DNA from: a virus
Taxonomy: Duplodnaviria > Caudoviricetes
Strand: one strand, 5' to 3'
Length of the DNA stretch: 64,000 nt
Virus record (IMG/VR): IMGVR_UViG_2852743531_000003
Span: 76,993 to 140,992 of that record
Below are positions 1 through 64,000 of the stretch, piece by piece (positions within the stretch are counted from its first letter, which is position 1; every line of letters begins with the position of its first letter). A program made the position numbers and the translations under genes. Under the pieces are notes generated by a model. It worked only from the letters and a program-made list of their open reading frames with translations, did no database searches and was not told where the DNA came from.

Positions 1-482
1 TACGCTCCTTCACGCTTGACGTGCCAGTCGGGCGCACCGTGCGGCGCGAGCTCAGGAACGTGGTGACGTGGGACTACGTCAACGAGCCGGGGCTTTTCAT
101 CGCGAGTAAATTCAATTCGCCCGCGCTCGAGGAAATTGACGAGGCAATGTTTTCCAGGCCGCAGCTGGATCGCGCAGTCGCTGCGGCAAACGCCACGAAT
201 ATCGGCATGGAATCAGCCCAGCTGACCCTGGACGATCTCTATCAGTCGCTTGGATGGCTCACCGAAACCGTCACCCCGCCGTGGCTCGGATGGTAACTAT
301 ACTGAATTAAATGGGGCTGGCGCAGCCGGCCCCTATGCCGTCCACCGTTCGCTCCACCCCGATTCAATCCAGTTTGAACCCTATATCACTGCACTGAGCC
401 GCAAGTGGAAATCTGGCATGGAAAATTCTTACCGCGCCGAAATTTCCTATGCAGTGAATTCTTTCCTTCAACTGGAACACGT

Positions 483-1022
483 ATGGACACCGTCACCGTA
501 ACCGAACACGTTGAACCCGTATTCATTTTCAAGGCACAGGAATACCGGCTCGAGGCCCTCAAGGCACAACTGCCGCGCGCACCGCTGGTTGAAATCAGCA
601 CGGCGGACCTCAATCCGCCGGGAGTCGGGGAAGGTCCGTTTCAGGTGCAGTTCTTTTCCGGTGCAATGGATGGTGCGGGCGAGGAGGTCACGTTCTTCAG
701 GCAGGAGGGCAAATTCACCGTCCTGCTGGGTCAGTCATATGTCCAGGCGCCGCTCAAAGACGGGACCCGGCACGTGCGCGGCCGCATCATTTCAAGCCCT
801 GCGCTCAAGCGCGCCAGAATCGGATCGCCTTTCATCGAAGGATCCGCGCAGGCGCTGCAGGAACCCGTGCGCGAGCCTGTCGCCGTTCAGACCCCGGCTA
901 ATCGCCGCAACACCGGTCTAGCACGCACTGAACCTCGGCGCTGGCACACGAACCCGCGTCCACGGAATGGCGCTGGCGCCCGCGGGCAATCCGCAACGTC
1001 ACGCTATCGCAAGGGAGGCTAA
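483..1022 (+). CDS. hypothetical phage protein
   Basis: ATG at 483 within ORF 405..1022; downstream of a TATATCAC motif at 382-389; basic low-complexity C-terminus. Confidence 0.55.
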   Translation: MDTVTVTEHVEPVFIFKAQEYRLEALKAQLPRAPLVEISTADLNPPGVGEGPFQVQFFSGAMDGAGEEVTFFRQEGKFTVLLGQSYVQAPLKDGTRHVRGRIISSPALKRARIGSPFIEGSAQALQEPVREPVAVQTPANRRNTGLARTEPRRWHTNPRPRNGAGARGQSATSRYRKGG

Positions 1023-1113
1023 CCGGACCACTATCACGGCGCCCCATGTTCACCGCCTCAGGCCCGGACCGAATCCCGGCCAGCCCATCTCTTCATTACC
1101 AGGAAATCCAGCA

Positions 1114-1581
1114 ATGAGCACAACCACACTGAGCCCTGACAAGCATGCGACATCCGCCGCGATCAGGAAGGATCTGAAGGTCAACGAAAAGGGCAGGACC
1201 GAGGTGCCCGACGACCTCTACGAAAAGCACCTGCCAGACGGCATCACCATCGAGACCGTCAATCGTCTCCACGAGCACAATCGCACCTTCTTTCTTGCAA
1301 GCCTCGAAGCCTTCGGAGAAGTCTCCGAAAGCGCGCTGAAGAAGCACAAGGATATCGATCGCACGTCAATGCAGATCAACGCAGGCGATGGTGCGCGTTT
1401 TTCGGCGCAGTATGCCCGATCGGTCAAGCGGGCTGCGACCGGCGAGGATGGCAAGGTCGGCAGCGAAACGACCTACGGCGCGCTCACCGGCAAGTACGTA
1501 ATCAAGGGCGGCAATGCGGACGACTACAACGCCGTCAAGGAGCGGTTTGCGAAGCAGGCAAAGAAGCTGTTCGCGGAATAG
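1114..1581 (+). CDS. hypothetical phage protein (Lys-rich, probably well expressed)
   Basis: AGGA RBS before ATG 1114; followed by a strong terminator. Confidence 0.7.
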   Translation: MSTTTLSPDKHATSAAIRKDLKVNEKGRTEVPDDLYEKHLPDGITIETVNRLHEHNRTFFLASLEAFGEVSESALKKHKDIDRTSMQINAGDGARFSAQYARSVKRAATGEDGKVGSETTYGALTGKYVIKGGNADDYNAVKERFAKQAKKLFAE

Positions 1582-1612
1582 ATCGCTACACGAGGGATCG
1601 CTACACGAGTCT

Positions 1613-1647
1613 GGCGGGATGGGCTTTCCCATCCCGCCTTTCTTTTT
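1613..1647 (+). terminator. intrinsic terminator
   Basis: GGCGGGATGGG/CCCATCCCGCC stem followed by TTTCTTTTT. Confidence 0.85.
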
Positions 1648-1705
1648 GCCCTTCTTCTTTCCGACTCTCATAGCCGGATCTCGTCAATTTTCACCGGAGT
1701 CAACA

Positions 1706-2161
1706 ATGCCAGTCGTCGTCACAGGGGAGTTTTTCAAGAAGGATGTGCATGCGCCCATGCAGACGCATTGCCGCCTCGATGGCGGTCCCCGTCTAAAGCG
1801 CGCCGTGCGCGTCGTCCTGATACGCAAGGCCAATACGCAGCGCTGGGTGGGCCTCGTGTCGGATAGTCCGGCGCAGGTTGGGGTATCGGTCTCGAACGCC
1901 GCTCAGGAGTACATCGAGGCCGCCTGCAGGCTCCCGTCCCGGCCACTTTTCCCCACATCCGTCGCATGGTTTCAGCGAGACTCGCAAGGAAGCTTCGATC
2001 GGCTTCAGTATTCCGGCAATGGTGTCGGGTTCACGGAACTGCAGATGCCAAACGTTCCTGCGCGAAGCTATGAGGCGATGGCCGCGGCCTTCCAGCACGA
2101 AGGCATCGATGCGGATAACGCGTACGTGTCTGAAGCAATTCGTTGGGCACTCACTGACTGA
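1706..2161 (+). CDS. hypothetical protein
   Basis: GGAG RBS before ATG 1706 in ORF 1514..2161. Confidence 0.55.
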   Translation: MPVVVTGEFFKKDVHAPMQTHCRLDGGPRLKRAVRVVLIRKANTQRWVGLVSDSPAQVGVSVSNAAQEYIEAACRLPSRPLFPTSVAWFQRDSQGSFDRLQYSGNGVGFTELQMPNVPARSYEAMAAAFQHEGIDADNAYVSEAIRWALTD

Positions 2162-2163
2162 TC

Positions 2164-2430
2164 ATGCTCGTTGACAGTGCGCCGCCATGCCTTGCTGGCA
2201 TGGGAGTAGGCATGACACAAAACATCCTCACCGTTCTCGCCATTCTTCTGTGGTGCCTGATCGGCACCGTACGTCTGAATCGCATCCCCCTTCTCTCCGA
2301 CGCCCGTCTCTACGCCAGGTACCGTCACGGCCCAGCTATCAACCAGCTTGTGATCGTGATTGTTCTCATCGCGCTCTGGCCAGCAAGCAGGCCCATCAGC
2401 GCATGGTTGACGAGCCGGATATCTCATTAG
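2164..2430 (+). CDS. small membrane protein
   Basis: two hydrophobic segments (ILTVLAILLWCLIG; LVIVIVLIALW); true start may be ATG 2212. Confidence 0.45.
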   Translation: MLVDSAPPCLAGMGVGMTQNILTVLAILLWCLIGTVRLNRIPLLSDARLYARYRHGPAINQLVIVIVLIALWPASRPISAWLTSRISH

Positions 2431-2490
2431 CCTCGCGGCGACACAAGGCCGCGACTTCCCTTCTGCACCCATCCAAACAGGAAACATGCC

Positions 2491-2991
2491 ATGTCCATGC
2501 TCGACAGGAAAGAGGTGGATCAACTCTTCCTCGCGCACAGCACCTTCATCGTGCCGGCGGACGGCCGCGGCTCACACGCCGTCATGTCCGTCGACCAGTT
2601 TCACGCGGCAATCGCGCAACTTGAATCGTCACTGCAGGCACACCAGCCCGTGGCCCCCGAAGCTGCAGGTGTTGTGAAGCTGCCCGACGGCAGCGCCTGC
2701 GCAATCGTGAGTCTTCCGCTACCAAAGGACCACTGGCTTTACGCGCCACACACCTACTCCGCGAACAGGCCTGGCCACGAGCCTGACGAGTTACGCGAGC
2801 CGGTACTGGGACCGCAATACCGTGATGCTGTCGTGGCCGCTGCGCGCTATGCGGTTCGCGCTGCAACGATGTGCGGCCAAGAGCCCGATTTCGATCCTGA
2901 CGCGCTCGTACGCAATACCGTCTGCGCGCTCTGTGGTCCATACGCTCACGGCTCGCTCGCCAGGGATGACCGCACGCCCTCATCCACCTGA
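2491..2991 (+). CDS. hypothetical phage protein
   Basis: AGGA RBS; LPLPKDHWLY and DFDPDALV segments recall small phage hypothetical proteins. Confidence 0.6.
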   Translation: MSMLDRKEVDQLFLAHSTFIVPADGRGSHAVMSVDQFHAAIAQLESSLQAHQPVAPEAAGVVKLPDGSACAIVSLPLPKDHWLYAPHTYSANRPGHEPDELREPVLGPQYRDAVVAAARYAVRAATMCGQEPDFDPDALVRNTVCALCGPYAHGSLARDDRTPSST

Positions 2992-3046
2992 TCACAACGC
3001 ACCGCGAAGCAGCCCTGGCCGGCTTTCCGATCCTTCACAAGGGCCT

Positions 3047-3502
3047 ATGCCATCCCACCTCGTCATCATGGCGTGTTCCGCAACCAAGGGCGTGGTCGCT
3101 GCACCCGCAGTTGATCTCTACCAGGGCGTGATGTATTCGACATTGCGTGCGAACATGCCTGCACGGCCACCGCCCATTCTCATCCTGTCGGCAAGGCACG
3201 GCTTCGTCCTGCCAGACCAGCTTATTGGGCCCTATGAACAGCGGATGACGGAGGCACGTGCCAGCGAAATGCTCGCAAACCTGCCCGCCTTCGACACGGT
3301 CCAGTGGCCCTCAGATCCGGGCTCAATACTGTTAGCCGGTGGAGCAGCCTACCGGCGCGTAATGCGGGCGGCTATCCAGCGCCGTGTCCATCTCGGCCTG
3401 ATCCCGGCCACCGCAACGACGGTCGAGACGACGGGCAGCATTGGCTATCAGCGGGCGCAGCTAGGTGCGTATCTGAGGTCCATGGCAGCGGGCGACGCAT
3501 GA
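3047..3502 (+). CDS. DUF6884-like protein
   Basis: IMACSATK...AVDLYQG...ILSARHG...PYEQRM...LLAGGAAY...IGYQ pattern. Confidence 0.65.
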   Translation: MPSHLVIMACSATKGVVAAPAVDLYQGVMYSTLRANMPARPPPILILSARHGFVLPDQLIGPYEQRMTEARASEMLANLPAFDTVQWPSDPGSILLAGGAAYRRVMRAAIQRRVHLGLIPATATTVETTGSIGYQRAQLGAYLRSMAAGDA

Positions 3503-3572
3503 CATCCGACCCTGCATTCTGCCGGTTACAAGGGCGCATCAAAATTTAATGTACCTCATTGAAAGACACCGC

Positions 3573-3845
3573 ATGAAAACCATCACCATGCCGGTCATCG
3601 CGACCTGCCACATCACCCGGGCAACCGACCGGCTTCTGCAGGACGAAGGCGACCGCAACCCATGGACCATTGCCGCACCGTATGACGAAGGCGTTTTCAT
3701 TTACGTCCAGTCCGAAGATGGGGAAGGCCAACCCGCGGAACTGGGTGATATCTTTGCCTGGGCCCGCAGGCACGGCCACGAGTGGGTTTGCATCGACGCG
3801 GCCGGAGACGTCGTCGACGGGCTTCCGTTGTACGACTGGGACTGA
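3573..3845 (+). CDS. DUF5983-like small acidic protein
   Basis: ATCHI N-terminus; WARRHGHEWVCIDAAG...LPLYDW C-terminus. Confidence 0.55.
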   Translation: MKTITMPVIATCHITRATDRLLQDEGDRNPWTIAAPYDEGVFIYVQSEDGEGQPAELGDIFAWARRHGHEWVCIDAAGDVVDGLPLYDWD

Positions 3846-3901
3846 CGCCAGGCGGGAAGCACGACAGGCACATCGTTTACAGATCATTTTCCAGACGGCA
3901 T

Positions 3902-3946
3902 AGTGCCCTCCCCATTGGGGAGGGCACTGATCACCTTTCTTTTTTT
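3902..3946. terminator. hairpin/terminator between convergent genes
   Basis: perfect 12-bp stem AGTGCCCTCCCC/GGGGAGGGCACT, T-rich tract downstream. Confidence 0.75.
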
Positions 3947-3966
3947 CTTAACCCCAACCACCGCAA

Positions 3967-4941
3967 TCAGGACGTCACTGCGCTGCTTGGCGGCGTATTG
4001 ACCGCGGCGAGCGCCGCGGCCGCGAGCGCGGCCGTCACATCCTGTCCTGTGGGCAGCACCGAGGTCGGGCTAACCTGATTCGCCGCGATCTGCGCGATCT
4101 CGTTCTGGTAGCCGGTCGTCGTGGCAGCCACATCCGGGTTGATCGCGTTGATGAACGCGTTCTGCGTGTAGGGATTGGCGTTCACGATGCTGATCGAGCT
4201 GAGCACCTGCTGTGCGAACGCATCCACCCCCAGACTCCATTGCGCGATGCCCGAGTAGGTAATGTCGACTGTCAGGTTCTCGAGCGCACTGGCCTGATCG
4301 CGCGAGCCCAGGATGTCACCGGTGCCCGTCGGGTACATGTTGGTCACGAGCCACGACTTCACCACCCGCGTATGTGTCGGGTCAGGCTCCATGAACAGCA
4401 TCGTCGCCGAGTACATGTCAGCGAGCATGTCCGGTGGCGGACTCATGCCCGTGATGCCAGAGAGCGTGGCAATATTCGCAAACTTGGTGTCAGGGTCCAT
4501 CATGAGATTCGTGATCCACCCCTGATGAAACATCGACACCGGCATGCCGTATTTCTCGTTCCAGCTGAACTGAGGCTGCGAACGCTCGCGTTTGACATCC
4601 GTGAAGTCCTGCTGCATGTTCCCGCCGCCACCGACTGGCGTCTCCGCCATCTCCACCGTCAGGTGTGCGTTCAGGCCTGTGATACGCAGCGCGTGCAGCT
4701 CCACGAGCGCGCGCAGGGTGCCGATCCATACGTCCGGATTTGGCAGGTAGCTGAAACCCAGCGGAGCCTCGACCAGAATGCAGATCAGGTTGCGCCGGAC
4801 GTACTGCTGGTTGCTGACCCACTGAACGTAGTTCGGAACGAACCCCATCTGACCACCAAAGCGGGGATCAAGCATCGGGTTGTTATGACCTTGCGCGAAA
4901 CCGAACTGGTTTTGCAGAATCGCATTTGCGACGCGCCCCAT
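3967..4941 (-). CDS. tail tube-like major virion protein (phiKZ gp30 position)
   Basis: 324 aa directly downstream of sheath; GGQMG...WVSNQQYVRRN, EKYGMP, EPDPTH...WLVTNMYP segments match recalled phiKZ-like tube proteins. Confidence 0.75.
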   Translation of the reverse strand: MGRVANAILQNQFGFAQGHNNPMLDPRFGGQMGFVPNYVQWVSNQQYVRRNLICILVEAPLGFSYLPNPDVWIGTLRALVELHALRITGLNAHLTVEMAETPVGGGGNMQQDFTDVKRERSQPQFSWNEKYGMPVSMFHQGWITNLMMDPDTKFANIATLSGITGMSPPPDMLADMYSATMLFMEPDPTHTRVVKSWLVTNMYPTGTGDILGSRDQASALENLTVDITYSGIAQWSLGVDAFAQQVLSSISIVNANPYTQNAFINAINPDVAATTTGYQNEIAQIAANQVSPTSVLPTGQDVTAALAAAALAAVNTPPSSAVTS

Positions 4942-5013
4942 GACCGTATCTCCCTTTGCTCAGCATTGCTTACCGTTGCAGACGCTTCCCCAACGGGGCG
5001 AACTGGCTTGCGC

Positions 5014-7119
5014 TCAGGTCGTCGCTGTCGATGACTGGTCCAGCCGCACGGACTGGATCACGATGGTGGCAACCGTCTTCATGCCGGCGGCCGCGATCTG
5101 CAGGATCGAGGTCCAGCTGTAGTTGCGCTGCGCGTCCATGCCGGTGATCGTCGTGGTCGGCGTGATCGTGAAGCGGTTATCGAAGATGTTCGCCACGCGC
5201 GTCGTGATGAAGTTGTTCACGTTCTTGATGAGCTGCGCGTTGGTCATCGATGACACTCCGCTGAACTGACGGCGTGCGAGGTCGCCGATCTTCTCGAGCG
5301 TGCAGATGGCACTGACCGTGAAGAAGCTGTTGAGCACCGACGTGTCGTTGTCGTAGATCGTCTTGAGCGCAGGGAAATACGCCTGACGGCGCGCGCAGGC
5401 TTCGACTCCCACCATGCCGTTGGCCCAGTCCTGGTTGCGCGCGGTCGCACTCCAGAAGGTCACGTTGATGTTCGAGAAGAGGTTGATCTGCGAGCCCGGC
5501 TGCATGTCGAAGGCGTAGCCAGACTTCCACTTGCCGCTGCTCGCGCCCATGTAGGCCGCAGCCTTCGACGCAAGCTCGATGGTGAGTGGCAGCTGGCCGG
5601 TGTAGAGCGAGCCCGTGAGCGAGCCCGAGCCTGGCACCACCATGCCCCGTGCGCAGGGCGTGCCAAAGTAGTCCGACTCGGGGTACTGCTGCAGGAACGC
5701 CTTGAGCGCCACCGCCATGGACGATTCCTCGGAGGCAGTAAGCGGCGGCGAGAGCGTCGAATAGGTCGACAGCGTGATGAACGTGTCCGGCCGTTGCGAG
5801 ATGAACTGCGCCAGCGCCTTCTTGGTGTCGATCGGAAAACCCGAGTCCCAGAAGTGGGAATACGGATACATCACCATTTCCTGGATCGGATCAGCCGCGT
5901 CCGCAAAGCGCGCGGCATCCTCTGCCACGAGCGCCGCAAAGCTTGCATCGTCCATCGTGCCGTCGCTGCCGCCCGATGCCCACAGCGTGCTCGCCTGCCC
6001 CAGATACGCCGCATCCGGGTCCGACGTGTTGAGCTGGAAAGTCGAATAGGGCGCTCCCTTCGACGAGACGCCGCTGACGAAGTTGAAAAGCCACTGCTCG
6101 CCATGCGCACCGGTAAAGTCAGAAAACGAATTGATGGCCGCGGCCTCCGCCGCGTAGAACATCCCGATGAGCGTGGCGAGATTGTCGTCGTAGACGTGCA
6201 GGCTGCCGAACAGGCCGTAGACGTCAGCCGTGCCCGCCGGATTGTTCAGGTCCTGCCAGGCATTCAGGAAGATGTCCTGGATGGATATCTGCGCATCAAG
6301 GGCCGTATCGATCGCGTTGGGCTTGAACGTGACGTCGAGATACGTCGAGCCGTTGATCATGCGCGTGAGCGTACCCGTGCTCGAAGCCGAGGCGCGTGTA
6401 ACGCACGAGACACGAAACGGATAGACGAGATCGTCCTCGATGAAGTTCGAATTGGCCGGCGTTGAGGAATTCACCGTCGGCGCCCACAGGCGCAAGCCAT
6501 CGTTGTTGCCATACGCGCCAAAGCTTGGCACCAGCAGGTCCATCACCGGATAGCGCTGCGACGTATCTGAACCCGAGGATTGATCACCAGCCAGAATCTG
6601 TGCCTCGCCATAGTCGCTTGACCCGTCGGGGCTGTACGTCACCGTCGACACAACCCATTTCGCGATATAGCCCGCAAGCGTTGAGCCCGCGCCCGTAACC
6701 GGAACAGGCGCACCGCTCTCACCCGTCATGAATGAGCCGTCGGTATTGCGCTGGTACTGCTGGATTTGTGCCGGGAGCACATCCAGGCACAGACGCAACG
6801 ACGCGGGCGGATTCGCGTCTCCCGGTTGCAGGCGCCTCACCATGATCGCGTTGCCCTGGGCATTTACTGCATTGGCAAGCACTGTCGCGTGATTGGCCCA
6901 CGGTTTGCGCAGATCGAATGAATCGGCGCCATACAGGTTGGTCAGATCGACACCCGACACGACTTCCTCGGTTGTCGGGCCCATCTGCGTGTACAGATAG
7001 ATGTAAGGGAGGTGCTGGGGAATCTGCTCCGGGGCCGGGGTCACCTGCTGCGTACTGAGATCATCGGTACGCTGGAAGATGGTCATCGGAGCGCCATTGA
7101 CAATCATGGCTGTTGTCAT
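5014..7119 (-). CDS. contractile tail sheath protein (phiKZ gp29-like)
   Basis: ~700 aa from ATG 7119 with AGGA RBS; PQHLP...YGADSFD, GGSDG, WDSGFP, YFGTP, FPALKTIYDNDTSVLNS segments. Confidence 0.8.
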   Translation of the reverse strand: MTTAMIVNGAPMTIFQRTDDLSTQQVTPAPEQIPQHLPYIYLYTQMGPTTEEVVSGVDLTNLYGADSFDLRKPWANHATVLANAVNAQGNAIMVRRLQPGDANPPASLRLCLDVLPAQIQQYQRNTDGSFMTGESGAPVPVTGAGSTLAGYIAKWVVSTVTYSPDGSSDYGEAQILAGDQSSGSDTSQRYPVMDLLVPSFGAYGNNDGLRLWAPTVNSSTPANSNFIEDDLVYPFRVSCVTRASASSTGTLTRMINGSTYLDVTFKPNAIDTALDAQISIQDIFLNAWQDLNNPAGTADVYGLFGSLHVYDDNLATLIGMFYAAEAAAINSFSDFTGAHGEQWLFNFVSGVSSKGAPYSTFQLNTSDPDAAYLGQASTLWASGGSDGTMDDASFAALVAEDAARFADAADPIQEMVMYPYSHFWDSGFPIDTKKALAQFISQRPDTFITLSTYSTLSPPLTASEESSMAVALKAFLQQYPESDYFGTPCARGMVVPGSGSLTGSLYTGQLPLTIELASKAAAYMGASSGKWKSGYAFDMQPGSQINLFSNINVTFWSATARNQDWANGMVGVEACARRQAYFPALKTIYDNDTSVLNSFFTVSAICTLEKIGDLARRQFSGVSSMTNAQLIKNVNNFITTRVANIFDNRFTITPTTTITGMDAQRNYSWTSILQIAAAGMKTVATIVIQSVRLDQSSTATT

Positions 7120-7266
7120 GGTTGTGATCCTGAAATGAAATGCTATGGCTGGAAAGCGATGCGGCGCATCATATAAATTTGTGCGCTTCGTAATCCTCAG
7201 TAATTCACGCGATACGGCATCGCGGGTCACAGGGCGGGCCGTTTCTTCTGGACGAGGGCGTGGAGA

Positions 7267-8223
7267 ATGAAACGCTATGCGACGGCGTACGACACCACGC
7301 AGTGCAGTGGCTACGTACTGGACAGGCTGGACTCAGGACTGAAGGCGGCGCTGCTCGCGGGAGCGCTTGCACCTTCCAACGAGGCGGCCACGATACTGGA
7401 GGTGCACGGAGGACAGCCGCTCGCGGACGCGGTGCCCGAGTTTGCCCACCCGTGGCTGATTACGCACGAAAAAGAACGCGAACAAACACATGGACACGAT
7501 TGGCGCGGGACCATCGTGTTCGATGCCCGCCCGTTCGGCGCCTTCGACAGGATCAAGGGGCAATTTCTTGTCCGCAACGAGATCGAATACGGCCTGCAAC
7601 GGCGCCGCGCGCAACTGAACGACATCTGGGTCAATGACGATCCGGCGCTGCTGCGTGATGTCTCTCCGGTGGCGATGAGCCTCTTCGCAGGCTGGATCAG
7701 CGAGAACCTGGCAAGACGCTTCGCGCTCGATCCCCGCGAGCAGTTGAACATGGCCATCCTCTCGGCCATTCACTACCTTTCGCTCTTTTCCGACGATGGG
7801 AACATCGATACGCCCCAACGCATAAAGATGGCGATGCAGGTGTCGCGTGGCTTGCGCTGTCCGGCTGAGGAAGTCATGACGCTGCTCGAGAAGCGGCAGC
7901 ACGAGGGGCCAGGGATCATCGGCCTGTGCGGGGCTGCCGCAGATGCCACCGGTAGCGTGAGACTGCGTGAGCTCAACCCCGGCATCCTGATCAGCATCGT
8001 CAAGGGCACGTGGTTCGGCATCAACGCCGCCGAAATGCTGGCCGTGGCGCTTGAACATCCGCCCACCTGGCTGGCCCTCCTTGCCGCCGCGCACATCGAA
8101 CGGACCTACCGGAATTCAGGCCTCGCGCGCATGGTCGAGCGTCAGGCCCACAAGGAACCCAACCAGCTCTTCCTGCGCGCCGTGCTCAATCTTGCACAAC
8201 TGGCCGATCGCGGTTCGCGCTAA
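7267..8223 (+). CDS. virion structural protein (phiKZ gp28 position)
   Basis: divergent from sheath; GGAG RBS; VALEHPPTW segment; first gene of the operon ending in terminase. Confidence 0.65.
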   Translation: MKRYATAYDTTQCSGYVLDRLDSGLKAALLAGALAPSNEAATILEVHGGQPLADAVPEFAHPWLITHEKEREQTHGHDWRGTIVFDARPFGAFDRIKGQFLVRNEIEYGLQRRRAQLNDIWVNDDPALLRDVSPVAMSLFAGWISENLARRFALDPREQLNMAILSAIHYLSLFSDDGNIDTPQRIKMAMQVSRGLRCPAEEVMTLLEKRQHEGPGIIGLCGAAADATGSVRLRELNPGILISIVKGTWFGINAAEMLAVALEHPPTWLALLAAAHIERTYRNSGLARMVERQAHKEPNQLFLRAVLNLAQLADRGSR

Positions 8224-8290
8224 GCGCCGCCCCCTTGCCCAGGCTTCGTTTCTGTCGCCCTTCGCGACGCTCTTTGTCCGGGATACGAGC

Positions 8291-10933
8291 ATGTACGACT
8301 ATCTCGTCGATAACGCTTTGCGCAATGTCTGGTGTGCTCCCACCCAGGACCGGCAGGCCATACTCCAGCCTGCGCGGCTCACCCCCGATGGCGGGGTCGT
8401 CAATAGCGTGCAGATCGACTGGTCCCAGTACCGCCTGCCGGTCAGCAACACCGCGTATCACATCTACCAGATCGGACAGATCAGTCCATTCCTGCTGGGC
8501 CTGCTGTCGTGGGCCCGAACATGGACGCCGTTTGCTGTCGCCATGAACCGGCTGAACCTGATCGTGGATCTGTACGTCAACTCCGGCATCCAGCTCGCAC
8601 GCTTCCAGTCGTACTTCATGATCACCCGTGACAACAATCTGGTCGTCGCGGTGCAGTTGCAGTCCACCATCGACATCAACCTGGATCACGAACCCCTGTG
8701 CCTGCGGCTCTACAGCAATGCCTTTTTCCAGAGCCCACGCGCTACCGCCGGCGCGACACAAAACTACATCCAGACCGGCGGCATCGTCCCCAGGATCAAG
8801 ACCGATATCCTGCCCGTCCAGAATACCGTGACGGCACTCAGGGCGCAGCCAGGCACCGTGTACTGCTTCGTGAATGGGTTCAAGGTCGACACGATCAACG
8901 TGGTTACCGCGCAGCCTGGTGACGTGATCGAGTACGTCTATGACAGCTCGGTCTATCGCGTCGCGGATTTCGCACTCACCGGATTGCCGGTGTTCAACAG
9001 TACGCTCGACAGCAAGTACAAGTACCTGCTTCACTACAACGGACGCGGACGCCACACCATCGACTACGAGGACGACATCGACGTGTGGGTCATCTACACG
9101 CTGCCCAGTGGGCTCACACAGGGCGTCTTCTACCACCACAACGAGACAGATGCGATCCGCAACGTCACGCACCGCGACTACGCGTTGCCCACGGCCTATG
9201 TCGCAGGCTATCTGTCTGCACGCGGAAACTGGAACTCGGAGTCGAACGTCACGATCCGCCTCCACATTCGCAAGGCCGGACTCGAGCGGCCACTCATCCA
9301 TGAGAACAACCGCATCTTCGAGCTCTACAAGCTCGATGACGACCAGATTGTCAGCGCGATGGCGGGCGTCGATGCGACGCTCGAAAACTGGCAGGCAGCC
9401 ACACTGGAAGCCGCGCCCTATACCCGGATCATGCGCGCATGCAGTGACAGAAGCGGTAACAGCATGTTTGATCGCCGGACGGTCGAGGAAGCGTACGGGT
9501 ACAACGCGACGAGCCGGCTGGTTGGCATGAGCCCTCTCATTCCGGTACTGGAATCGGGCCAGCTGATCGTCAGCCTGCCCTACAACCTGCAGAGCAACGT
9601 CACGGCGTGGGAATACAACGAAGACGGCACCCTGCTTGGGTATTACCCGCATGCAAGCGGTGGCGTGTATGTCTGCCAGAACAGCGACTGTGCACTCGTC
9701 GAGGTGATCTACGGTGCGGCCAGCCAGCTGCCCGACGACACCTACGGACAGGCGTCGCAGGTGATCGACCCGCGGCTCGACTACCGGATGTACACGTGCG
9801 ACATCGCGTCGGTGACTGGCAAGCCGCTCCTGAACTGGACCGATGTGACCGGCAGCAGCCAGTATGCGATCCAGGACGGCATTCTTACCTGGCTAATCGA
9901 CACCACGAAGACTTACACTTGCGTGAGAAGCAACCGGACGATGCTCGCGTACACGCTCTACATCCAGCCGCAGGAAGGCATCCTGCCGATCACGATCCAG
10001 CAGCAGGGCATTCTTGACTACGTGCTCCAGCTCTTCTCGATGCAGATCCCGATGGGCCAGCTCGACGTGTTCGTGAACGGCCGCTCGATGATCCAGGACC
10101 TGGACTATGTGATGCGGTTTCCGGTGATCATGATTAACAACGTCTCGGCCCTCTCCTTTCCGCAAGACAGACAGCAACAGATCACACTACGCTGGACGGG
10201 CTTCTGCAATAGTGATCTGTCAATTCCGCTGCATCGCGATGTCGGCTGGGTGCAGTATGGGCTTCTGTCGAACAATAACCGCTACAACATCCGCGACGAC
10301 GATGTCACGCGCATCGTGGTCGGTGGCGGTGTATTTCCGAAGTCGAACCTGAAGTTCGCCGAGGATGACGCCAACATTCTCTCGCCGCTGCCGATCAATG
10401 GCCTGCCCTATCAGGTCCAGAAGGTGATCGTGCCGATGCTCGGCGTCACGAACGAGGACACCTGGACCTACTTCGACCGCGCCCTTGCCGTCGACCGCGC
10501 GGTCGAGGACTACATGACCCTCTACTATCCACTGCCTGCACCTGGCGTAGCAAGTGGCCCCGATGTCATCGAAGCACTCTATCCGCTGTTCAGCCCCTTC
10601 TGCTGCAAGATCATCTACGACCTCGTGCTCGGCATCATCGACGAGACGCCCCTCCAGTCGTTCTACAACGACGACTTCGTGCGCGAGGTCTGTCAACCCT
10701 ATGAGTACCTGCTGGCGTTCGACCCGACCCAGCCAGCCAATACACAGGATCCGCGGTTCGTGACGATCCGGCCGCACAACCTCACGGTGACCATTGCGCT
10801 CGAGATCTATGCGTACAACTTCGTGAATAACGCGATCCGGATCTACCTTGGAAACCAGGTGCTGCTGAACAACTACGTCTCCATCGCCGACCTCACGGGT
10901 AGCAACGCGATCACCAGCGCAACCAGCAGTTGA
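8291..10933 (+). CDS. large virion structural protein (phiKZ gp27 position)
   Basis: 880 aa from ATG 8291; begins YLVDNALRNVWCAP.QD.Q; VTHRDY segment; synteny. Confidence 0.7.
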   Translation: MYDYLVDNALRNVWCAPTQDRQAILQPARLTPDGGVVNSVQIDWSQYRLPVSNTAYHIYQIGQISPFLLGLLSWARTWTPFAVAMNRLNLIVDLYVNSGIQLARFQSYFMITRDNNLVVAVQLQSTIDINLDHEPLCLRLYSNAFFQSPRATAGATQNYIQTGGIVPRIKTDILPVQNTVTALRAQPGTVYCFVNGFKVDTINVVTAQPGDVIEYVYDSSVYRVADFALTGLPVFNSTLDSKYKYLLHYNGRGRHTIDYEDDIDVWVIYTLPSGLTQGVFYHHNETDAIRNVTHRDYALPTAYVAGYLSARGNWNSESNVTIRLHIRKAGLERPLIHENNRIFELYKLDDDQIVSAMAGVDATLENWQAATLEAAPYTRIMRACSDRSGNSMFDRRTVEEAYGYNATSRLVGMSPLIPVLESGQLIVSLPYNLQSNVTAWEYNEDGTLLGYYPHASGGVYVCQNSDCALVEVIYGAASQLPDDTYGQASQVIDPRLDYRMYTCDIASVTGKPLLNWTDVTGSSQYAIQDGILTWLIDTTKTYTCVRSNRTMLAYTLYIQPQEGILPITIQQQGILDYVLQLFSMQIPMGQLDVFVNGRSMIQDLDYVMRFPVIMINNVSALSFPQDRQQQITLRWTGFCNSDLSIPLHRDVGWVQYGLLSNNNRYNIRDDDVTRIVVGGGVFPKSNLKFAEDDANILSPLPINGLPYQVQKVIVPMLGVTNEDTWTYFDRALAVDRAVEDYMTLYYPLPAPGVASGPDVIEALYPLFSPFCCKIIYDLVLGIIDETPLQSFYNDDFVREVCQPYEYLLAFDPTQPANTQDPRFVTIRPHNLTVTIALEIYAYNFVNNAIRIYLGNQVLLNNYVSIADLTGSNAITSATSS

Positions 10934-10951
10934 AGCACAGCGGAGATTTTC

Positions 10952-12661
10952 ATGGCCGACATCTTATCCGGTGCCGTCGAGCTGCCGGTCGGCACCGACG
11001 GCGGCGTCCCGATCAGGGGTCCTGACAACAGTCTGTGGGAGATATGGGCATACCAGAATCTCTGGCTCGGCGCCGCGGGCACTAACAAGTACATCCCGAA
11101 GGTCAACGACTACGTCTGTGACTACACCATCAACCAGTGGTGGCGCGTGACGCTCATCGACCCCATCACGTATGTACCGACACTGGTGCCGCTCACCACC
11201 ACGCCCAACGCGGCCATGACCGAAGGAGACCTGCTGCAGGGTGTAGGCCCGGGCACACTTGCCGACACCTTTCGTGTGTATCTGGACACCAGCGTCATTC
11301 CCTTCATTCTGGCCGTCGATGGCCGACTCTGGTACCCGGGGCCCGATGTGGCTTCGGTCAAGCTGTTCACGGGGTCGGATTTCACGACCAACGAAAACTG
11401 CGTCAGCGGCTACTACGATCAGTCCGGCACGCTCGTCTCCCAGGCCATCACACTCGCGCCCGTCACAGTCCAGTTTCCCGATGGTTCGACCGGCACCGTT
11501 TCAGGTGTGCCGGTTTGCTATACGAACGTGCGTCTGGCCGACGCCACGCCGGTGACCGCCGTCGCCTATTCATCGACAGGCGCGGTCGTCTCCATCCGCC
11601 AGTTGCTGATCCAGAATACCGGCTGCATCCGCCTGGCCGACTCCGGCGTGAAGTATGTCGTCGGCATCGAGCTCAGGACACCCTTCCTGTCGAGCTCAGA
11701 CCCGACGCTCATCCAGTTCCCCATTAACGTGATCCTCGCGAACCTGAACCTGATGGGCATCGTGCGGTACAGCGACGGCACGAGCGCCATGCTGCCAGTC
11801 GACAACACAAAATTCCAGATACTCGGCTTCAACGCCTTCGTCTCGACGATCGTCGGGCAGTCGTTTGACGTGGTGCTCAAGTACAACCTTTCACCCGACG
11901 AAGCGGTCTTCAATGCGAACTCGGTCGATCAGGTCGGCTTCATCACGCGGGCCTACCGCATGACGTCCATCAATTCGGCCGGCGCCTACGCGCTGAAGCT
12001 TCTCGCGTTTCCCGTGTGGCGTGACAGCATCACGGGTTACCGGCTCGACTGGTTCCTGTACAACCTCGATCGCAGCACGTGGTGGAACGTCACGAGCCTG
12101 GTGCAGTTCTCGCCGGCGTTCCCGCCATTCCAGCCGCTGCAATATGGTGTCCAGCAGGACATCAACGCGCAGGTACAGTTGAACAAGGTGGATCCCAGCT
12201 TTACGAACTATCTGTTCAGCGCAACCGTGGCCATCACCCTGCTCGGGCCCGGTATGCAGGATTCCCCGTGGCAGATCCAGTTCGAACCCGGGCAGATGCC
12301 CCCTTACGGTCCCGGCAACGTCGCGGCCGTTAATGAAGTTCAGGCCAACCAGTACACCATCAATATCGCGAGCGGCTACCGGAAGCAGGCTGACTGGCTG
12401 CAGGCCCTCTACTACAACACGCTGCCTCTCACCGACCCGGCCACCGAGGCGCAACTGCCCGTGCCGACGCATTTCGCCATCCAGATGCCAGATGGCAGTG
12501 CTCCGATCGTGTGCCCGATTTCGCAATGGGCGTCGACCTTCAGCACAGGCGTGACGATTCCCGACGACAGCACGCTCTATGTGACCTTCTACATGCGCAC
12601 GACGACAAACGACCTGCAGCTGAGCATCTGCGGCCTGCCGGTGCGCTATCCAGGTACGTAG
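10952..12661 (+). CDS. virion structural protein (phiKZ gp26 position)
   Basis: 569 aa, beta-rich composition; GGAG RBS; immediately upstream of terminase. Confidence 0.7.
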   Translation: MADILSGAVELPVGTDGGVPIRGPDNSLWEIWAYQNLWLGAAGTNKYIPKVNDYVCDYTINQWWRVTLIDPITYVPTLVPLTTTPNAAMTEGDLLQGVGPGTLADTFRVYLDTSVIPFILAVDGRLWYPGPDVASVKLFTGSDFTTNENCVSGYYDQSGTLVSQAITLAPVTVQFPDGSTGTVSGVPVCYTNVRLADATPVTAVAYSSTGAVVSIRQLLIQNTGCIRLADSGVKYVVGIELRTPFLSSSDPTLIQFPINVILANLNLMGIVRYSDGTSAMLPVDNTKFQILGFNAFVSTIVGQSFDVVLKYNLSPDEAVFNANSVDQVGFITRAYRMTSINSAGAYALKLLAFPVWRDSITGYRLDWFLYNLDRSTWWNVTSLVQFSPAFPPFQPLQYGVQQDINAQVQLNKVDPSFTNYLFSATVAITLLGPGMQDSPWQIQFEPGQMPPYGPGNVAAVNEVQANQYTINIASGYRKQADWLQALYYNTLPLTDPATEAQLPVPTHFAIQMPDGSAPIVCPISQWASTFSTGVTIPDDSTLYVTFYMRTTTNDLQLSICGLPVRYPGT

Positions 12662-12728
12662 CGGACACAGAGCCGGCATGCGGCCCCCTCCCCTGCGAGG
12701 GAGGCAAGCCTCAAGCGGAGGCGACCAG

Positions 12729-14975
12729 ATGATCCTCTTCCTCGACGACTTCAGACAGTATCCGCAGGCGATCATCGACACCGACACTTCCAACCAGAGC
12801 TTTCTGAGGCTTGCGACGATCTACCGCCGGATGTCGGTGCACAACAATGCGTTTCTCCTCGCCCTCATCAACCCGGATCTTCAGGGCGTGGATCCCTTCT
12901 CCGCCGATCTCACGCTCGAACAGATGGCTGCAATCGCGCTCGAGTGCAAGTCAAACCCCTTCTATTTCTTCCGCGAGGTATGCCGTATCCCGGTGAGCGG
13001 CACCAACGAGGCAGTCCCCTTCCAGGCCAACCGCGGCAACATCGCGCTCATCTGGTGTTTCTTCAATCACCTGATGATCTTCCTGATGATGATCCGGCAG
13101 ACCGGCAAGTCTGTGGCGGTCGACTCGCTCATGGTTCTGCTGCTGAATTTCATCTGCGTGAACACCGAGCTCAACCTGCTCACCAAGGACGAGGTCCTGC
13201 GCCGCACGAACGTCGACCGCGTCAAGAAGATCATCGACGAACTCCCTCCCTACCTCCAGCAGCGCACCCGCCAGGACACCCACAACGGCGAAGAGATCAC
13301 GATCAACCGCCTTGGGAACAAGTACAAGACGCACGTGCCCCAGGGTTCCGAAAAGGGTGCCTACAAGGTCGGGCGCGGCCTTACCACCCCCGTGATACAG
13401 ATCGACGAGGGGCCGTTCCAGCCGAACGTGAGCATTGCCGTTCCCTCGGCGCTTGCCGCGCGCAACGCGGCGGTCGACGCCGCGCGTGCGAACGGCTCGC
13501 CCTATGGCGTGATCTTCACCAACACCGCGGGCAAGATCGACGACCGTGATGGCGCCTTCATCTACCGGATGCAGGGCAGCGCCGCACCATGGACGGAGAA
13601 ATTCTACGACGCGGAAAACGCCGAAGAGCTCGAGCGTCTGGTGCGAAAGTCCTCGCATGGGGAAAAGACCCCGGACGGCAGCCGGCGCAGCGTGTACCGT
13701 GTCAATATCACGTTCAATCACCGACAGCTCGGCAAGACGGACGGATGGTTGCGCGAGAAGATCGAGGAGGCCGCCGTAACCGGCGATGATGCGAACCGCG
13801 ACTTCTTCAACATGTGGACCTCCGGCACGCAAACGCATCCCCTGCGGCGCGAGATCCTCGAGCTGATCGTGAGAAGCCGGCAGGAACCGAAACACATGGA
13901 GATCAGCCGGGAAGGCTACATCACACGCTGGTATGTGCAGGAGCGCGAGATCGAGGCCAGAATGCGCCTGGGCCGCTTCGTGATCGGACTCGATCCGTCC
14001 AACGCTTCGGGCGGCGACGACATCTCTCTCGTGGCACTGGACATCGACACCCTCGAAGTGATCGCCGCCGGCACCTACAATGAGACCAACATCCTGCTCT
14101 TCTGCGGCTGGGTAGCCCAGTGGCTTATCCGCTGGGATACCACGACACTCGTCATCGAGAACCGCAGCCTCGGCCAGGCGCTGATCGACTACCTGCTCTA
14201 CATGCTGCCAGGCCACGGCATCGACCCGTTCCGGCGGCTCTTCAACCGCATCGTCCAGGAGTACGACGAGCTCCCGGCCCGCTATCATGAAATTCAGGTG
14301 CCCATGGGGCGCCGCCCGACGGATATCTACACACGCTACAAGAAGGCGTTCGGCTTTACGACCTCCGGCGGCGGCACCTATGCGCGCAGTGAGCTCTACT
14401 CGGCCTCGCTGCAGCTCGCCGCAAAACGTGCTGGCTCCAATGCCCACGATCCGGTGCTCATCCAGCAGGTCGCGCACCTGACCACCCGCAACGGCCGTAT
14501 CGATCACGAAGAAGGGCTGCACGACGACATGGTGATTGGATGGCTCCTCGCGCACTGGCTGCTGACCCGCGGCAAGATGCTGTCCTTCTACGGCATCGAC
14601 GATCGCCGCATCGGCTCGGCGCTGAATGCCGGAGGGCAGGAAACCATGATCGACCATCAGCGTCGCCGCGAACAGCAGGCGATCCAGGATGAAATCGGGC
14701 GTCTGGCCGACGAGCTCTCACGCGAGCCCAATGAATGGGTCGCCGCGCGCATCGAGCATCAGATGCGGCTACTCGATCGACGGATCGTGCTCGAGGAAGG
14801 AGAGATCTTCAGCATGGACACGCTTATCAACCAGGCCAAAGAGAAGAAGCGCGAGCGACGGCTCCTGCGCCGCGCAGCTACGCCGGCGGATCCCCCCAAC
14901 CCGTCGCCCCTGGGATTCTTCAGCGATACCCCGCCCGGTGCCAACATCCACACCCTCAAACGTGGTGGCTGGTAG
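12729..14975 (+). CDS. terL: terminase large subunit (phiKZ gp25-like)
   Basis: ECKSNPFYFFRE; Walker A IRQTGKS; Walker B IQIDEG; RNase H-like GLDPS and HDDMV. Confidence 0.9.
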   Translation: MILFLDDFRQYPQAIIDTDTSNQSFLRLATIYRRMSVHNNAFLLALINPDLQGVDPFSADLTLEQMAAIALECKSNPFYFFREVCRIPVSGTNEAVPFQANRGNIALIWCFFNHLMIFLMMIRQTGKSVAVDSLMVLLLNFICVNTELNLLTKDEVLRRTNVDRVKKIIDELPPYLQQRTRQDTHNGEEITINRLGNKYKTHVPQGSEKGAYKVGRGLTTPVIQIDEGPFQPNVSIAVPSALAARNAAVDAARANGSPYGVIFTNTAGKIDDRDGAFIYRMQGSAAPWTEKFYDAENAEELERLVRKSSHGEKTPDGSRRSVYRVNITFNHRQLGKTDGWLREKIEEAAVTGDDANRDFFNMWTSGTQTHPLRREILELIVRSRQEPKHMEISREGYITRWYVQEREIEARMRLGRFVIGLDPSNASGGDDISLVALDIDTLEVIAAGTYNETNILLFCGWVAQWLIRWDTTTLVIENRSLGQALIDYLLYMLPGHGIDPFRRLFNRIVQEYDELPARYHEIQVPMGRRPTDIYTRYKKAFGFTTSGGGTYARSELYSASLQLAAKRAGSNAHDPVLIQQVAHLTTRNGRIDHEEGLHDDMVIGWLLAHWLLTRGKMLSFYGIDDRRIGSALNAGGQETMIDHQRRREQQAIQDEIGRLADELSREPNEWVAARIEHQMRLLDRRIVLEEGEIFSMDTLINQAKEKKRERRLLRRAATPADPPNPSPLGFFSDTPPGANIHTLKRGGW

Positions 14976-15045
14976 TGCGACTGTCACGGCAGACAAGCCG
15001 CGTCGGGCTTTTCTGCCGCTATACCGCTAGTGCACGTACGAGCAC

Positions 15046-15309
15046 TTACTCGCCGGCCGGGCCCTGCGCTCGCTTCGCCGGGTGCTTTTTGTGATGGTGG
15101 TGAGCGCCCTTGCTAGGGACACCCTCATGAGCAGGCTGCGCGTCCTGATCGACTACAGGCGGCTGGGCCTGGACGTCCCTCGCATGTTGCACAATCTGTG
15201 CAGCGACATTGTCGTCATGGGTCATGACAATGCCGTTTTCCGTCGTTTGTGCCGATGCTGCGCCTGCCACGAACAACGAAGCGAGCAGCGCAAAAGAGAT
15301 TTTTTTCAT
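15046..15309 (-). CDS. small secreted protein, bacterial type
   Basis: Sec signal MKKISFALLASLFVAGAASA; His/Lys-rich tail. Confidence 0.65.
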   Translation of the reverse strand: MKKISFALLASLFVAGAASAQTTENGIVMTHDDNVAAQIVQHARDVQAQPPVVDQDAQPAHEGVPSKGAHHHHKKHPAKRAQGPAGE

Positions 15310-15512
15310 GGTCAGTTTCTTCACGTTGACAATTGGTCGCGAGCCGCTCCACAAAAGTTTGTCACGGCCCGCGCCCGGATTATCCATCAGGGCGTATAGA
15401 AAGTGGAACGAGATTCAGGTCAGGAATCGCGTCGTCAGGCAGCGTCCGGTCTCATTTATTTTGAGACAGTTGCGTCTTGACAAGAAATGACAATTCAAAG
15501 GGGTCCGAACCG

Positions 15513-15541
15513 TTGATCCTGACACGATCAAACGTTATAAA
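15513..15541 (+). promoter_or_regulatory. candidate sigma70 promoter for vgrG
   Basis: TTGATC-17 bp-TATAAA about 100 bp upstream of vgrG start. Confidence 0.45.
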
Positions 15542-15640
15542 GTCAGGTGGACCAATCGCGGTCGCAGTCACGGCTCATCTCAGATTGCAGTTCTACCCTC
15601 CGGGCCGTGCCTTCCTTAAATTCCAGGGAGCCACACGCCT

Positions 15641-18109
15641 ATGGCGGACTTGCTGAACGCATTGCAATCCATATCGGGACGGCAGGCGTATTTCCTCGAA
15701 GTACCCGGCACCGACACTGCGTCGGCACTGTCGGTCGTGTCATTTGACGCCAATGAGATGATGGGGGCGCCCAATGAAGTGAGCATCGAGATGACCCATC
15801 CGATGCAGCTCTCACGAGCGGACTATCTGAATCGCGATGCGGTCTTCACGATCGTGCCCGACGATGGTGTGCCAAAAAAATTCTCGGGCTACATCGAGCG
15901 CTTCTCGACGATCCAGACAACAAAGGACTTCACCCGGTATCGGGCCGTACTGAAATCGCACTTCGGGCGCCTGCAGGCCGTCACGAACACGCAGGTCTTC
16001 CAGCACCTCACCACCCCGCAGATCATCAGGAAGATCCTCAGCGCCCACGGCATCCGGGATCACCAGATGTCGTTCCGGCTGCGCGGCAAGTACATGAAGC
16101 ATCTGTGGCGCTTCCAGCACCAGATGACGGACTATGACTATGTGCACATGCTCATGGAGAAGGCCGGCATCTACTGCTATATCGTCGAGTCCGAATACGG
16201 CGACCAGATCGTCTTTGGCGACGACATCGACCACTACATCTACGATCCGCGGTTGATTGTTCCTTACCGTGAAGCGGCCGGCCTCGAGGCGGGTGGCGTG
16301 GAAGCGGTAACGTCCATCAGCACGCACTCCGTGATCGTGCCGCAATCCGTCGTCGTTGCCGATTACAACCCTGAGCAGGCCTGGGAACGTCTTCGCGACC
16401 AGGCCAATATCGCACCGCAGGACGAGACCACTTATGGCCAGAGCTACGTCTATGGTACCAATCATCTGGACCAGGATGGCGCGAAGTGGGAAGCGCAACT
16501 GCGTCACGAGGCAGCCATCGCCCGCCAGGTAATCTTCGAAGGCAAGAGCACCGTTTTCGCTCTGCAGTGCGCCCGTGTGCTGGAGACCGACATCGCGCTG
16601 CCCGATGCGCCGAAGGGCGAAGTGATCGTTGAGATCAGCCACAGCGGCGCGCGCGACAAGGCCTATTCGAACAGCTACAAGGCCATCCCGGCCGACCGGC
16701 GCTTCCGGCTCCAACTGGAGCCGGCGAAGTGGGCAAAAATCGCGGGCACACTCAGTGCACGCGTTTGCAGCCCGGACAAGTACACGTATGGCTACCTGAA
16801 TTCGGTTGGTTACTACGTGGTACGGCTCGATGCCGACTTCGGAGAGTGGCCCCGCGGTGGCGAGAGCGTGCCGCTGCGTCTGGCAAAGCCGTTTGCAGGC
16901 AAGCTGCAGACCGGCATGCATTTCGTCGCGCTGGATAATGACGAGGCAAAGATCTCATTCCGAAACGGGGATCCCGACAAGCCCGAAATCAGCGGCTTCC
17001 ACCACCACAGCCAGGCGCGCGACCTTGTCACCAACGATCGTCGCTGGCTCTCGCGCAACATGATCCGTACGCAGAAGAACAACAAGCTGCGCATGGAGGA
17101 CTGGGAGGGCCAGGAAGGCATCAAGCTGAGCACGGAGCACTCGGGCAAATCACAGCTCAATCTGGGCTATCTGGTGAACCAGAAGCTCGAATACCGCGGT
17201 GAAGGCTATGAGCTCAGGACATCGGGATACGGCGTAAACCGCGCAGGCAAAGGGCTCTATCTGACGGCGTACGATCGCCCGGCCGCCAATGGCGCCCAGC
17301 GCGAGATGCAGGAGTCGATGGCCCAGCTTGAAAGCGCACTGGAGCTCGCCAAAGCGCTTGCCAATTCGGCAAGCAGCGCGAAAGCGGAGCCTGCCGACAC
17401 AACCGCCCAGCAGCAGGTCAAGGACGATCTCGACGGCCTGAAGAAGCCCGGCCTCCTCATGAGCACGCCAGCATCGGCGGGTCTCGTGGCGGCCGGGGGG
17501 ATCCAGTTTTCGGCGAAAGACGACATCGCGGGCGTGGCCGGCCGGAATGCTGACTTCAGCGTTATGAAGCGCTTTACTGCGGCGGTGGGCGAAAGGATAT
17601 CGCTCTTTGCGCAAAAGCTAGGCATCAAGATTTTCGCAGCGAAAGGCCCTGTTGAGTTTCAGGCGCAGGGCGGCCCGATGTCGCTCACTGCGGCCAAGGA
17701 CGTCAACCTCGGCAGCGTCAACGGGAAGGTCAACCTGACAGCGGCCAAGGAGATCATCCTTGAGTGCGGCGGCGCTTTCATCCAGATCAAGGACGGCAGC
17801 ATAACACTTGGCGGTCCGCTCGATCTTTTCATCAAGACCATCACGATCCAGAAGCAAGGCACAGCTTCGATGCAAACGGCGATGCCGACACTACCGAAGT
17901 TTATTGAACACCTTTTCGATCGCCCTGTTTGGGTCGTAGACGAACGTGGATATTCGATTCCGAATCGGCCTGTTCGAGTCCATTTGAAGAACGGCGAAAT
18001 CTTGAACGGAAAGACCGATCACGACGGAATTACGCAGCTCGCCATCAGTGACGAAGCCGACGTATTGAAAATCGAAGTGCTGAAAAAACTCAGCGGGAAA
18101 AACGTATGA
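15641..18109 (+). CDS. vgrG: type VI secretion spike VgrG with DUF2345-like C-terminal region
   Basis: gp27-like N-terminus (V.DYNP, LRHEA), gp5 OB region (LRLAKPFAG...GMHF...F.NGDPDKP.I), NKLRMED, LNLGYLV...RGEGYELRT, ISLFAQKLGIKIFAAKGPVEFQAQ. Confidence 0.92.
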   Translation: MADLLNALQSISGRQAYFLEVPGTDTASALSVVSFDANEMMGAPNEVSIEMTHPMQLSRADYLNRDAVFTIVPDDGVPKKFSGYIERFSTIQTTKDFTRYRAVLKSHFGRLQAVTNTQVFQHLTTPQIIRKILSAHGIRDHQMSFRLRGKYMKHLWRFQHQMTDYDYVHMLMEKAGIYCYIVESEYGDQIVFGDDIDHYIYDPRLIVPYREAAGLEAGGVEAVTSISTHSVIVPQSVVVADYNPEQAWERLRDQANIAPQDETTYGQSYVYGTNHLDQDGAKWEAQLRHEAAIARQVIFEGKSTVFALQCARVLETDIALPDAPKGEVIVEISHSGARDKAYSNSYKAIPADRRFRLQLEPAKWAKIAGTLSARVCSPDKYTYGYLNSVGYYVVRLDADFGEWPRGGESVPLRLAKPFAGKLQTGMHFVALDNDEAKISFRNGDPDKPEISGFHHHSQARDLVTNDRRWLSRNMIRTQKNNKLRMEDWEGQEGIKLSTEHSGKSQLNLGYLVNQKLEYRGEGYELRTSGYGVNRAGKGLYLTAYDRPAANGAQREMQESMAQLESALELAKALANSASSAKAEPADTTAQQQVKDDLDGLKKPGLLMSTPASAGLVAAGGIQFSAKDDIAGVAGRNADFSVMKRFTAAVGERISLFAQKLGIKIFAAKGPVEFQAQGGPMSLTAAKDVNLGSVNGKVNLTAAKEIILECGGAFIQIKDGSITLGGPLDLFIKTITIQKQGTASMQTAMPTLPKFIEHLFDRPVWVVDERGYSIPNRPVRVHLKNGEILNGKTDHDGITQLAISDEADVLKIEVLKKLSGKNV

Positions 18110-19458
18110 TCAACAACAACCCGTTCCAAATTCCGGAAGTATCTCAGACTGACGCAGATACGTTCCCGCCATTTACACGGCCCGTTCCTGCTGAGAATAG
18201 CGAGTACCGTAACGATCTTTACGGTACTCCGTTCGCTTACGAGTCAGGATTCGCCTGTACCGTTACACTTGCCGACGAGTTACTGGAAAAGCTTCGGAAG
18301 AACGGGGAGGACACCGAGGTGCAGCATCGCGACGACGTACCACTGACGCCAACAGCTGCCCCGGCATCGTCGAATGGACAGCCACCGCAAAGCTCTCCAA
18401 AGTCTCCACCCTCTACTGGAGCACCGGCAGCACCTAACAAGAGAAACAAAAATGATGCGAATGATCATCAACAACTTATAAATAAATTAAATAAGAACCC
18501 GCACGTCGTTGAATTTAAAGGTGCGGTTCTAGATAGGAACGAACGTCTTAAGATTATCGCCGCTGTCGCAATGTGCGAAAGTGGGCGAGATCCATTTGGC
18601 GCCGAAAATACCGACCAGGAATTTGTTGGCCGAAAAGACGGAAACAAGGGAATTGAAACTAGTTATTCACGTATTGTTCATATTGGGTTGTCGTATGGAA
18701 TTATTCAATTTACACAAGATGGCGGCGCCCTCGGAGGGGTGTTAAAGAAGTGTAATGAAAAGAATCATGAAAAATTCGTTGAGATTTTTGGTGACAACTG
18801 GCAAGAATTGCTCACCCTAACGAGCCCCGGAATTTTTGTCCCCGGTGTTGATTATATATCTGGCCTTGACCACTGGCACGCGATCTCAAAAACCAAGGAA
18901 GGTGTCGAGATTAGCAAGTCGGCGTCAAAAGGCCAATTGCCAGTTGGGCGTGAAATTCGCGGGAAGCGCGTCCAGCCAATATCCGTACAGGTTGGTGGGG
19001 TGAAGCAGGATCTCTGGATTGGCACGTGGAAGCAACGTTTCGTGGATGCAGCACGTGTAGTAGACTTTCAGGAAGCACAATTGGCGTATGCCGTTGAAAA
19101 TTATCTGAACCCCACATTTCCATTCTGTAAAACCAATAATGTTCGCTCTGGAATTGGAATTGCGTTCGCGGTTGCATGTTATGTGCGTGGTGTAAGCAAG
19201 CAACTCCTGACTGATGCCGCCAGACAAAAAGGTTTAAAAATCCCCTTTGAGTCTTCCGCTGACGAAAAAGCGGCTGTTGTCGCGATCTCTAAGGGTGAAA
19301 TTAAAGAATATCAGGTAACTCGCAAAGGTAAGACGAAGAGCCTGAAGATTGCAGGCGAAGAGATCACGCGGGCGCGGAAGCTAGACAAGGACGAGACGGG
19401 ATTTCTCGTCGAGGATATGTACTGGACTGACACATTTGATGACGGGAGCGACAAGTGA
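18106..19458 (+). CDS. putative T6SS effector, lysozyme-like peptidoglycan hydrolase
   Basis: ATGA overlap with vgrG; AT-richer; AMCESG (candidate catalytic Glu) and GLSYGIIQF motifs recall lysozyme-fold effectors. Confidence 0.6.
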   Translation: MINNNPFQIPEVSQTDADTFPPFTRPVPAENSEYRNDLYGTPFAYESGFACTVTLADELLEKLRKNGEDTEVQHRDDVPLTPTAAPASSNGQPPQSSPKSPPSTGAPAAPNKRNKNDANDHQQLINKLNKNPHVVEFKGAVLDRNERLKIIAAVAMCESGRDPFGAENTDQEFVGRKDGNKGIETSYSRIVHIGLSYGIIQFTQDGGALGGVLKKCNEKNHEKFVEIFGDNWQELLTLTSPGIFVPGVDYISGLDHWHAISKTKEGVEISKSASKGQLPVGREIRGKRVQPISVQVGGVKQDLWIGTWKQRFVDAARVVDFQEAQLAYAVENYLNPTFPFCKTNNVRSGIGIAFAVACYVRGVSKQLLTDAARQKGLKIPFESSADEKAAVVAISKGEIKEYQVTRKGKTKSLKIAGEEITRARKLDKDETGFLVEDMYWTDTFDDGSDK

Positions 19459-19982
19459 CCAATGCTGCCCAAATAAAGTATGGGATTCTTTTCGCGTTGG
19501 TTGCATTGACCAGTTCCGCACATGCAGCTGGTCTGTGCAGGTCCAACGAGGCCACAATATTCAACTGCGATATAAAGGAAAGCAAGAAGATTGCATCGAT
19601 ATGCACTTCGAATGATTTTGCAGAAGATCGAGGGTACATTCAGTATCGATACGGGACACCAAATAAAATTGATCTCGAATTTCCTAAAGATCTTCAAAAT
19701 TCTCGAAGTGAGTTCGGTTATGATGAATACTCGCGTCCCGATCTCTCAACTTTTGTTGTGGGCTTCAAGAATGGGGGCTACCGATATGAAATATCGGAGA
19801 CGACCGAAGGAGGGGACGAAGGTATCACGACGCGATCACTCTTGGTGAGCTCCGAAAAGAGAAACCGAGGTACAAAGTTGACATGCCTCGACAATGGAAA
19901 CGTTGTTTCTTCAATATCCACGCTCGATCAGATATTGAAATGCGACAAAGAGCACGAAATAGTTGATGGCTCATGCGACTAG
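19455..19982 (+). CDS. putative periplasmic immunity protein
   Basis: GTGA overlap with effector; signal peptide ending AHA; paired Cys; YIQYRYG segment. Confidence 0.65.
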   Translation: MTNAAQIKYGILFALVALTSSAHAAGLCRSNEATIFNCDIKESKKIASICTSNDFAEDRGYIQYRYGTPNKIDLEFPKDLQNSRSEFGYDEYSRPDLSTFVVGFKNGGYRYEISETTEGGDEGITTRSLLVSSEKRNRGTKLTCLDNGNVVSSISTLDQILKCDKEHEIVDGSCD

Positions 19983-20119
19983 TGGAGCATCCATGCGTGG
20001 AAATATGGCGGAGCGTGGTATGCCGATCACGTCGCAGGTCACTAGAACAATTTTTGTCGTCCGGGTATTTATTGCTGTTTGCGAATCGTCAATGGCGAGA
20101 CTCAGTTGCCGCCTTCAGT

Positions 20120-20370
20120 GGAATTGAGTAACCACGAAATTATCTCGGCAAATGCACTCAAAATTGAGATAACTGATAGCAAGGGAAAGGCAATTAGAAT
20201 TCGAGTTCCGTTTAAATTTTGGTAAAACTATTTCGAGCTTGTCTAAAATTGCCTTTCCAGAGTCAAACTCCCTCGTAATTGACGGTCGAGAATTTGTTCT
20301 CGTTATTGTCGGCGAGCCCTCAAGCAGCCAGCCAACGGGGTATTGTGGAGCTGGCATTGAGGGCAAACTA
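20120..20370 (+). pseudogene. AT-rich remnant, possibly of a second effector/immunity gene
   Basis: AT-rich; fragment reading ...PSSSQPTGYCGAGIE without clear start or RBS. Confidence 0.3.
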
Positions 20371-20476
20371 AACGTTCGCGCGACTCTGTCCCCGGCGGTT
20401 GGCAACATCTCCCCCGAGGGCATTGGCCGCGACCGTCTCGAAGGACCAGTAGCGTGGATCGTGATGGAACGCAAAG

Positions 20477-21136
20477 ATGACGTCGAAGAACGAGCAGCCC
20501 GAACCTAGCCGGTACTTTTCTCTTTTTCCTCTGCTCGCGCTGGCCCGCGACGTGGCCGGTGGCCAATACGATGTATCGTGCGAGGCGGGTGAAGACGGGC
20601 CATCGGTAGCCTGTTACACCAATCCCGTCACCGCGGTCATCGATGCGACGCAGTATGCCCGGGCCCGGGAACCGGGGTACGCGCCCAGGTTGGCCGGCTC
20701 GTTGGAGCGGGCGCTGTTCTACCGCGCTGACTGCCGCTGCCTGATGACCGACGTCCGCATCGGCTGGCCCGTGTTGAATCGCAGGATCATCCTGCGAACA
20801 GACAGAACGTTATCGTCGGTTTCGAGGCACATCCGGGTTCCCGTGTTGCACGGCGAAGCGCCAGACTCGTTCGAGCTGGATGAAGCTGGACTCCAATGGC
20901 TCGATGACATTCATGAACGTGCGGGGCTCTTTGCCTGGCGCGAGACGGCGCGTGCGGTCGCTTCGTGGCCCCCCGACAGGGTAGCCCAGGCAGCGAATCG
21001 CGCGCTGCGCTCCATCGAAGTGACGGTATGTGATCCCGCCTTGTGCGATGAGGTCGCGCTGTTCGATCCGGAAACCGGGCAATGGCACTTCGTGCCATCG
21101 AGAGATTTCGTGAAGGCGAAGTACCTGAAAGTATGA
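20477..21136 (+). CDS. hypothetical protein
   Basis: 219 aa ORF; protein-like composition. Confidence 0.55.
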   Translation: MTSKNEQPEPSRYFSLFPLLALARDVAGGQYDVSCEAGEDGPSVACYTNPVTAVIDATQYARAREPGYAPRLAGSLERALFYRADCRCLMTDVRIGWPVLNRRIILRTDRTLSSVSRHIRVPVLHGEAPDSFELDEAGLQWLDDIHERAGLFAWRETARAVASWPPDRVAQAANRALRSIEVTVCDPALCDEVALFDPETGQWHFVPSRDFVKAKYLKV

Positions 21137-21224
21137 AACAGTGCGAGGAATCTGTCCGGGGGTCGCTGCCGATCGCATCTGCTTATCGCGGTGCACCCCA
21201 CGGGATAACGAGCTGATGAATGAC

Positions 21225-21265
21225 GGCATAGGGCCGGAGGACTTTCGATTCTCCGGCCCTATGCC
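21225..21265. terminator. hairpin between convergent genes
   Basis: perfect 15-bp stem GGCATAGGGCCGGAG/CTCCGGCCCTATGCC. Confidence 0.7.
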
Positions 21266-21281
21266 TGTATGGCTTCCAACA

Positions 21282-22511
21282 TCAGCTGCCTGTGTAGTGC
21301 CGCATGGTCATCGTACGGATCACGAGATAGAGCAGCACCGCGGTGCGCACCGACGCAATCACGCTGTCGTTCCGGTTGCCCGTCGCCTGCTTCACACACC
21401 ACTCAGCCTTTTCCCTGAGCGAAAAGAGAGCAGGATCAATGCTGCGCGATGATGTATAGACGCCGCGCAACCTCGCAAGCAGCGTCGGCAGATCGACGTG
21501 AGTGCGAACCATGGTGCGCTCTTCGGCGAGATAATCGAAACTGTGGATAAGCGTCTCATCGAGAAGTTCGCCAACGCGCTTTGCGCGCGCCTGCCGGTAG
21601 TTGTCCGAGATCCACTCGAGCGTCTGCCGGAAGAGCCGCGGCGGCGTTGTGTACATGAGCTTGCAGATCAGCTCCAGCAGTTCCTCCTTGATGAAGGAAT
21701 GCCGGTCGGAGACAATCGACTGCAAGTATCGCGTGTAGGCGAGCAGATTCCGGTTACGGTCCTTGAGCACCACCTCGCCGTCGTAGTCGACCAGCGCCGA
21801 GCTCGACTGGATCCGCATACCCTGATGATGGACCTGCAGAAAGACGTCGTAGATGTTCTTGAGCATGTCGCGGATGCGGCTCTGCGTATCGTTGAGCAGG
21901 TAGATCACCTCAAGGTCGTTGTCCATCTTCGAGATAGCCTTGAAGTGCAGCCCCTGGGGCGAAATCAGATCGCGCGTGCGCTGCTCAAGTACCGCATTCC
22001 AGGTGCCGTACTGCTTGATCGCGAACTTGCCCGAGAGCAGCGCGTACGTGGCCTCGGCCGTCGCGCGATCCGCCGGATAGCGGAAATGCCGGAAGAGGCG
22101 CGAGGTAAGAAATTTGTACTGCAGCACGAGCCCGACGTCCATCATCGCAGCCTGCTTCTGCGTGTCGTTGAGTTTCGGGCTCGCGTAAAGCGTATGCATC
22201 AACCACGCGCACGAGAGGTTCATCGTATCGCTCGACACCTTGAACGTCGGGTTCACTGTCGGCAGCGCGACGAGCTCCTGGGCGAGCACGCCCTCTTCCA
22301 CCTTCAGGATTTCCTCGAACCACCTGTCGCGGTCGTCATCGGTAAAGCGCACGACCTCCACACCCGTGAGATTGCCGCCAAAAAACTTGATGTGGTCGGC
22401 ATTCTTGAAGACAAAGGCATGCCGGTACTGGCTGATCCTGCGGGCAAACATGGCATCGATCACCAGGTCGTGACAGGCCTCGGCGAACACGCCCTCGATG
22501 TTTTTCGCCAT
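21282..22511 (-). CDS. conserved phiKZ-like virion protein (gp32-like)
   Basis: 409 aa; FFGGNLTGV, NLSC.WL, QYKFLTS, F.YPAD, KF.IK.YG.W, LRGVYTSSRS.D segments. Confidence 0.7.
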   Translation of the reverse strand: MAKNIEGVFAEACHDLVIDAMFARRISQYRHAFVFKNADHIKFFGGNLTGVEVVRFTDDDRDRWFEEILKVEEGVLAQELVALPTVNPTFKVSSDTMNLSCAWLMHTLYASPKLNDTQKQAAMMDVGLVLQYKFLTSRLFRHFRYPADRATAEATYALLSGKFAIKQYGTWNAVLEQRTRDLISPQGLHFKAISKMDNDLEVIYLLNDTQSRIRDMLKNIYDVFLQVHHQGMRIQSSSALVDYDGEVVLKDRNRNLLAYTRYLQSIVSDRHSFIKEELLELICKLMYTTPPRLFRQTLEWISDNYRQARAKRVGELLDETLIHSFDYLAEERTMVRTHVDLPTLLARLRGVYTSSRSIDPALFSLREKAEWCVKQATGNRNDSVIASVRTAVLLYLVIRTMTMRHYTGS

Positions 22512-22558
22512 GAGCGCTCCATGCGAGAACCTGCCGGGGATAGCCGGGGAAGATGGAA

Positions 22559-23194
22559 TCAGGACCCGTGTCTGCGCGCGAGCCAGTCTTTCGCGAACGC
22601 TTCAAGCGACGGGTAGACCCTCGCACCCCAGGCGTTCACCAGTGTCTCGAGCGCCTGCCCCAGCTCGACGACACGCGGCTCCGGATTGCTGTTATCGCTG
22701 CCGTTCACCGAGGGCTGCGTCGCGACCATGACCACCACGTAGTTGTCGGGACCGGTGCCATGCTGGCCCCGGGCAGCCAGGTCCTGGCTGACTTCGACGA
22801 TGTCCTCGGGTTTCACGTCGGCAGCTGACACGCCATAGACGGTCGTGCCCGGACTGCCGGACTGCGCATCTGTGCCGGCAAGCTCGACATTGCTGATCAG
22901 CTGGGCGAGCGCGAGCGCATCATTGGCCTGTGATTCAAGCGCCTGCGACTGCCCGCTCACGCCTGTCTGTTCACCGCCATCCTGGACGCCAGGCGATGCC
23001 ACTGCATCCTTTGAACCGGCAGTGGCATCGCCTGCGCCCGGTTCGGCCGGTGGCACGTCGGGACGCGCATAGACCTGGTTCAGGGCTTGGGAAAACACCT
23101 CCGACAGGGGCCCCTTGAGCTCCATCAGTTCCTTCTCGTCCTCTGGAGGGTTGCCCAGCTCGCCCTCCAGTGCTGCCCTTAGCAAGGAAGCCAT
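22559..23194 (-). CDS. acidic putative head protein
   Basis: GGAGG RBS before ATG 23194; several ALE/SLE motifs. Confidence 0.65.
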   Translation of the reverse strand: MASLLRAALEGELGNPPEDEKELMELKGPLSEVFSQALNQVYARPDVPPAEPGAGDATAGSKDAVASPGVQDGGEQTGVSGQSQALESQANDALALAQLISNVELAGTDAQSGSPGTTVYGVSAADVKPEDIVEVSQDLAARGQHGTGPDNYVVVMVATQPSVNGSDNSNPEPRVVELGQALETLVNAWGARVYPSLEAFAKDWLARRHGS

Positions 23195-23702
23195 GAGTCC
23201 TCCCTTCACGCAAACTCGCGCAAACCGCGTCACACGATTCGCGTCAGGAGAAATTTATGGTTGGTACTTCTCGCGCGTATACGAGAAGCATCCTTAGAGA
23301 AAAGAGAGCAGATACTCCGTATCTGCTCTCTATAGAATCAATACATTAAGCTAAAAGCTATACTTAATAACGCTTAACGCGCGCGCGGGCGTGCGCGAAT
23401 TTCCGGCGACGGTAAAATTTGTCGAAGGTCCCCAGTACGCCTTCCTCGAAGAACCACAAACCTCACCAGCCCCTCAAGATCGCCCTCCCTCCGACTCGCG
23501 AAATGCTGTTCCGGGCCGCGAGAATCGTTCGCATGCCGATTCTGGAAGCCGGACAATACGAAGGCATCCATCGACCGTACCGATGGCATACAGCCCGTTC
23601 TGGCAAAACACCGGGCCAGGAGTGCAGGGATAAAGAATACGTGACCAGCAACTCCTATGCACGGGGGTTTGTATCCGCCCGTCCCGACACCCTGGCGCGA
23701 TA

Positions 23703-24506
23703 TCACCGGGGTCCGCCAATCTGCATGCGCAGGATTCTCAACCACCTCTCCCCGTCGTTCATGATCGCGATCTTTGCCCACTTCTCTTTCAGGTAGTCCT
23801 CGTAGTTCTGCTCGGCGTCGGCGTAGCTGTCGATGACCTCCTTGATCTTGCCAAGATTCTGGCCCCCCCTGAGCTCCCCGATGTCGAGTTGCACCGTGTA
23901 GGTGTTGTAGATGTACGACTTGACCGCGTACTCCACCAGCTTGCAGAACGCGTGGAAGCTGCGTAGCTGGATGTTGTTCAGGTTTTCGTCATTCGCCACG
24001 ATGCAGCGCAGGTACGAGTTTGACGGTACGGTCAGCACGTCGCGCACGTGCACCACGTTCTCGCTGATCAGCTCGATGCGCGCGGTCGAGGTGATCGGCA
24101 CCATGCCCATCGCATCAACCACCGCGTTACCCACCTGCAGCATCGTGTTGGCCTGGTTAAGCGCGGCGATGCCGACTGACGAGATACGCGTCGGATCGGC
24201 GAACGACACGTTCAGCGCCGTGAGGATGCTACGCCCGTTGGTACGCTTCTTGGGAATGCGGAAAACCGTGTCGAACGGTGTTTCCCCGCGCTGGCCGCAC
24301 CCGTCCAGCAAAACCCACACTTCCGTGCCTCCAAGCAGGTTGCAGTCGATGAGCACGCGGGGCCTCACCACGAGACTCAGGATCTGGTCCTCGATACCTG
24401 CCGTTGTATCGCGCCAGTACTCCTCGCGCCTGAAAAAAACCACATGCAGCACCTCCGGCGGAATTCTGTAGCGCACGTCAAAGATGCTCTTCGAAATGGC
24501 ATTCAT
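23703..24506 (-). CDS. conserved phiKZ-like virion protein
   Basis: 267 aa; IPPEVL, RPRVLIDCNL.GG, AVKSYIYN, L.GG..LG...E.IDSYADAE..Y segments. Confidence 0.65.
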   Translation of the reverse strand: MNAISKSIFDVRYRIPPEVLHVVFFRREEYWRDTTAGIEDQILSLVVRPRVLIDCNLLGGTEVWVLLDGCGQRGETPFDTVFRIPKKRTNGRSILTALNVSFADPTRISSVGIAALNQANTMLQVGNAVVDAMGMVPITSTARIELISENVVHVRDVLTVPSNSYLRCIVANDENLNNIQLRSFHAFCKLVEYAVKSYIYNTYTVQLDIGELRGGQNLGKIKEVIDSYADAEQNYEDYLKEKWAKIAIMNDGERWLRILRMQIGGPR

Positions 24507-24563
24507 GCAACGGCTCCCGCCCCGCGCCGCGATCGCGCGGTGCGGCCAAGTTAAAAAAAGAAC

Positions 24564-24583
24564 GGTGATATATCACCCATCCG
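24564..24583 (+). promoter_or_regulatory. TATATCAC-N6-G phage promoter motif within palindrome GGTGATATATCACC
   Basis: between divergent genes; the motif recurs upstream of other units. Confidence 0.65.
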
Positions 24584-24625
24584 GAGCAGCTCGAATCTCC
24601 AAACAATTTCTTTCATGAGGAAACC

Positions 24626-24967
24626 ATGAACGCCGAGATAACGGATCTGTTTGACCTCTATAGCGATTATTTCAGAGCACTCGACGAGATGGTTGGCATC
24701 GACACAGCCATCAACTACCGCCAGGTCTATCTGGAGAACTACAAGATCGTCCAGCTGGGCCTTCGCAATTCCGACGGCAGCCGCAAGCTAACGACCCGCG
24801 TATTCGATCGCGACGGCCATCCCGTAGGGAAAGTGAGACTGCCTTACACCGATCAGCGCAAGTGGCACACGCGGCTCGTCGTCGAGGAAGGATTTCCCCT
24901 CGAAACCGTCAGGGAGCTGCTCGATGAGAACAGCCTGGACTTCTACTGGCGCGAACGCATGGAGTAG
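24626..24967 (+). CDS. hypothetical phage protein
   Basis: GAGG RBS; follows promoter motif. Confidence 0.65.
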   Translation: MNAEITDLFDLYSDYFRALDEMVGIDTAINYRQVYLENYKIVQLGLRNSDGSRKLTTRVFDRDGHPVGKVRLPYTDQRKWHTRLVVEEGFPLETVRELLDENSLDFYWRERME

Positions 24968-24995
24968 ACGAAGGCCCTGTTTCCGGAGACTTGAG

Positions 24996-25412
24996 ATGAA
25001 CTATCACGGCACTGCACGTACGAACTACGTGAGCATCATCGACATCGATGGCCTTCGTGCGGCCATCGGACCATTCAACATCGACGTGTGCGAGCACCCC
25101 GAATTCGCCGGCAAATATGCCTTCTTCGTCAGCAACGGCCAGGGCTGGCCCGATCACAGCGTGGATGACGACGGCAAAGATATCGGGCTGAACGTCTGCA
25201 AGGTCATCATGCCTTTCGTGTACGACGGCGAAGTACTCGTCCTGATGGATTCCGGCAATCAGGGGCACCGCTACGTCTGTGGGCGTGCCGAGGCCTGGCG
25301 TCGCCATGCAAACGAGACGGAATCGGTTGCGATCTGCCTGCACTCAATCTACGCCATCGCCGCGGACAGGTTCGCTGTCCCGGTTGGCCACATCAGCGAC
25401 GCGCTGCACTGA
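24996..25412 (+). CDS. hypothetical protein
   Basis: ATG 24996 with GGAG upstream; ARTNY N-terminus. Confidence 0.55.
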   Translation: MNYHGTARTNYVSIIDIDGLRAAIGPFNIDVCEHPEFAGKYAFFVSNGQGWPDHSVDDDGKDIGLNVCKVIMPFVYDGEVLVLMDSGNQGHRYVCGRAEAWRRHANETESVAICLHSIYAIAADRFAVPVGHISDALH

Positions 25413-25517
25413 GTCGATACCGCTTCAGGCGGCATTCCATGGCGAAAGCCATATTTCCCCAAGGCCCCCACGTCAGTGGCGGGCCTTCTTCTCCAACTTT
25501 ATCTGAGGTAAGCAAGC

Positions 25518-26537
25518 ATGGATATTCACGAGCGCGCACGCGGCGAGGTTCGACTTTTCTGCTGCGGCGGCGGTGGCATGAACATCGGCCACAAGGTCGC
25601 CAGTTATGCCAGCGACAACAATAAGAGTGACAAGTTTGCCAAGCTCGATGTGGTGTACATGGACACGTCGAAGGCGAACCTGCGCTCCGACATCAATCCC
25701 GAGAAGTTCTATCTGGTCAATCGCCCAGGCACCATCGAAGGCTCGGGGCAGGAGCGCGCCGAAAACTTCGATCCGATCAGCGCTCGCGTGGGCAACATTC
25801 TGCAGAAGTTCAAGCCGGTCGATCTGAATATCGTTCTCTCCACCGGCGGAGGTGGATCCGGCGCGGTGATAGCAGCCTCGATCGTGTCGGAGCTGCTTGC
25901 GCACGACGCGTCGACCCTCGCGATCTGCGTGGGCGATGACAGTACGAGGAAGTTCGCTCAAAACACGCTCAAGACGCTGAAGTCGTATGAGCGCATCGCC
26001 ACGGAAACGCGGCACTCGCCGGTGAACCTCGTCTATCTGCAAAATAGCCGGGACATGACGCGTGCGGCCATCGACAGCCGCATCCAGCACGTCGTCGCCG
26101 CACTGTGCATGCTCTATTCGGCCCGTAACCGCGAACTCGACGCCAAGGATCTCGAAAACTGGCTGCGCTACCAGAAGGTCACCTCCTACAGGCCGGCACT
26201 CGCCTCGCTCACGCTCATCAGCGATCTGGGCCGCGCGTGTCTCGATGATCTCGGCAATCTCATCAGCGTCGCGACGCTCACCCAGGCCGATCACGACCCA
26301 ACGCTGCCCGTTCGCAACGATGTGCAGTACATCGGCTATCTGGAAGGCACGCTGCCGGAAAAACTGAACCTGAAGGCACCGTATCACTACGTCATCTCGG
26401 ACGGCATCCTGCCCAGAGTCGCAGCCGACCTGAATGCGGTGCTGCAGGAGATGCAGGAGCAGAGCGACACGCGCATTCTGCCCAATGCGATCAGCTCAAC
26501 GACGGACGTGAGCACCAGCAACGGCGTCGTGCTGTAA
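25518..26537 (+). CDS. phuZ: phage tubulin PhuZ
   Basis: CGGGGMNIG, DTS.AN, GSG..R..N, tubulin signature GGGSG; 339 aa; C-terminal NGVVL like PhuZ tails. Confidence 0.9.
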   Translation: MDIHERARGEVRLFCCGGGGMNIGHKVASYASDNNKSDKFAKLDVVYMDTSKANLRSDINPEKFYLVNRPGTIEGSGQERAENFDPISARVGNILQKFKPVDLNIVLSTGGGGSGAVIAASIVSELLAHDASTLAICVGDDSTRKFAQNTLKTLKSYERIATETRHSPVNLVYLQNSRDMTRAAIDSRIQHVVAALCMLYSARNRELDAKDLENWLRYQKVTSYRPALASLTLISDLGRACLDDLGNLISVATLTQADHDPTLPVRNDVQYIGYLEGTLPEKLNLKAPYHYVISDGILPRVAADLNAVLQEMQEQSDTRILPNAISSTTDVSTSNGVVL

Positions 26538-26645
26538 GCGCCGCCGCGCAGATTCATCCTCCCGGGGGCGCGGCTGGCCCCCGGGGAGCACGTACATCAC
26601 CCGCACGAACTCCATTCCACAATTTCACACAAGGATCGAAACCAT

Positions 26646-26939
26646 ATGTTTGCCAAGATGATGATGGGCGCTACGAACGAAAACCGGCACGTGGGGGTGC
26701 CATGTTCGATGGTCGAAGGTGAGCAAATCGAGTTCTTCTACGACCGAAGCGGACGTCCTTTCATGAAGGTCTGGAAAGCTGGATTCCTCAAGGAGATGCC
26801 GGTATTCGGCGATGTGTTCCTCATGAACGAAACCGGCGAGACCTTCTCGCGTTTCAGCCCGCCGCTCGAATTCGTCGGCCGTAACGCCGATGGATGGAGG
26901 ACGATGGATGTGACGCCGGTGGCGATTGGGGTACCCTGA
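26646..26939 (+). CDS. hypothetical protein
   Basis: AAGGA RBS; preceded by TACATCAC-N6-G at 26593. Confidence 0.6.
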   Translation: MFAKMMMGATNENRHVGVPCSMVEGEQIEFFYDRSGRPFMKVWKAGFLKEMPVFGDVFLMNETGETFSRFSPPLEFVGRNADGWRTMDVTPVAIGVP

Positions 26940-26963
26940 CACGCTATGGAACAGGGAGGCAGC

Positions 26964-27470
26964 ATGTCTGACTATCCAAGGAAAATCATCGTGCTTCGCG
27001 AGGCCGAGAAATCCACTGGCGATGGCGATCAGGGCCTCTCGCCGGTTGGCCGCAGACGTGCGGAACGGATTTCCGAATTTGTGATCCGGAATTTTGGCAG
27101 GCCGGATTGCATTTTCGCGACCACGCCAACCAGGCATAGCCTGCGTGCGCTACTTACGGTACTGCCACTGTGGCAAAGCCTCGAGGGCGTGCCTCTGAAC
27201 GCGTGGGTGAGCCCTGGCACCGAGATGGAGTTATGCTGGTCCATCGCCGGTGTCAAGCAGCGCGGCAAAACAATCGGTGGCGACGAGTACGCTGGAAAAA
27301 GCATCGTCATCTGCCTGTATCGTGAGGTGATACCGATGTTCATGCGCTCACTCGGTGCGGCGGCAAGCGATTGCCCGAGCCCATGGCCCGAGGATGATTT
27401 CGGCAGCGTTTATGTCCTCGCACGCGACAACGAACGGGTCATTACGACCCGCTTCGAGATGTTCTTCTAG
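26964..27470 (+). CDS. histidine-phosphatase-fold protein lacking catalytic His
   Basis: IIVLREAEK (RH expected), LSPVG.RRA, R...TV.PL, W..DDF..V. Confidence 0.6.
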   Translation: MSDYPRKIIVLREAEKSTGDGDQGLSPVGRRRAERISEFVIRNFGRPDCIFATTPTRHSLRALLTVLPLWQSLEGVPLNAWVSPGTEMELCWSIAGVKQRGKTIGGDEYAGKSIVICLYREVIPMFMRSLGAAASDCPSPWPEDDFGSVYVLARDNERVITTRFEMFF

Positions 27471-27668
27471 TCATTCGCCACCTCCGGCCGCCATTGCGTT
27501 CGAGTGATTTTTCCGGCAGCGCGGGCAGGTGAATTGCTGCTCAGGTAATCACCTGCCCTGTTTGCTTCCACCACACCAGACAGCCCGATCTTTCAGGGCG
27601 ACACATGCATCTGCCTGAAGTTGTTTAATACAGGTAGTTGCCATTCTTTGCCCGGGGAACCCGCCACC

Positions 27669-28127
27669 ATGTTTCGTCAGGCCACCCTGATTCAGGACGT
27701 GACCCTTTACCGGCACAGCCTTGCACCCTGGCTGGCCGAACTCATCACACAACACGCCCATACAGGCTGTGTCGAGGAGGACGTGCTGGAATGGGTTATC
27801 GCCCACCAGATCGAGGAGTGCTACTGCGTTGTCATCGCCAACCATCATCGCAACTATCGCGAATATTCGGAACTTCACGACAGACTGAAGCATGCCCTGC
27901 CTTTTGCGCTGGAGCGCCTCACCCGGCATCTCGTCAAGGTACCCAATATCTATGGCGACCAGACGCTTACACTGAAACTCACACGGCGCGATCTTTACCT
28001 GCACTACCACCTCGACGCCCCACCCGCCTTTGATCATCATGAACGCAAGAGTCGAGTATCCGGTCATCCGGTCGCTGGTGATCGATCCCCTCCCGACCGC
28101 CTTCATCATCGAGAGAATCCTCGGTGA
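27669..28127 (+). CDS. phage hypothetical protein
   Basis: first gene of the tightly packed cluster before DNA polymerase. Confidence 0.6.
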   Translation: MFRQATLIQDVTLYRHSLAPWLAELITQHAHTGCVEEDVLEWVIAHQIEECYCVVIANHHRNYREYSELHDRLKHALPFALERLTRHLVKVPNIYGDQTLTLKLTRRDLYLHYHLDAPPAFDHHERKSRVSGHPVAGDRSPPDRLHHRENPR

Positions 28128-28704
28128 TTACCTGATTCCTCCACTGGAGGGCATCTACACGCTCGGACAGGCCGTGCCCGTCATGCGGCCCGATCGAACG
28201 TATTACCAGCAACGCATGGACGCGCACGGCGAACAGCAACGTGCCGCCGTTTCGCACCTTGAGGATGTCCAGCAGGGCACGCCCGTCATCGACGATCAGG
28301 GCGAAGTTGCGGTCACCGCCAGCCAGATTCCGTTCCTCTGCTCAGCTTCCCCGTATCCCGTACGCGCGATCGAAGTAATCGAGCGCACCCTGCGCGAGGT
28401 CCTCAGGCACTACGGCGATCCGGATGACCGACGGCTTAACACCGATCCCTGCTCGCTGTATCTGGATCTGCTGCGCCCGGAGTGGCGCCACGAGCTCGAA
28501 ATCGTCGACCAGATCCTCCTGCTTGTAAGCGGCCTCAGAAGTCAGGTCAAGGAATTCGCCGGACACGACAGGTGGATCATCCATTTTCTCAGACGCCAGC
28601 GCACTACCATGATCATCGAACAATCCATTGACTGGCGCATCGTCCAGTACTACAGGCTCAGGGACGAGCTTCGCGAAGAAGCCCGGGAGCAGCCAGATGG
28701 GTAA
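28039..28704 (+). CDS. phage hypothetical protein
   Basis: overlapping cluster gene; DWRIVQY C-terminus. Confidence 0.65.
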   Translation: MNARVEYPVIRSLVIDPLPTAFIIERILGDYLIPPLEGIYTLGQAVPVMRPDRTYYQQRMDAHGEQQRAAVSHLEDVQQGTPVIDDQGEVAVTASQIPFLCSASPYPVRAIEVIERTLREVLRHYGDPDDRRLNTDPCSLYLDLLRPEWRHELEIVDQILLLVSGLRSQVKEFAGHDRWIIHFLRRQRTTMIIEQSIDWRIVQYYRLRDELREEAREQPDG

Positions 28705-29194
28705 GGCAATCGGATATCAGCCTTGCACGGACTCAGTGTCGTCCCCAGCGACGTCCCGTGTAACCACGCTCATTTCATTTGCCGGTATCGTCACCGTGCT
28801 CCGACACCGGATCAGGGAGTGTCTGTCGCGGGACGAATCGGGCTGGGCGTTCGAGAATATCCGCTATCTCACCGACGGACAGATCGACGTGTCGGATTAT
28901 CTTGCCGTGCTGCTCACGGAGGTCCTCACGGGCAACCAGAGCTATATGAGGCATCCCTGTCCGCAAAGCCAGAGCCAGTCAGTTCTGCGCCACATGGGGC
29001 TCGATGACGATTGCGCCCGGGAGCTCAACAGGGAGATGTTTTTCGCGGCGCTGGAGCGGATCCTGGATCACCTGCCGCAATCCGCGTTCAACGATCGCGG
29101 CGAATTCGATTTCCTGCTGACCCGGTTCGACCTCATCGCGATCAGAAACCTCAACGGGACCCACGCCTCCACCGCCGCGGGGCCAGTGCCATGA
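28697..29194 (+). CDS. phage hypothetical protein
   Basis: overlaps both neighbours; GGAG upstream. Confidence 0.6.
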   Translation: MGKAIGYQPCTDSVSSPATSRVTTLISFAGIVTVLRHRIRECLSRDESGWAFENIRYLTDGQIDVSDYLAVLLTEVLTGNQSYMRHPCPQSQSQSVLRHMGLDDDCARELNREMFFAALERILDHLPQSAFNDRGEFDFLLTRFDLIAIRNLNGTHASTAAGPVP

Positions 29195-29631
29195 AAGCAA
29201 TCGTTCTCGACACACGTCCATTGGTGAACGAATATCGCGAGTACGAGCCGTTCTTCGCATTCTACGAAAACGGTATCCGGGATCTGCTCAAGGAAGCGGT
29301 ACTTATCCATTCAACGAGCAGCCCTTTTTCTACCACCTGGCATCCGAAGGGGCTCGTCGGAAAGGTCGAGGCGGATTTCGACTATGCACTGGACTGCTAC
29401 CGCGACTCGTGCGAGGAGACGGCCATGCCCCTGTTCGACGAGCGGTTTCTTTTCAGCAACCTTGATGTGATCCGCTTCGCCGCCCAGTCCATGGAGGATG
29501 CGGTCGAGAAGCTCTTTCGTCTCCATCTTCCCACACGCTTCTTCGAGATCGCCGACGAGCATCAGGGTCAGGCATTCAGCCCGCGCTGGATCGGCTCGGA
29601 CCTCCTTGTTCATGTGCGGCTTTTAAGCTAG
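29191..29631 (+). CDS. phage hypothetical protein (paralog cluster)
   Basis: ATGA coupling; IVLDT...WIGSDLLV. Confidence 0.65.
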   Translation: MKAIVLDTRPLVNEYREYEPFFAFYENGIRDLLKEAVLIHSTSSPFSTTWHPKGLVGKVEADFDYALDCYRDSCEETAMPLFDERFLFSNLDVIRFAAQSMEDAVEKLFRLHLPTRFFEIADEHQGQAFSPRWIGSDLLVHVRLLS

Positions 29632-29641
29632 GGGAACTAAC

Positions 29642-30061
29642 ATGGATATGGTGCAACCTGGACCGATCCTGGTGTGCGCCGCGATCCCGCGCTATGTCGT
29701 CATGGAGACTCCACGGGAGCTTCAGGAACTCAGGGAATGGGTGGAACACCCCTCGAAACCTACGGTCGACATCGAGGCCTTCTACACGCAGCTTTTCGAC
29801 AGCGTGAGTCTCGCCGGCAGACTCGCAGCCGACGAACTGCATGAGTTCGCAAGTGACGTGGGTTATGGCGATGCACTCTACGGCCAGCACGAGCTACTGA
29901 GATACGAACAGCACCGGCTCGCGATGCTGGTCGTGGAGGCGGGCTACGCAATCACGAGGCAGCTCAACGCACTGTGTCTTTACGATGCCGACGGCATTTT
30001 CCCTTACTACTTCAGGGCTTGTTACCCAAATGGGCTACTCCTTTTCGAAAACTACGACTGA
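29642..30061 (+). CDS. phage hypothetical protein (paralog cluster)
   Basis: GGGG RBS; VVMET...LCLYDADG.FPYYF. Confidence 0.65.
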   Translation: MDMVQPGPILVCAAIPRYVVMETPRELQELREWVEHPSKPTVDIEAFYTQLFDSVSLAGRLAADELHEFASDVGYGDALYGQHELLRYEQHRLAMLVVEAGYAITRQLNALCLYDADGIFPYYFRACYPNGLLLFENYD

Positions 30062-30557
30062 TCCGGAAAGCGTGATTCTCGAAACACGCCCTCTTCTTGA
30101 TGACCTCTTCACCCGCTATCCGGATCTTGAGGAAAACCATGAGGAGTTCATCGGGCGCATCGTCGACTGCCTTGCCTACGAGAATCGCGCCCCTGAACGG
30201 CTCGAGGACATGTGCTCTCAGATGGTACAGGATGCGCTGCAGTTCGTTCCTCGCGAAAACGACGGGGCCTGCGTGTCACAGACCGACGAGGACGATGAAC
30301 ACAGGCGCCGCATCAACGCTGTCATGCGCACGGCCAACGAGATGTACCGGGTTGGCATGCAGCTCCATGCGCTCATCCGACAGCTCGGACTCTACCGGGA
30401 TGGCTACCTGCATTACCAGTTCGCAGATCTCGTCGGCCACGCCATTATCCTTCAACGCCTGATGGCGCCGCTGCTCGTCCTGCGTGGGCCGGTCGATTAT
30501 CTGACCGACGATGAGCTCTGGGCCTGGAGCGATACCATCCGGCGGCGTCGTCACTGA
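30030..30557 (+). CDS. phage hypothetical protein (paralog cluster)
   Basis: VILET...LGLYRDGYLHYQF; start uncertain. Confidence 0.6.
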   Translation: MGYSFSKTTTDPESVILETRPLLDDLFTRYPDLEENHEEFIGRIVDCLAYENRAPERLEDMCSQMVQDALQFVPRENDGACVSQTDEDDEHRRRINAVMRTANEMYRVGMQLHALIRQLGLYRDGYLHYQFADLVGHAIILQRLMAPLLVLRGPVDYLTDDELWAWSDTIRRRRH

Positions 30558-30565
30558 GGTGCGCC

Positions 30566-30973
30566 ATGGAACGTCGCAAACCCGACGGACAATACCCGTC
30601 GCGGATTGTGCTGCCCACCGCGGATCTGATCCGCGCGTTTCGCCGGCAGCTGCGAGGCGTGACGCTGTCGGACGCCGGCTTTGAGGAGATCGTCCGGCAG
30701 GTGCTTGACGTATTTCTGGACTGGGACGGCGACGGGCAGAAGCTTGCCGCGCTGCCCGACATTCACCGGTTGACCCTTCCCGAACTCGAGGAAGACCCGG
30801 CACACACCATCCATATCCGTCTGATCAACGCCACGCAGTCTTTCGCGCACCAATTCTTTGAGCGCCTGATGACGTATGGCCTGTTTCGTGCGGGCAACCC
30901 GCTGACCGACCTGGATTACGGGTTCGACTGTTTTCTTGGCGACGACATCGTGCTGTTTCACTGCCCGTACTGA
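30566..30973 (+). CDS. phage hypothetical protein (paralog cluster)
   Basis: GAGG RBS; IVLPT...YGLF..G...YGF..FLGDDIVL. Confidence 0.65.
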   Translation: MERRKPDGQYPSRIVLPTADLIRAFRRQLRGVTLSDAGFEEIVRQVLDVFLDWDGDGQKLAALPDIHRLTLPELEEDPAHTIHIRLINATQSFAHQFFERLMTYGLFRAGNPLTDLDYGFDCFLGDDIVLFHCPY

Positions 30974-30988
30974 TAAACGGGAGGTATC

Positions 30989-31396
30989 GTGTCGTATAAC
31001 TACCAGATCGGGCAGGTCCTCACATTCGATGTGTACCCTGCTCCCGTGCTCGGCAACAATTTCCAGAATGCAACCGTGCAGGGCATCCTGAACCAGGAAA
31101 GCGCCAATCAGGTGATCGACACGGTGGGGATGCATATCAAGGTCTGGCCCTGGCTTGAAGCTCAGGGCACGCCCAACGATCCATCACAGTACAACTACAT
31201 CAAGATCAGAACGCAGTCGGGATCGGTGACCGCGCTGGGGATGCCGTGGATCAACGAAAGCACCATCCGCGCCTCCACGAGCCAGACCATCACGGCACTC
31301 ATCGGCAACGTCACGGCGGGCGATATCCAGGGTGTGCAGAACGCGCTGATCAGCAATGGGTACACCGCGATCGACGTTTCTATCTCAAGCTCGTGA
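30989..31396 (+). CDS. conserved phiKZ-like small protein (gp49 position)
   Basis: GGAGG RBS, GTG start; FDVYP.PVLG..F, GTPNDP..Y.Y, LGMPWI segments. Confidence 0.65.
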   Translation: MSYNYQIGQVLTFDVYPAPVLGNNFQNATVQGILNQESANQVIDTVGMHIKVWPWLEAQGTPNDPSQYNYIKIRTQSGSVTALGMPWINESTIRASTSQTITALIGNVTAGDIQGVQNALISNGYTAIDVSISSS

Positions 31397-31779
31397 ATCA
31401 GGTCACGCGCCTGAAACGACGCTTCTTTTTTTGGATACTTTTTACAGGCATTCACCATGATGTGTGGGGCAATCGCGCATCTTATGGCTTGGATACAGCA
31501 CAGATTGCGGGTGGTAGAAAGGGCATGGGCCGTGTCCGGTTTGCCTGCTGGCCGACGCGACAGGCAACGTCGCGTCGAGGCAGGAACTTCAGTGGGGACT
31601 GAGGAAGTGCCGCCGGAGACAACGTAGTTATCGTGCGCGCAACCGCCGTGGCGATCTTATCCTTGGGGTCGCCCGCAGCGGGACTGGGCGTGATGGCGTC
31701 TGGCGTGCGCAGGTGCGTTGTCTTCTCCAGCGTGGAGGTGGGCCGCAGGTCACACTGCGGCCCACCTCCTTTTTTTCCG

Positions 31780-32214
31780 CTAACGGGTCTGCTCACCCAG
31801 CATCGTGCCCCTGCAATCATCGCCGCCGCACCGGCATGCATACTCCGCGAGCGTTGCCTCATCCAGACCGGCGTCCACTTCGAGCGCGTAATTGATGAAG
31901 AGCTCTTCTCCGGGATCGATGTCGCGTGTGGCTTCGATATAGACGCGTCCGCCCTCTTCTTCGATGGCCTCACAGTTTGCGGCGCAGGAATGGTTCAGCC
32001 ACCGCGTCGCGTTACCACCACGGCCACCGTCGATTACCCGCCCATCAGAACGCCCGAAAAGAAACGTGTGCCCCTCGTGCTGATGGCGCGACGCCTCCTT
32101 CCACGTCGTCACCAGCCCTTTGTATTCAAGAATGCGCTCTCCGGTGATGAGCGGGCGAAGCGCGAATACTCCCTTGCCGTGTATCGAGGAGCGCCTGACA
32201 GTGACACGTTTCAT
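31780..32214 (-). CDS. SET-domain protein-lysine methyltransferase with post-SET Cys cluster
   Basis: SSIHGKGVFA, RWLNHSC, GEELFINY, CRCG..DCRG. Confidence 0.92.
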   Translation of the reverse strand: MKRVTVRRSSIHGKGVFALRPLITGERILEYKGLVTTWKEASRHQHEGHTFLFGRSDGRVIDGGRGGNATRWLNHSCAANCEAIEEEGGRVYIEATRDIDPGEELFINYALEVDAGLDEATLAEYACRCGGDDCRGTMLGEQTR

Positions 32215-32354
32215 GTTTTCTGAAGATGGAAAGTTATCTGAAGTATAGCTTGCGAACTACCGCCCGGAAGGGCCGCGCGGGATCGTCCATCAGGTGACAT
32301 GCAAACTTTTACCGGCGCTGGGGATGGTGTGCCAGATCTCATGGATGGCAAGAC

Positions 32355-34556
32355 ATGGGCAATGCGACCCCCACCCCTTTTACTCTGCGCGCCGATCAGT
32401 ACGCGAGAGATATCGACGTGCTCGGGCACTATGTCCGGCAGACCGTCAGCTACCTGACAGCAATGACGGGGGCATCCCGCGACGAATGCCTGAGGTTCGT
32501 TCAGTCAAACCTTGAGTCCGATGGTACGTTTGCCTTTCAGGACCCAGATGTCACTTACCTTCAGCGCAATGAGCGCGGCGACCGGGAACTCAGGACGGGC
32601 ACACTGCAGGCCTTTCTCGCGACGACCGTCGCGCAACGTGAACTGATTGCCCCGACTTTCACGACCTATCTTCATCCGCAGGTCAGGGAGTCGCTGCTGA
32701 CCGGCTTTATCGGGGCGAACAAGGTGCAGCGGGGCGTCGCCAAACGCGCAATGTTCCAGGCGCGCAGCGACGGCAACACGCTGCTCGAGATCCTCAAGGA
32801 TAACGAGCAGACCAACATGAAGCTCGCGAGCAATGCCTGCTCGGGCGCGCACGTTTCTGCTTCCACGCCCCTCTTCAACCTCTCGGCGCACTCCACCCTC
32901 ACCTCAAACTGCCGCGTCACTGCGAGCTACGGTTCCGCGAACAACGAGAAGCTGCTCGCTGGCAACCGCCACTACTGGTCGCCCGACGTCGTGAAAAACA
33001 ACATCACGTCGATCAGGTTGAATACCGACTACGGGGCGCTTGATGCCGCCATGAAGCGTCACGGTATCCGGCATCCGGAGCTCGAGGAGACGATGGCTTG
33101 CATACTGCGTTCCACCCACTTCTATTTCCGCGACCCCGCACATCATCGGCTCATCGGGCAGTACGTCAGCCAGCTCACGCCAGCCGAGCGCAGTGCGTTC
33201 GTCTACACGGGCGACCTGTATCACCTGCGGTACTACAACGACGCCGTTATCCGTACCTTCATCAGCCGACTGGCTTCGCGCATCGAGCTCGTGCATCCCG
33301 ATCCTGGCACCGTGCTTGCGTCGGCATCACCTGAAGTCATTGCACTCGCTGTGCAGCTGTGTCCACAGGAGATGCGTGGCAGGAAGCTTGACGGGGTTGC
33401 CGGCACAAACGCACATGGCATCGTCGCATCGACCGTCATCAATATCCAGACGGTGCTCGACGAATACCGCGATCTCATCCGCGCGTTCTTTGTCACAAAA
33501 AACGTGCCTGCGTCGGTGGCGGCGTTTCCTGAAAGCATCCGACGTGTGGCGCTGATGGGCGACACGGACTCGACACTCTTTACGGTCCAGGAGTGGGTGA
33601 TCTGGTTCAACGATGGGCGTCTGGGGTTCGATGCGCGCTCGCAGGCCGTGGCCGCGGTCCTCGTGTTCCTTGCCTCCATGACGGTGGCGCATCTGCTCGC
33701 ACGAATGTCGGCCAACTTTGGTGTCGAGGAACAGCGCCTGTTCGATACCGTGATGAAAAACGAATACCGGTTTGTCACCTTCACGCCAACACCCGTTGCC
33801 AAACACTATTACGCGCTCATCGACTGCCGCGAAGGCCAGCTTTACACCGAGCCCGAAGCGGAGATCAAGGGCGTGCATCTGAAGTCGTCGAGTGCTCCGC
33901 CGGCCGTCACGGCACGCGCAAAACTGCTCATGATCGACATCATGAAAACGGTCGCGCATGAGGAGAAGCTCTCGATCATGAAGATCCTCGGCGAGATATC
34001 AGCGATCGAACACGACATCATCGACTCGATCATGAAACGCTCGAGCTGCGAGTATTTCCGTATCGGACAGATCAAGCCCGCGGGGGCCTATACGCTGCCG
34101 CCCGAGCGGTCCGTTTACGCGCACTATCTATTCTGGAACGCCACCTTCGGGATGAAGTACGGCATGGCGGGAACACCCCCCTATACAGCGATCAAGATTC
34201 CGGTCGACATGGGCTCGCCGGCACGCATCAAGGCGTGGCTCACGGCAATGGCCGACCAGGAACTGGCAGCACGTCTTGGCGCATGGCTCGCTTCGCACGG
34301 CAGAAGTTCGCTCACGACTTTCTACGTTCCAGAAGAAGCCATTCATGCGGGAGGTGTTCCACGTGAAATCCTTGAACGCGTTGCCATTCGCAAGCTCGTG
34401 AAGGACACCATGAAGACTTTCTACCTGGTGCTCGAAAGTCTCGGTGTCGCCATGGAGAACAGGCAGATCACGCGGCTCGTGAGCGACGACTATCCGCCTC
34501 TCGTGAAAGCAACGGCAGCCGATGGCACTGCGCTGCTAAACACAATGACGGCATAG
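32355..34556 (+). CDS. family B DNA polymerase catalytic subunit (phiKZ gp50-like)
   Basis: motif B KLASNACSG, HSTLTS.CR, motif C GDTDST, MKNEY, EIKGVHLK. Confidence 0.85.
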   Translation: MGNATPTPFTLRADQYARDIDVLGHYVRQTVSYLTAMTGASRDECLRFVQSNLESDGTFAFQDPDVTYLQRNERGDRELRTGTLQAFLATTVAQRELIAPTFTTYLHPQVRESLLTGFIGANKVQRGVAKRAMFQARSDGNTLLEILKDNEQTNMKLASNACSGAHVSASTPLFNLSAHSTLTSNCRVTASYGSANNEKLLAGNRHYWSPDVVKNNITSIRLNTDYGALDAAMKRHGIRHPELEETMACILRSTHFYFRDPAHHRLIGQYVSQLTPAERSAFVYTGDLYHLRYYNDAVIRTFISRLASRIELVHPDPGTVLASASPEVIALAVQLCPQEMRGRKLDGVAGTNAHGIVASTVINIQTVLDEYRDLIRAFFVTKNVPASVAAFPESIRRVALMGDTDSTLFTVQEWVIWFNDGRLGFDARSQAVAAVLVFLASMTVAHLLARMSANFGVEEQRLFDTVMKNEYRFVTFTPTPVAKHYYALIDCREGQLYTEPEAEIKGVHLKSSSAPPAVTARAKLLMIDIMKTVAHEEKLSIMKILGEISAIEHDIIDSIMKRSSCEYFRIGQIKPAGAYTLPPERSVYAHYLFWNATFGMKYGMAGTPPYTAIKIPVDMGSPARIKAWLTAMADQELAARLGAWLASHGRSSLTTFYVPEEAIHAGGVPREILERVAIRKLVKDTMKTFYLVLESLGVAMENRQITRLVSDDYPPLVKATAADGTALLNTMTA

Positions 34557-34595
34557 AGGCCGCGCGGCATCTGCCGTGGCCTGTCGGGAATAAAC

Positions 34596-34931
34596 GTGGA
34601 GACGAACGTGAAGACACCCTTTGCCCAGCGTACACGTGAACACTGGGAAAGTTCACCCATCGAGACAGATGACCTTCCGTGCGGCTGGACTGACGTACTG
34701 ATCCAGCTGATCGAGAACGGACCCGTAGACGATGGTGATGTTGCGAGCAAGCCTGCCCGTGACGCACTGATCGAATGCGGCTTCGCTGCAAAGGTCATTA
34801 TTGGCCAGCAGGAAGCCGGCACGTGCGCCACATACTACGGCCGCGAACTTTACTGCCAGCTCATTGACGAATGGGGGCTGCACGAGGCCATCGCGAAGCG
34901 TCAGGCAACATCGGCTCTGAAACGTTATTGA
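34596..34931 (+). CDS. hypothetical protein
   Basis: 111 aa ORF filling the gap between convergent genes. Confidence 0.45.
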   Translation: METNVKTPFAQRTREHWESSPIETDDLPCGWTDVLIQLIENGPVDDGDVASKPARDALIECGFAAKVIIGQQEAGTCATYYGRELYCQLIDEWGLHEAIAKRQATSALKRY

Positions 34932-34958
34932 ATGACCCGGTGCGCAATCTACCAGTAC

Positions 34959-36077
34959 TCACGCAAGACTCGTGCTATCCGCGTGGACAGGATTTGCCTT
35001 GTGACGGATTGCATCGAACTCGTCGAGTACCGCCTGGTATGTAAGCGCATTCATCACGCCTTCGAAAAGACGCTCCTGCTGCCAGCCAAGAAAGGTGCGG
35101 TTCAGCAGGTTGATTTCCGACTGGTTAAGCGTACCTGGCGTGTCACCCGATGCGCCCAGTACGAAGTCGAGCATCGGCAGGCGAGCGATGGCGAGCGCCC
35201 ACATGACCTGTCTCGTCGGCGCCATGTCAGGTAGATGCATGGCCTCTTCAAGAGTGTGATGTGCTGCTACCGGCACGCTTTGTAAAACCCCGATGAAATT
35301 CTTGCGTTGCCTTGTGAGGCCCACTAGGATTTCTTCATAGCAGTGATCAAGTCGCACCGAGTAATCGGCCAGCGCAAACGGATGTTTCCGTGTCGACCAC
35401 CCCGCAGGTACACGCGCCTGCAGGCGGCGAATCCGGTTAAGGAGAGTTTGATCGAGTTGACTGAAGAGCATGTTGGGTAGCACGAACCTGTGCACGAACA
35501 TCGTGACGGACTTTTCATCCACGCGACCCGCGCTTCTTTTTTCTTCTTCACGAAACGCGCGATACTGAACCATCAGCATGGGAAGATTGATAGCGATTAC
35601 AGCCATTCCCGTTTCCGACCCTGTGAAGTGACCGTCGGGTAAATTCATTTCCAGATCACTTCTGGCATGTCTCAATACACGTAGAGGTGTGGCATTGCGC
35701 CAATCCCGATGGGCCAGCGCGAGATCAAAGTACTCCGTATGGACAACGAGTATCTCGTCATGGCCCGCGCCGTAAAACTCACCGTTCCAGACTTTTCCCC
35801 TGAATATCGAGGACGTCATTTTCATTGCCATCGACAGGTTGAGCGCCATCGCGTCGACATTGGCATGGTAACGCTCGAGCGCGAGTGAGAGCGGAACATC
35901 GACGCTCTGAACCAGTTTCACCAACGGATGACTGCTTTTGACTGCCCCCGGCGCATGCCGGTAGTACCGGATGACCTGTCCCAGATTGCGACGCAGGCCA
36001 TCCCGGATGGCGTGCCACGCTCCCGGCACCTGAATGCCCTGGAGCGAGCGTGGTGACAGGTTGAATAGCGTGTGCAT
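34959..36077 (-). CDS. conserved phiKZ-like virion protein (gp52 position)
   Basis: starts MHTLF at 36077; reverse-strand gene between DNA polymerase and chimallin as in phiKZ-like order. Confidence 0.65.
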   Translation of the reverse strand: MHTLFNLSPRSLQGIQVPGAWHAIRDGLRRNLGQVIRYYRHAPGAVKSSHPLVKLVQSVDVPLSLALERYHANVDAMALNLSMAMKMTSSIFRGKVWNGEFYGAGHDEILVVHTEYFDLALAHRDWRNATPLRVLRHARSDLEMNLPDGHFTGSETGMAVIAINLPMLMVQYRAFREEEKRSAGRVDEKSVTMFVHRFVLPNMLFSQLDQTLLNRIRRLQARVPAGWSTRKHPFALADYSVRLDHCYEEILVGLTRQRKNFIGVLQSVPVAAHHTLEEAMHLPDMAPTRQVMWALAIARLPMLDFVLGASGDTPGTLNQSEINLLNRTFLGWQQERLFEGVMNALTYQAVLDEFDAIRHKANPVHADSTSLA

Positions 36078-36394
36078 GGTTCGATATATCGGATGACAGA
36101 ACTTCGCCCATAACATTGAAGCGACCCCGTGCCGGCACCCAGTACGGGATGCGCCGGACGCGTGCGCGGGTTGCTGTCCACCCATTGGAGAGAACTGCGT
36201 CGGGTAAGAATTTACCGCCGCTGTCTATATCCTTTGGAGGGGACACTTCGCATTCCTTTCCATCTGGCTGACCGAAACAGGCCCGGCCAGGGAATGCCGT
36301 GTCATGTCTCTTTGAACAGATGTGATCTTCCGAACGCCTGAGCGCACTTGCGTGATATCGGCGCGGGTGGTTCGATTCAACGGAATTTCACTGA

Positions 36395-36409
36395 TATATC
36401 ACCTCATTG
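36395..36409 (+). promoter_or_regulatory. TATATCAC-N6-G promoter motif upstream of chimallin
   Basis: exact motif about 60 bp before ATG 36468. Confidence 0.7.
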
Positions 36410-36467
36410 TCATTAGCAGGACTGCTAAGGACCACATGTGTGTTTAACCCAATCGCAAGGAAAAGCC

Positions 36468-38516
36468 ATGGCAGTGAATCAACCTTCGAAGAATGCTGCG
36501 CGCGACGCGGGCGCGGACCCGGGCATGGTGCATGCATTCAATCAGGGAATGGATCCCGAAGGCCAGCAGCAGGAGCAGGCACCCGGCGCATCCGCTTCCC
36601 GGACCCGTGGCCAGAGCGGCCAGTTCTCGTTCACGTCGGCCAATGATTACGTCCCGTCCGTGATCTCCCGGCACAAGGGCGGTGAGGCTCTCGGGAAGAT
36701 CACCGAGATGCTCAGGAGCGAGTTCAAGGAACGAGATCCGGACCACGAACTGGAGCTCATCCCGATCAACTGGAAAGATACCGTTGACCTGTATTTCTCG
36801 GCCGTAGTGGTCACCCTGCGCCACAAGGCCTGGCTCGACCGTGGCGTCGCCTACTACACCCTCATCATCGAGGGCTCGGCGCCGGCACTGGAGTCTGTGT
36901 CGCGCTTTGTGGCCAACGAGACCATCACCGAGCTGCGGCTGACCGGCGATACGAACAACCAGATACTCAACAACGAAGTCAGGAATCGCCTCGAGAAGGT
37001 GTACCCGATGGTTCCGCAATGGGGCGCCGGTGTCTGCGTGGTACCGCGTGACTTCAACCCGGCGAACGAAGAGCTCGCGCACAAGCTGGCCGTCTGTGCC
37101 GGCAACGCGTGCTCGTCCGAGCTCTCACGTAACAAGCCGGGCGGATGGCATGACCTGAACCTTGCTGACGCGGTCGGCAACGAGGTCCTGACGGTGCGCC
37201 CGAAGTTCGGCAATGAGCAGATCTACAACGCCGTGGGCCATCCGGTGCGGGCCGATGTCGAAATCCGCACCACGGTTCCTGGCCAGCTGGTCCAGGGCCA
37301 GCAGGATGCGGCCGTGCGCGACACGACCGTCACGCTCGTTCGTGGCTTCGTGGATCTGGTCTGGGCACCGGTTGACCAGCAGAACCAGCCCTACGCCCAG
37401 TGGGTTGCGCCACAGCAACTTCAACCGGGTGGCGTCCATCCGTCGCAGTACCAGAAGTACCTGCCGCGGTTTGTGGCAACACAAAGCGAGTCGGAGAAGG
37501 TGCCCACCCTCGGCGGCCAGCTACTCTCGCTCGTTTCTGCGGCGTGTCTGTCCACGAACATGCTGTGGGCTGAAGCCTTCCGTCCTGCGAAGGAGCGCAG
37601 CGGTGGCAGCGACGTCGACTGGAAAAATATCGGGGCGCTCAATATCGAAGCGAACTTCGAGAATAGTGCAACGGGTTACGGCGTGCCTCTGGACAGCACG
37701 CTCGATTCATTCACCCGGCAGAACCCCCAGAATGGCAGCGAGTTCCACAAGCTCATCGCCAGCACGATCCGGCAGCGGCTGGCCGTCTCGGTCGACATCC
37801 CCGAGTGCGGTCCGGAGACGGCGCTCTCTGAGGCGATCCTGCTCGCCGGCGACAGCGACGCCGAAAACCGCCGTACGGGCAACCGGATGCTCGTCGGCTC
37901 CTCCATGGACCTGACCAACGGCCTGTTCGTCAAGAACTACATGGCTCTCGTCGATACCCTGGCGCGGCAACAGCATCCGGACGCCCTGAGCCGACAACGG
38001 CTGCAGCTGGAGGACCACCGGCTCGTGACCGACGAGTACAACCGGATTCACCTCGGTTACTTCATCTACAGGACCGGCGAGAAGCTCGATATCCGCTTTA
38101 TCGACTATCTCGCGCTGCTGGCAACCCAGGGCACCAGCAACCACCAGGATGTCCTCGAATGGTCCGATACCTTCTCCGACGTCAACCTGCCGCTGAACCT
38201 GCGGATTTCCCGCCGCCAGAAGATCATCGAGGGAATCGTTGGCGAACGCAACGTGACGTACACGGGCTTTGCGCGTCGCTGCACGCTCGACAACATCTTC
38301 TTCACTGCGCTCCTGATGTCGATTGCCGAACTCAAGATCAAGATGAACGTCGACTCGGTGGCCGGCCATCAGCCGCAGTACCGGCGCCCGATCAATCCGT
38401 TCGTCGCAGACGCCGCCCTCGATCCCGGTATCAATCTCGGGCTCTTTGGCTCCAGCTACGCAGGGCCGTCGCAGCAGTACGGCAACCGTGCGGGCTTTAA
38501 CCGCTTCATGTACTGA
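36468..38516 (+). CDS. chmA: chimallin, phage nuclear shell protein (phiKZ gp54-like)
   Basis: 682 aa; G.PVRADV, GFVDLVW, W..AFRP, IGALN, S.DIPECGP, RIHLGY, DIR.IDYLA, TG.ARR segments match recalled ChmA; lies directly upstream of the RNAP beta' gene; own promoter motif and terminator. Confidence 0.82.
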   Translation: MAVNQPSKNAARDAGADPGMVHAFNQGMDPEGQQQEQAPGASASRTRGQSGQFSFTSANDYVPSVISRHKGGEALGKITEMLRSEFKERDPDHELELIPINWKDTVDLYFSAVVVTLRHKAWLDRGVAYYTLIIEGSAPALESVSRFVANETITELRLTGDTNNQILNNEVRNRLEKVYPMVPQWGAGVCVVPRDFNPANEELAHKLAVCAGNACSSELSRNKPGGWHDLNLADAVGNEVLTVRPKFGNEQIYNAVGHPVRADVEIRTTVPGQLVQGQQDAAVRDTTVTLVRGFVDLVWAPVDQQNQPYAQWVAPQQLQPGGVHPSQYQKYLPRFVATQSESEKVPTLGGQLLSLVSAACLSTNMLWAEAFRPAKERSGGSDVDWKNIGALNIEANFENSATGYGVPLDSTLDSFTRQNPQNGSEFHKLIASTIRQRLAVSVDIPECGPETALSEAILLAGDSDAENRRTGNRMLVGSSMDLTNGLFVKNYMALVDTLARQQHPDALSRQRLQLEDHRLVTDEYNRIHLGYFIYRTGEKLDIRFIDYLALLATQGTSNHQDVLEWSDTFSDVNLPLNLRISRRQKIIEGIVGERNVTYTGFARRCTLDNIFFTALLMSIAELKIKMNVDSVAGHQPQYRRPINPFVADAALDPGINLGLFGSSYAGPSQQYGNRAGFNRFMY

Positions 38517-38528
38517 AGCATCCAGACT

Positions 38529-38563
38529 GCCGGCAGGGGAGGCTTCCCCTGCCGGCGTTTTTT
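38529..38563 (+). terminator. intrinsic terminator after chimallin
   Basis: GCCGGCAGGGGA/TCCCCTGCCGGC stem followed by GTTTTTT. Confidence 0.85.
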
Positions 38564-38688
38564 CCGCCACAGCAAGGATGTTCCGGCGCAATGACAGCAA
38601 CACCGTCGAACGACAGGCATTTTTTTATTGAACCGGGCAATCCAGTGCAGCAACCGCCCTTCCCAGGTGCCCCTGCTGGAGAACCAAC

Positions 38689-40188
38689 GTGGCAATCAGT
38701 TCCCGACTCGTCAGTCACGATGAGATCTTTCATTACCGTACGTCGCGCGAACCCATCATCATCAATGATCTTCCCGACATCACCAGCGAAGAGAAGGAGC
38801 ACGTCGATAACCTCATATTCACCCGCTACGATCTCATCCACTCGGATTCTCTCTCGAACATCCCGTCGTGCGCATGCGGCAACACCCTCGGCGTCGACAA
38901 GCTTGGCGACGGCCGCGGCGTTCCTGCGATGGTCTGCCCCGACTGCCACACCGAGGTCACCGCCCCCTACCAGGGCGATCTGGAGCCGCTCATCTGGCTG
39001 CGTGCGCCAAGAGGCGTCAAGGCGCTCATCAACCCGCATGTCTGGACCATGCTGCGCGAGGGATTCCAGAAGAACAGTTTCGATGTGATCCGGTGGCTCT
39101 GCGATCGCACCTGGAAAGCACCAGTCAGGGAACCGCCGGTGATGGAGGCGATCCGCTCATCGGGACTGCCACGGGGCTACAACAACTTCGTGGAGAATTT
39201 CGACGCCATCATGGCCTTCCTGTTCAACCTGAAGGACTACGCGAAGAAGGAGCTCGCGCCCCTCAAGGCGTGCCTCGAGCAGTACCGGCACTGCGTCTTC
39301 TCGCAGTACCTGCCACTACCAAACCGGTCGCTGCTGGTGCTCGAAGACACGCATCACGCGGGCTACACCGACAGCACGACGCCCATCGCGGTGGACGCCA
39401 TTCGCATGATGGTGGGAATTGATTCCCCGATGTCGCCTCACTCGGACATCGTGCGCGAGAACCGCACCATCCGCATGATTGCCCAGACGGCTGAATACTA
39501 CGACATCGCCATACGTGACCTGCTTGCGTCGAAGACCGGCGTGTACCGCAAGAACATGTACGGCACGCGCTGCCACTTCGCGTTCCGGGCCGTCATCAGT
39601 TCGTACACCGACCCGCACGACTATACCGGGGTGCATATCCCGTGGAGCGTCGGCGTCGTCGTGTTCGAGTTGCATCTGAAGAATTTCCTGCTTCGCGAAG
39701 GCATGACGCCGTGGGAAGCCGAGACCTATCTGAACGCGCACGTCAATCAGTACAGCGAGAAGCTTGACCACTTCTTCCAGCGGATCATCGCGGGTTCGCG
39801 CGGGCCAGGTGTGCCGGTGACCATGCAGCGCAACCCGAGCCTGCACCGCGCAAGTATCCAGCTGCTCTTCATCACGCGCGTCACCACCGACGTGAGCGTG
39901 CCAACCGTCTTCTTCAGCATTCTCGATGTGACCGGGCCGAATGCCGACTTCGACGGCGACATGATGAATCTCGTGCTGACGCTCGATCACGTACTGACCG
40001 ACGAGCTCTACAGCCTGATGCCGCATCAGAGCACCTTCAGCATGAACGAGCCGCGTGCCCTCTCGAAGAATCTCTCGATGCCGAAGACCGTCGTGCTCAC
40101 GATCAGCAACTGGATCCACTGGCCGGAACCCGATACACCCGATCCAGAAGTGCTGCGGCGCATGGCACTTATCCCCGAAGCTGCCTGA
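38689..40188 (+). CDS. non-virion RNA polymerase beta' N-terminal/catalytic subunit (gp55-like)
   Basis: Zn ligands CACG...CPDC; F.FRAVI; QRNPSLHR; catalytic NADFDGD. Confidence 0.92.
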   Translation: MAISSRLVSHDEIFHYRTSREPIIINDLPDITSEEKEHVDNLIFTRYDLIHSDSLSNIPSCACGNTLGVDKLGDGRGVPAMVCPDCHTEVTAPYQGDLEPLIWLRAPRGVKALINPHVWTMLREGFQKNSFDVIRWLCDRTWKAPVREPPVMEAIRSSGLPRGYNNFVENFDAIMAFLFNLKDYAKKELAPLKACLEQYRHCVFSQYLPLPNRSLLVLEDTHHAGYTDSTTPIAVDAIRMMVGIDSPMSPHSDIVRENRTIRMIAQTAEYYDIAIRDLLASKTGVYRKNMYGTRCHFAFRAVISSYTDPHDYTGVHIPWSVGVVVFELHLKNFLLREGMTPWEAETYLNAHVNQYSEKLDHFFQRIIAGSRGPGVPVTMQRNPSLHRASIQLLFITRVTTDVSVPTVFFSILDVTGPNADFDGDMMNLVLTLDHVLTDELYSLMPHQSTFSMNEPRALSKNLSMPKTVVLTISNWIHWPEPDTPDPEVLRRMALIPEAA

Positions 40189-40296
40189 GGTACCTGAGCG
40201 AATGGCGCTGCCTTAATGCAGCCCGATCAATCAGGATCACAACCCATCAATCAAGGAAGAAACGACCATGTCTGAATGTTATCTCCGGAGGCAGCC

Positions 40297-40914
40297 ATGA
40301 TGCTCACCGCAGGCGACGAGAGTGATTTTGATGCGCTTGTCTATGGCGGCAGCAAGCATCCCGGCACGATCGCCTATCTCCAGAAGCAGCTGGAACCGTT
40401 CAGTGGCGGGCTAACCGAGTTTGGCAGACAGTTCGCCGGTTCAGCGCGCAACCTCTTCGATGCGTTCAACGGATCCGAAGCCATGCGGCTCGCCCGTGCG
40501 GCCGTACGGCGTGTCGACAGCCTGTTCATGAGCGACACGATCCAGACGATCTGGGACATCGGCAGGCTGCAGAACGCGCCCCTGACCATGCAGCGCTGGA
40601 TCATGGCCGAGCCTGAGACCCGAAGGCTTTATCACCAGCAACGCTGCGACGGCTATTCAGAAAGCTACGTCGATATGGACCCCGGCCTGAGTGGCGAGGA
40701 CCACTACGACTGGCGCCGCATCCATGACGGCGTGGCGCAGGAAACGGCCGACGGTCAGGTGGTGTTCGAACAATACTGGGAACCGCTCAGAGATGGCGAC
40801 CGGCATCTGGAGCTCGACGAACAGAGCGACATCATCGCCACGCACGAGTTCGCCCGCGCGTATGCGCTCGCCGGCAAGGAGGATCACACGAGCAAGGAAG
40901 GGGGCATGCTGTAG
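40297..40914 (+). CDS. conserved chimallivirus protein (gp59/Imp3 position)
   Basis: GGAGG RBS; LQNAP..MQRWIMA.P, CDGYS.SY.D, HYDWRR segments; assignment positional. Confidence 0.55.
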   Translation: MMLTAGDESDFDALVYGGSKHPGTIAYLQKQLEPFSGGLTEFGRQFAGSARNLFDAFNGSEAMRLARAAVRRVDSLFMSDTIQTIWDIGRLQNAPLTMQRWIMAEPETRRLYHQQRCDGYSESYVDMDPGLSGEDHYDWRRIHDGVAQETADGQVVFEQYWEPLRDGDRHLELDEQSDIIATHEFARAYALAGKEDHTSKEGGML

Positions 40915-41052
40915 TCGCCAGTCTGATACCCGGCAGCCGCACCAACGCGCCTGCCGGGTACCGTCCCACTGCTCACCCGAGGCAACGACGCGGCCACCTT
41001 TCTCCAGAAGGCCACCCGCCTTTAGCGTGAATTCGCGTGCAGGTAACCCATC

Positions 41053-41499
41053 ATGACCACGCCCGTACCGACACTCTCGACCGCTGGCTGGATCGTTTCG
41101 CCCCAGCAGAAGGCTGACCGGTTAATGGCTCATCTGTACGAGAGCCAGGCCAACCAGTCGTACATTTTCAACGGCAACGTAACGAGCCTGCAGTACCTCA
41201 TCGCGAAGAACGCGGGCAACATTCCCGGTACCTGCACTGCGCTGCAGGCCGCCCTGACCTCCTTTTTTTCGCGCTACTACGATCTCGCGAGCGTGCAGGT
41301 CGCGAGCGACGATGTGCTGAATGGTAACGAAAGCAGCCTGATCACGCTCTACGTCTATGCGGAGCTCACCGAGGATGGCGTCGTGTATCCGCTCAGCGGC
41401 CTGATCGAGCTGTCCAGTTCAAGACTGGTGCGTGTGCTGGCGCTGAACAATGCCGGCGTCACGGCAGCGCAGACAGTGCTTCAGGACATCGCGTCATGA
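41053..41499 (+). CDS. conserved phiKZ-like protein
   Basis: PTLS..GW, NQSY.F.G.VTSL.Y segments. Confidence 0.6.
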   Translation: MTTPVPTLSTAGWIVSPQQKADRLMAHLYESQANQSYIFNGNVTSLQYLIAKNAGNIPGTCTALQAALTSFFSRYYDLASVQVASDDVLNGNESSLITLYVYAELTEDGVVYPLSGLIELSSSRLVRVLALNNAGVTAAQTVLQDIAS

Positions 41500-42188
41500 A
41501 CATCGAACCGCAAGAACCGGGCGGTGTGCCGGCTCCCGTTGCCTACGGCGACCCGCGTCGCCTTAACAGCAACGGAGGAAGCCCCTGTACCGATGGCCAG
41601 TTACGGCCCGATGCCCCCATACCGGCGCGGGTCGAGAGTTGCGTGCGGCGCCTCGAGCGCGCGATCTACGGTGCCATGATGTTCGACCAGCACGAGTACC
41701 TCGAGCATCGGCGATTGCCTCATACCCTCCGGACCTGGGAAGTCCGTACCACACCCTGGCTGCTCGAGGATGGCTACATCCTCGCGCTGACCGATTTTCC
41801 CGTGGCAACGGAGACCTGCTGCGTTGTCGCCTTTACGCCAGTCTACGCGGATGGGCGCACGGCAATGGACCGGAGCACGCAAACCGATGCGATGTCGCTG
41901 GAAGTCGTGGACTACGAGGTGTTCACTTATCAGGAGCGGGGCCACACCGCGTATGAAAACGCCCGCATGATTCTTCACCCGCGTTACCTCGCCGAACTCA
42001 GACGGCAGGCCTTTGCACTGAAGCTTCAGTACATCCAGTTTTTCTACTTCACCCAGCTCATTCCGAAAGTTCGCGAAGCCTTCGAGGATCCTGAAGGCCA
42101 TCTCGAAAGGATTCTTGAACGATTGCGCGAGGTATCCCGCGCGGGATCGTCACCGGATCAGCCAACGCCCGTCGGCGGCGCAGGATGA
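41496..42188 (+). CDS. hypothetical phage protein
   Basis: ATGA coupling to upstream gene. Confidence 0.55.
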   Translation: MNIEPQEPGGVPAPVAYGDPRRLNSNGGSPCTDGQLRPDAPIPARVESCVRRLERAIYGAMMFDQHEYLEHRRLPHTLRTWEVRTTPWLLEDGYILALTDFPVATETCCVVAFTPVYADGRTAMDRSTQTDAMSLEVVDYEVFTYQERGHTAYENARMILHPRYLAELRRQAFALKLQYIQFFYFTQLIPKVREAFEDPEGHLERILERLREVSRAGSSPDQPTPVGGAG

Positions 42189-42231
42189 ATGGCGCGGGTA
42201 TCGATCCGGGCCGGACGTCCATTCCCCCATC

Positions 42232-42834
42232 ATGAAACCATCTACTGAAACCCCCGCTTCACCCGACGCCCACCCGGGTGACTTCATCAATACGGTGGCG
42301 CAGAACCTGCATGAGATCGCCAGCCAGGACGTCGCCAAACTGCCCGAGGACCAGTTCGTCCACGTTTTTCTGCCGCTGCTCGCACGCGATGCCGAACTGC
42401 CGTATCCCGTCACCATGGCCGACTGGATCTCCATTGCCGGTGGCCCCTGCAAGCCGGTCGACGTGTTCGACAACGCAACGGGCCAGACGCTGTTTCGCGT
42501 CCCCCCCTTCCTCGACTACCACGGCATCAATCCCGTCAGGGACATCCACAACCGCGCTGCTGGCCAGGCCGCCTTCACCGACATCGTCGCGACTGCCGCG
42601 AAACTTGCGGGACTGCACCCGAATCAGGCGAAGGCGTTTATCGAGCAGTCACTACGTGAGCGCGCCAGTTTCATGAACAACACCGCGGTGCTCGCGCTCC
42701 ATGTTCTTCAGTGGAACGCCATTCTCGGGCGCTACGGTCGCGAACCGTTGTACGCCGAATCAGAAAAGGCGGCCGGCGCTGCGCTCGCCGCTAAGGGCGG
42801 CCCCGTTACTCCCGACGTGTATGAGGACTTCTGA
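42232..42834 (+). CDS. conserved phiKZ-like protein
   Basis: LPE..F...FLP, W.SIAG.P...VDV, LF.VPP, W..I..RYG segments; overlaps the nuclease start. Confidence 0.6.
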   Translation: MKPSTETPASPDAHPGDFINTVAQNLHEIASQDVAKLPEDQFVHVFLPLLARDAELPYPVTMADWISIAGGPCKPVDVFDNATGQTLFRVPPFLDYHGINPVRDIHNRAAGQAAFTDIVATAAKLAGLHPNQAKAFIEQSLRERASFMNNTAVLALHVLQWNAILGRYGREPLYAESEKAAGAALAAKGGPVTPDVYEDF

Positions 42835-43936
42835 TATCCATCTCGCGGTTGCCAGCGACATCCATCTCGGCAACCGGCGCACGCCTACGCAAGGCATCCT
42901 GCGCAACCTGCGGGCCGCCTTCCCCGATAACGAAGAAACGGCACAGCTGGACGTGATCTGTCTGGCAGGCGATGTCTTTGACACCCTCTTCCCGCTCAAC
43001 GATGAAGATGTGCCGCAGATCGACTTCTGGATCCGCGATCTGCTGCTGCTCTGCAAAAAGCACGACATCATCCTGTACGTGCTGGAGGGTACACGCAGTC
43101 ACGACTGGGAGCAGTCGGCACGCTTTGTCACGATCAATGAGATCGCCGGCATCAACGCCAGACTCAGATATGTGCGCGAGATCAGCATCGAGTATGAACC
43201 AGCTCTCGATCTCTGGATCGGGTTCGTACCAGATGAGGCCACGCCCGACACCGACAGGACGCTCAGCGAATTCCGCAGCCTGATGAAGGCAAAGGGGATC
43301 GGGAAGGTCGACCTGATGTTCATGCATGGTCACTTCGAGTTCCAGCTTCCGGCGGCCGCGCGCGTACCGAAACACGATTCAGCCGCGTGGCTGGCGATTA
43401 CACGTTATCTGGCGTTCATTGGTCACAACCACCGGCATTCATCCTTCGACCGCATCTACGCGCAGGGCTCCTTCGACCGGTACTCACACGGACACGAAGA
43501 GCCGAAAGGTCACCTGAGGGCGGTGTTGCATACCTCGGGAGACCATGAAGTCACCTTTATCGAAAATACCGGCGCGCGTCTGTACATCACGATCGACTGC
43601 ACCGACCTTGATGTGGAAGCCGCATTACGCGCAATTGACGGGCGTGTTCGCGAGCTGCCAGAACATTCTGCGGTTCGCATCCAGGCCATGCATGACCATC
43701 CACTGCTCGCAGACATGGACGCGCTCATCAGGCTTTATCCGTTCTTCAGCTGGAGCAAGCTTCCGGTTCGTCCCGACGAGGAAGAGCGCAAGGCTTACGA
43801 CGACAGCGAGGTCTTTGAACCCGTCACCATTCATGCCGGCAACATCCTGCAGCTGCTCACGGAACGCATGATCGCCTCGGGCGTGAGTCCAACGGTCGTC
43901 GCCGTCGCACAACAGAAAATCCAGGAGGCTATGTGA
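42821..43936 (+). CDS. SbcD/Mre11-like metallophosphoesterase nuclease (gp65-like)
   Basis: SDIH, GDVFD, GT.SHD, MHG, GHNH, GSFDR motifs. Confidence 0.85.
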   Translation: MRTSDIHLAVASDIHLGNRRTPTQGILRNLRAAFPDNEETAQLDVICLAGDVFDTLFPLNDEDVPQIDFWIRDLLLLCKKHDIILYVLEGTRSHDWEQSARFVTINEIAGINARLRYVREISIEYEPALDLWIGFVPDEATPDTDRTLSEFRSLMKAKGIGKVDLMFMHGHFEFQLPAAARVPKHDSAAWLAITRYLAFIGHNHRHSSFDRIYAQGSFDRYSHGHEEPKGHLRAVLHTSGDHEVTFIENTGARLYITIDCTDLDVEAALRAIDGRVRELPEHSAVRIQAMHDHPLLADMDALIRLYPFFSWSKLPVRPDEEERKAYDDSEVFEPVTIHAGNILQLLTERMIASGVSPTVVAVAQQKIQEAM

Positions 43937-44835
43937 TGTCCGCCACCGCTGGCCTCACCGCCCGTGCCATGGGCTATTTCCCGCTCTCCGTTGGCACGTC
44001 TCTCGCACTCGAAGGCGCGTTCGGCATTCATCCTGACCACCAGGAGTCTCCGGCGCCAATCCTTCGTTATGACGAACTCTGGTGCAACCTGAAGACGCTC
44101 TTGCGCAACTGCATGGGCGCGCTGGATAAAACGACGGCAGGCGCCGTGTTTCCCGACGAGCTGGCATGGACACTTCAGGAAGAGCTCAGCCAGCTTTCGG
44201 AGCTCGTCGCCGAAGCCACACAGAACCGTTGCAGGACCGTGTACTACGTAAGCAATTACGCGGGGCTCGCGCAGAAATATCCCTTCGCTACGTTGCGCAC
44301 GGATTCGACCGCACGCCAGAAGCAGTATGCCGCGATCCAGAAAGACACTATCGCCCTCATGCTGAAGACAGCACGGGCGCAGGAACGACAGGAGGATGAG
44401 CAGCGGCATGACCGGATCGCTGTCTTTGATCTTAAGCTTGCGCCAGCGACTCCGGATCCCAAATCATCGTCGCCAAAAATCCTGCTGCTGACCCACTACG
44501 CCTACGACCTCTTCTCCGCGAAGCGCTTCAGGGAAATGACGCTGCTCGAGTCACATACCGGGCGGCTCAAGGAGAAAGCCCTCTGGCACACCAAGTACGC
44601 CCAGGGGCGCGAGCTCACGATGATCCCCTTTCGCGAGGATCTCATCCAGGTGTTCGGCGATTCGGAACTCTTTGCTCCCATGCGTCTGGAACTTCGACGC
44701 GAACTGCTGCAGATCGCACAGAAAATGCAGTGGAACCCGACCACCACCTTCGAGCGCATCGCGCTCGGCGTGGATCTCATGAAAAACCCCTATGCCCGCG
44801 AAGTCCTGAAGAAGATCATTTCCAGCCGCTACTAG
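43936..44835 (+). CDS. conserved phiKZ-like protein (gp66 position)
   Basis: PLS.GTSLALE, NL.TL.RN, LTH...DL, LLESHTG, W.TK segments. Confidence 0.6.
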   Translation: MSATAGLTARAMGYFPLSVGTSLALEGAFGIHPDHQESPAPILRYDELWCNLKTLLRNCMGALDKTTAGAVFPDELAWTLQEELSQLSELVAEATQNRCRTVYYVSNYAGLAQKYPFATLRTDSTARQKQYAAIQKDTIALMLKTARAQERQEDEQRHDRIAVFDLKLAPATPDPKSSSPKILLLTHYAYDLFSAKRFREMTLLESHTGRLKEKALWHTKYAQGRELTMIPFREDLIQVFGDSELFAPMRLELRRELLQIAQKMQWNPTTTFERIALGVDLMKNPYAREVLKKIISSRY

Positions 44836-44923
44836 ATCACGCGATCAGCGACACGGAAATTTTTATTGAACGCGGCCATGCTGTGTCATGCGACCGTGCC
44901 AATCCAACCATTGAGGATTCCCC

Positions 44924-45607
44924 ATGCCTGAAAACCGCAAGGCGCGCAGCAAAACCATACTCGACAGCCGCCGGCTCATGCTTTCCGCACCGCTTCAGGG
45001 CAAGACCGGCAATGACGGCAAGAAGATCTGGGCGTCACTGTATGTCACTGTGTTTGCCAATACACCGTTCATCACGGTGTTTACCAATGATCCCGATGAT
45101 CGCGATAACGATGGCGGGCGTATCAGCGCCGAAATTTCGCCGGTCGAATTCATTGGCACGCTCATCGACTTCGAACGGGTGATCGCCGGACCCGATGGCA
45201 AGGAAAACAAACGCCAGCTTTGCAACGTCGAGCGTGACCGCAATCCGGCCCAGGGCGAGAAGCCCGCGGTACGCTCTGCATTCTGCTACGGCAAGGATGA
45301 GGACGGAATCGTCTGGGTTGCGCTGTCGGCCAAAGGGCGGCCCAATATCCGGTTCGATTTCGGTTACAGCCGCTATCACTTCCTGCAGCACAAGGCCGGC
45401 GAGCAGTACAGCAAGGCAGAGGCATCCCAGCTCTTTGCGCTCGGCTGGATACATCTCGTTCGACAGTTCGTCACCGACCTGATGCGAACGGAGTACGAAC
45501 ATCCGCAACCCCAGAACGATGGTGGTGGCAAAAATAACAGGGGCCGGGCTTCAACTTCTGCAAAGTCCCACTATGCTGAAGTTGAGGAGGACGATATTCC
45601 CTATTAG
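44924..45607 (+). CDS. conserved protein (gp67 position) with SSB-like acidic tail
   Basis: GAGG RBS; ends EEDDIPY. Confidence 0.6.
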   Translation: MPENRKARSKTILDSRRLMLSAPLQGKTGNDGKKIWASLYVTVFANTPFITVFTNDPDDRDNDGGRISAEISPVEFIGTLIDFERVIAGPDGKENKRQLCNVERDRNPAQGEKPAVRSAFCYGKDEDGIVWVALSAKGRPNIRFDFGYSRYHFLQHKAGEQYSKAEASQLFALGWIHLVRQFVTDLMRTEYEHPQPQNDGGGKNNRGRASTSAKSHYAEVEEDDIPY

Positions 45608-45823
45608 CGAGTCAGGAGTCGCCCCGCCTTCTGCATTGCCCGGATAACTTCCCTTGCGTCGCCATCGTCGGCAGCAGCCAGGACAGAACAACTCCGGCAG
45701 GTCAGTCAGACCGGGCTGACCTGCCCTATTCCCCCAACAGAACGAGCCCGACGAATCGAAACGAATCTGGGTGACATATCACTATCTTGCTGAAATGCCG
45801 ACGCGTTTTAAGGGAGATAGAAA

Positions 45824-47389
45824 TTGAAACTGCGAATCAGCAGAATCGGCCTGACTGACAACAATCTCACCGAGGTTGCACTGGAGCATGGTGGAGAGAG
45901 TCTCGAATGGAATATTTCTGAATTCAAGAACATCGTCAGGAATCTCGACTACGACGTTTTTGACCAGATCAACCAGTACTGGGCGAGGATGCCACCGGAG
46001 CGGCAGGACGAAGCTTACGCGGTATATGCGGAGATCCGTGATGTGTTCCGGGAGTGCTACGAAACACATGCCCTGACGCGCAGGCTGCATGCTCCGGTTG
46101 CCCGACTCTGCGAGTTGCATCCACTCGAAGATATCCGGCACTGGATTGCGTTTTACAGCAATCTTCGCTGCCCGGACGATGTGAAGGACGAGTTCGTGCC
46201 GTACGAGATGCCCGGCACGCGTGACGGTACCTATGTACGCGAGGAATATGAATGGCTCGTCGCTCTGTCGATTGCGCTGCGGGTGATCTTTCCCGTGTGG
46301 GGCGAATTCATCGCGCGCATCCGTGCCGAGGTGCCGACCGGCTGGAAGGAGTTCTACGCCTGGCAGCTACTCGCAGCTACCGGCCTCGGTCAGAGCCCCC
46401 CGATGGAGCGTCTGCGCGGTTACGTGGAGTACTGGTCGCGTGTCGGCGCGGGACGGCACGATGTCGAGAAGTCCGCGCACGTCTTCAGGGGCATCAGTAC
46501 CGAAGACTATCCGACGCTGCTCACGGCACTTGTGCTGGTGCGCAAACTCACCATTGCCGATGTGCGAGGGCTCGACACGTCGTCGAACCTCGTCTCCTGC
46601 GTATTCACCTTCATCAGGCACAAGACACGGCCCGGTTCGGAAGGAGGCTTTAACGCGATCATCAAGGAGAAGAAAGAAACCGAAACGTATGGTCAGGATA
46701 TCGAGAACCAGCAGTCGCGACTCGAGGCATGCAAGGAGAAGATGCCGGTCGCCGACGGCAAGATTGCGCCCATCAGGTATTACGCGCGCGACATGCGCCA
46801 CATCGCGCGGCAGATTGCACCAGACATGCCAGCCGATTGCCTGGAGATGTCGTTCGAGTCCGTGAAGGTGCTCGAGCACGTCAGGGAGCGCAAGGTCCAG
46901 ATGACCCTGACCATGTATGTCCTGCAGTACCGCAAGCAGTTGCAACCCCGCGCCCTCTTCCATTTGCCGCGCGCCTCGATCCTGCAGGCGTTCGCCGTCG
47001 CCCAGGCCGTGTACTGGCACAAGGGCTATCGCGAGCTGGCCGCGCTCGTGAGTGCGCTCCCGGTATCCGATGCCGACGTCATGTATCTCGGCAGCCTCGA
47101 GGCACGCTCAAAAATTCCGGCCGCCATGATCGCGGAACTGGAACGATGGTTTCCCTACCGGCGCATGCCGGGCGGCAAATCGAAAACAGCGCGTGTACCG
47201 ACCTGTGCCGAGCTGGCGATTGATGACGTGGTCAGGCAGCTCGGCGAAACCGGCTGGCGCCTGACCCTTCCCCCCGAATGGGTGGCCGAGCTCACCCGCA
47301 ATCCACGCGAACGGCATTACGCGGTGCCCGGCAACATCCGGATCAAACTCGCGCAACTCAGCATTGCGCTTGCATCAAGGAGCTTTTAA
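45824..47389 (+). CDS. nvRNAP promoter-specificity subunit (gp68-like)
   Basis: 521 aa, GGAG RBS with TTG start; F.QIN.YW, TY...EY.WL..LS, P.WGEF segments; synteny. Confidence 0.65.
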   Translation: MKLRISRIGLTDNNLTEVALEHGGESLEWNISEFKNIVRNLDYDVFDQINQYWARMPPERQDEAYAVYAEIRDVFRECYETHALTRRLHAPVARLCELHPLEDIRHWIAFYSNLRCPDDVKDEFVPYEMPGTRDGTYVREEYEWLVALSIALRVIFPVWGEFIARIRAEVPTGWKEFYAWQLLAATGLGQSPPMERLRGYVEYWSRVGAGRHDVEKSAHVFRGISTEDYPTLLTALVLVRKLTIADVRGLDTSSNLVSCVFTFIRHKTRPGSEGGFNAIIKEKKETETYGQDIENQQSRLEACKEKMPVADGKIAPIRYYARDMRHIARQIAPDMPADCLEMSFESVKVLEHVRERKVQMTLTMYVLQYRKQLQPRALFHLPRASILQAFAVAQAVYWHKGYRELAALVSALPVSDADVMYLGSLEARSKIPAAMIAELERWFPYRRMPGGKSKTARVPTCAELAIDDVVRQLGETGWRLTLPPEWVAELTRNPRERHYAVPGNIRIKLAQLSIALASRSF

Positions 47390-47392
47390 GTG

Positions 47393-48883
47393 ATGGACAT
47401 CCCAACCCGCATCGTCGTCCGGCGGCTGATCATCAGCCCGACGGGCACCTACAACACCCAGTACATGCGCCCCTACGACAACACGCTCCAGGGGCCGGGT
47501 CTCAATGCCATATGCGAAACGCTCTGCGGTGAGAACCGTTATACGCCGGCACGTCTTGCCGGCATCGCCAACCAGATCGTGTCGCCCGCAGCGACGCCCG
47601 AAAAGGCTATCGGCATCGTCAATGGCTGGGACGCCACACGCTGCCGGTATTTCATGGAAGTGGAATCACACAGCATGGGAGGCGCTGTGTCTGTCGTCAA
47701 GGTGCTCGGCTGGACCAACTACATGGGGATCGTCAACACGGGCAGCTGCCATATCGATCCCAACATGGAGTTCTATGTGAATTCCGTGGTCCAGGTTCGC
47801 GAATATATCGAGACCACCCCACTGGGCAACCAGCCTCATACCAACGTCGCGGAGAATGCGCACGTGCTGGTCGATCCGACGTACTTCGATGCGTATGTCA
47901 AAGAGAAGACGATGAGCATGCGGCCCGAGGACATGTACGCAACGATGAGTCTGAACCATCTGCACAACATGGGCGACACGCTCGACACACGCACGACACT
48001 GACGCGCGTACCGGTTGCGTCGACCCGGAGCAATTCCATTGCGGCGTTTTACGCGGCCGCAGTGCTCGACAACTACAAGAAGGCGGCGGACAGCAACAAC
48101 TTTGGCCTCCAGCCGGAAACCGAGGTACTCGATTCGGCACGCGGTTACGCGCAGGACAGCGTCCTGGCGCTCAACCCGTTTTTCCGCGCGATGCAGGAGT
48201 ATCGTGAGGGCATGCTCACGAACTTCTTTACCTGGAGTGACCTGTGCCGGCTCGACCCGGATGTGGTCCACAAGGTCAAGGCACTGGAACTGCCGGCCAG
48301 CACCCGTGTGCATCGCGTGGGTAGCGGCATGTCCCAGGACTGGGGGGGATCCGACCGGCTCACGCAGGTGGCGACGATCCTGGCCCAGTCCGTGCTAGCC
48401 CTGATGTCCGTGTACACACTGACCCGATTCGCCTTTACCGCTACCAATCGCCAGGTGTTTTCATCGAATGCGCCCAGCGGCGTGGACGGGCACTCCTCCA
48501 TCACGTTCATTCCGGGTGATGCAGAGAGTTTTTCGAGGCGCGATCTCTCGCCTTTCATCGAGCAGTTCAGGATCAACCTGGAGCACATGATCCTGAAGGA
48601 CGTGTCGCACAACAACCAGATCGACTTCTGGCTGGAGATGAGAATCAATCTGCTGGGCGAGACGTGGATAGATATCTCGCTCGACGGCGGCCCTGTCATC
48701 ACTTATGTGTCACCCAGCTTCGCCGATGCATTAATGGTGCCGGTCGTGACGACCCAGACCCATCTGGGCCAGCGGCTTGCCGGGGACTTCCACGAAATCT
48801 GCACGACCATCGCCAACTACGACGGCATGACCAGCACCCAGCCGGCAGCCATGCCCCAGAAGCCACGCTACGGGCTCATCTGA
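47393..48883 (+). CDS. putative phage-nucleus protein import factor (gp69, PicA/Imp1 position)
   Basis: ~497 aa directly after gp68-like gene; TGTY..QY.RPY, I.NGW...R..F, P.FAD.L..PV segments; assignment mainly positional. Confidence 0.55.
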   Translation: MDIPTRIVVRRLIISPTGTYNTQYMRPYDNTLQGPGLNAICETLCGENRYTPARLAGIANQIVSPAATPEKAIGIVNGWDATRCRYFMEVESHSMGGAVSVVKVLGWTNYMGIVNTGSCHIDPNMEFYVNSVVQVREYIETTPLGNQPHTNVAENAHVLVDPTYFDAYVKEKTMSMRPEDMYATMSLNHLHNMGDTLDTRTTLTRVPVASTRSNSIAAFYAAAVLDNYKKAADSNNFGLQPETEVLDSARGYAQDSVLALNPFFRAMQEYREGMLTNFFTWSDLCRLDPDVVHKVKALELPASTRVHRVGSGMSQDWGGSDRLTQVATILAQSVLALMSVYTLTRFAFTATNRQVFSSNAPSGVDGHSSITFIPGDAESFSRRDLSPFIEQFRINLEHMILKDVSHNNQIDFWLEMRINLLGETWIDISLDGGPVITYVSPSFADALMVPVVTTQTHLGQRLAGDFHEICTTIANYDGMTSTQPAAMPQKPRYGLI

Positions 48884-48956
48884 ATCCGGCCTGATCCCAA
48901 ACCAGAAACCTGACACTCACAGAGCGGGAGCGCGAGAAGCGCTCCCGATTCAATCC

Positions 48957-50324
48957 ATGACACCAACCCTGCTCGAAGTCTATCGACAACTGCTGAAAAC
49001 GGCGAATCTCACCGTCACCGCCGACAACATGATTTCCGGAACCATCCTCGCAGAAACGGAACCTGTTCTCGTCGAGGGAAAGCGGCTTGTGCTGCCCACC
49101 CCCGAATTTCAGGCGATGGACAAATCGGAGATCGTGCTCTTTCACCCGCTGAGCGAAATGATTACCCGGGGCAAATCTCCGGTACTGGAGAAGTTTCGTT
49201 CCCTGCTGATCTACCGTTTCAACGAAGTCGCAAGCGGTCATATCGTCAAGCTGCTGCGTATCGCGGTGGAGAAAGAGAATCACAAACACCTCACGCCAGA
49301 CCAGTCAGAATTCCTTTCGCTCGTCAAGCACGCCGACCAGAGCACGCGGGATCTCGCCAGCAAGGTTCTCGATGCCATGGAAGTGGGTCAGACCGCGCGC
49401 CAGATTGTCACCCTCTTCCTGAAGAAGACCGGTCTGGTTGCAGGCAAGAGTCACAAGCGCGTGGGCGTCGTGAGCTTTCCGCTATATGAGGAGCTGAAAA
49501 AGCCGGAGCATGACATCTGGGGGATCAAGTGCCGGGTGAAGGACAAGGAGACCCTCGCCGCGCTGCTGGAGTTCATCTTCCCCCGGATCGGCGAAGCGCA
49601 GGCGTACGATCGCGGCACGGACTCCGATATCGCACCCAACCTTCACGCGCTGATGCAGGCATCGCTTGGCATTATCCAGGCGCTCAACGACATCACCGAA
49701 AAGTTCGAGAGCCAGATCAGCACGCCCGAAGTCCCGGCGAGTGTTCATCTGATCGACGCCGACTGGCAGGAAACGTTCATGAATCTCGGGATGATGCAGG
49801 CGCAGATCTGGCGCGTTCCGCCGCAGGCAGGCAACGAGGGTGTCCCCTGGGACGAACCGGAGCCAGCTGCGTCCACCACGCAGGCGCCACAGCCGGCGGA
49901 TCATGCGCCTCGCCCGGTAGCCGCATCCGCACCCGGCGTACATGTTCCGCCGGCACGTGTGTCGCTTGACGAAGTGATGGCGCGCGGGGCATCTGCTGCA
50001 CAGTCTCAGGCGCAGCCCCAGCCCCAGCCCCAGCCACCGCAGTCTGATCTGCGCTATACCGACCGGGGCCTCGACTTCAGTTCCGTCATCCGTAGCAATC
50101 CCGCACTGGCCAGCGTCGAGCCGTTCGCACCGGTTCAGCCGCCACCACCGCCGCAAACGTCGGAATGGGCCCAGCGCGCCACGCTCGCGCTTAACCGTCA
50201 GTCGGTCTACCCGGGCAACTATCCCAGCAATTACCCGGGCACCTACCCTGCTGCCTGGCCCGGCAACCCCACCGGCCCGGGTCCATACGGCGGAGCGCCA
50301 GGCACAAGGCGCGGACTGATCTGA
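48957..50324 (+). CDS. conserved protein (gp70 position) with Pro/Gln-rich tail
   Basis: GKRLVLPT, FHPLSE...RG.S.V, R.GVVSFP.Y, GNEG; low-complexity C-terminus. Confidence 0.65.
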   Translation: MTPTLLEVYRQLLKTANLTVTADNMISGTILAETEPVLVEGKRLVLPTPEFQAMDKSEIVLFHPLSEMITRGKSPVLEKFRSLLIYRFNEVASGHIVKLLRIAVEKENHKHLTPDQSEFLSLVKHADQSTRDLASKVLDAMEVGQTARQIVTLFLKKTGLVAGKSHKRVGVVSFPLYEELKKPEHDIWGIKCRVKDKETLAALLEFIFPRIGEAQAYDRGTDSDIAPNLHALMQASLGIIQALNDITEKFESQISTPEVPASVHLIDADWQETFMNLGMMQAQIWRVPPQAGNEGVPWDEPEPAASTTQAPQPADHAPRPVAASAPGVHVPPARVSLDEVMARGASAAQSQAQPQPQPQPPQSDLRYTDRGLDFSSVIRSNPALASVEPFAPVQPPPPPQTSEWAQRATLALNRQSVYPGNYPSNYPGTYPAAWPGNPTGPGPYGGAPGTRRGLI

Positions 50325-50397
50325 GTCCGTAACGAGGATGGAGAGGGGAGCCCTTTCTCCATTTCTCCCTTGGAAGGATCTTTACGAAGGATAGCTA

Positions 50398-50646
50398 ATG
50401 ATAAAAATGCTGGATCGTGCCCAGGCTGAAGCCGCCTTCTCAGCCATGGTCGCGATGAACAACGTCTGCGGCACCGTTCACGTCCGCATGGGACTCAAGG
50501 ATGACGGCCACCTGCATGTTGCCGAGCACAGGGATGGCCGCGTTCACGTGTACATCCGGGGATCGACCAGCCGCTACCGCGTAGGTACCTCTGAATGCTA
50601 CACAAGCCAGAACGCCTTCGCGAAAGCCTACGGCCTTGAGGACTGA
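50398..50646 (+). CDS. small hypothetical protein
   Basis: AAGGA RBS. Confidence 0.5.
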   Translation: MIKMLDRAQAEAAFSAMVAMNNVCGTVHVRMGLKDDGHLHVAEHRDGRVHVYIRGSTSRYRVGTSECYTSQNAFAKAYGLED

Positions 50647-50692
50647 CCCCCTCCTCTTCCCAACAGCTTCATTTAACGAACAGGAACACAAG

Positions 50693-50950
50693 ATGAATGT
50701 AAGGCAATCCGACCCACGACTGACCCATTTCATCGTCGTGGACGGCGGCGAGTGGGGAAAGGGCACGACACTTCTGGCGGCAGCGAGTGCACGTCCGTAC
50801 TCGAAGGACAGACCCATAGGTCGTGCGGCACAGGCCTGGCGCGTTTGCGCGGACGCGCACATTACCGACGAAGGCCAGATCGCGTATCCCACGGGTCAGG
50901 CACGTCCCCTTCGTGTCGATGTCAGGACTGGAGAACCGGTCCCGGAATAA
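50693..50950 (+). CDS. small hypothetical protein
   Basis: AGGA RBS before ATG (MNVRQ) in ORF 50636..50950. Confidence 0.45.
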   Translation: MNVRQSDPRLTHFIVVDGGEWGKGTTLLAAASARPYSKDRPIGRAAQAWRVCADAHITDEGQIAYPTGQARPLRVDVRTGEPVPE

Positions 50951-51060
50951 GGAAGTCTGGCAGCCTCAGCCCCCTCTGCCAGGAGGGGGCGAGATGGACT
51001 AACCGCTCCTGGCGTTTGACCTGCAAGGCCCGTACTTCTTTTTTGGAAAAGGGAGTCCAG

Positions 51061-51456
51061 TCACGCAGTCATGACGCTGCTGGCCATATATGCCGAGCGT
51101 ATCTGCTCGATCACGTTTTGCGGAGGCAGAAGAAGTAGCGATGCACTCGCGCCAAATTCGGTGGGATCGGTGTAGTTGTTCATCCGCATCGCCACCCAGT
51201 GATACTGGGGTGCGATACCCAGGCTCTGGAGGAATCCGAACAGATCATGTTCGAAAGCCCAGTCCGAATCCTGGGCGGATACCGGGACGAGCTGCGTTGC
51301 CGGGTGTGCTCTGAGAAAGCCCATGTGGTCTTCGAGAACCCGACGAAATGCGTCGGTGTAATAGACGGCGGGGCCCGGATTCAACATGAGACTGCCTATT
51401 GGTGCAATCCGCACGACAGGCGTGATCGGGGTGGCCGATGCGGTCGACGCGGCCAT
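51061..51456 (-). CDS. conserved phiKZ-like small protein
   Basis: AAGGA RBS; YY...FR..LEDH, DL.G.L, HWV.MR.N....P..F segments. Confidence 0.6.
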   Translation of the reverse strand: MAASTASATPITPVVRIAPIGSLMLNPGPAVYYTDAFRRVLEDHMGFLRAHPATQLVPVSAQDSDWAFEHDLFGFLQSLGIAPQYHWVAMRMNNYTDPTEFGASASLLLLPPQNVIEQIRSAYMASSVMTA

Positions 51457-51488
51457 GGTGCAGATCCTTACGAAAAACGGTTGAGACC

Positions 51489-51503
51489 TATATCACTCAT
51501 CTG
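51489..51503 (+). promoter_or_regulatory. TATATCAC-N6-G promoter motif upstream of RNAP beta
   Basis: exact motif in the divergent intergenic region. Confidence 0.7.
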
Positions 51504-51573
51504 GAAGCCATTCAGGTCACAGGCCTGATGGCCTTGCCTGCTGGCTGGTGAATGCGTTTTTTGAGAGGTACCC

Positions 51574-53874
51574 ATGAACGATCTGAGTGAGGCTCCGTAT
51601 GAATCCGATGCTGGCGTATTGCGTGAAGAACCGAATGAGTTGCACATGGAGCTGCTCAACGTCCTGAGCCTCAATCCGTGGGACGGCAATGACAGCGCAG
51701 TGCGCAAACAGATGTTTGCCTCGCACCTGGGACAGATGCTGACTTTCCGCGGTGCAACCGAGCGGTACTGCCAGACCGGCGCCGAACGGGAGTTCGCCAA
51801 ATACACCTTCTCGACCCGCGTGCCGGTCGACTGTCAGGTCATCCGCGTGATTGACCGCTACCGCGCAACGCTTGGGGCAGATTGCGTTATCCGCAACCGT
51901 GAAGACAATCCCCACACGCTCATCATCTACGAGGACGTTCATACCAACGAGATTGGCTGTATCGATGTGCAAACCCACACGTCGTATCACACACACTTCG
52001 GATTCCGCAATGTCATCAAGCCAGCGCTGTCACGCCTGAAGGCGGGCGACTGGCTCGCCGCCGGCACGATCCTGACTGATTCACCCTCAGTCACCGACGC
52101 GGGCGGCTACAAATATGGTCGTGAGTGCAATGTCGCCTTCATGACCCATCCCGCAACATCAGAAGACGGAGTGCTGGTCTCCTCGGATCTCGTCAAAGAA
52201 TTCGTCTTCAACAAGTTCGAAGTTCGCGTGGTGGAATTCGGCCACCGTTACTTTCCGCTGAACATCTACGGCGACGCGGAGAACTTCAAGGCATTTCCCG
52301 ACATCGGAGATTACGTCCGTCCCGACGGACTGCTGATGGCACTGCGATCTTACGATCGCGATCCGCAGAGTTACGATCGCGAGCTCGCGATTGTAGAGCA
52401 GGGCATGCATGACCTCATGGAGCCCGATCACGTGTTTGACCGCCTGACCTACGCTCGCACCGGTCGTGGGCGGGTCATCGATATCCGCGTACATCACGAC
52501 CGCCAGGCGAGTGTCTTTCCGACTCCACGGGGCATGGAAACACAGGCCGCACGATACGACGAGGCGCTGCACGAGTTTTACAGCGAAATCGTGAAGGAAT
52601 ACCGGCGGCTCGAACGCGAGCGCGGCAGGGAATATCTGCACCTGACACCCGAATTCCACCGACTGGTGGTGGAAGCGCTGGCAGCCACGACGCAGACAAA
52701 GGAACGCGTCTTCAAGCTGTACCGCAATGCACCGGTCGACGACTGGCGCATCGAGTTCGTGATCGAGTACGAGATCACGCCAACCGTCGGGTTCAAGATC
52801 ACTGACACTCATGGCGGCAAGGGAGTCATCTGCAAGGTGGTGCCGCCCGAAGCCATGCCCGTTGACGCGGACGGCAACCGCGCGGAAATCGTGTTTGCCC
52901 CAAACTCGATTGTCTCGCGCGAGAATCCCGGGCGCGCCTATGAACTCTTCATCAACGCGTATTCGCGCGATGTGGTGAATCAGATCTGCCGGTGGTTCGG
53001 GCTCAAGCCTCACGAGCAGAACACGCTTGCGAGAATCCGCGAGATCGAAAACGCAGGCCCTGCCCTCTTCAGGCAGGCAGTCGACTGGCTCATCGGCTAC
53101 TACGAAATCGTCGTGCCGGACATGGCAAAGTGGTTCACACCCGGCTCAGATCAATCTACCAACAGTCGCTACCAGAGGCCCATGGCTGAGCATCTGGCAA
53201 GCATCATCGCGGCCGGCATACTCACCCTGCACTACCCTCCCGATAATCCAAGGCACACCGCCGACATCGTCCGGCTGCTGGAAAAGAAGGGCTACTGGTC
53301 CACCTACGGGCCGGTTACCTATACCGGCAATTCGGGGCGCGAAGTAAGAACGAAGGTGCCGGTCCGCATCGGCAGCATGTACATCATCCTGCTCGAGAAG
53401 ATCGCTGACGACGGGACCGCGGTGTCGTCGGGCAAGACACAGCACTTTGGCGTCCTGTCTCCCGTCACCAACGTCGACAAATATGCCCTGCCCTACCGCC
53501 CGCAGTCGATCAGGGCATTTGGCGAAGCGGAGATGCGACTCATCGCGGCATATTGCGGACCGCGGGCGGTGGCCGAAATCGTTGACCGCAACAACAGCCG
53601 GGAGACACACCAGGCGATTCTGGATTCAATCCTCTGCGCGGAGAACCCTGCCGACATTGCCAGTGCAGTGGACCGCCCGGTCGTCCCCTATGGCAACAAC
53701 CGCCCGCTGCAACTCGTCAGGCACCTGCTTGCCTGCATGGGCGTCGAGTTTGTCTATACGCCTCACGTGCCGGATTGGCCCAACCCGTGGCCCAACGGAG
53801 CGCAGCCTGTCGTTCATCCCGACAACGGAGAACCCACCCAATCAGAGCCCGCCCCATGCGAGGAAATAACATGA
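51574..53874 (+). CDS. non-virion RNA polymerase beta C-terminal subunit (gp71-73-like)
   Basis: R.QMF.SH.GQ; YG...NVAFM; SEDG; GFKITDTHGGKGV; Y..LLEK; FGEAE. Confidence 0.9.
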   Translation: MNDLSEAPYESDAGVLREEPNELHMELLNVLSLNPWDGNDSAVRKQMFASHLGQMLTFRGATERYCQTGAEREFAKYTFSTRVPVDCQVIRVIDRYRATLGADCVIRNREDNPHTLIIYEDVHTNEIGCIDVQTHTSYHTHFGFRNVIKPALSRLKAGDWLAAGTILTDSPSVTDAGGYKYGRECNVAFMTHPATSEDGVLVSSDLVKEFVFNKFEVRVVEFGHRYFPLNIYGDAENFKAFPDIGDYVRPDGLLMALRSYDRDPQSYDRELAIVEQGMHDLMEPDHVFDRLTYARTGRGRVIDIRVHHDRQASVFPTPRGMETQAARYDEALHEFYSEIVKEYRRLERERGREYLHLTPEFHRLVVEALAATTQTKERVFKLYRNAPVDDWRIEFVIEYEITPTVGFKITDTHGGKGVICKVVPPEAMPVDADGNRAEIVFAPNSIVSRENPGRAYELFINAYSRDVVNQICRWFGLKPHEQNTLARIREIENAGPALFRQAVDWLIGYYEIVVPDMAKWFTPGSDQSTNSRYQRPMAEHLASIIAAGILTLHYPPDNPRHTADIVRLLEKKGYWSTYGPVTYTGNSGREVRTKVPVRIGSMYIILLEKIADDGTAVSSGKTQHFGVLSPVTNVDKYALPYRPQSIRAFGEAEMRLIAAYCGPRAVAEIVDRNNSRETHQAILDSILCAENPADIASAVDRPVVPYGNNRPLQLVRHLLACMGVEFVYTPHVPDWPNPWPNGAQPVVHPDNGEPTQSEPAPCEEIT

Positions 53875-55859
53875 GACGCATTTCTGCCAGAACGCTGCTG
53901 GACTACAGCACAGAGAGCCTCTGGGGCATGCTTCATGGCACGTTCCGGCTGATGTTCGACGATGGAGAACTGCAGGTCGATCACCGTTCGACGCTGTACA
54001 GCAGCTACGGATGGGATCTGCTCCGGGAATATCCAGCTGCGCCGGTCCTCATGAGACATCACGTCACGCACGTCCTGGATGGTCGCCGGCTGGACACCGG
54101 TACACATCTGAAACTGCTGGCCAATGTAGCGTGGGACGTGCTTGATGCCTATGAGTCAGATCCTGTTGTCACGGTCGACCGGATCGGACGACGCACGTAT
54201 GAGATCGTCAACACGATGTACAACGATCTCTCGTTGCGGCTCGAGGAGTACATCGTTTCCTTCGATATCTCGGACTTCGTCAAGGTAGTCGATCATCCTC
54301 CCGTTGTGGAAGCGAAAAGGCCGGTGTACGCAGTGCCGCTGGGTGAAGTCACTGACCGCATGCTCGAAGACGCATATTCTCAGGTAGGCACAATCATCCG
54401 CGAGGACCCCGCGCTCGATCGCAATCCGATCGTGATCGCCGCGCGCTCGGGAACCGTGCGCTTCGAACAACTGCTCGAGTGCGTCGCATTTCGCGGAAAG
54501 ATTACGGATATTGACTCGAACCAGTTCGAGCTGCCGGTACTGCCGAGCTTTACCGAAGGCATCCGCAGTTTCCGGGATTCGCTCGTCGAGTCGAGATCGG
54601 CCGCCAAGTCCCTGTTCTTCGCCGCGGCACCACTGCAGGATACCGAGTATTTTTCGCGGCGCCTGCAGCTCATGTCCATGAACATCCAGCGGTTGCACCA
54701 TGGCGATTGCGGTACCGATCAGTATTCGCACTGGATGGTGCGCACGGACGATATCGCGCTGCTGGCCGGCATGAACTATCTCGATGAAGCATCCGGTGAG
54801 CTCAGGACCATCCGCAAGCGCGATACGGATCTCGTCGGCAGGACCATCCGGTTGCGCACGGTCCTGCATTGCGCTCATCCGGATCCGGCGGGTGTGTGTT
54901 CAGCCTGTTTCGGAGAACTATCCCGATCAGTACCGAAAGACACCAACATCGGACACCTGTGCTGCATGCTGCTCACCGAGAAGTCATCGCAGTCGGTGCT
55001 CGCAGTCAAGCACCTGGATAGAACTGCATCGATCGAACCAGCGGTGTTGCATCAGGCGGACCGGCAGTTCCTGAGACTGGGCGCCGATGAAAATTCGTAC
55101 CTGCTGGCCGCGCGACTGAAAGGCAGGCCGGTCAGGCTCATTATCCCGGGAGAGGCAATACCCAATATCAACGACATATTTGAAGTCGAAAACGTCGAGA
55201 ACCTGAACATCGCGCGCTTCTCGCAGGTCCCGTGTATCAGCATTGTGACGGGGGAAGTCGGCGTTGCCACGGGTCCAGAAATTCCAACCCGCGCGGGGCA
55301 GCGCGTCGCGTCTATCACGCACGAGCTCATGCGCCACATCCGCAAGGTCGGCCTGACGAGCGACGAGAGAGGCAACCACGTCATCGACATGGAGGGATGG
55401 AACAGTTCGTGGCCCATTCTCGCGTTGCCACTGAAACACTTCAGCATGGCGGATCATTCGAAGGATATTGCCAAGCTGCTGGAATCGAGCGTGGGCATGA
55501 TGCAGAAGCGGGACAAGAGGACGTTGCCCGATGATGCGCTCGTCGAACTTTTCGATCTCGTCAACAGCAAACTCGACGTAAATCTGACGGTCCTTGCCAT
55601 GGTGCTGCGGCAGGCCATGATCGTCTCGGCCGAGACGCTTGACTACAGTCTGCCCAAGCCGTGGACGACCGCGGGTCTTGGTGTCATGTCGCTATCAATG
55701 AAACACCGCTCGCTCTCGGCTGCGATGGCCTTCGAACATCACCGCGAAGTGCTGACCGATCCAGTGAGTTTCATTCACACGAGGCGCATGGATCATCCGT
55801 TCGACGTGTTCCTCTCTCCTCGCGAGATTCTTCAGCCCGAGACCTGCGTCTCCGGTTGA
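53871..55859 (+). CDS. non-virion RNA polymerase beta' C-terminal subunit (gp74-like)
   Basis: ATGA coupling; ESRSAAKSL...EYFSRRL (bridge-helix-like), DCGT, C.HPD..GVC..CFG Zn site, SQSVL.VKH. Confidence 0.88.
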   Translation: MRRISARTLLDYSTESLWGMLHGTFRLMFDDGELQVDHRSTLYSSYGWDLLREYPAAPVLMRHHVTHVLDGRRLDTGTHLKLLANVAWDVLDAYESDPVVTVDRIGRRTYEIVNTMYNDLSLRLEEYIVSFDISDFVKVVDHPPVVEAKRPVYAVPLGEVTDRMLEDAYSQVGTIIREDPALDRNPIVIAARSGTVRFEQLLECVAFRGKITDIDSNQFELPVLPSFTEGIRSFRDSLVESRSAAKSLFFAAAPLQDTEYFSRRLQLMSMNIQRLHHGDCGTDQYSHWMVRTDDIALLAGMNYLDEASGELRTIRKRDTDLVGRTIRLRTVLHCAHPDPAGVCSACFGELSRSVPKDTNIGHLCCMLLTEKSSQSVLAVKHLDRTASIEPAVLHQADRQFLRLGADENSYLLAARLKGRPVRLIIPGEAIPNINDIFEVENVENLNIARFSQVPCISIVTGEVGVATGPEIPTRAGQRVASITHELMRHIRKVGLTSDERGNHVIDMEGWNSSWPILALPLKHFSMADHSKDIAKLLESSVGMMQKRDKRTLPDDALVELFDLVNSKLDVNLTVLAMVLRQAMIVSAETLDYSLPKPWTTAGLGVMSLSMKHRSLSAAMAFEHHREVLTDPVSFIHTRRMDHPFDVFLSPREILQPETCVSG

Positions 55860-55932
55860 AAGAACCTGCGTTGCGGGGCGTCAGCTGGAAGTCCGATGCC
55901 CCCATATCACCATTCTCTTTACCAGACCGGTC

Positions 55933-57462
55933 ATGGCGGAATTACGTTTATCAGTGCGGTCGCATCATTTCGTGGTGGACCGGATGTCTCCCCAAGGACG
56001 CGAAGTCGTCGAAAAGTTTGCGAGGCAGTTTATCCAGTACGGCCGCCGACGCCGGGGCCGCCGGTATATCAGCGGGCGGCTGCATGATTACTTCGCCTGG
56101 CGGGAAGACCATCGCGAGTGCCGGTTCCACATCAATGTGCTCGAGCGTTTCGAGCAGCACCTCGTTGGGTGTGGAATCGGTCATGAATCGCTCATCGAGA
56201 GGATCGAGGAGCCAGTACCTGTTGCGCGGGAGATTAATGTGTCCATCCGCGATAGATGGACGTTGCGGGATTATCAGGAGCCCGCGGTCGATTACATCAC
56301 CGCGGATGGCGAGCCGCGATCGCGCTTCATCGGACTACAGACCGGCAAGGGCAAGGGCATTGTGTCCCTCTTCGGTATAAGCCGCCTACGGTTGAGAACG
56401 CTCATCGAGGTGCTGCCGAAGTACATCGAAAAGTGGGTGCTGGAGATCCGCGAGATCTGCGACGTTGAGCTTGAAGATGTCATGGTGGTGCGCGGTGTGC
56501 GGCATCTGAAAGCGCTGCTGGCGATGGCGGCTTCCGGTACCCTGCATAGCCCGATTGTAATCATCAGCAGCAAGACACTGCAGCGATGGATCAACGTCTA
56601 TGAGCGTCACGGCGAAACCACGCTGCAGATGGGCTACGCCTGTCTGCCAGATCAGCTCATGGGATGGCTCGGCGCCGGCCTACGTCTCATCGATGAAGTG
56701 CACGAGCATTTTTCCATGCAGTTCCGCTTCGACCTCTATACGCACTGCCAACGATCACTTTCGCTGTCGGCGACGCTGCTACACAGCGATGGATTTCTCA
56801 ACAGGATGTACGAGATCGCGTACCCGACTCCGACGCGCTACAAGAGCCCGGCCTATGACCGGTACGTGAGGGTGACCGCCCTTTTCTACCGCTTCAGGCA
56901 TCCCGAACGTATCCGCTACCGCGATCCACTCACCAAAAACTACTCGCACCAGCGCTTCGAGTTAAGCGTCATGAAGGATCCCGAACTGCTTCACCGCTAT
57001 CTGGATCTCATCGATGGGATCGTCCGGATGAGGTATCTGGAGGGCCACATTCCAGGCGAAAGACTCGCTGTCTTTTTTACCACGGTCGCCATGTGTACGC
57101 GGGCAACCGAGTTCTTCCGCGGACGCCATCCCCATCTCGATGTGCGGCGCTACATCGAAGAAGACCCTTTCGAGAATGCGATCACGCCGGATATCCGGAG
57201 CACCACCCTCCTCTCGGGTGGCACGGCAATCGACATCCCGAATCTGACCACGGTAATCCTGGCTATTGCGCTCAGCAGCGTGCAAGCCAACCTGCAGGTA
57301 CTCGGGCGCCTGCGCAGGCTCACCAGTGGCAGGGTCCCGGAGTTCATCTACCTGAACTGCATGGACATCATTCAGCACCGTGTCTATCACGAGCGCAAGG
57401 TCGAACTGTTCCGGTATCGGGCACTTCACCATGACACGGAGTTCATCCACTCCCCCATTTGA
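55933..57462 (+). CDS. SF2 DExH helicase (gp75-like)
   Basis: LRDYQ, QTGKGK, DEVH, LSAT, Q.LGRLR. Confidence 0.9.
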   Translation: MAELRLSVRSHHFVVDRMSPQGREVVEKFARQFIQYGRRRRGRRYISGRLHDYFAWREDHRECRFHINVLERFEQHLVGCGIGHESLIERIEEPVPVAREINVSIRDRWTLRDYQEPAVDYITADGEPRSRFIGLQTGKGKGIVSLFGISRLRLRTLIEVLPKYIEKWVLEIREICDVELEDVMVVRGVRHLKALLAMAASGTLHSPIVIISSKTLQRWINVYERHGETTLQMGYACLPDQLMGWLGAGLRLIDEVHEHFSMQFRFDLYTHCQRSLSLSATLLHSDGFLNRMYEIAYPTPTRYKSPAYDRYVRVTALFYRFRHPERIRYRDPLTKNYSHQRFELSVMKDPELLHRYLDLIDGIVRMRYLEGHIPGERLAVFFTTVAMCTRATEFFRGRHPHLDVRRYIEEDPFENAITPDIRSTTLLSGGTAIDIPNLTTVILAIALSSVQANLQVLGRLRRLTSGRVPEFIYLNCMDIIQHRVYHERKVELFRYRALHHDTEFIHSPI

Positions 57463-57607
57463 AGCTTACGATCAGACGCCACAGGGTCAACCCGTTTATT
57501 TCGTAGTCCTAATTTAAATGAAAACAAACTCCGACAGATATCACCACTGCGGAGCGCCATGAAGGCGCCCGCTTCACACCAGCACATCCACAAGGAGGAA
57601 GGTCATC

Positions 57608-58174
57608 ATGTTGACACTGGCTTATAGTGCGGACCGGGTCCGCGAGGCAGAAAATCGGGTGCAGGATTTCTGCCTCGACATCAGGGAGCGAATCCGGGCG
57701 CACGGCTATGTTTGCCTTGACGCGTCGAACACGATCGCCGATCGTACCGACCAGTTTTTCTTCACGGCCGGACTGACGGAATCGCAACTGCCCGAGCTGA
57801 TCGTCTCGGGCAATATCAGCCGTCGCTCTGCCCTGCTGCTCATTGAACGGGTGGTCCGGGAGCTTTCGAAGACGAAGGGGCAGACGCCGCTTGGCATCCG
57901 AGACGATCTGATCCCTGGCCGGGTTGAGTTGCGCCTGATAGCCACGCCGGATACGGCGACGCCGGGGGAACACGCCGGCATGAGCCAGTTGCTTGATGAG
58001 CTGTATCCAGGCCGTGCCTGCGTGGTGCAGATCATCTGGGCCGATGCAGACAGGCAGCTACCGGATTCAACGGGAGGTCAGGCGACCCAATGCAGACAGG
58101 TCGTGTTTCCCCAGCTGCCGTTCGTGACCGGTACCGTTTGTGACGCACCCGCATCGGAAGAAGGAGTATGTTGA
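57608..58174 (+). CDS. DUF4262-like protein
   Basis: F.FT.GL....LPELIVSG; VQIIW.D....LP. Confidence 0.55.
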   Translation: MLTLAYSADRVREAENRVQDFCLDIRERIRAHGYVCLDASNTIADRTDQFFFTAGLTESQLPELIVSGNISRRSALLLIERVVRELSKTKGQTPLGIRDDLIPGRVELRLIATPDTATPGEHAGMSQLLDELYPGRACVVQIIWADADRQLPDSTGGQATQCRQVVFPQLPFVTGTVCDAPASEEGVC

Positions 58175-58782
58175 TGTCCGTGTACGAAACCCTGTGCCGC
58201 GATCAGGGACAGAATCGGGCCGAATTTGATCTGCTGGAAGCACAACTCGTCGAGCTGCTGGAAAAATCCGGTGAGGGCGGCCGGATACCGGAAGGCATCC
58301 GGGACTTGCGTCACGTGGCCACGCTCAGGCCGGGTGACACCGAATCCCGGTGCGTGGCTGCGCAGCAGTGCGCGCGGGTAGTGTGGTGGCTCGCCCGAGC
58401 GTTCTGGACCGCGGAAGTCGCCTGCAGTTTGATCTATGGTATCGATCCTCCTGTCGACGCAGCAGACGACGCTGCGCCGGTCGAATGCCATGCGCTCGAC
58501 GGACGCTTGCTGACCGGCAATTCCGCCGAAGTGTACGACGCCTGGGTGCTGCTCCAGTCCCTGTTGGCCTGGGTGGATCGACAGGTCGAGCAGGCCGAAG
58601 CGACGCCGGAAACACCGGCTTGCGAAGTCAGCCCCGCGGAGTTCATTAACTGGTGTCAGGACGAAGGCATCGATACCAGTTACCTGCGGCTCATTCGTAC
58701 GTTGATCGGCGTAGGCAACGGCTCGCTTGTTGGACGTCTGCCGCTTGCTGATGTCCAGATCTTCAAACCGGGGAAGCAATGA
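58168..58782 (+). CDS. hypothetical protein
   Basis: AGGAG RBS; overlaps upstream gene; convergent with rep. Confidence 0.55.
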   Translation: MLMSVYETLCRDQGQNRAEFDLLEAQLVELLEKSGEGGRIPEGIRDLRHVATLRPGDTESRCVAAQQCARVVWWLARAFWTAEVACSLIYGIDPPVDAADDAAPVECHALDGRLLTGNSAEVYDAWVLLQSLLAWVDRQVEQAEATPETPACEVSPAEFINWCQDEGIDTSYLRLIRTLIGVGNGSLVGRLPLADVQIFKPGKQ

Positions 58783-60013
58783 CCCTGGTAGTTTCCAAGT
58801 GAGGCTGGAGAGATTCCAGCCTCACCCTCCCCCCTTCATTTTTTGGCCCTGCCTTGAGGTCCTTCCGGCCGGGCTTGAGCACATCCCAGATACCCGCGAT
58901 GTGAGCGCGTGTTGCCGGCGTCACTGGAACCCTGGGTTCGGTCCTGGCGAAGGACATTGCGACGGTTGCGAGTCCGACAGGCACGGCTTCTCGCAGCCGG
59001 CCGCCGGCGAGAGCAGTTGCAAAGCCTGCCTGCCAGTTCGTCGCCTGACGCTCGATTCCTTCCTCGTGGCTGTAGACCGAGAGGTGTTCGCCGGAAGCGT
59101 CGACGCTATAGCGCAGCTTTCGATCGACGTCCTCGAAGACCTTCCCGGCGCTCTGCTTCGCCACCGCCTGTGCCTCGACCGCGCGCTGCCTGCGGGCCTC
59201 GGCTTCGGCGCTGGCCTGGCTGCGTTGGCGCAACTGGTGCGAAAAATCGACAGGGTTGCGGAGCAGGGCGCCAAGGTAACAGATGGGTCGCTTGGCGGCC
59301 TTCAGATGTTGCCACGTAACTTCGACGACATCGGAAAGTCTCTTGCCTGCATCACGCGCTTGGCGCATGAGTTTGAAGATCAGGAAATCAGAAAAACCCA
59401 GGGACCGCAGGCGCTGGAGGTCCGCAGGCACTTGCCCCGGTTGTCTCTTTTGAAGAGAAGCAGGGTAAAGATCCTTATATATAGCACCGTGTGCCACAGT
59501 GGCACACGGACCATTTGCCTGGTCTGGGCCCTTGCCCTCGTCGGAGCCGCCCGCGTCTGCAGTGGCGGGGACAACCGGAGCCGGGCGTTCCTCCACGAGG
59601 CCGAGGAGTTCCGCGGCCTGCTGTGTCAGGTGCAGGTAGGCACGACCAAAGAGTCCCGCTTCGACATAGCGGTTTTGGGGGCGACGCTCGACCAGGCCAG
59701 CGGTTTCGAGATCATGGAGGGCTCGGTACAGTGTGCGCATGGATTGCAGGGCACGGCCGGTGAGGAGTTCACGCCGGGCAAAAATCGAGGCAAAAGGGCG
59801 ATCGGCGTCAACGGTGCGGGCGAGTGCCGAGAGCAGGGCGCGTGCGCGTTGTGAGATGCCGTCGATGTGATTGGCGCGAAAGGCAGCGCGAAAGATCACC
59901 CACGGGAGATTCGTGGTGTCGCACTGGAATGCAGAAAGGGCGGCCTGATCGGAATGGGCTGGAGAAGGGTGTGTTGATCCCTCGCCAGCAACGAAATGTT
60001 GCGCGATAGACAT
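58763..60013 (-). CDS. putative plasmid replication initiator (N-terminal winged HTH)
   Basis: ARRELL....QSMRTLYRALHDLE..GLVER HTH; second helical domain (PICYL.ALL); directly downstream of parAB; internal AT-rich patch near 59440-59485. Confidence 0.7.
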   Translation of the reverse strand: MSIAQHFVAGEGSTHPSPAHSDQAALSAFQCDTTNLPWVIFRAAFRANHIDGISQRARALLSALARTVDADRPFASIFARRELLTGRALQSMRTLYRALHDLETAGLVERRPQNRYVEAGLFGRAYLHLTQQAAELLGLVEERPAPVVPATADAGGSDEGKGPDQANGPCATVAHGAIYKDLYPASLQKRQPGQVPADLQRLRSLGFSDFLIFKLMRQARDAGKRLSDVVEVTWQHLKAAKRPICYLGALLRNPVDFSHQLRQRSQASAEAEARRQRAVEAQAVAKQSAGKVFEDVDRKLRYSVDASGEHLSVYSHEEGIERQATNWQAGFATALAGGRLREAVPVGLATVAMSFARTEPRVPVTPATRAHIAGIWDVLKPGRKDLKAGPKNEGGRVRLESLQPHLETTRVIASPV

Positions 60014-60051
60014 GTCGAGCGTTCCATTTTTAGAAAATGGATTGAAAACGC

Positions 60052-60079
60052 TTGACTGGCTATCTCACTGCGCTACACT
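60052..60079 (+). promoter_or_regulatory. sigma70-like promoter antisense to rep leader
   Basis: TTGACT-16 bp-TACACT. Confidence 0.6.
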
Positions 60080-60084
60080 CCGAT

Positions 60085-60195
60085 CTTGTGAGTTGACCTT
60101 TCCAGTTTCCAGCTGGAGAGTGTAGTGAGCGAAGGTTTCCAGCCAAGCCCACTTACGCAAAAGCCCTCAGTTTCCAGCTGGGGGCTTTTGTCTTT
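60085..60195 (+). ncRNA. candidate counter-transcribed copy-control RNA (~110 nt)
   Basis: promoter upstream, terminator CAAAAGCCCTCAG/CTGGGGGCTTTTG+TCTTT at 60158-60195, three GTTTCCAGC copies, no ORF. Confidence 0.55.
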
Positions 60196-60264
60196 CTGGC
60201 AGTTATTTCACTGCGCTCTCCTCATCCGTACTACGGATCGCAATAAAATCAATCACTTAGCGTT

Positions 60265-61257
60265 TTAAGACTTCGCGGCGAGTAGTTCGAGGTGTTGCTT
60301 GATGGCCTCTTGAACAGCATCTGCTACGGCTTCCGACTGGAACTCGATGCGCATGATGTTTTTTGTCGTGCGAACGTCGCACCATGTGCTTTTCCCAGTC
60401 TTGACCTTGTACACCGCGGCAACCGCCTTGGCTGGCTTGGGCGTCTCGACGGCCTTAGCATATTTGACCGCCTGCGCCTGATCCAGCTCACGCTCGGAGA
60501 GGCGTCGCACCGCTTCCACAACCCGATCTGCGTTCCCGGTCTCTGCAATCGTTGCCAGCTCCGCTGCCGCGTTGGCACCCATGATTGCCTTGTTGGCGTC
60601 GAGGATGGCCCGTGCTTGCTCTGGCAGGCGGTTGAAGGAGAGAAGGGCGTTGATGTGCGAGCTGCTGATGCCGACGCGCTCACCAAGCTCCGCCTGACTC
60701 AGTTCGGGATGCTTTGCATGGATGCGCGTCAAGCCGATGTACTTCTCATAGTCGGTCAGGTCTGATTGCATCAGATTGGCCCAGAAGGCGCCGTCATCTG
60801 CTTCGTCACCCGTGGCATCGCCCAGTACACAGCGAATGGTCGAACGTCCTAGTTCTCGATAGGCGTCGACCCGGTGGTGACCCGACTGGATTTCATATCC
60901 GCCTTCGGCACGAGGCAGAATAACGACCAGTTGGATGAGCTTGTTGTGACGCAAGTTCTCCCGCAGTTCGATGAATTTCTCCGGTGGCATATAGCGCCGG
61001 CGGCCGACGACTTCATGTAGCTGGTCGAGCGGAATCTCGACACCGCTAGGTGCGCCGCTCTGCTTCTGTGCTCGGAGTTCGGCCAACTCTACGGACATTG
61101 CGTCGATTTCGGCTTGCTTTTCGCGCATCGCCGATTGGAACGCCAACGCCCCACCAGGGGCAGTTCTTGGACGAAAGGGATCACCAGCTGTCGAGTGGGA
61201 GGGCTCGGGGACCTCGATGTCCTTTGTTTTTTCACTGAGTCGTTGTGCTGCGCGCAT
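60265..61257 (-). CDS. parB: ParB partition protein
   Basis: YEIQSGHHR ParB motif; HTH SQAELGERVGISSSHI; TAATG coupling with parA. Confidence 0.9.
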   Translation of the reverse strand: MRAAQRLSEKTKDIEVPEPSHSTAGDPFRPRTAPGGALAFQSAMREKQAEIDAMSVELAELRAQKQSGAPSGVEIPLDQLHEVVGRRRYMPPEKFIELRENLRHNKLIQLVVILPRAEGGYEIQSGHHRVDAYRELGRSTIRCVLGDATGDEADDGAFWANLMQSDLTDYEKYIGLTRIHAKHPELSQAELGERVGISSSHINALLSFNRLPEQARAILDANKAIMGANAAAELATIAETGNADRVVEAVRRLSERELDQAQAVKYAKAVETPKPAKAVAAVYKVKTGKSTWCDVRTTKNIMRIEFQSEAVADAVQEAIKQHLELLAAKS

Positions 61258-62459
61258 TAGACCTCCATCTGGGAAGACGACCACGCTTGAACAAACTGTG
61301 AGTCGATGTGCCTGACCAACTGATCCATCGGATCCTTGAATCGCGTGTATGCGGCGACGCTGCCTTCGGGCTTCGTTAGGTCATAGACGGTAGAAAGCTG
61401 AGCAGATGCGCTCTTGGGGACGACCGACTCTGGGATTTCATACGGAAGAACGCGATCCCCGTACGCCTTTTGTAGCCAGCCCCGAACAACGCCGGAAAGA
61501 TCATCGTTCTTGGATTTCGTCAGGACGACATTCACAAAATCGAAGTTCTTCGTCTCGCGCATTGCCGGAACGTGGCGCGCCATTTCCGTGAAGAGGAACC
61601 AGAATTGCGTTGAACTCGCGAAATCGAGGCCCTCAGGCGGGCAGGGCATCAATAGTCCGTCAGCCGCCATCAGAGCATTGATGGTCAAATAACTCAGAGA
61701 GGGCGGGGTGTCGACGATAATGGCGTCGTATCTGTCCTTGATGTCGACCAGTCCTTGATTCAGGATGTTCCAGAACGCGAACTCGTGGTCGCTGGCCAGC
61801 TTGCCCGGAATATGAAACTCAGCGCTGAAGAGTCCAGATGACGCAGGGATCAAGTCTAAGTCTTGCCAGTAGGTTTCTTGAATTGCGTAGTCCAGCCCCG
61901 TCTCATCCCCATAGATCAGAGGCATTAGCGTCCTTTCTTCGCCGATTTCAGTCTCGGGGGAGAAGCCACAAAGTTGTGTTGCGGTACCTTGCGGATCACA
62001 GTCAATGACCAGAACTTTTCGGCCGCGCAAAGTGAGTCCCTGTGCAAGGGAGACGGCGGTTGTGGTCTTCGCTACACCACCCTTGAAGTTGGCGACGGTC
62101 ACAACCTTACCGGGCGCGTTTTGTGGTCGCGCAGGACGATTGCCAGCAGCGCGGATGTAACGTAACGTTTCGTCCAAGGTAAAGGTCTTGCTCTTGCCGT
62201 TTCCGACTGATGTGCCAGCGGGGAGGTCTCCCTTCGTGGTCAGGTACTGAAATCGCAGTTTCTCAAGTCCACAAAGGTTGGCGACCTGTGCGCTGGTGAA
62301 TGTGGGTGGGCGCTTGCGCGGGTATGGTTCAAGCATCCGGTCGCGAATTTGATTGAGAACCCCAGCCGCGCGCTCGGCCACGTCGGACAAGGTGTCCATG
62401 GATGCGGCAAAGTCCAGCGCAGGCGGCAGTTTGGTAGCGAGCAAAGTGCTTGCATTCAC
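61257..62459 (-). CDS. parA: type Ia ParA partition ATPase
   Basis: N-terminal HTH extension; NFKGGVAKTT; IDCDPQG; DTPP. Confidence 0.93.
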   Translation of the reverse strand: MNASTLLATKLPPALDFAASMDTLSDVAERAAGVLNQIRDRMLEPYPRKRPPTFTSAQVANLCGLEKLRFQYLTTKGDLPAGTSVGNGKSKTFTLDETLRYIRAAGNRPARPQNAPGKVVTVANFKGGVAKTTTAVSLAQGLTLRGRKVLVIDCDPQGTATQLCGFSPETEIGEERTLMPLIYGDETGLDYAIQETYWQDLDLIPASSGLFSAEFHIPGKLASDHEFAFWNILNQGLVDIKDRYDAIIVDTPPSLSYLTINALMAADGLLMPCPPEGLDFASSTQFWFLFTEMARHVPAMRETKNFDFVNVVLTKSKNDDLSGVVRGWLQKAYGDRVLPYEIPESVVPKSASAQLSTVYDLTKPEGSVAAYTRFKDPMDQLVRHIDSQFVQAWSSSQMEV

Positions 62460-63658
62460 GAGAGATACCTCTTGATTGTGGATTCCTCGGTTTTCAAAAA
62501 AATCACCATGTACCGAAGAATGTGTCGCACGACAGAATTTTGGTGAACTCTAGCCGGTAAACGGGGTGAGAGCAAGTTAACTTTCCTCCGGCCAAGCCCC
62601 GTCGGGTAAGGTGTTGGCGGGAAAAGCTAGAGATCGGTTGAAGATCAGACCAATCCGTGAAACATCGTTGAAAAAAGAATGAGGGGCGCGAACCCTTTAT
62701 GGATCATGGGCTTGCGCCGAAAACCGTGAATTGTTCCACGCAGAAAAAGGGCAGGGCGGGCTCCAGTTGCCCATGATGGCGCGATAATGCGTTCGCAAAC
62801 CCGAACCGGAGCTTGGAGCGGCGATAATGTATTGTTCGTTACGTAAGTTGTAGTTTCGGTATTGATGGATGATTTGAAGCGGTTCGCATGCACGTAGGGC
62901 TGCGGATCGCAGCCGATGCGGGCAGGGCATCTAGACACGGACGGCGCTGGATCGATCGATCCGGACAGCTGAGCCCGTGAGTGGGGCGGGCAGGTCAGAG
63001 GGCGACCTGCCGATGAAGCGGGGAAGGGTCGTTGAAGCGGTAAGTACAGAGTTCGTCGATATCGAAGTGTTGGAGGATTGGGAAGGTCAAAGCAGTATCG
63101 TGGTTTGCATGGTCCACTCCAGCACAGAATCACTCAGGCCAGTATTTTCTGCTGGCATCGCCCCTCGTCATCCGGGCACCTGACATCTCATCGAAGCATA
63201 TCCGATCGTGCCCGGCATCGTATGGGAAGGTCGCGCTCCAGCTCATCACTTCCACCACATCAGTGAACGGGCGCGTCCGTTTGTGTGGCAACGCGCAAGA
63301 GGTAGGGGATGACAGCACAGGAACTGAAAGAAACGGAGAAGGTCACGTTGCGGGTCGAACGTGCGATCCCGCTCTGGGGTGTATTAACCGGGATGGGGGT
63401 GTTGATCGCGACCGGCGTGACCGTTATATAGCACGTTGCCGATATCGCGCATGACGTTGCGACGATGCGTGATATCGGTCTTTAGATACGGGCGGAACTG
63501 AAGGAAGAGAACGTTCGAATGGCAGCAATGATGCGCGGCTGACGCGCGTCGAAACACTGACGCAGGAACATCAGCAGGCGATAGATCGCCATTGCGACAA
63601 AAGGTCCAGGGCGGCCTCACAATAGATAGGCATTTCAAACGATCCCATCAGGAGTGGT

Positions 63659-64000
63659 GTGAGAAGAAGCAAAGAGAACAAGCTTGAGGTTGTTGGCGTG
63701 CGGCTCGATCCGGCCATAGCGCATCGGTTGCGCTTGCTGGCCTCGGTTACTGGCCGCAAACAGTCAGTGTTCCTTCAGCAGATTATTGAACAGGGAATCG
63801 GCGCGATTGAAGAAGTGAACCTGCCGCCAGAGATGGTCGAACAGATTCGCGGGGGGAACCTGCCACCTGTGCCGGGCGAAACGGTAACAGTTAGCGAGCC
63901 AGATCTTTTCGGGACGGCCTCAGTGGAGGCGGTGCCGAAAATGCCGCGGCGACCGCGGGAGAAGAGGAGGGTAGAAGAGGGCGAGCGCCCGACAGATTGA
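63659..64000 (+). CDS. ribbon-helix-helix (CopG-like) DNA-binding protein
   Basis: VGVRLD...HRL..LA..TGR.QS.FL..II. Confidence 0.6.
   Translation: MRRSKENKLEVVGVRLDPAIAHRLRLLASVTGRKQSVFLQQIIEQGIGAIEEVNLPPEMVEQIRGGNLPPVPGETVTVSEPDLFGTASVEAVPKMPRRPREKRRVEEGERPTD

Follow-up and report, generated by a model that had tools for sequence, protein, structure and literature searches.

The window analysed here, a 64-kb stretch that forms the final part of a 141-kb IMG/VR record, carries genes of nucleus-forming jumbo phages next to a parA-parB-rep cassette, which raises the question of how a virus with both gene sets lives in its host. The window is best read as the right-hand portion of the genome, ~285 kb long, of a nucleus-forming (chimallin, phiKZ-like) jumbo phage from a Paraburkholderia-type host. 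The record, classed as "provirus" with host-like flanks, amounts to 53% of the expected genome length, with the capsid gene and the left flank presumably lying outside it. We consider it probable that this jumbo chimallivirus is a phage-plasmid, persisting inside its host as a plasmid prophage of low copy number.

Gene content of the jumbo phage core

All of the genes named in the original prediction were present as open full-length frames, at or near their predicted positions (Table 1).

Table 1. Features of the window, with the matches on which each assignment is based.
Feature	Position	Strand	Evidence or remark
Tail tube protein	3967-4941	-	PF23806 5e-110; phrog_3185
Tail sheath	5014-7230	-	phrog_3242 3e-201; PF20961 phiKZ gp29PR
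phiKZ gp28-like vertex-binding protein	7267-8223	+	PF25614 2e-65
DUF7193 protein	8051-10933	+	PF23823 2.5e-258
Virion structural protein	10952-12661	+	phrog_3430 1.5e-164
Terminase large subunit	12678-14975	+	phrog_2 1.2e-49
Accessory island	15641-19982	+	VgrG, then 450-aa and 175-aa ORFs in 47% G+C DNA
Type VI secretion VgrG	15641-18109	+	Phage_GPD + T6SS_Vgr + DUF2345; TIGR01646 196.6 bits (cut-off 121.8)
PhuZ tubulin	25518-26537	+	phrog_4733 3e-77; weak Pfam Tubulin and TubZ_C_2 matches
SH3DP protein	30989-31396	+	PF20287 1e-31
Divergent family-B DNA polymerase	32355-34556	+	PF20286 2.5e-228
Chimallin (phage nuclear shell protein)	36438-38516	+	PF25677 73 bits (cut-off 27); phrog_4795 'nuclear shell protein' 2e-68
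RNAP beta-prime fragment	38689-40188	+	phrog_2987 1e-135; PF00623; NADFDGD at 39940-39960
SbcD-like nuclease	42701-43936	+	phrog_100 8e-52
RNAP beta-type subunits (two)	51574-53874, 53775-55859	+	phrog_3295 2.5e-205; phrog_3015 9e-178; PF00562
DNA helicase	55933-57462	+	phrog_16 1e-32
DUF4262 protein	57608-58174	+	PF14081 2e-11
ORF without assigned role, between helicase and rep	58168-58782	+	phrog_17488
Rep, putative plasmid replication initiator, last operon gene	58763-60013	-	Identity to plasmid genes
Candidate cis site, between rep and parB	60103-60181	+	Two exact CAGTTTCCAGCTGG copies, at 60103 and 60168
ParB	60265-61284	-	phrog_4715 ParB-like 3.5e-16
ParA, Walker-type partition ATPase	61257-62459	-	AAA_31 3e-38 from residue 118; 117-residue N-terminal extension
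RelB-like antitoxin ORF, runs off record end	63659-64000	+	NF048017 3e-9, 37 bits (cut-off 50)

The nuclear shell gene was identified as chimallin by sequence, profile and fold alike, as had been predicted, with only its start differing (a GTG at 36438 used here, 36468 before). The product matched the chimallins in PDB by sequence (4e-14), and its AF2 model (pLDDT 82) retrieved chimallins as all of the top nine PDB matches in Foldseek (E 1e-27 to 3e-31), the next match reaching only E 0.045. Cultured chimalliviruses of Burkholderiaceae hosts are known, namely the Ralstonia phages RSL2 and RSF1 and the Burkholderia phages FLC9, FLC6, FLC8 and SURPRISE13; identity between their chimallins and the present one is only 26-30%. 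Chimallin, PhuZ, split virion and non-virion RNAPs, a divergent PolB and phiKZ-type tail genes are nevertheless common to the record and the RSL2-type phages, and the gene order of RSL2 (shell, RNAP, SbcD, RNAP, RNAP, helicase) is kept, so that the proposed chimallivirus core is borne out by gene content and gene order as well as by its shell protein. The phiKZ-type head genes are shared by RSL2-type phages and the full-length relatives described below, the Paraburkholderia contigs C11 and G405:C5 (hereafter C5). Among the 210 ORFs of RSL2, 49 have homologues in the record, 69 in C5 and 73 in C11, and every RSL2 homologue in the record-equivalent part of C5 is also found in the record. The G+C-rich core noted in the original prediction does not stand as an oddity, since cultured Ralstonia and Burkholderia chimalliviruses exist, RSL2 having 52% G+C, and a G+C-rich chimallivirus is in itself nothing unusual. 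The lineage is rare: of 213 genomes of the genus, 2 contained chimallin, as did 1 of the 396 scored genomes of a family sample, and none of 72,556 PLSDB records matched it.

The predicted bacterial cargo was likewise confirmed, both as the VgrG gene with the adjoining 47% G+C stretch and as a dehydratase/FAD-oxidoreductase/MFS-transporter block directly left of the window, inside the record. Neither C11 nor C5 has the accessory island at the syntenic position. Its 450-aa and 175-aa ORFs might possibly encode a cell-wall-degrading effector and its immunity partner; in the ESM Atlas the island ORFs gave only lysozyme/VgrG3-C-like leads, all <0.9. A 102-kb contig from re-assembly ends inside VgrG, at ~17167.

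A Burkholderiaceae plasmid module beside the helicase

The cassette was confirmed to lie ~1.3 kb past the helicase, as predicted, the gap holding the DUF4262 gene and one further ORF. It is located on the minus strand and reads parA, parB, rep (62459 down to 58763), whereas only small hypothetical genes occupy the site after the helicase in RSL2. Helicase homologues were found in all four related records searched, and the helicase marks the conserved border of a variable site that holds the cassette.

Rep matched no family model in Pfam, PHROG or NCBIfam and had no match in 50,697 phage records. Matches were found in 118 Burkholderiaceae plasmid records, those listed as best having 49-59% amino acid identity and the annotation 'Replication protein O', and in one such record the match starts at position 1. 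One of the two closest Rep loci among species-representative genomes is located on a 406-kb Paraburkholderia contig in a genome without chimallin. ParB falls just below the Pfam cut-offs (ParB_N 24.4 bits, cut-off 26.3; HTH_ParB 20 bits), and the best NCBIfam matches of ParA, plasmid partitioning RepA and SopA, were both below cut-off. At the nucleotide level, 6.6 kb around the cassette matched 124 plasmid records with 60-80% identity (65-72% in the best ones), covering parA-parB-rep units where these are annotated and in some cases lying at record position 1. Megaplasmid and chromid replicons of Burkholderia, Caballeronia and Paraburkholderia have the same three genes in the same order. These comparisons identify the cassette as a bona fide plasmid module of the Burkholderiaceae.

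The CAGTTTCCAGCTGG pair between rep and parB is a candidate centromere, operator or iteron. Five matches with ≤2 mismatches were observed, a count reached in none of 100 shuffles, and each of the four cassettes carried by phage genomes has the word within its rep-parB gap or next to it; as an exact word it is absent from L009, the single phage-free relative examined. At the corresponding position, C5 has a stretch 79% identical to the RelB-like ORF.

Relatives with and without the cassette

Re-assembly of two runs, with contigs totalling 8.4 Mb per run, gave in each run one 102,264-b contig that covers window positions 44001-64000 with 0 differences and then continues for 55 kb. The helicase, small ORF and rep-parB-parA arrangement also recurs in three diverged elements, of which it forms an integral and conserved genome part. 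The phage/cassette junction is thus not chimeric, a possibility that the original prediction had left to be checked, but real and old. The first two of these elements are separate contigs of isolate genomes. C11 is a circular 286,074-b contig of Paraburkholderia sp. BCC1886 whose ends overlap by an identical 125 b and which has homologues for 86 of the 136 record ORFs. C5 is a separate 284,264-b contig, one of at least five, in another Paraburkholderia genome of the same GTDB genus, and runs collinear with record positions 908-139698, with a nucleotide identity of 75-90%. The third, G572, is a metagenomic genome of 278,988 b with direct terminal repeats and a CheckV completeness of 100%. The cassettes of C11 and C5 are each bordered by phage genes on either side, also beyond parA; among these are genes for a protease, an endolysin, a further RNAP subunit, the major head protein and internal head proteins. 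Of the capsid and virion RNAP genes expected of a functional phage, the record itself has virion-RNAP-type subunits, and the full-length relatives have the capsid gene together with head protease, internal head proteins and further RNAP subunits; all of these are intact.

Two complete close relatives, G569 and G570, have neither a ParA-type gene nor the cassette, which indicates that the cassette is dispensable for the phage as such. Among the elements carrying it, ParA of the record is 98%, 90% and 46% identical to that of C5, G572 and C11, respectively, and ParB 91%, 84% and 43%, while Rep is 57% identical to that of C5 and 61% to that of C11. G572 has ParAB of the record type on a C11-like backbone, and this mosaic, together with the 57% versus 98% identities of Rep and ParA between record and C5, reflects module shuffling in the manner of plasmids. 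Further plasmid-style features are RelE/antitoxin and MazF in C11 and Phd, AbiJ, H-NS, a full T6SS cluster and metabolic operons in C5. The four full-length genomes differ in ~70 kb of content, yet their sizes stay within 279-286 kb, in line with a headful packaging limit.

Between the record and C5, a median dN/dS of 0.116 was obtained for 68 gene pairs at dS of ~0.5-1.0, with values of 0.007 for tube, 0.069 for sheath, 0.074 for terminase, 0.026 for ParA and 0.073 for ParB. As estimated from these pairs, the genes common to both are under purifying selection. Chimallin evolves faster than its neighbours, with 58% amino acid identity and a dN/dS of 0.38.

The absence of an integrase, noted for the junction in the original prediction, was upheld across the whole 141-kb record, where neither a tyrosine integrase nor a serine recombinase turned up in six-frame searches. 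No tyrosine integrase was found in C11, G572, G569 or G570 either, and C5 alone has a three-recombinase insert, a mobile element. No repressor, anti-repressor or other form of lysogeny switch was identified, the single HTH_3-like match falling in ParB.

Probable plasmid residence and its alternatives

With plasmid genes of its own for replication and partition, the phage most likely lives as a plasmid inside its host. The parA-parB-rep operon would serve as a replicon module like those by which megaplasmids and chromids of Burkholderiaceae are maintained. In this model, Rep would bring the host replisome to an origin close by, a centromere (possibly the repeated CAGTTTCCAGCTGG) would be bound by ParB, and the Walker ATPase ParA would then separate sister copies, with the RelB-like antitoxin gene beside the operon adding post-segregational stability. 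The remaining genome would represent a complete, selectively maintained lytic programme run after induction: its own DNA polymerase and helicases, multisubunit RNAPs of both virion and non-virion type, the chimallin shell with the PhuZ spindle, and the terminase, capsid and contractile tail. Bacterial accessory genes may ride along as on plasmids (VgrG with the putative effector, the dehydratase/oxidoreductase/transporter block, and a whole T6SS in one relative). For the present element we infer the plasmid state, the silencing of lytic genes, inducibility and nucleus formation.

That the cassette entered the record through a mis-joined contig, or that a prophage integrated beside a host megaplasmid or chromid origin, is very improbable. 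The IMG/VR 'provirus' label, the position of the cassette only 1.5 kb from the record end and its closest DNA matches, which are megaplasmid and chromid origins, would fit such an origin; however, the independent re-assembly runs through the junction without differences and 55 kb onward, the same junction occurs in three other assemblies of diverged elements, phage genes go on past parA in C11 and C5, and an integrase is absent from the record, C11 and G572. The label itself reflects trimming rather than integration, since IMG/VR also has a 171,853-b record whose capsid gene is 100% identical to the one on the 286-kb C11 contig. It is unlikely, too, that the element is a domesticated megaplasmid, descended from a chimallivirus or having captured the genome of one, that no longer forms infectious virions and keeps phage genes for some other benefit such as defence, DNA compartmentation or particle-mediated killing. 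Besides the provirus class with host-like flanks, such domestication would account for the ~70 kb of C5 that are purely bacterial (T6SS, transport/catabolic operons, and LysR, IclR and DeoR regulators), for the absence from C5 of two sets of genes that C11 has, the second tail-fibre cluster and those for nucleotide metabolism, and for the mobile element inserted in C5. Yet the chimallivirus gene set is almost whole, C5 having nearly as many RSL2 homologues as C11, and the comparable conserved genes are open with low dN/dS at near-saturated dS. The constrained genes include capsid-associated, tail, terminase, virion-RNAP, nucleus and spindle genes, and selection across so many parts of the machine is most simply selection for virions. 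The constant genome size and the close relative that is a complete metagenomic genome with terminal repeats also argue against domestication.

A carrier-state (persistent) virulent phage, obligately lytic and maintained by ongoing infection in part of the culture, with parAB-rep prolonging persistence or having another role, is a decidedly unlikely alternative on the following balance. Chimallin-encoding jumbo phage contigs of Seoulvirus, Goslarvirus and 'Bapsvirus' are described from bacterial isolate assemblies, where chimalliviruses free of plasmid genes occur by the hundred and are reported to coexist with their hosts (10.1101/2024.12.31.630880 and its companion preprint; PMC12768965). The search revealing no lysogeny switch and the close relatives without the cassette point the same way. 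Circularity fails to separate a plasmid from a carrier-state phage, because headful-packaged virion DNA also yields circular assemblies or terminal repeats. However, a screen of those persistent virulent phages with 38 replication and 9 partition profiles is reported to have given only lone ParB-like hits and no ParA or initiator (10.1101/2024.12.31.630880); they are from Enterobacteriaceae and of low G+C (0.42), whereas the full parA-parB-rep, toxin-antitoxin and bacterial cargo are present here. Moreover, four diverged genomes all keep a complete, strongly constrained operon at a single site, and the host-replisome-type initiator, toxin-antitoxin, H-NS, metabolic operons and T6SS lack an evident strictly lytic use. 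C5 is also a separate 284-kb contig in its assembly, in which four other contigs carry ParA-type matches.

Plasmid residence, the preferred reading, has parallels outside the family. Like P1, N15, PY54 and phiKO2, the present elements combine a tailed-phage genome with plasmid partition and replication genes and have no integrase, and the best phage matches of ParA are the known phage-plasmids N15, PY54 and phiKO2, with ~30% identity. The phage-plasmids among the ParA matches listed measure 46-60 kb, compared with ~285 kb here, and the replicon module of the record is of the Burkholderiaceae megaplasmid/chromid type, unlike that of classical phage-plasmids. The reported case of pBtic235 in Bacillus thuringiensis illustrates that a jumbo prophage, too, can exist as a circular plasmid (PMC9700832); neither it nor the classical phage-plasmids are nucleus-forming with their own multisubunit RNAPs. 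Unlike the RSL2-type phages, which are cultured and lytic, the present elements sit in bacterial assemblies and carry bacterial cargo. In the literature we found no description of a plasmid lifestyle in this virus family. If true, plasmid residence would thus represent a lifestyle so far undescribed for the chimalliviruses.

Chimallivirus gene content and its conservation

Fifty-eight long ORFs of the window were scanned against Pfam and PHROGs, and every gene named in the original prediction (tube, sheath, terminase, PhuZ, PolB, chimallin, split RNA polymerase (RNAP), helicase, ParA, ParB and rep) was recovered. No tRNAs were found in the 64-kb window, and its G+C content is approximately 0.60 overall, falling to 0.475 at 18–20 kb. 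The 141-kb IMG/VR record to which the window belongs (hereafter the record) is classed as a ‘provirus’ with a CheckV completeness estimate of 53%. Its 77 kb left of the window hold further genes of the same phage, among them two large RNAP subunits (551 and 1475 aa), a 2233-aa tail protein with a transglycosylase domain, four tail-fibre paralogues, a baseplate protein, SbcC, RNase H and a UvsX-like recombinase. Three DNA methyltransferase-like genes were also observed in the left half of the record (G000:C1:10361–11581, 19507–20979 and 50124–51944), which may bear on the protection of resident DNA from host restriction.

Features of the window, with positions in window coordinates
Feature	Position	Strand	Remark
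Tail tube	3967–4941	-	Pfam/PHROG scan
Sheath	5014–7230	-	Pfam/PHROG scan
phiKZ gp28-like protein and DUF7193 protein	listed between sheath and terminase		Pfam/PHROG scan
Terminase large subunit	12678–14975		Pfam/PHROG scan
PhuZ	25518–26537		Pfam/PHROG scan
Divergent family-B polymerase	32355–34556		SH3DP partner precedes; Pfam/PHROG scan
Chimallin	36438–38516		Pfam/PHROG scan
RNAP beta-prime piece	NADFDGD motif at 39940–39960		
SbcD-like nuclease	between beta-prime piece and RNAP beta-type pair		
RNAP beta-type subunits (two)	51574–55859		
Helicase	55933–57462		
Rep, 416 aa	58763–60013	-	No family-model match
ParB	60265–61284	-	
ParA	61257–62459	-	
RelB-like antitoxin ORF	63659–64000		Truncated by record end

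The assignment of chimallin, the phage nuclear shell protein, held at both the profile and the structure level. The ORF matched PF25677 at 73 bits (cut-off 27) and phrog_4795 at 2e-68, its sequence matched the solved chimallins of PhiPA3, Goslar and 201phi2-1 in the PDB (4e-14), and 797 relatives were found at E ≤0.001 in a library of 1.84 billion representatives. An AF2 model, built from an alignment of the window chimallin with 63 of the 150 relatives listed, reached a pLDDT of 82 and a pTM of 0.81; its nine best PDB matches were all chimallins (E 3e-31 to 2e-27, target-normalised TM 0.77–0.86), with the tenth match at E 0.045. Among cultured phages, Burkholderia phage FLC9 has the closest chimallin, at 30% identity.

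Six RNAP-subunit ORFs were identified in the record (phrog_3233, 2986, 3148, 2987, 3295 and 3015), and an additional subunit (phrog_2962) together with a phrog_2943 ‘polymerase’ ORF was found on C11, a 286-kb contig of Paraburkholderia sp. BCC1886. Two split multisubunit RNAP gene sets, virion and non-virion, by which Chimalliviridae are recognised, are thus represented; each ORF is presumably assigned to one or the other set as in phiKZ. As for the expectation that the remainder of the replicon encodes a capsid, the phiKZ-type major capsid gene is absent from the 53%-complete record, but it is open in two collinear relatives, at 197418–199754 on C11 (phrog_3231, 1e-181) and at 258283–260508 on C5, a 284-kb contig of another Paraburkholderia genome (G405), where internal head proteins and the head protease accompany it in both. 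Compared with the 210 ORFs of the cultured Ralstonia chimallivirus RSL2, homologues were found for 49 in the record, 69 in C5 and 73 in C11, with 67 shared by C5 and C11, and the shared gene set was found in conserved order, as is characteristic of Chimalliviridae. Every RSL2 homologue in the record-equivalent part of C5 was also found in the record.

To quantify selection, dN/dS was calculated between the record and C5 for 81 best-hit pairs, of which 11 with alignment coverage <80% and two with saturated dS were dropped. The median dN/dS across the 68 remaining pairs was 0.116, with dS mostly 0.5–1.0; low ratios were obtained for tube (0.007), sheath (0.069), terminase (0.074), the 1475-aa RNAP subunit (0.088), PhuZ (0.159), ParA (0.026) and ParB (0.073), and the two high-ratio pairs (0.73 and 2.0) are short ORFs of a crude caller that are possibly not genes. 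These low ratios, together with the retained RSL2 homologues, do not fit a decaying remnant, the outcome against which the original prediction had been set. The chimallin itself shares 58% aa identity with its C5 counterpart (G405:C5:156916–158925) at a dN/dS of 0.383, compared with 80–99% identity and ratios mostly <0.2 for the surrounding genes, and the shell protein thus appears to be evolving unusually fast between otherwise close elements.

The replication and partition cassette and its relatives

The final 10 kb of the window were found complete in two public runs, and the Logan re-assembly of each run gave a single 102,264-base contig that covers window 44001–64000 without a difference. 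The junction between helicase and rep is therefore independent of the original assembler. Both runs are possibly the source of this DNA, so independent support comes from the comparative evidence rather than from re-assembly alone. Since the contig extends 55,430 bases beyond the end of the record, that end reflects trimming and the molecule itself runs on; the toxin partner of the RelB-like antitoxin, if any, would lie in the DNA trimmed off by IMG/VR. Depth on the bridging contig was 114.8 and 57.6 in the two runs, values that were set aside as a measure of copy number.

A scan for Rep in species-representative genomes returned two Paraburkholderia loci, with chimallin on the same contig in one genome, that of C11. 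This contig has 286,074 bases, with the same 125 bases at both ends, a sequence signature that points to a circular path. ORFs of relatives were called with a simple longest-ORF/GC3 caller, for which starts and some short ORFs are unreliable; 86 of the 136 ORF calls of the record had homologues on C11, at 25–78% aa identity and with gene order largely kept. The conserved order takes in the helicase, small ORFs, rep, parB and parA. Past parA, C11 continues into further phage genes, for a DNA ligase-like protein, an RNAP subunit, an endolysin, a second polymerase part, internal head proteins, the head protease, thymidylate synthase and thymidylate kinase. The major head protein, a DnaB-like helicase and a large cluster of tail-fibre genes flank the cassette on its other side, and RelE/antitoxin and MazF genes are also present on C11. 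The DnaB-like helicase of C11 (200308–202388) is called as 441-aa and 147-aa ORFs that cover profile positions 1–384 and 385–507 and lie about 300 bases apart, which could reflect an intron, an intein remnant or a frameshift; that of C5 is a single 540-aa ORF.

A chimallin-profile search of 213 genomes of the same genus added one further carrier, G405, so that chimallin was found in two of the 213; an evenly drawn family sample gave one chimallin carrier among 396 scored genomes, with five more holding unscorable candidates, and no chimallin was found in 72,556 PLSDB plasmids. Chimallin scans of genome and viral contig collections, from which the window's own records were possibly excluded, returned no relative. 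C5 (284,264 bases) is a separate contig, collinear with record positions 908–139698 at 75–90% nucleotide identity; from this identity and plasmid matches we infer the genus of the window's host. Searching IMG/VR with the C11 capsid protein gave 13 related records. One of them, the metagenomic G572 (278,988 bases, direct terminal repeats, 100% complete), carries the cassette at the same place on a C11-like backbone, with a helicase 47–48% identical to that of the window. No ParA-type gene was found in two further records rated complete, G569 (284,983 bases) and G570 (323,678 bases); after the helicase, G569 holds small ORFs only, and then C11 synteny resumes. RSL2 likewise has small ORFs at this site, whereas the record has the cassette there. 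The capsid gene of an IMG/VR record of 171,853 bases is 100% identical to the C11 gene; IMG identifiers starting with 2 presumably denote isolate genomes, for which the BCC1886 case is the one instance here. G571 (143,740 bases), considered as the missing half of the replicon, was rejected as a different, C11-like element covering the same half; it ends 2.8 kb past the helicase.

Rep found matches in 118 Burkholderiaceae plasmid records, and in the best-listed of these it shares 49–59% identity with genes annotated as ‘Replication protein O’; one of the records begins its numbering at the Rep-homologous gene. A type Ia ParABS system would combine a Walker-type ParA that has an N-terminal DNA-binding extension, a ParB with ParB_N and HTH domains, and a cognate parS. 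Here, ParA has 400 aa with an ATPase domain from residue 118, and its best named models, RepA and SopA, scored below their cut-offs; ParB matched ParB_N (24.4 bits) and HTH_ParB (20 bits), both slightly below cut-off. A repeated 14-mer, CAGTTTCCAGCTGG, is common to all four cassettes and is a candidate parS-type site only, and no perfect 12-nt palindrome was common to the four. From its plasmid homologies, the cassette appears to be of the type that maintains low-copy Burkholderiaceae replicons. Pair-wise comparison with the window gave identities for ParA and ParB of 98% and 91% in C5, 90% and 84% in G572, and 46% and 43% in C11, whereas Rep is approximately 57–65% identical among the four and only 57% between C5 and the window. 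Because these identities differ among relatives, the cassette genes have different histories, which suggests that partition and initiator parts were swapped independently, as plasmid incompatibility would predict. With carriers and non-carriers among these relatives, the cassette is an accessory module, located at one variable site in at least four diverged genomes and exchanged between them in parts. Phage virion genes and plasmid replication/partition genes share one contig in these four independent elements, with phage genes flanking the cassette on both sides, the gene content by which phage-plasmids are recognised.

Six-frame searches found neither a tyrosine integrase nor a serine recombinase in the whole record, and searches of C11, G572, G569 and G570 likewise gave no tyrosine integrase. 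C5 has three tandem tyrosine recombinase genes (57743–60125) inside a 3.7-kb stretch missing from the record; these look like an inserted mobile element, which we take to resemble the ‘recombinase in trio’ type, and not a phage integrase.

Bacterial cargo

The bacterial cargo anticipated from the sequence was confirmed as a VgrG island within the window and a metabolic block to its left. A full-length type VI secretion system (T6SS) VgrG lies at window 15641–18109, between the terminase and the next conserved gene, and has the gp27/gp5-like core plus extension by which a type VI secretion VgrG is recognised (Phage_GPD 2.6e-51, T6SS_Vgr 1.3e-30 and DUF2345 2.8e-40 in Pfam; TIGR01646 196.6 bits, cut-off 121.8). 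It is followed by ORFs of 450 and 175 aa in DNA of 47% G+C, and the whole island (15641–21136) is absent at that place in C5 and C11. An ESM Atlas search with the 450-aa ORF gave weak lysozyme/VgrG3-C-like leads, all scoring <0.9; the three genes may form a phage-borne spike-effector-immunity island. The re-assembled contig breaks within VgrG, as would be expected if this sequence had further copies in that genome. Immediately left of the window, G000:C1:71635–76136 encodes an IlvD/Edd-family dehydratase, an FAD-dependent oxidoreductase and an MFS transporter at 63% G+C, between a virion structural gene and the syntenic counterpart of the RSL2 head-protease gene, with nothing comparable there in C5 or C11.

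Cargo is heaviest on C5, where 1–49 kb and 266–284 kb are bacterial and about 215 kb of chimallivirus genes lie on the same contig. Its T6SS cluster (TssJ, G, F, A, M, PAAR, Tle3/Tli3, VgrG, TssC, B, K, an OmpA-domain protein, ClpV and TssE) looks complete from its gene content and includes Tle3/Tli3 as an effector-immunity pair. Further cargo comprises ABC and MFS transporters, porins, dehydrogenases and LysR, IclR and DeoR regulators, and Phd, AbiJ and H-NS-like genes lie near the cassette. No T6SS sheath gene was found in the four related IMG/VR records, and the cluster has so far been seen in C5 only. The record starts exactly where the C5 T6SS region ends (C5 49.8 kb), which is probably why IMG/VR trimmed it at that point.

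Lifestyle and significance

Initiators of the Rep type work with the host replisome, and nucleus-forming phages exclude the host replisome from their shell during lytic growth. A host-replisome initiator that is shut out of the phage shell would be of use only when the phage is not in lytic growth, and the toxin-antitoxin and H-NS-like genes and the metabolic and T6SS cargo likewise point to a non-lytic state. A jumbo chimallivirus persisting as a plasmid is therefore the most likely reading, from which we infer the plasmid state, its copy number, a silencing mechanism and induction. For inducible production of virions, the median dN/dS of 0.116 over 68 pairs would be indirect support. No repressor was found: an HTH_3 search of all six frames of the record matched ParB only, and the Pfam scan covered ORFs of at least 70 aa.

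That the element is instead a lytic phage in a carrier state seems quite improbable, even though this is the explanation published for chimalliviruses in isolate assemblies, where persistent infection of unknown mechanism was invoked; in the accessible parts of these sources, the persistent genomes are shown without ParA and initiators (10.1101/2024.12.31.630880; PMC12768965). As far as the available text goes, Dougherty et al. define persistent virulent phages by the lack of plasmid replication/partition genes and of lysogeny genes (10.1101/2024.12.31.630880), whereas ParA, ParB and Rep are all present here. A domesticated, non-infectious megaplasmid would fit the heavy cargo of C5 but is unlikely given the broad purifying selection and a genome size that holds steady at 279–286 kb. 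A chimera, or mere adjacency of cassette and phage, is scarcely credible: the junction, whose physical reality the original prediction had left to be confirmed, is bridged by re-assembly with zero differences and recurs in C11, C5 and G572, and phage genes continue beyond parA.

Nucleus-forming phages are regarded as strictly lytic, which is part of their appeal for therapy, and the portion of a 2025 review of these phages that was available mentions no temperate member. In the accessible text of the sole paper found to hold both ‘chimallin’ and ‘phage-plasmid’, the absence of plasmid genes defines persistent phages (10.1101/2024.12.31.630880). A jumbo plasmid prophage, pBtic235, is already on record in the part of the source available (PMC9700832), and a preprint on Burkholderia phage Matilda concerns an unrelated jumbo group as far as its accessible text goes. 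Both parent kinds, phage-plasmid and chimallivirus, are thus known, and no description of their combination, that is, of chimallin-encoding phage-plasmids, was found in the accessible literature, with subscription journals and bioRxiv supplements outside reach.

The evidence is about evenly balanced on the wider proposition that a clade of nucleus-forming jumbo phages is temperate without integrating, as megaplasmids of about 285 kb that have swappable parAB-rep, take up cargo as large as a complete T6SS and are still packaged in phiKZ-like capsids. To our knowledge, a virion-delivered RNA polymerase and an early vesicle are thought to start every infection of the family. If the proposition is true, the lytic cycle of a chimallivirus could start from naked resident DNA without either, some switch read by host RNAP must exist, and virions could carry entire weapon systems and catabolic operons from one cell to another. 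By the apparently complete cluster of C5, a virus genome would be able to carry an entire T6SS. BCC1886 is a named isolate, so that direct testing may be possible with at least one carrier. A chimallivirus lineage with its own plasmid replicon would give a concrete mechanism of persistence and would extend phage-plasmids to the largest, most cell-like phages, raising the question of how a genome that normally needs a virion-delivered RNAP and a protein shell is silenced and then started from within the cell.
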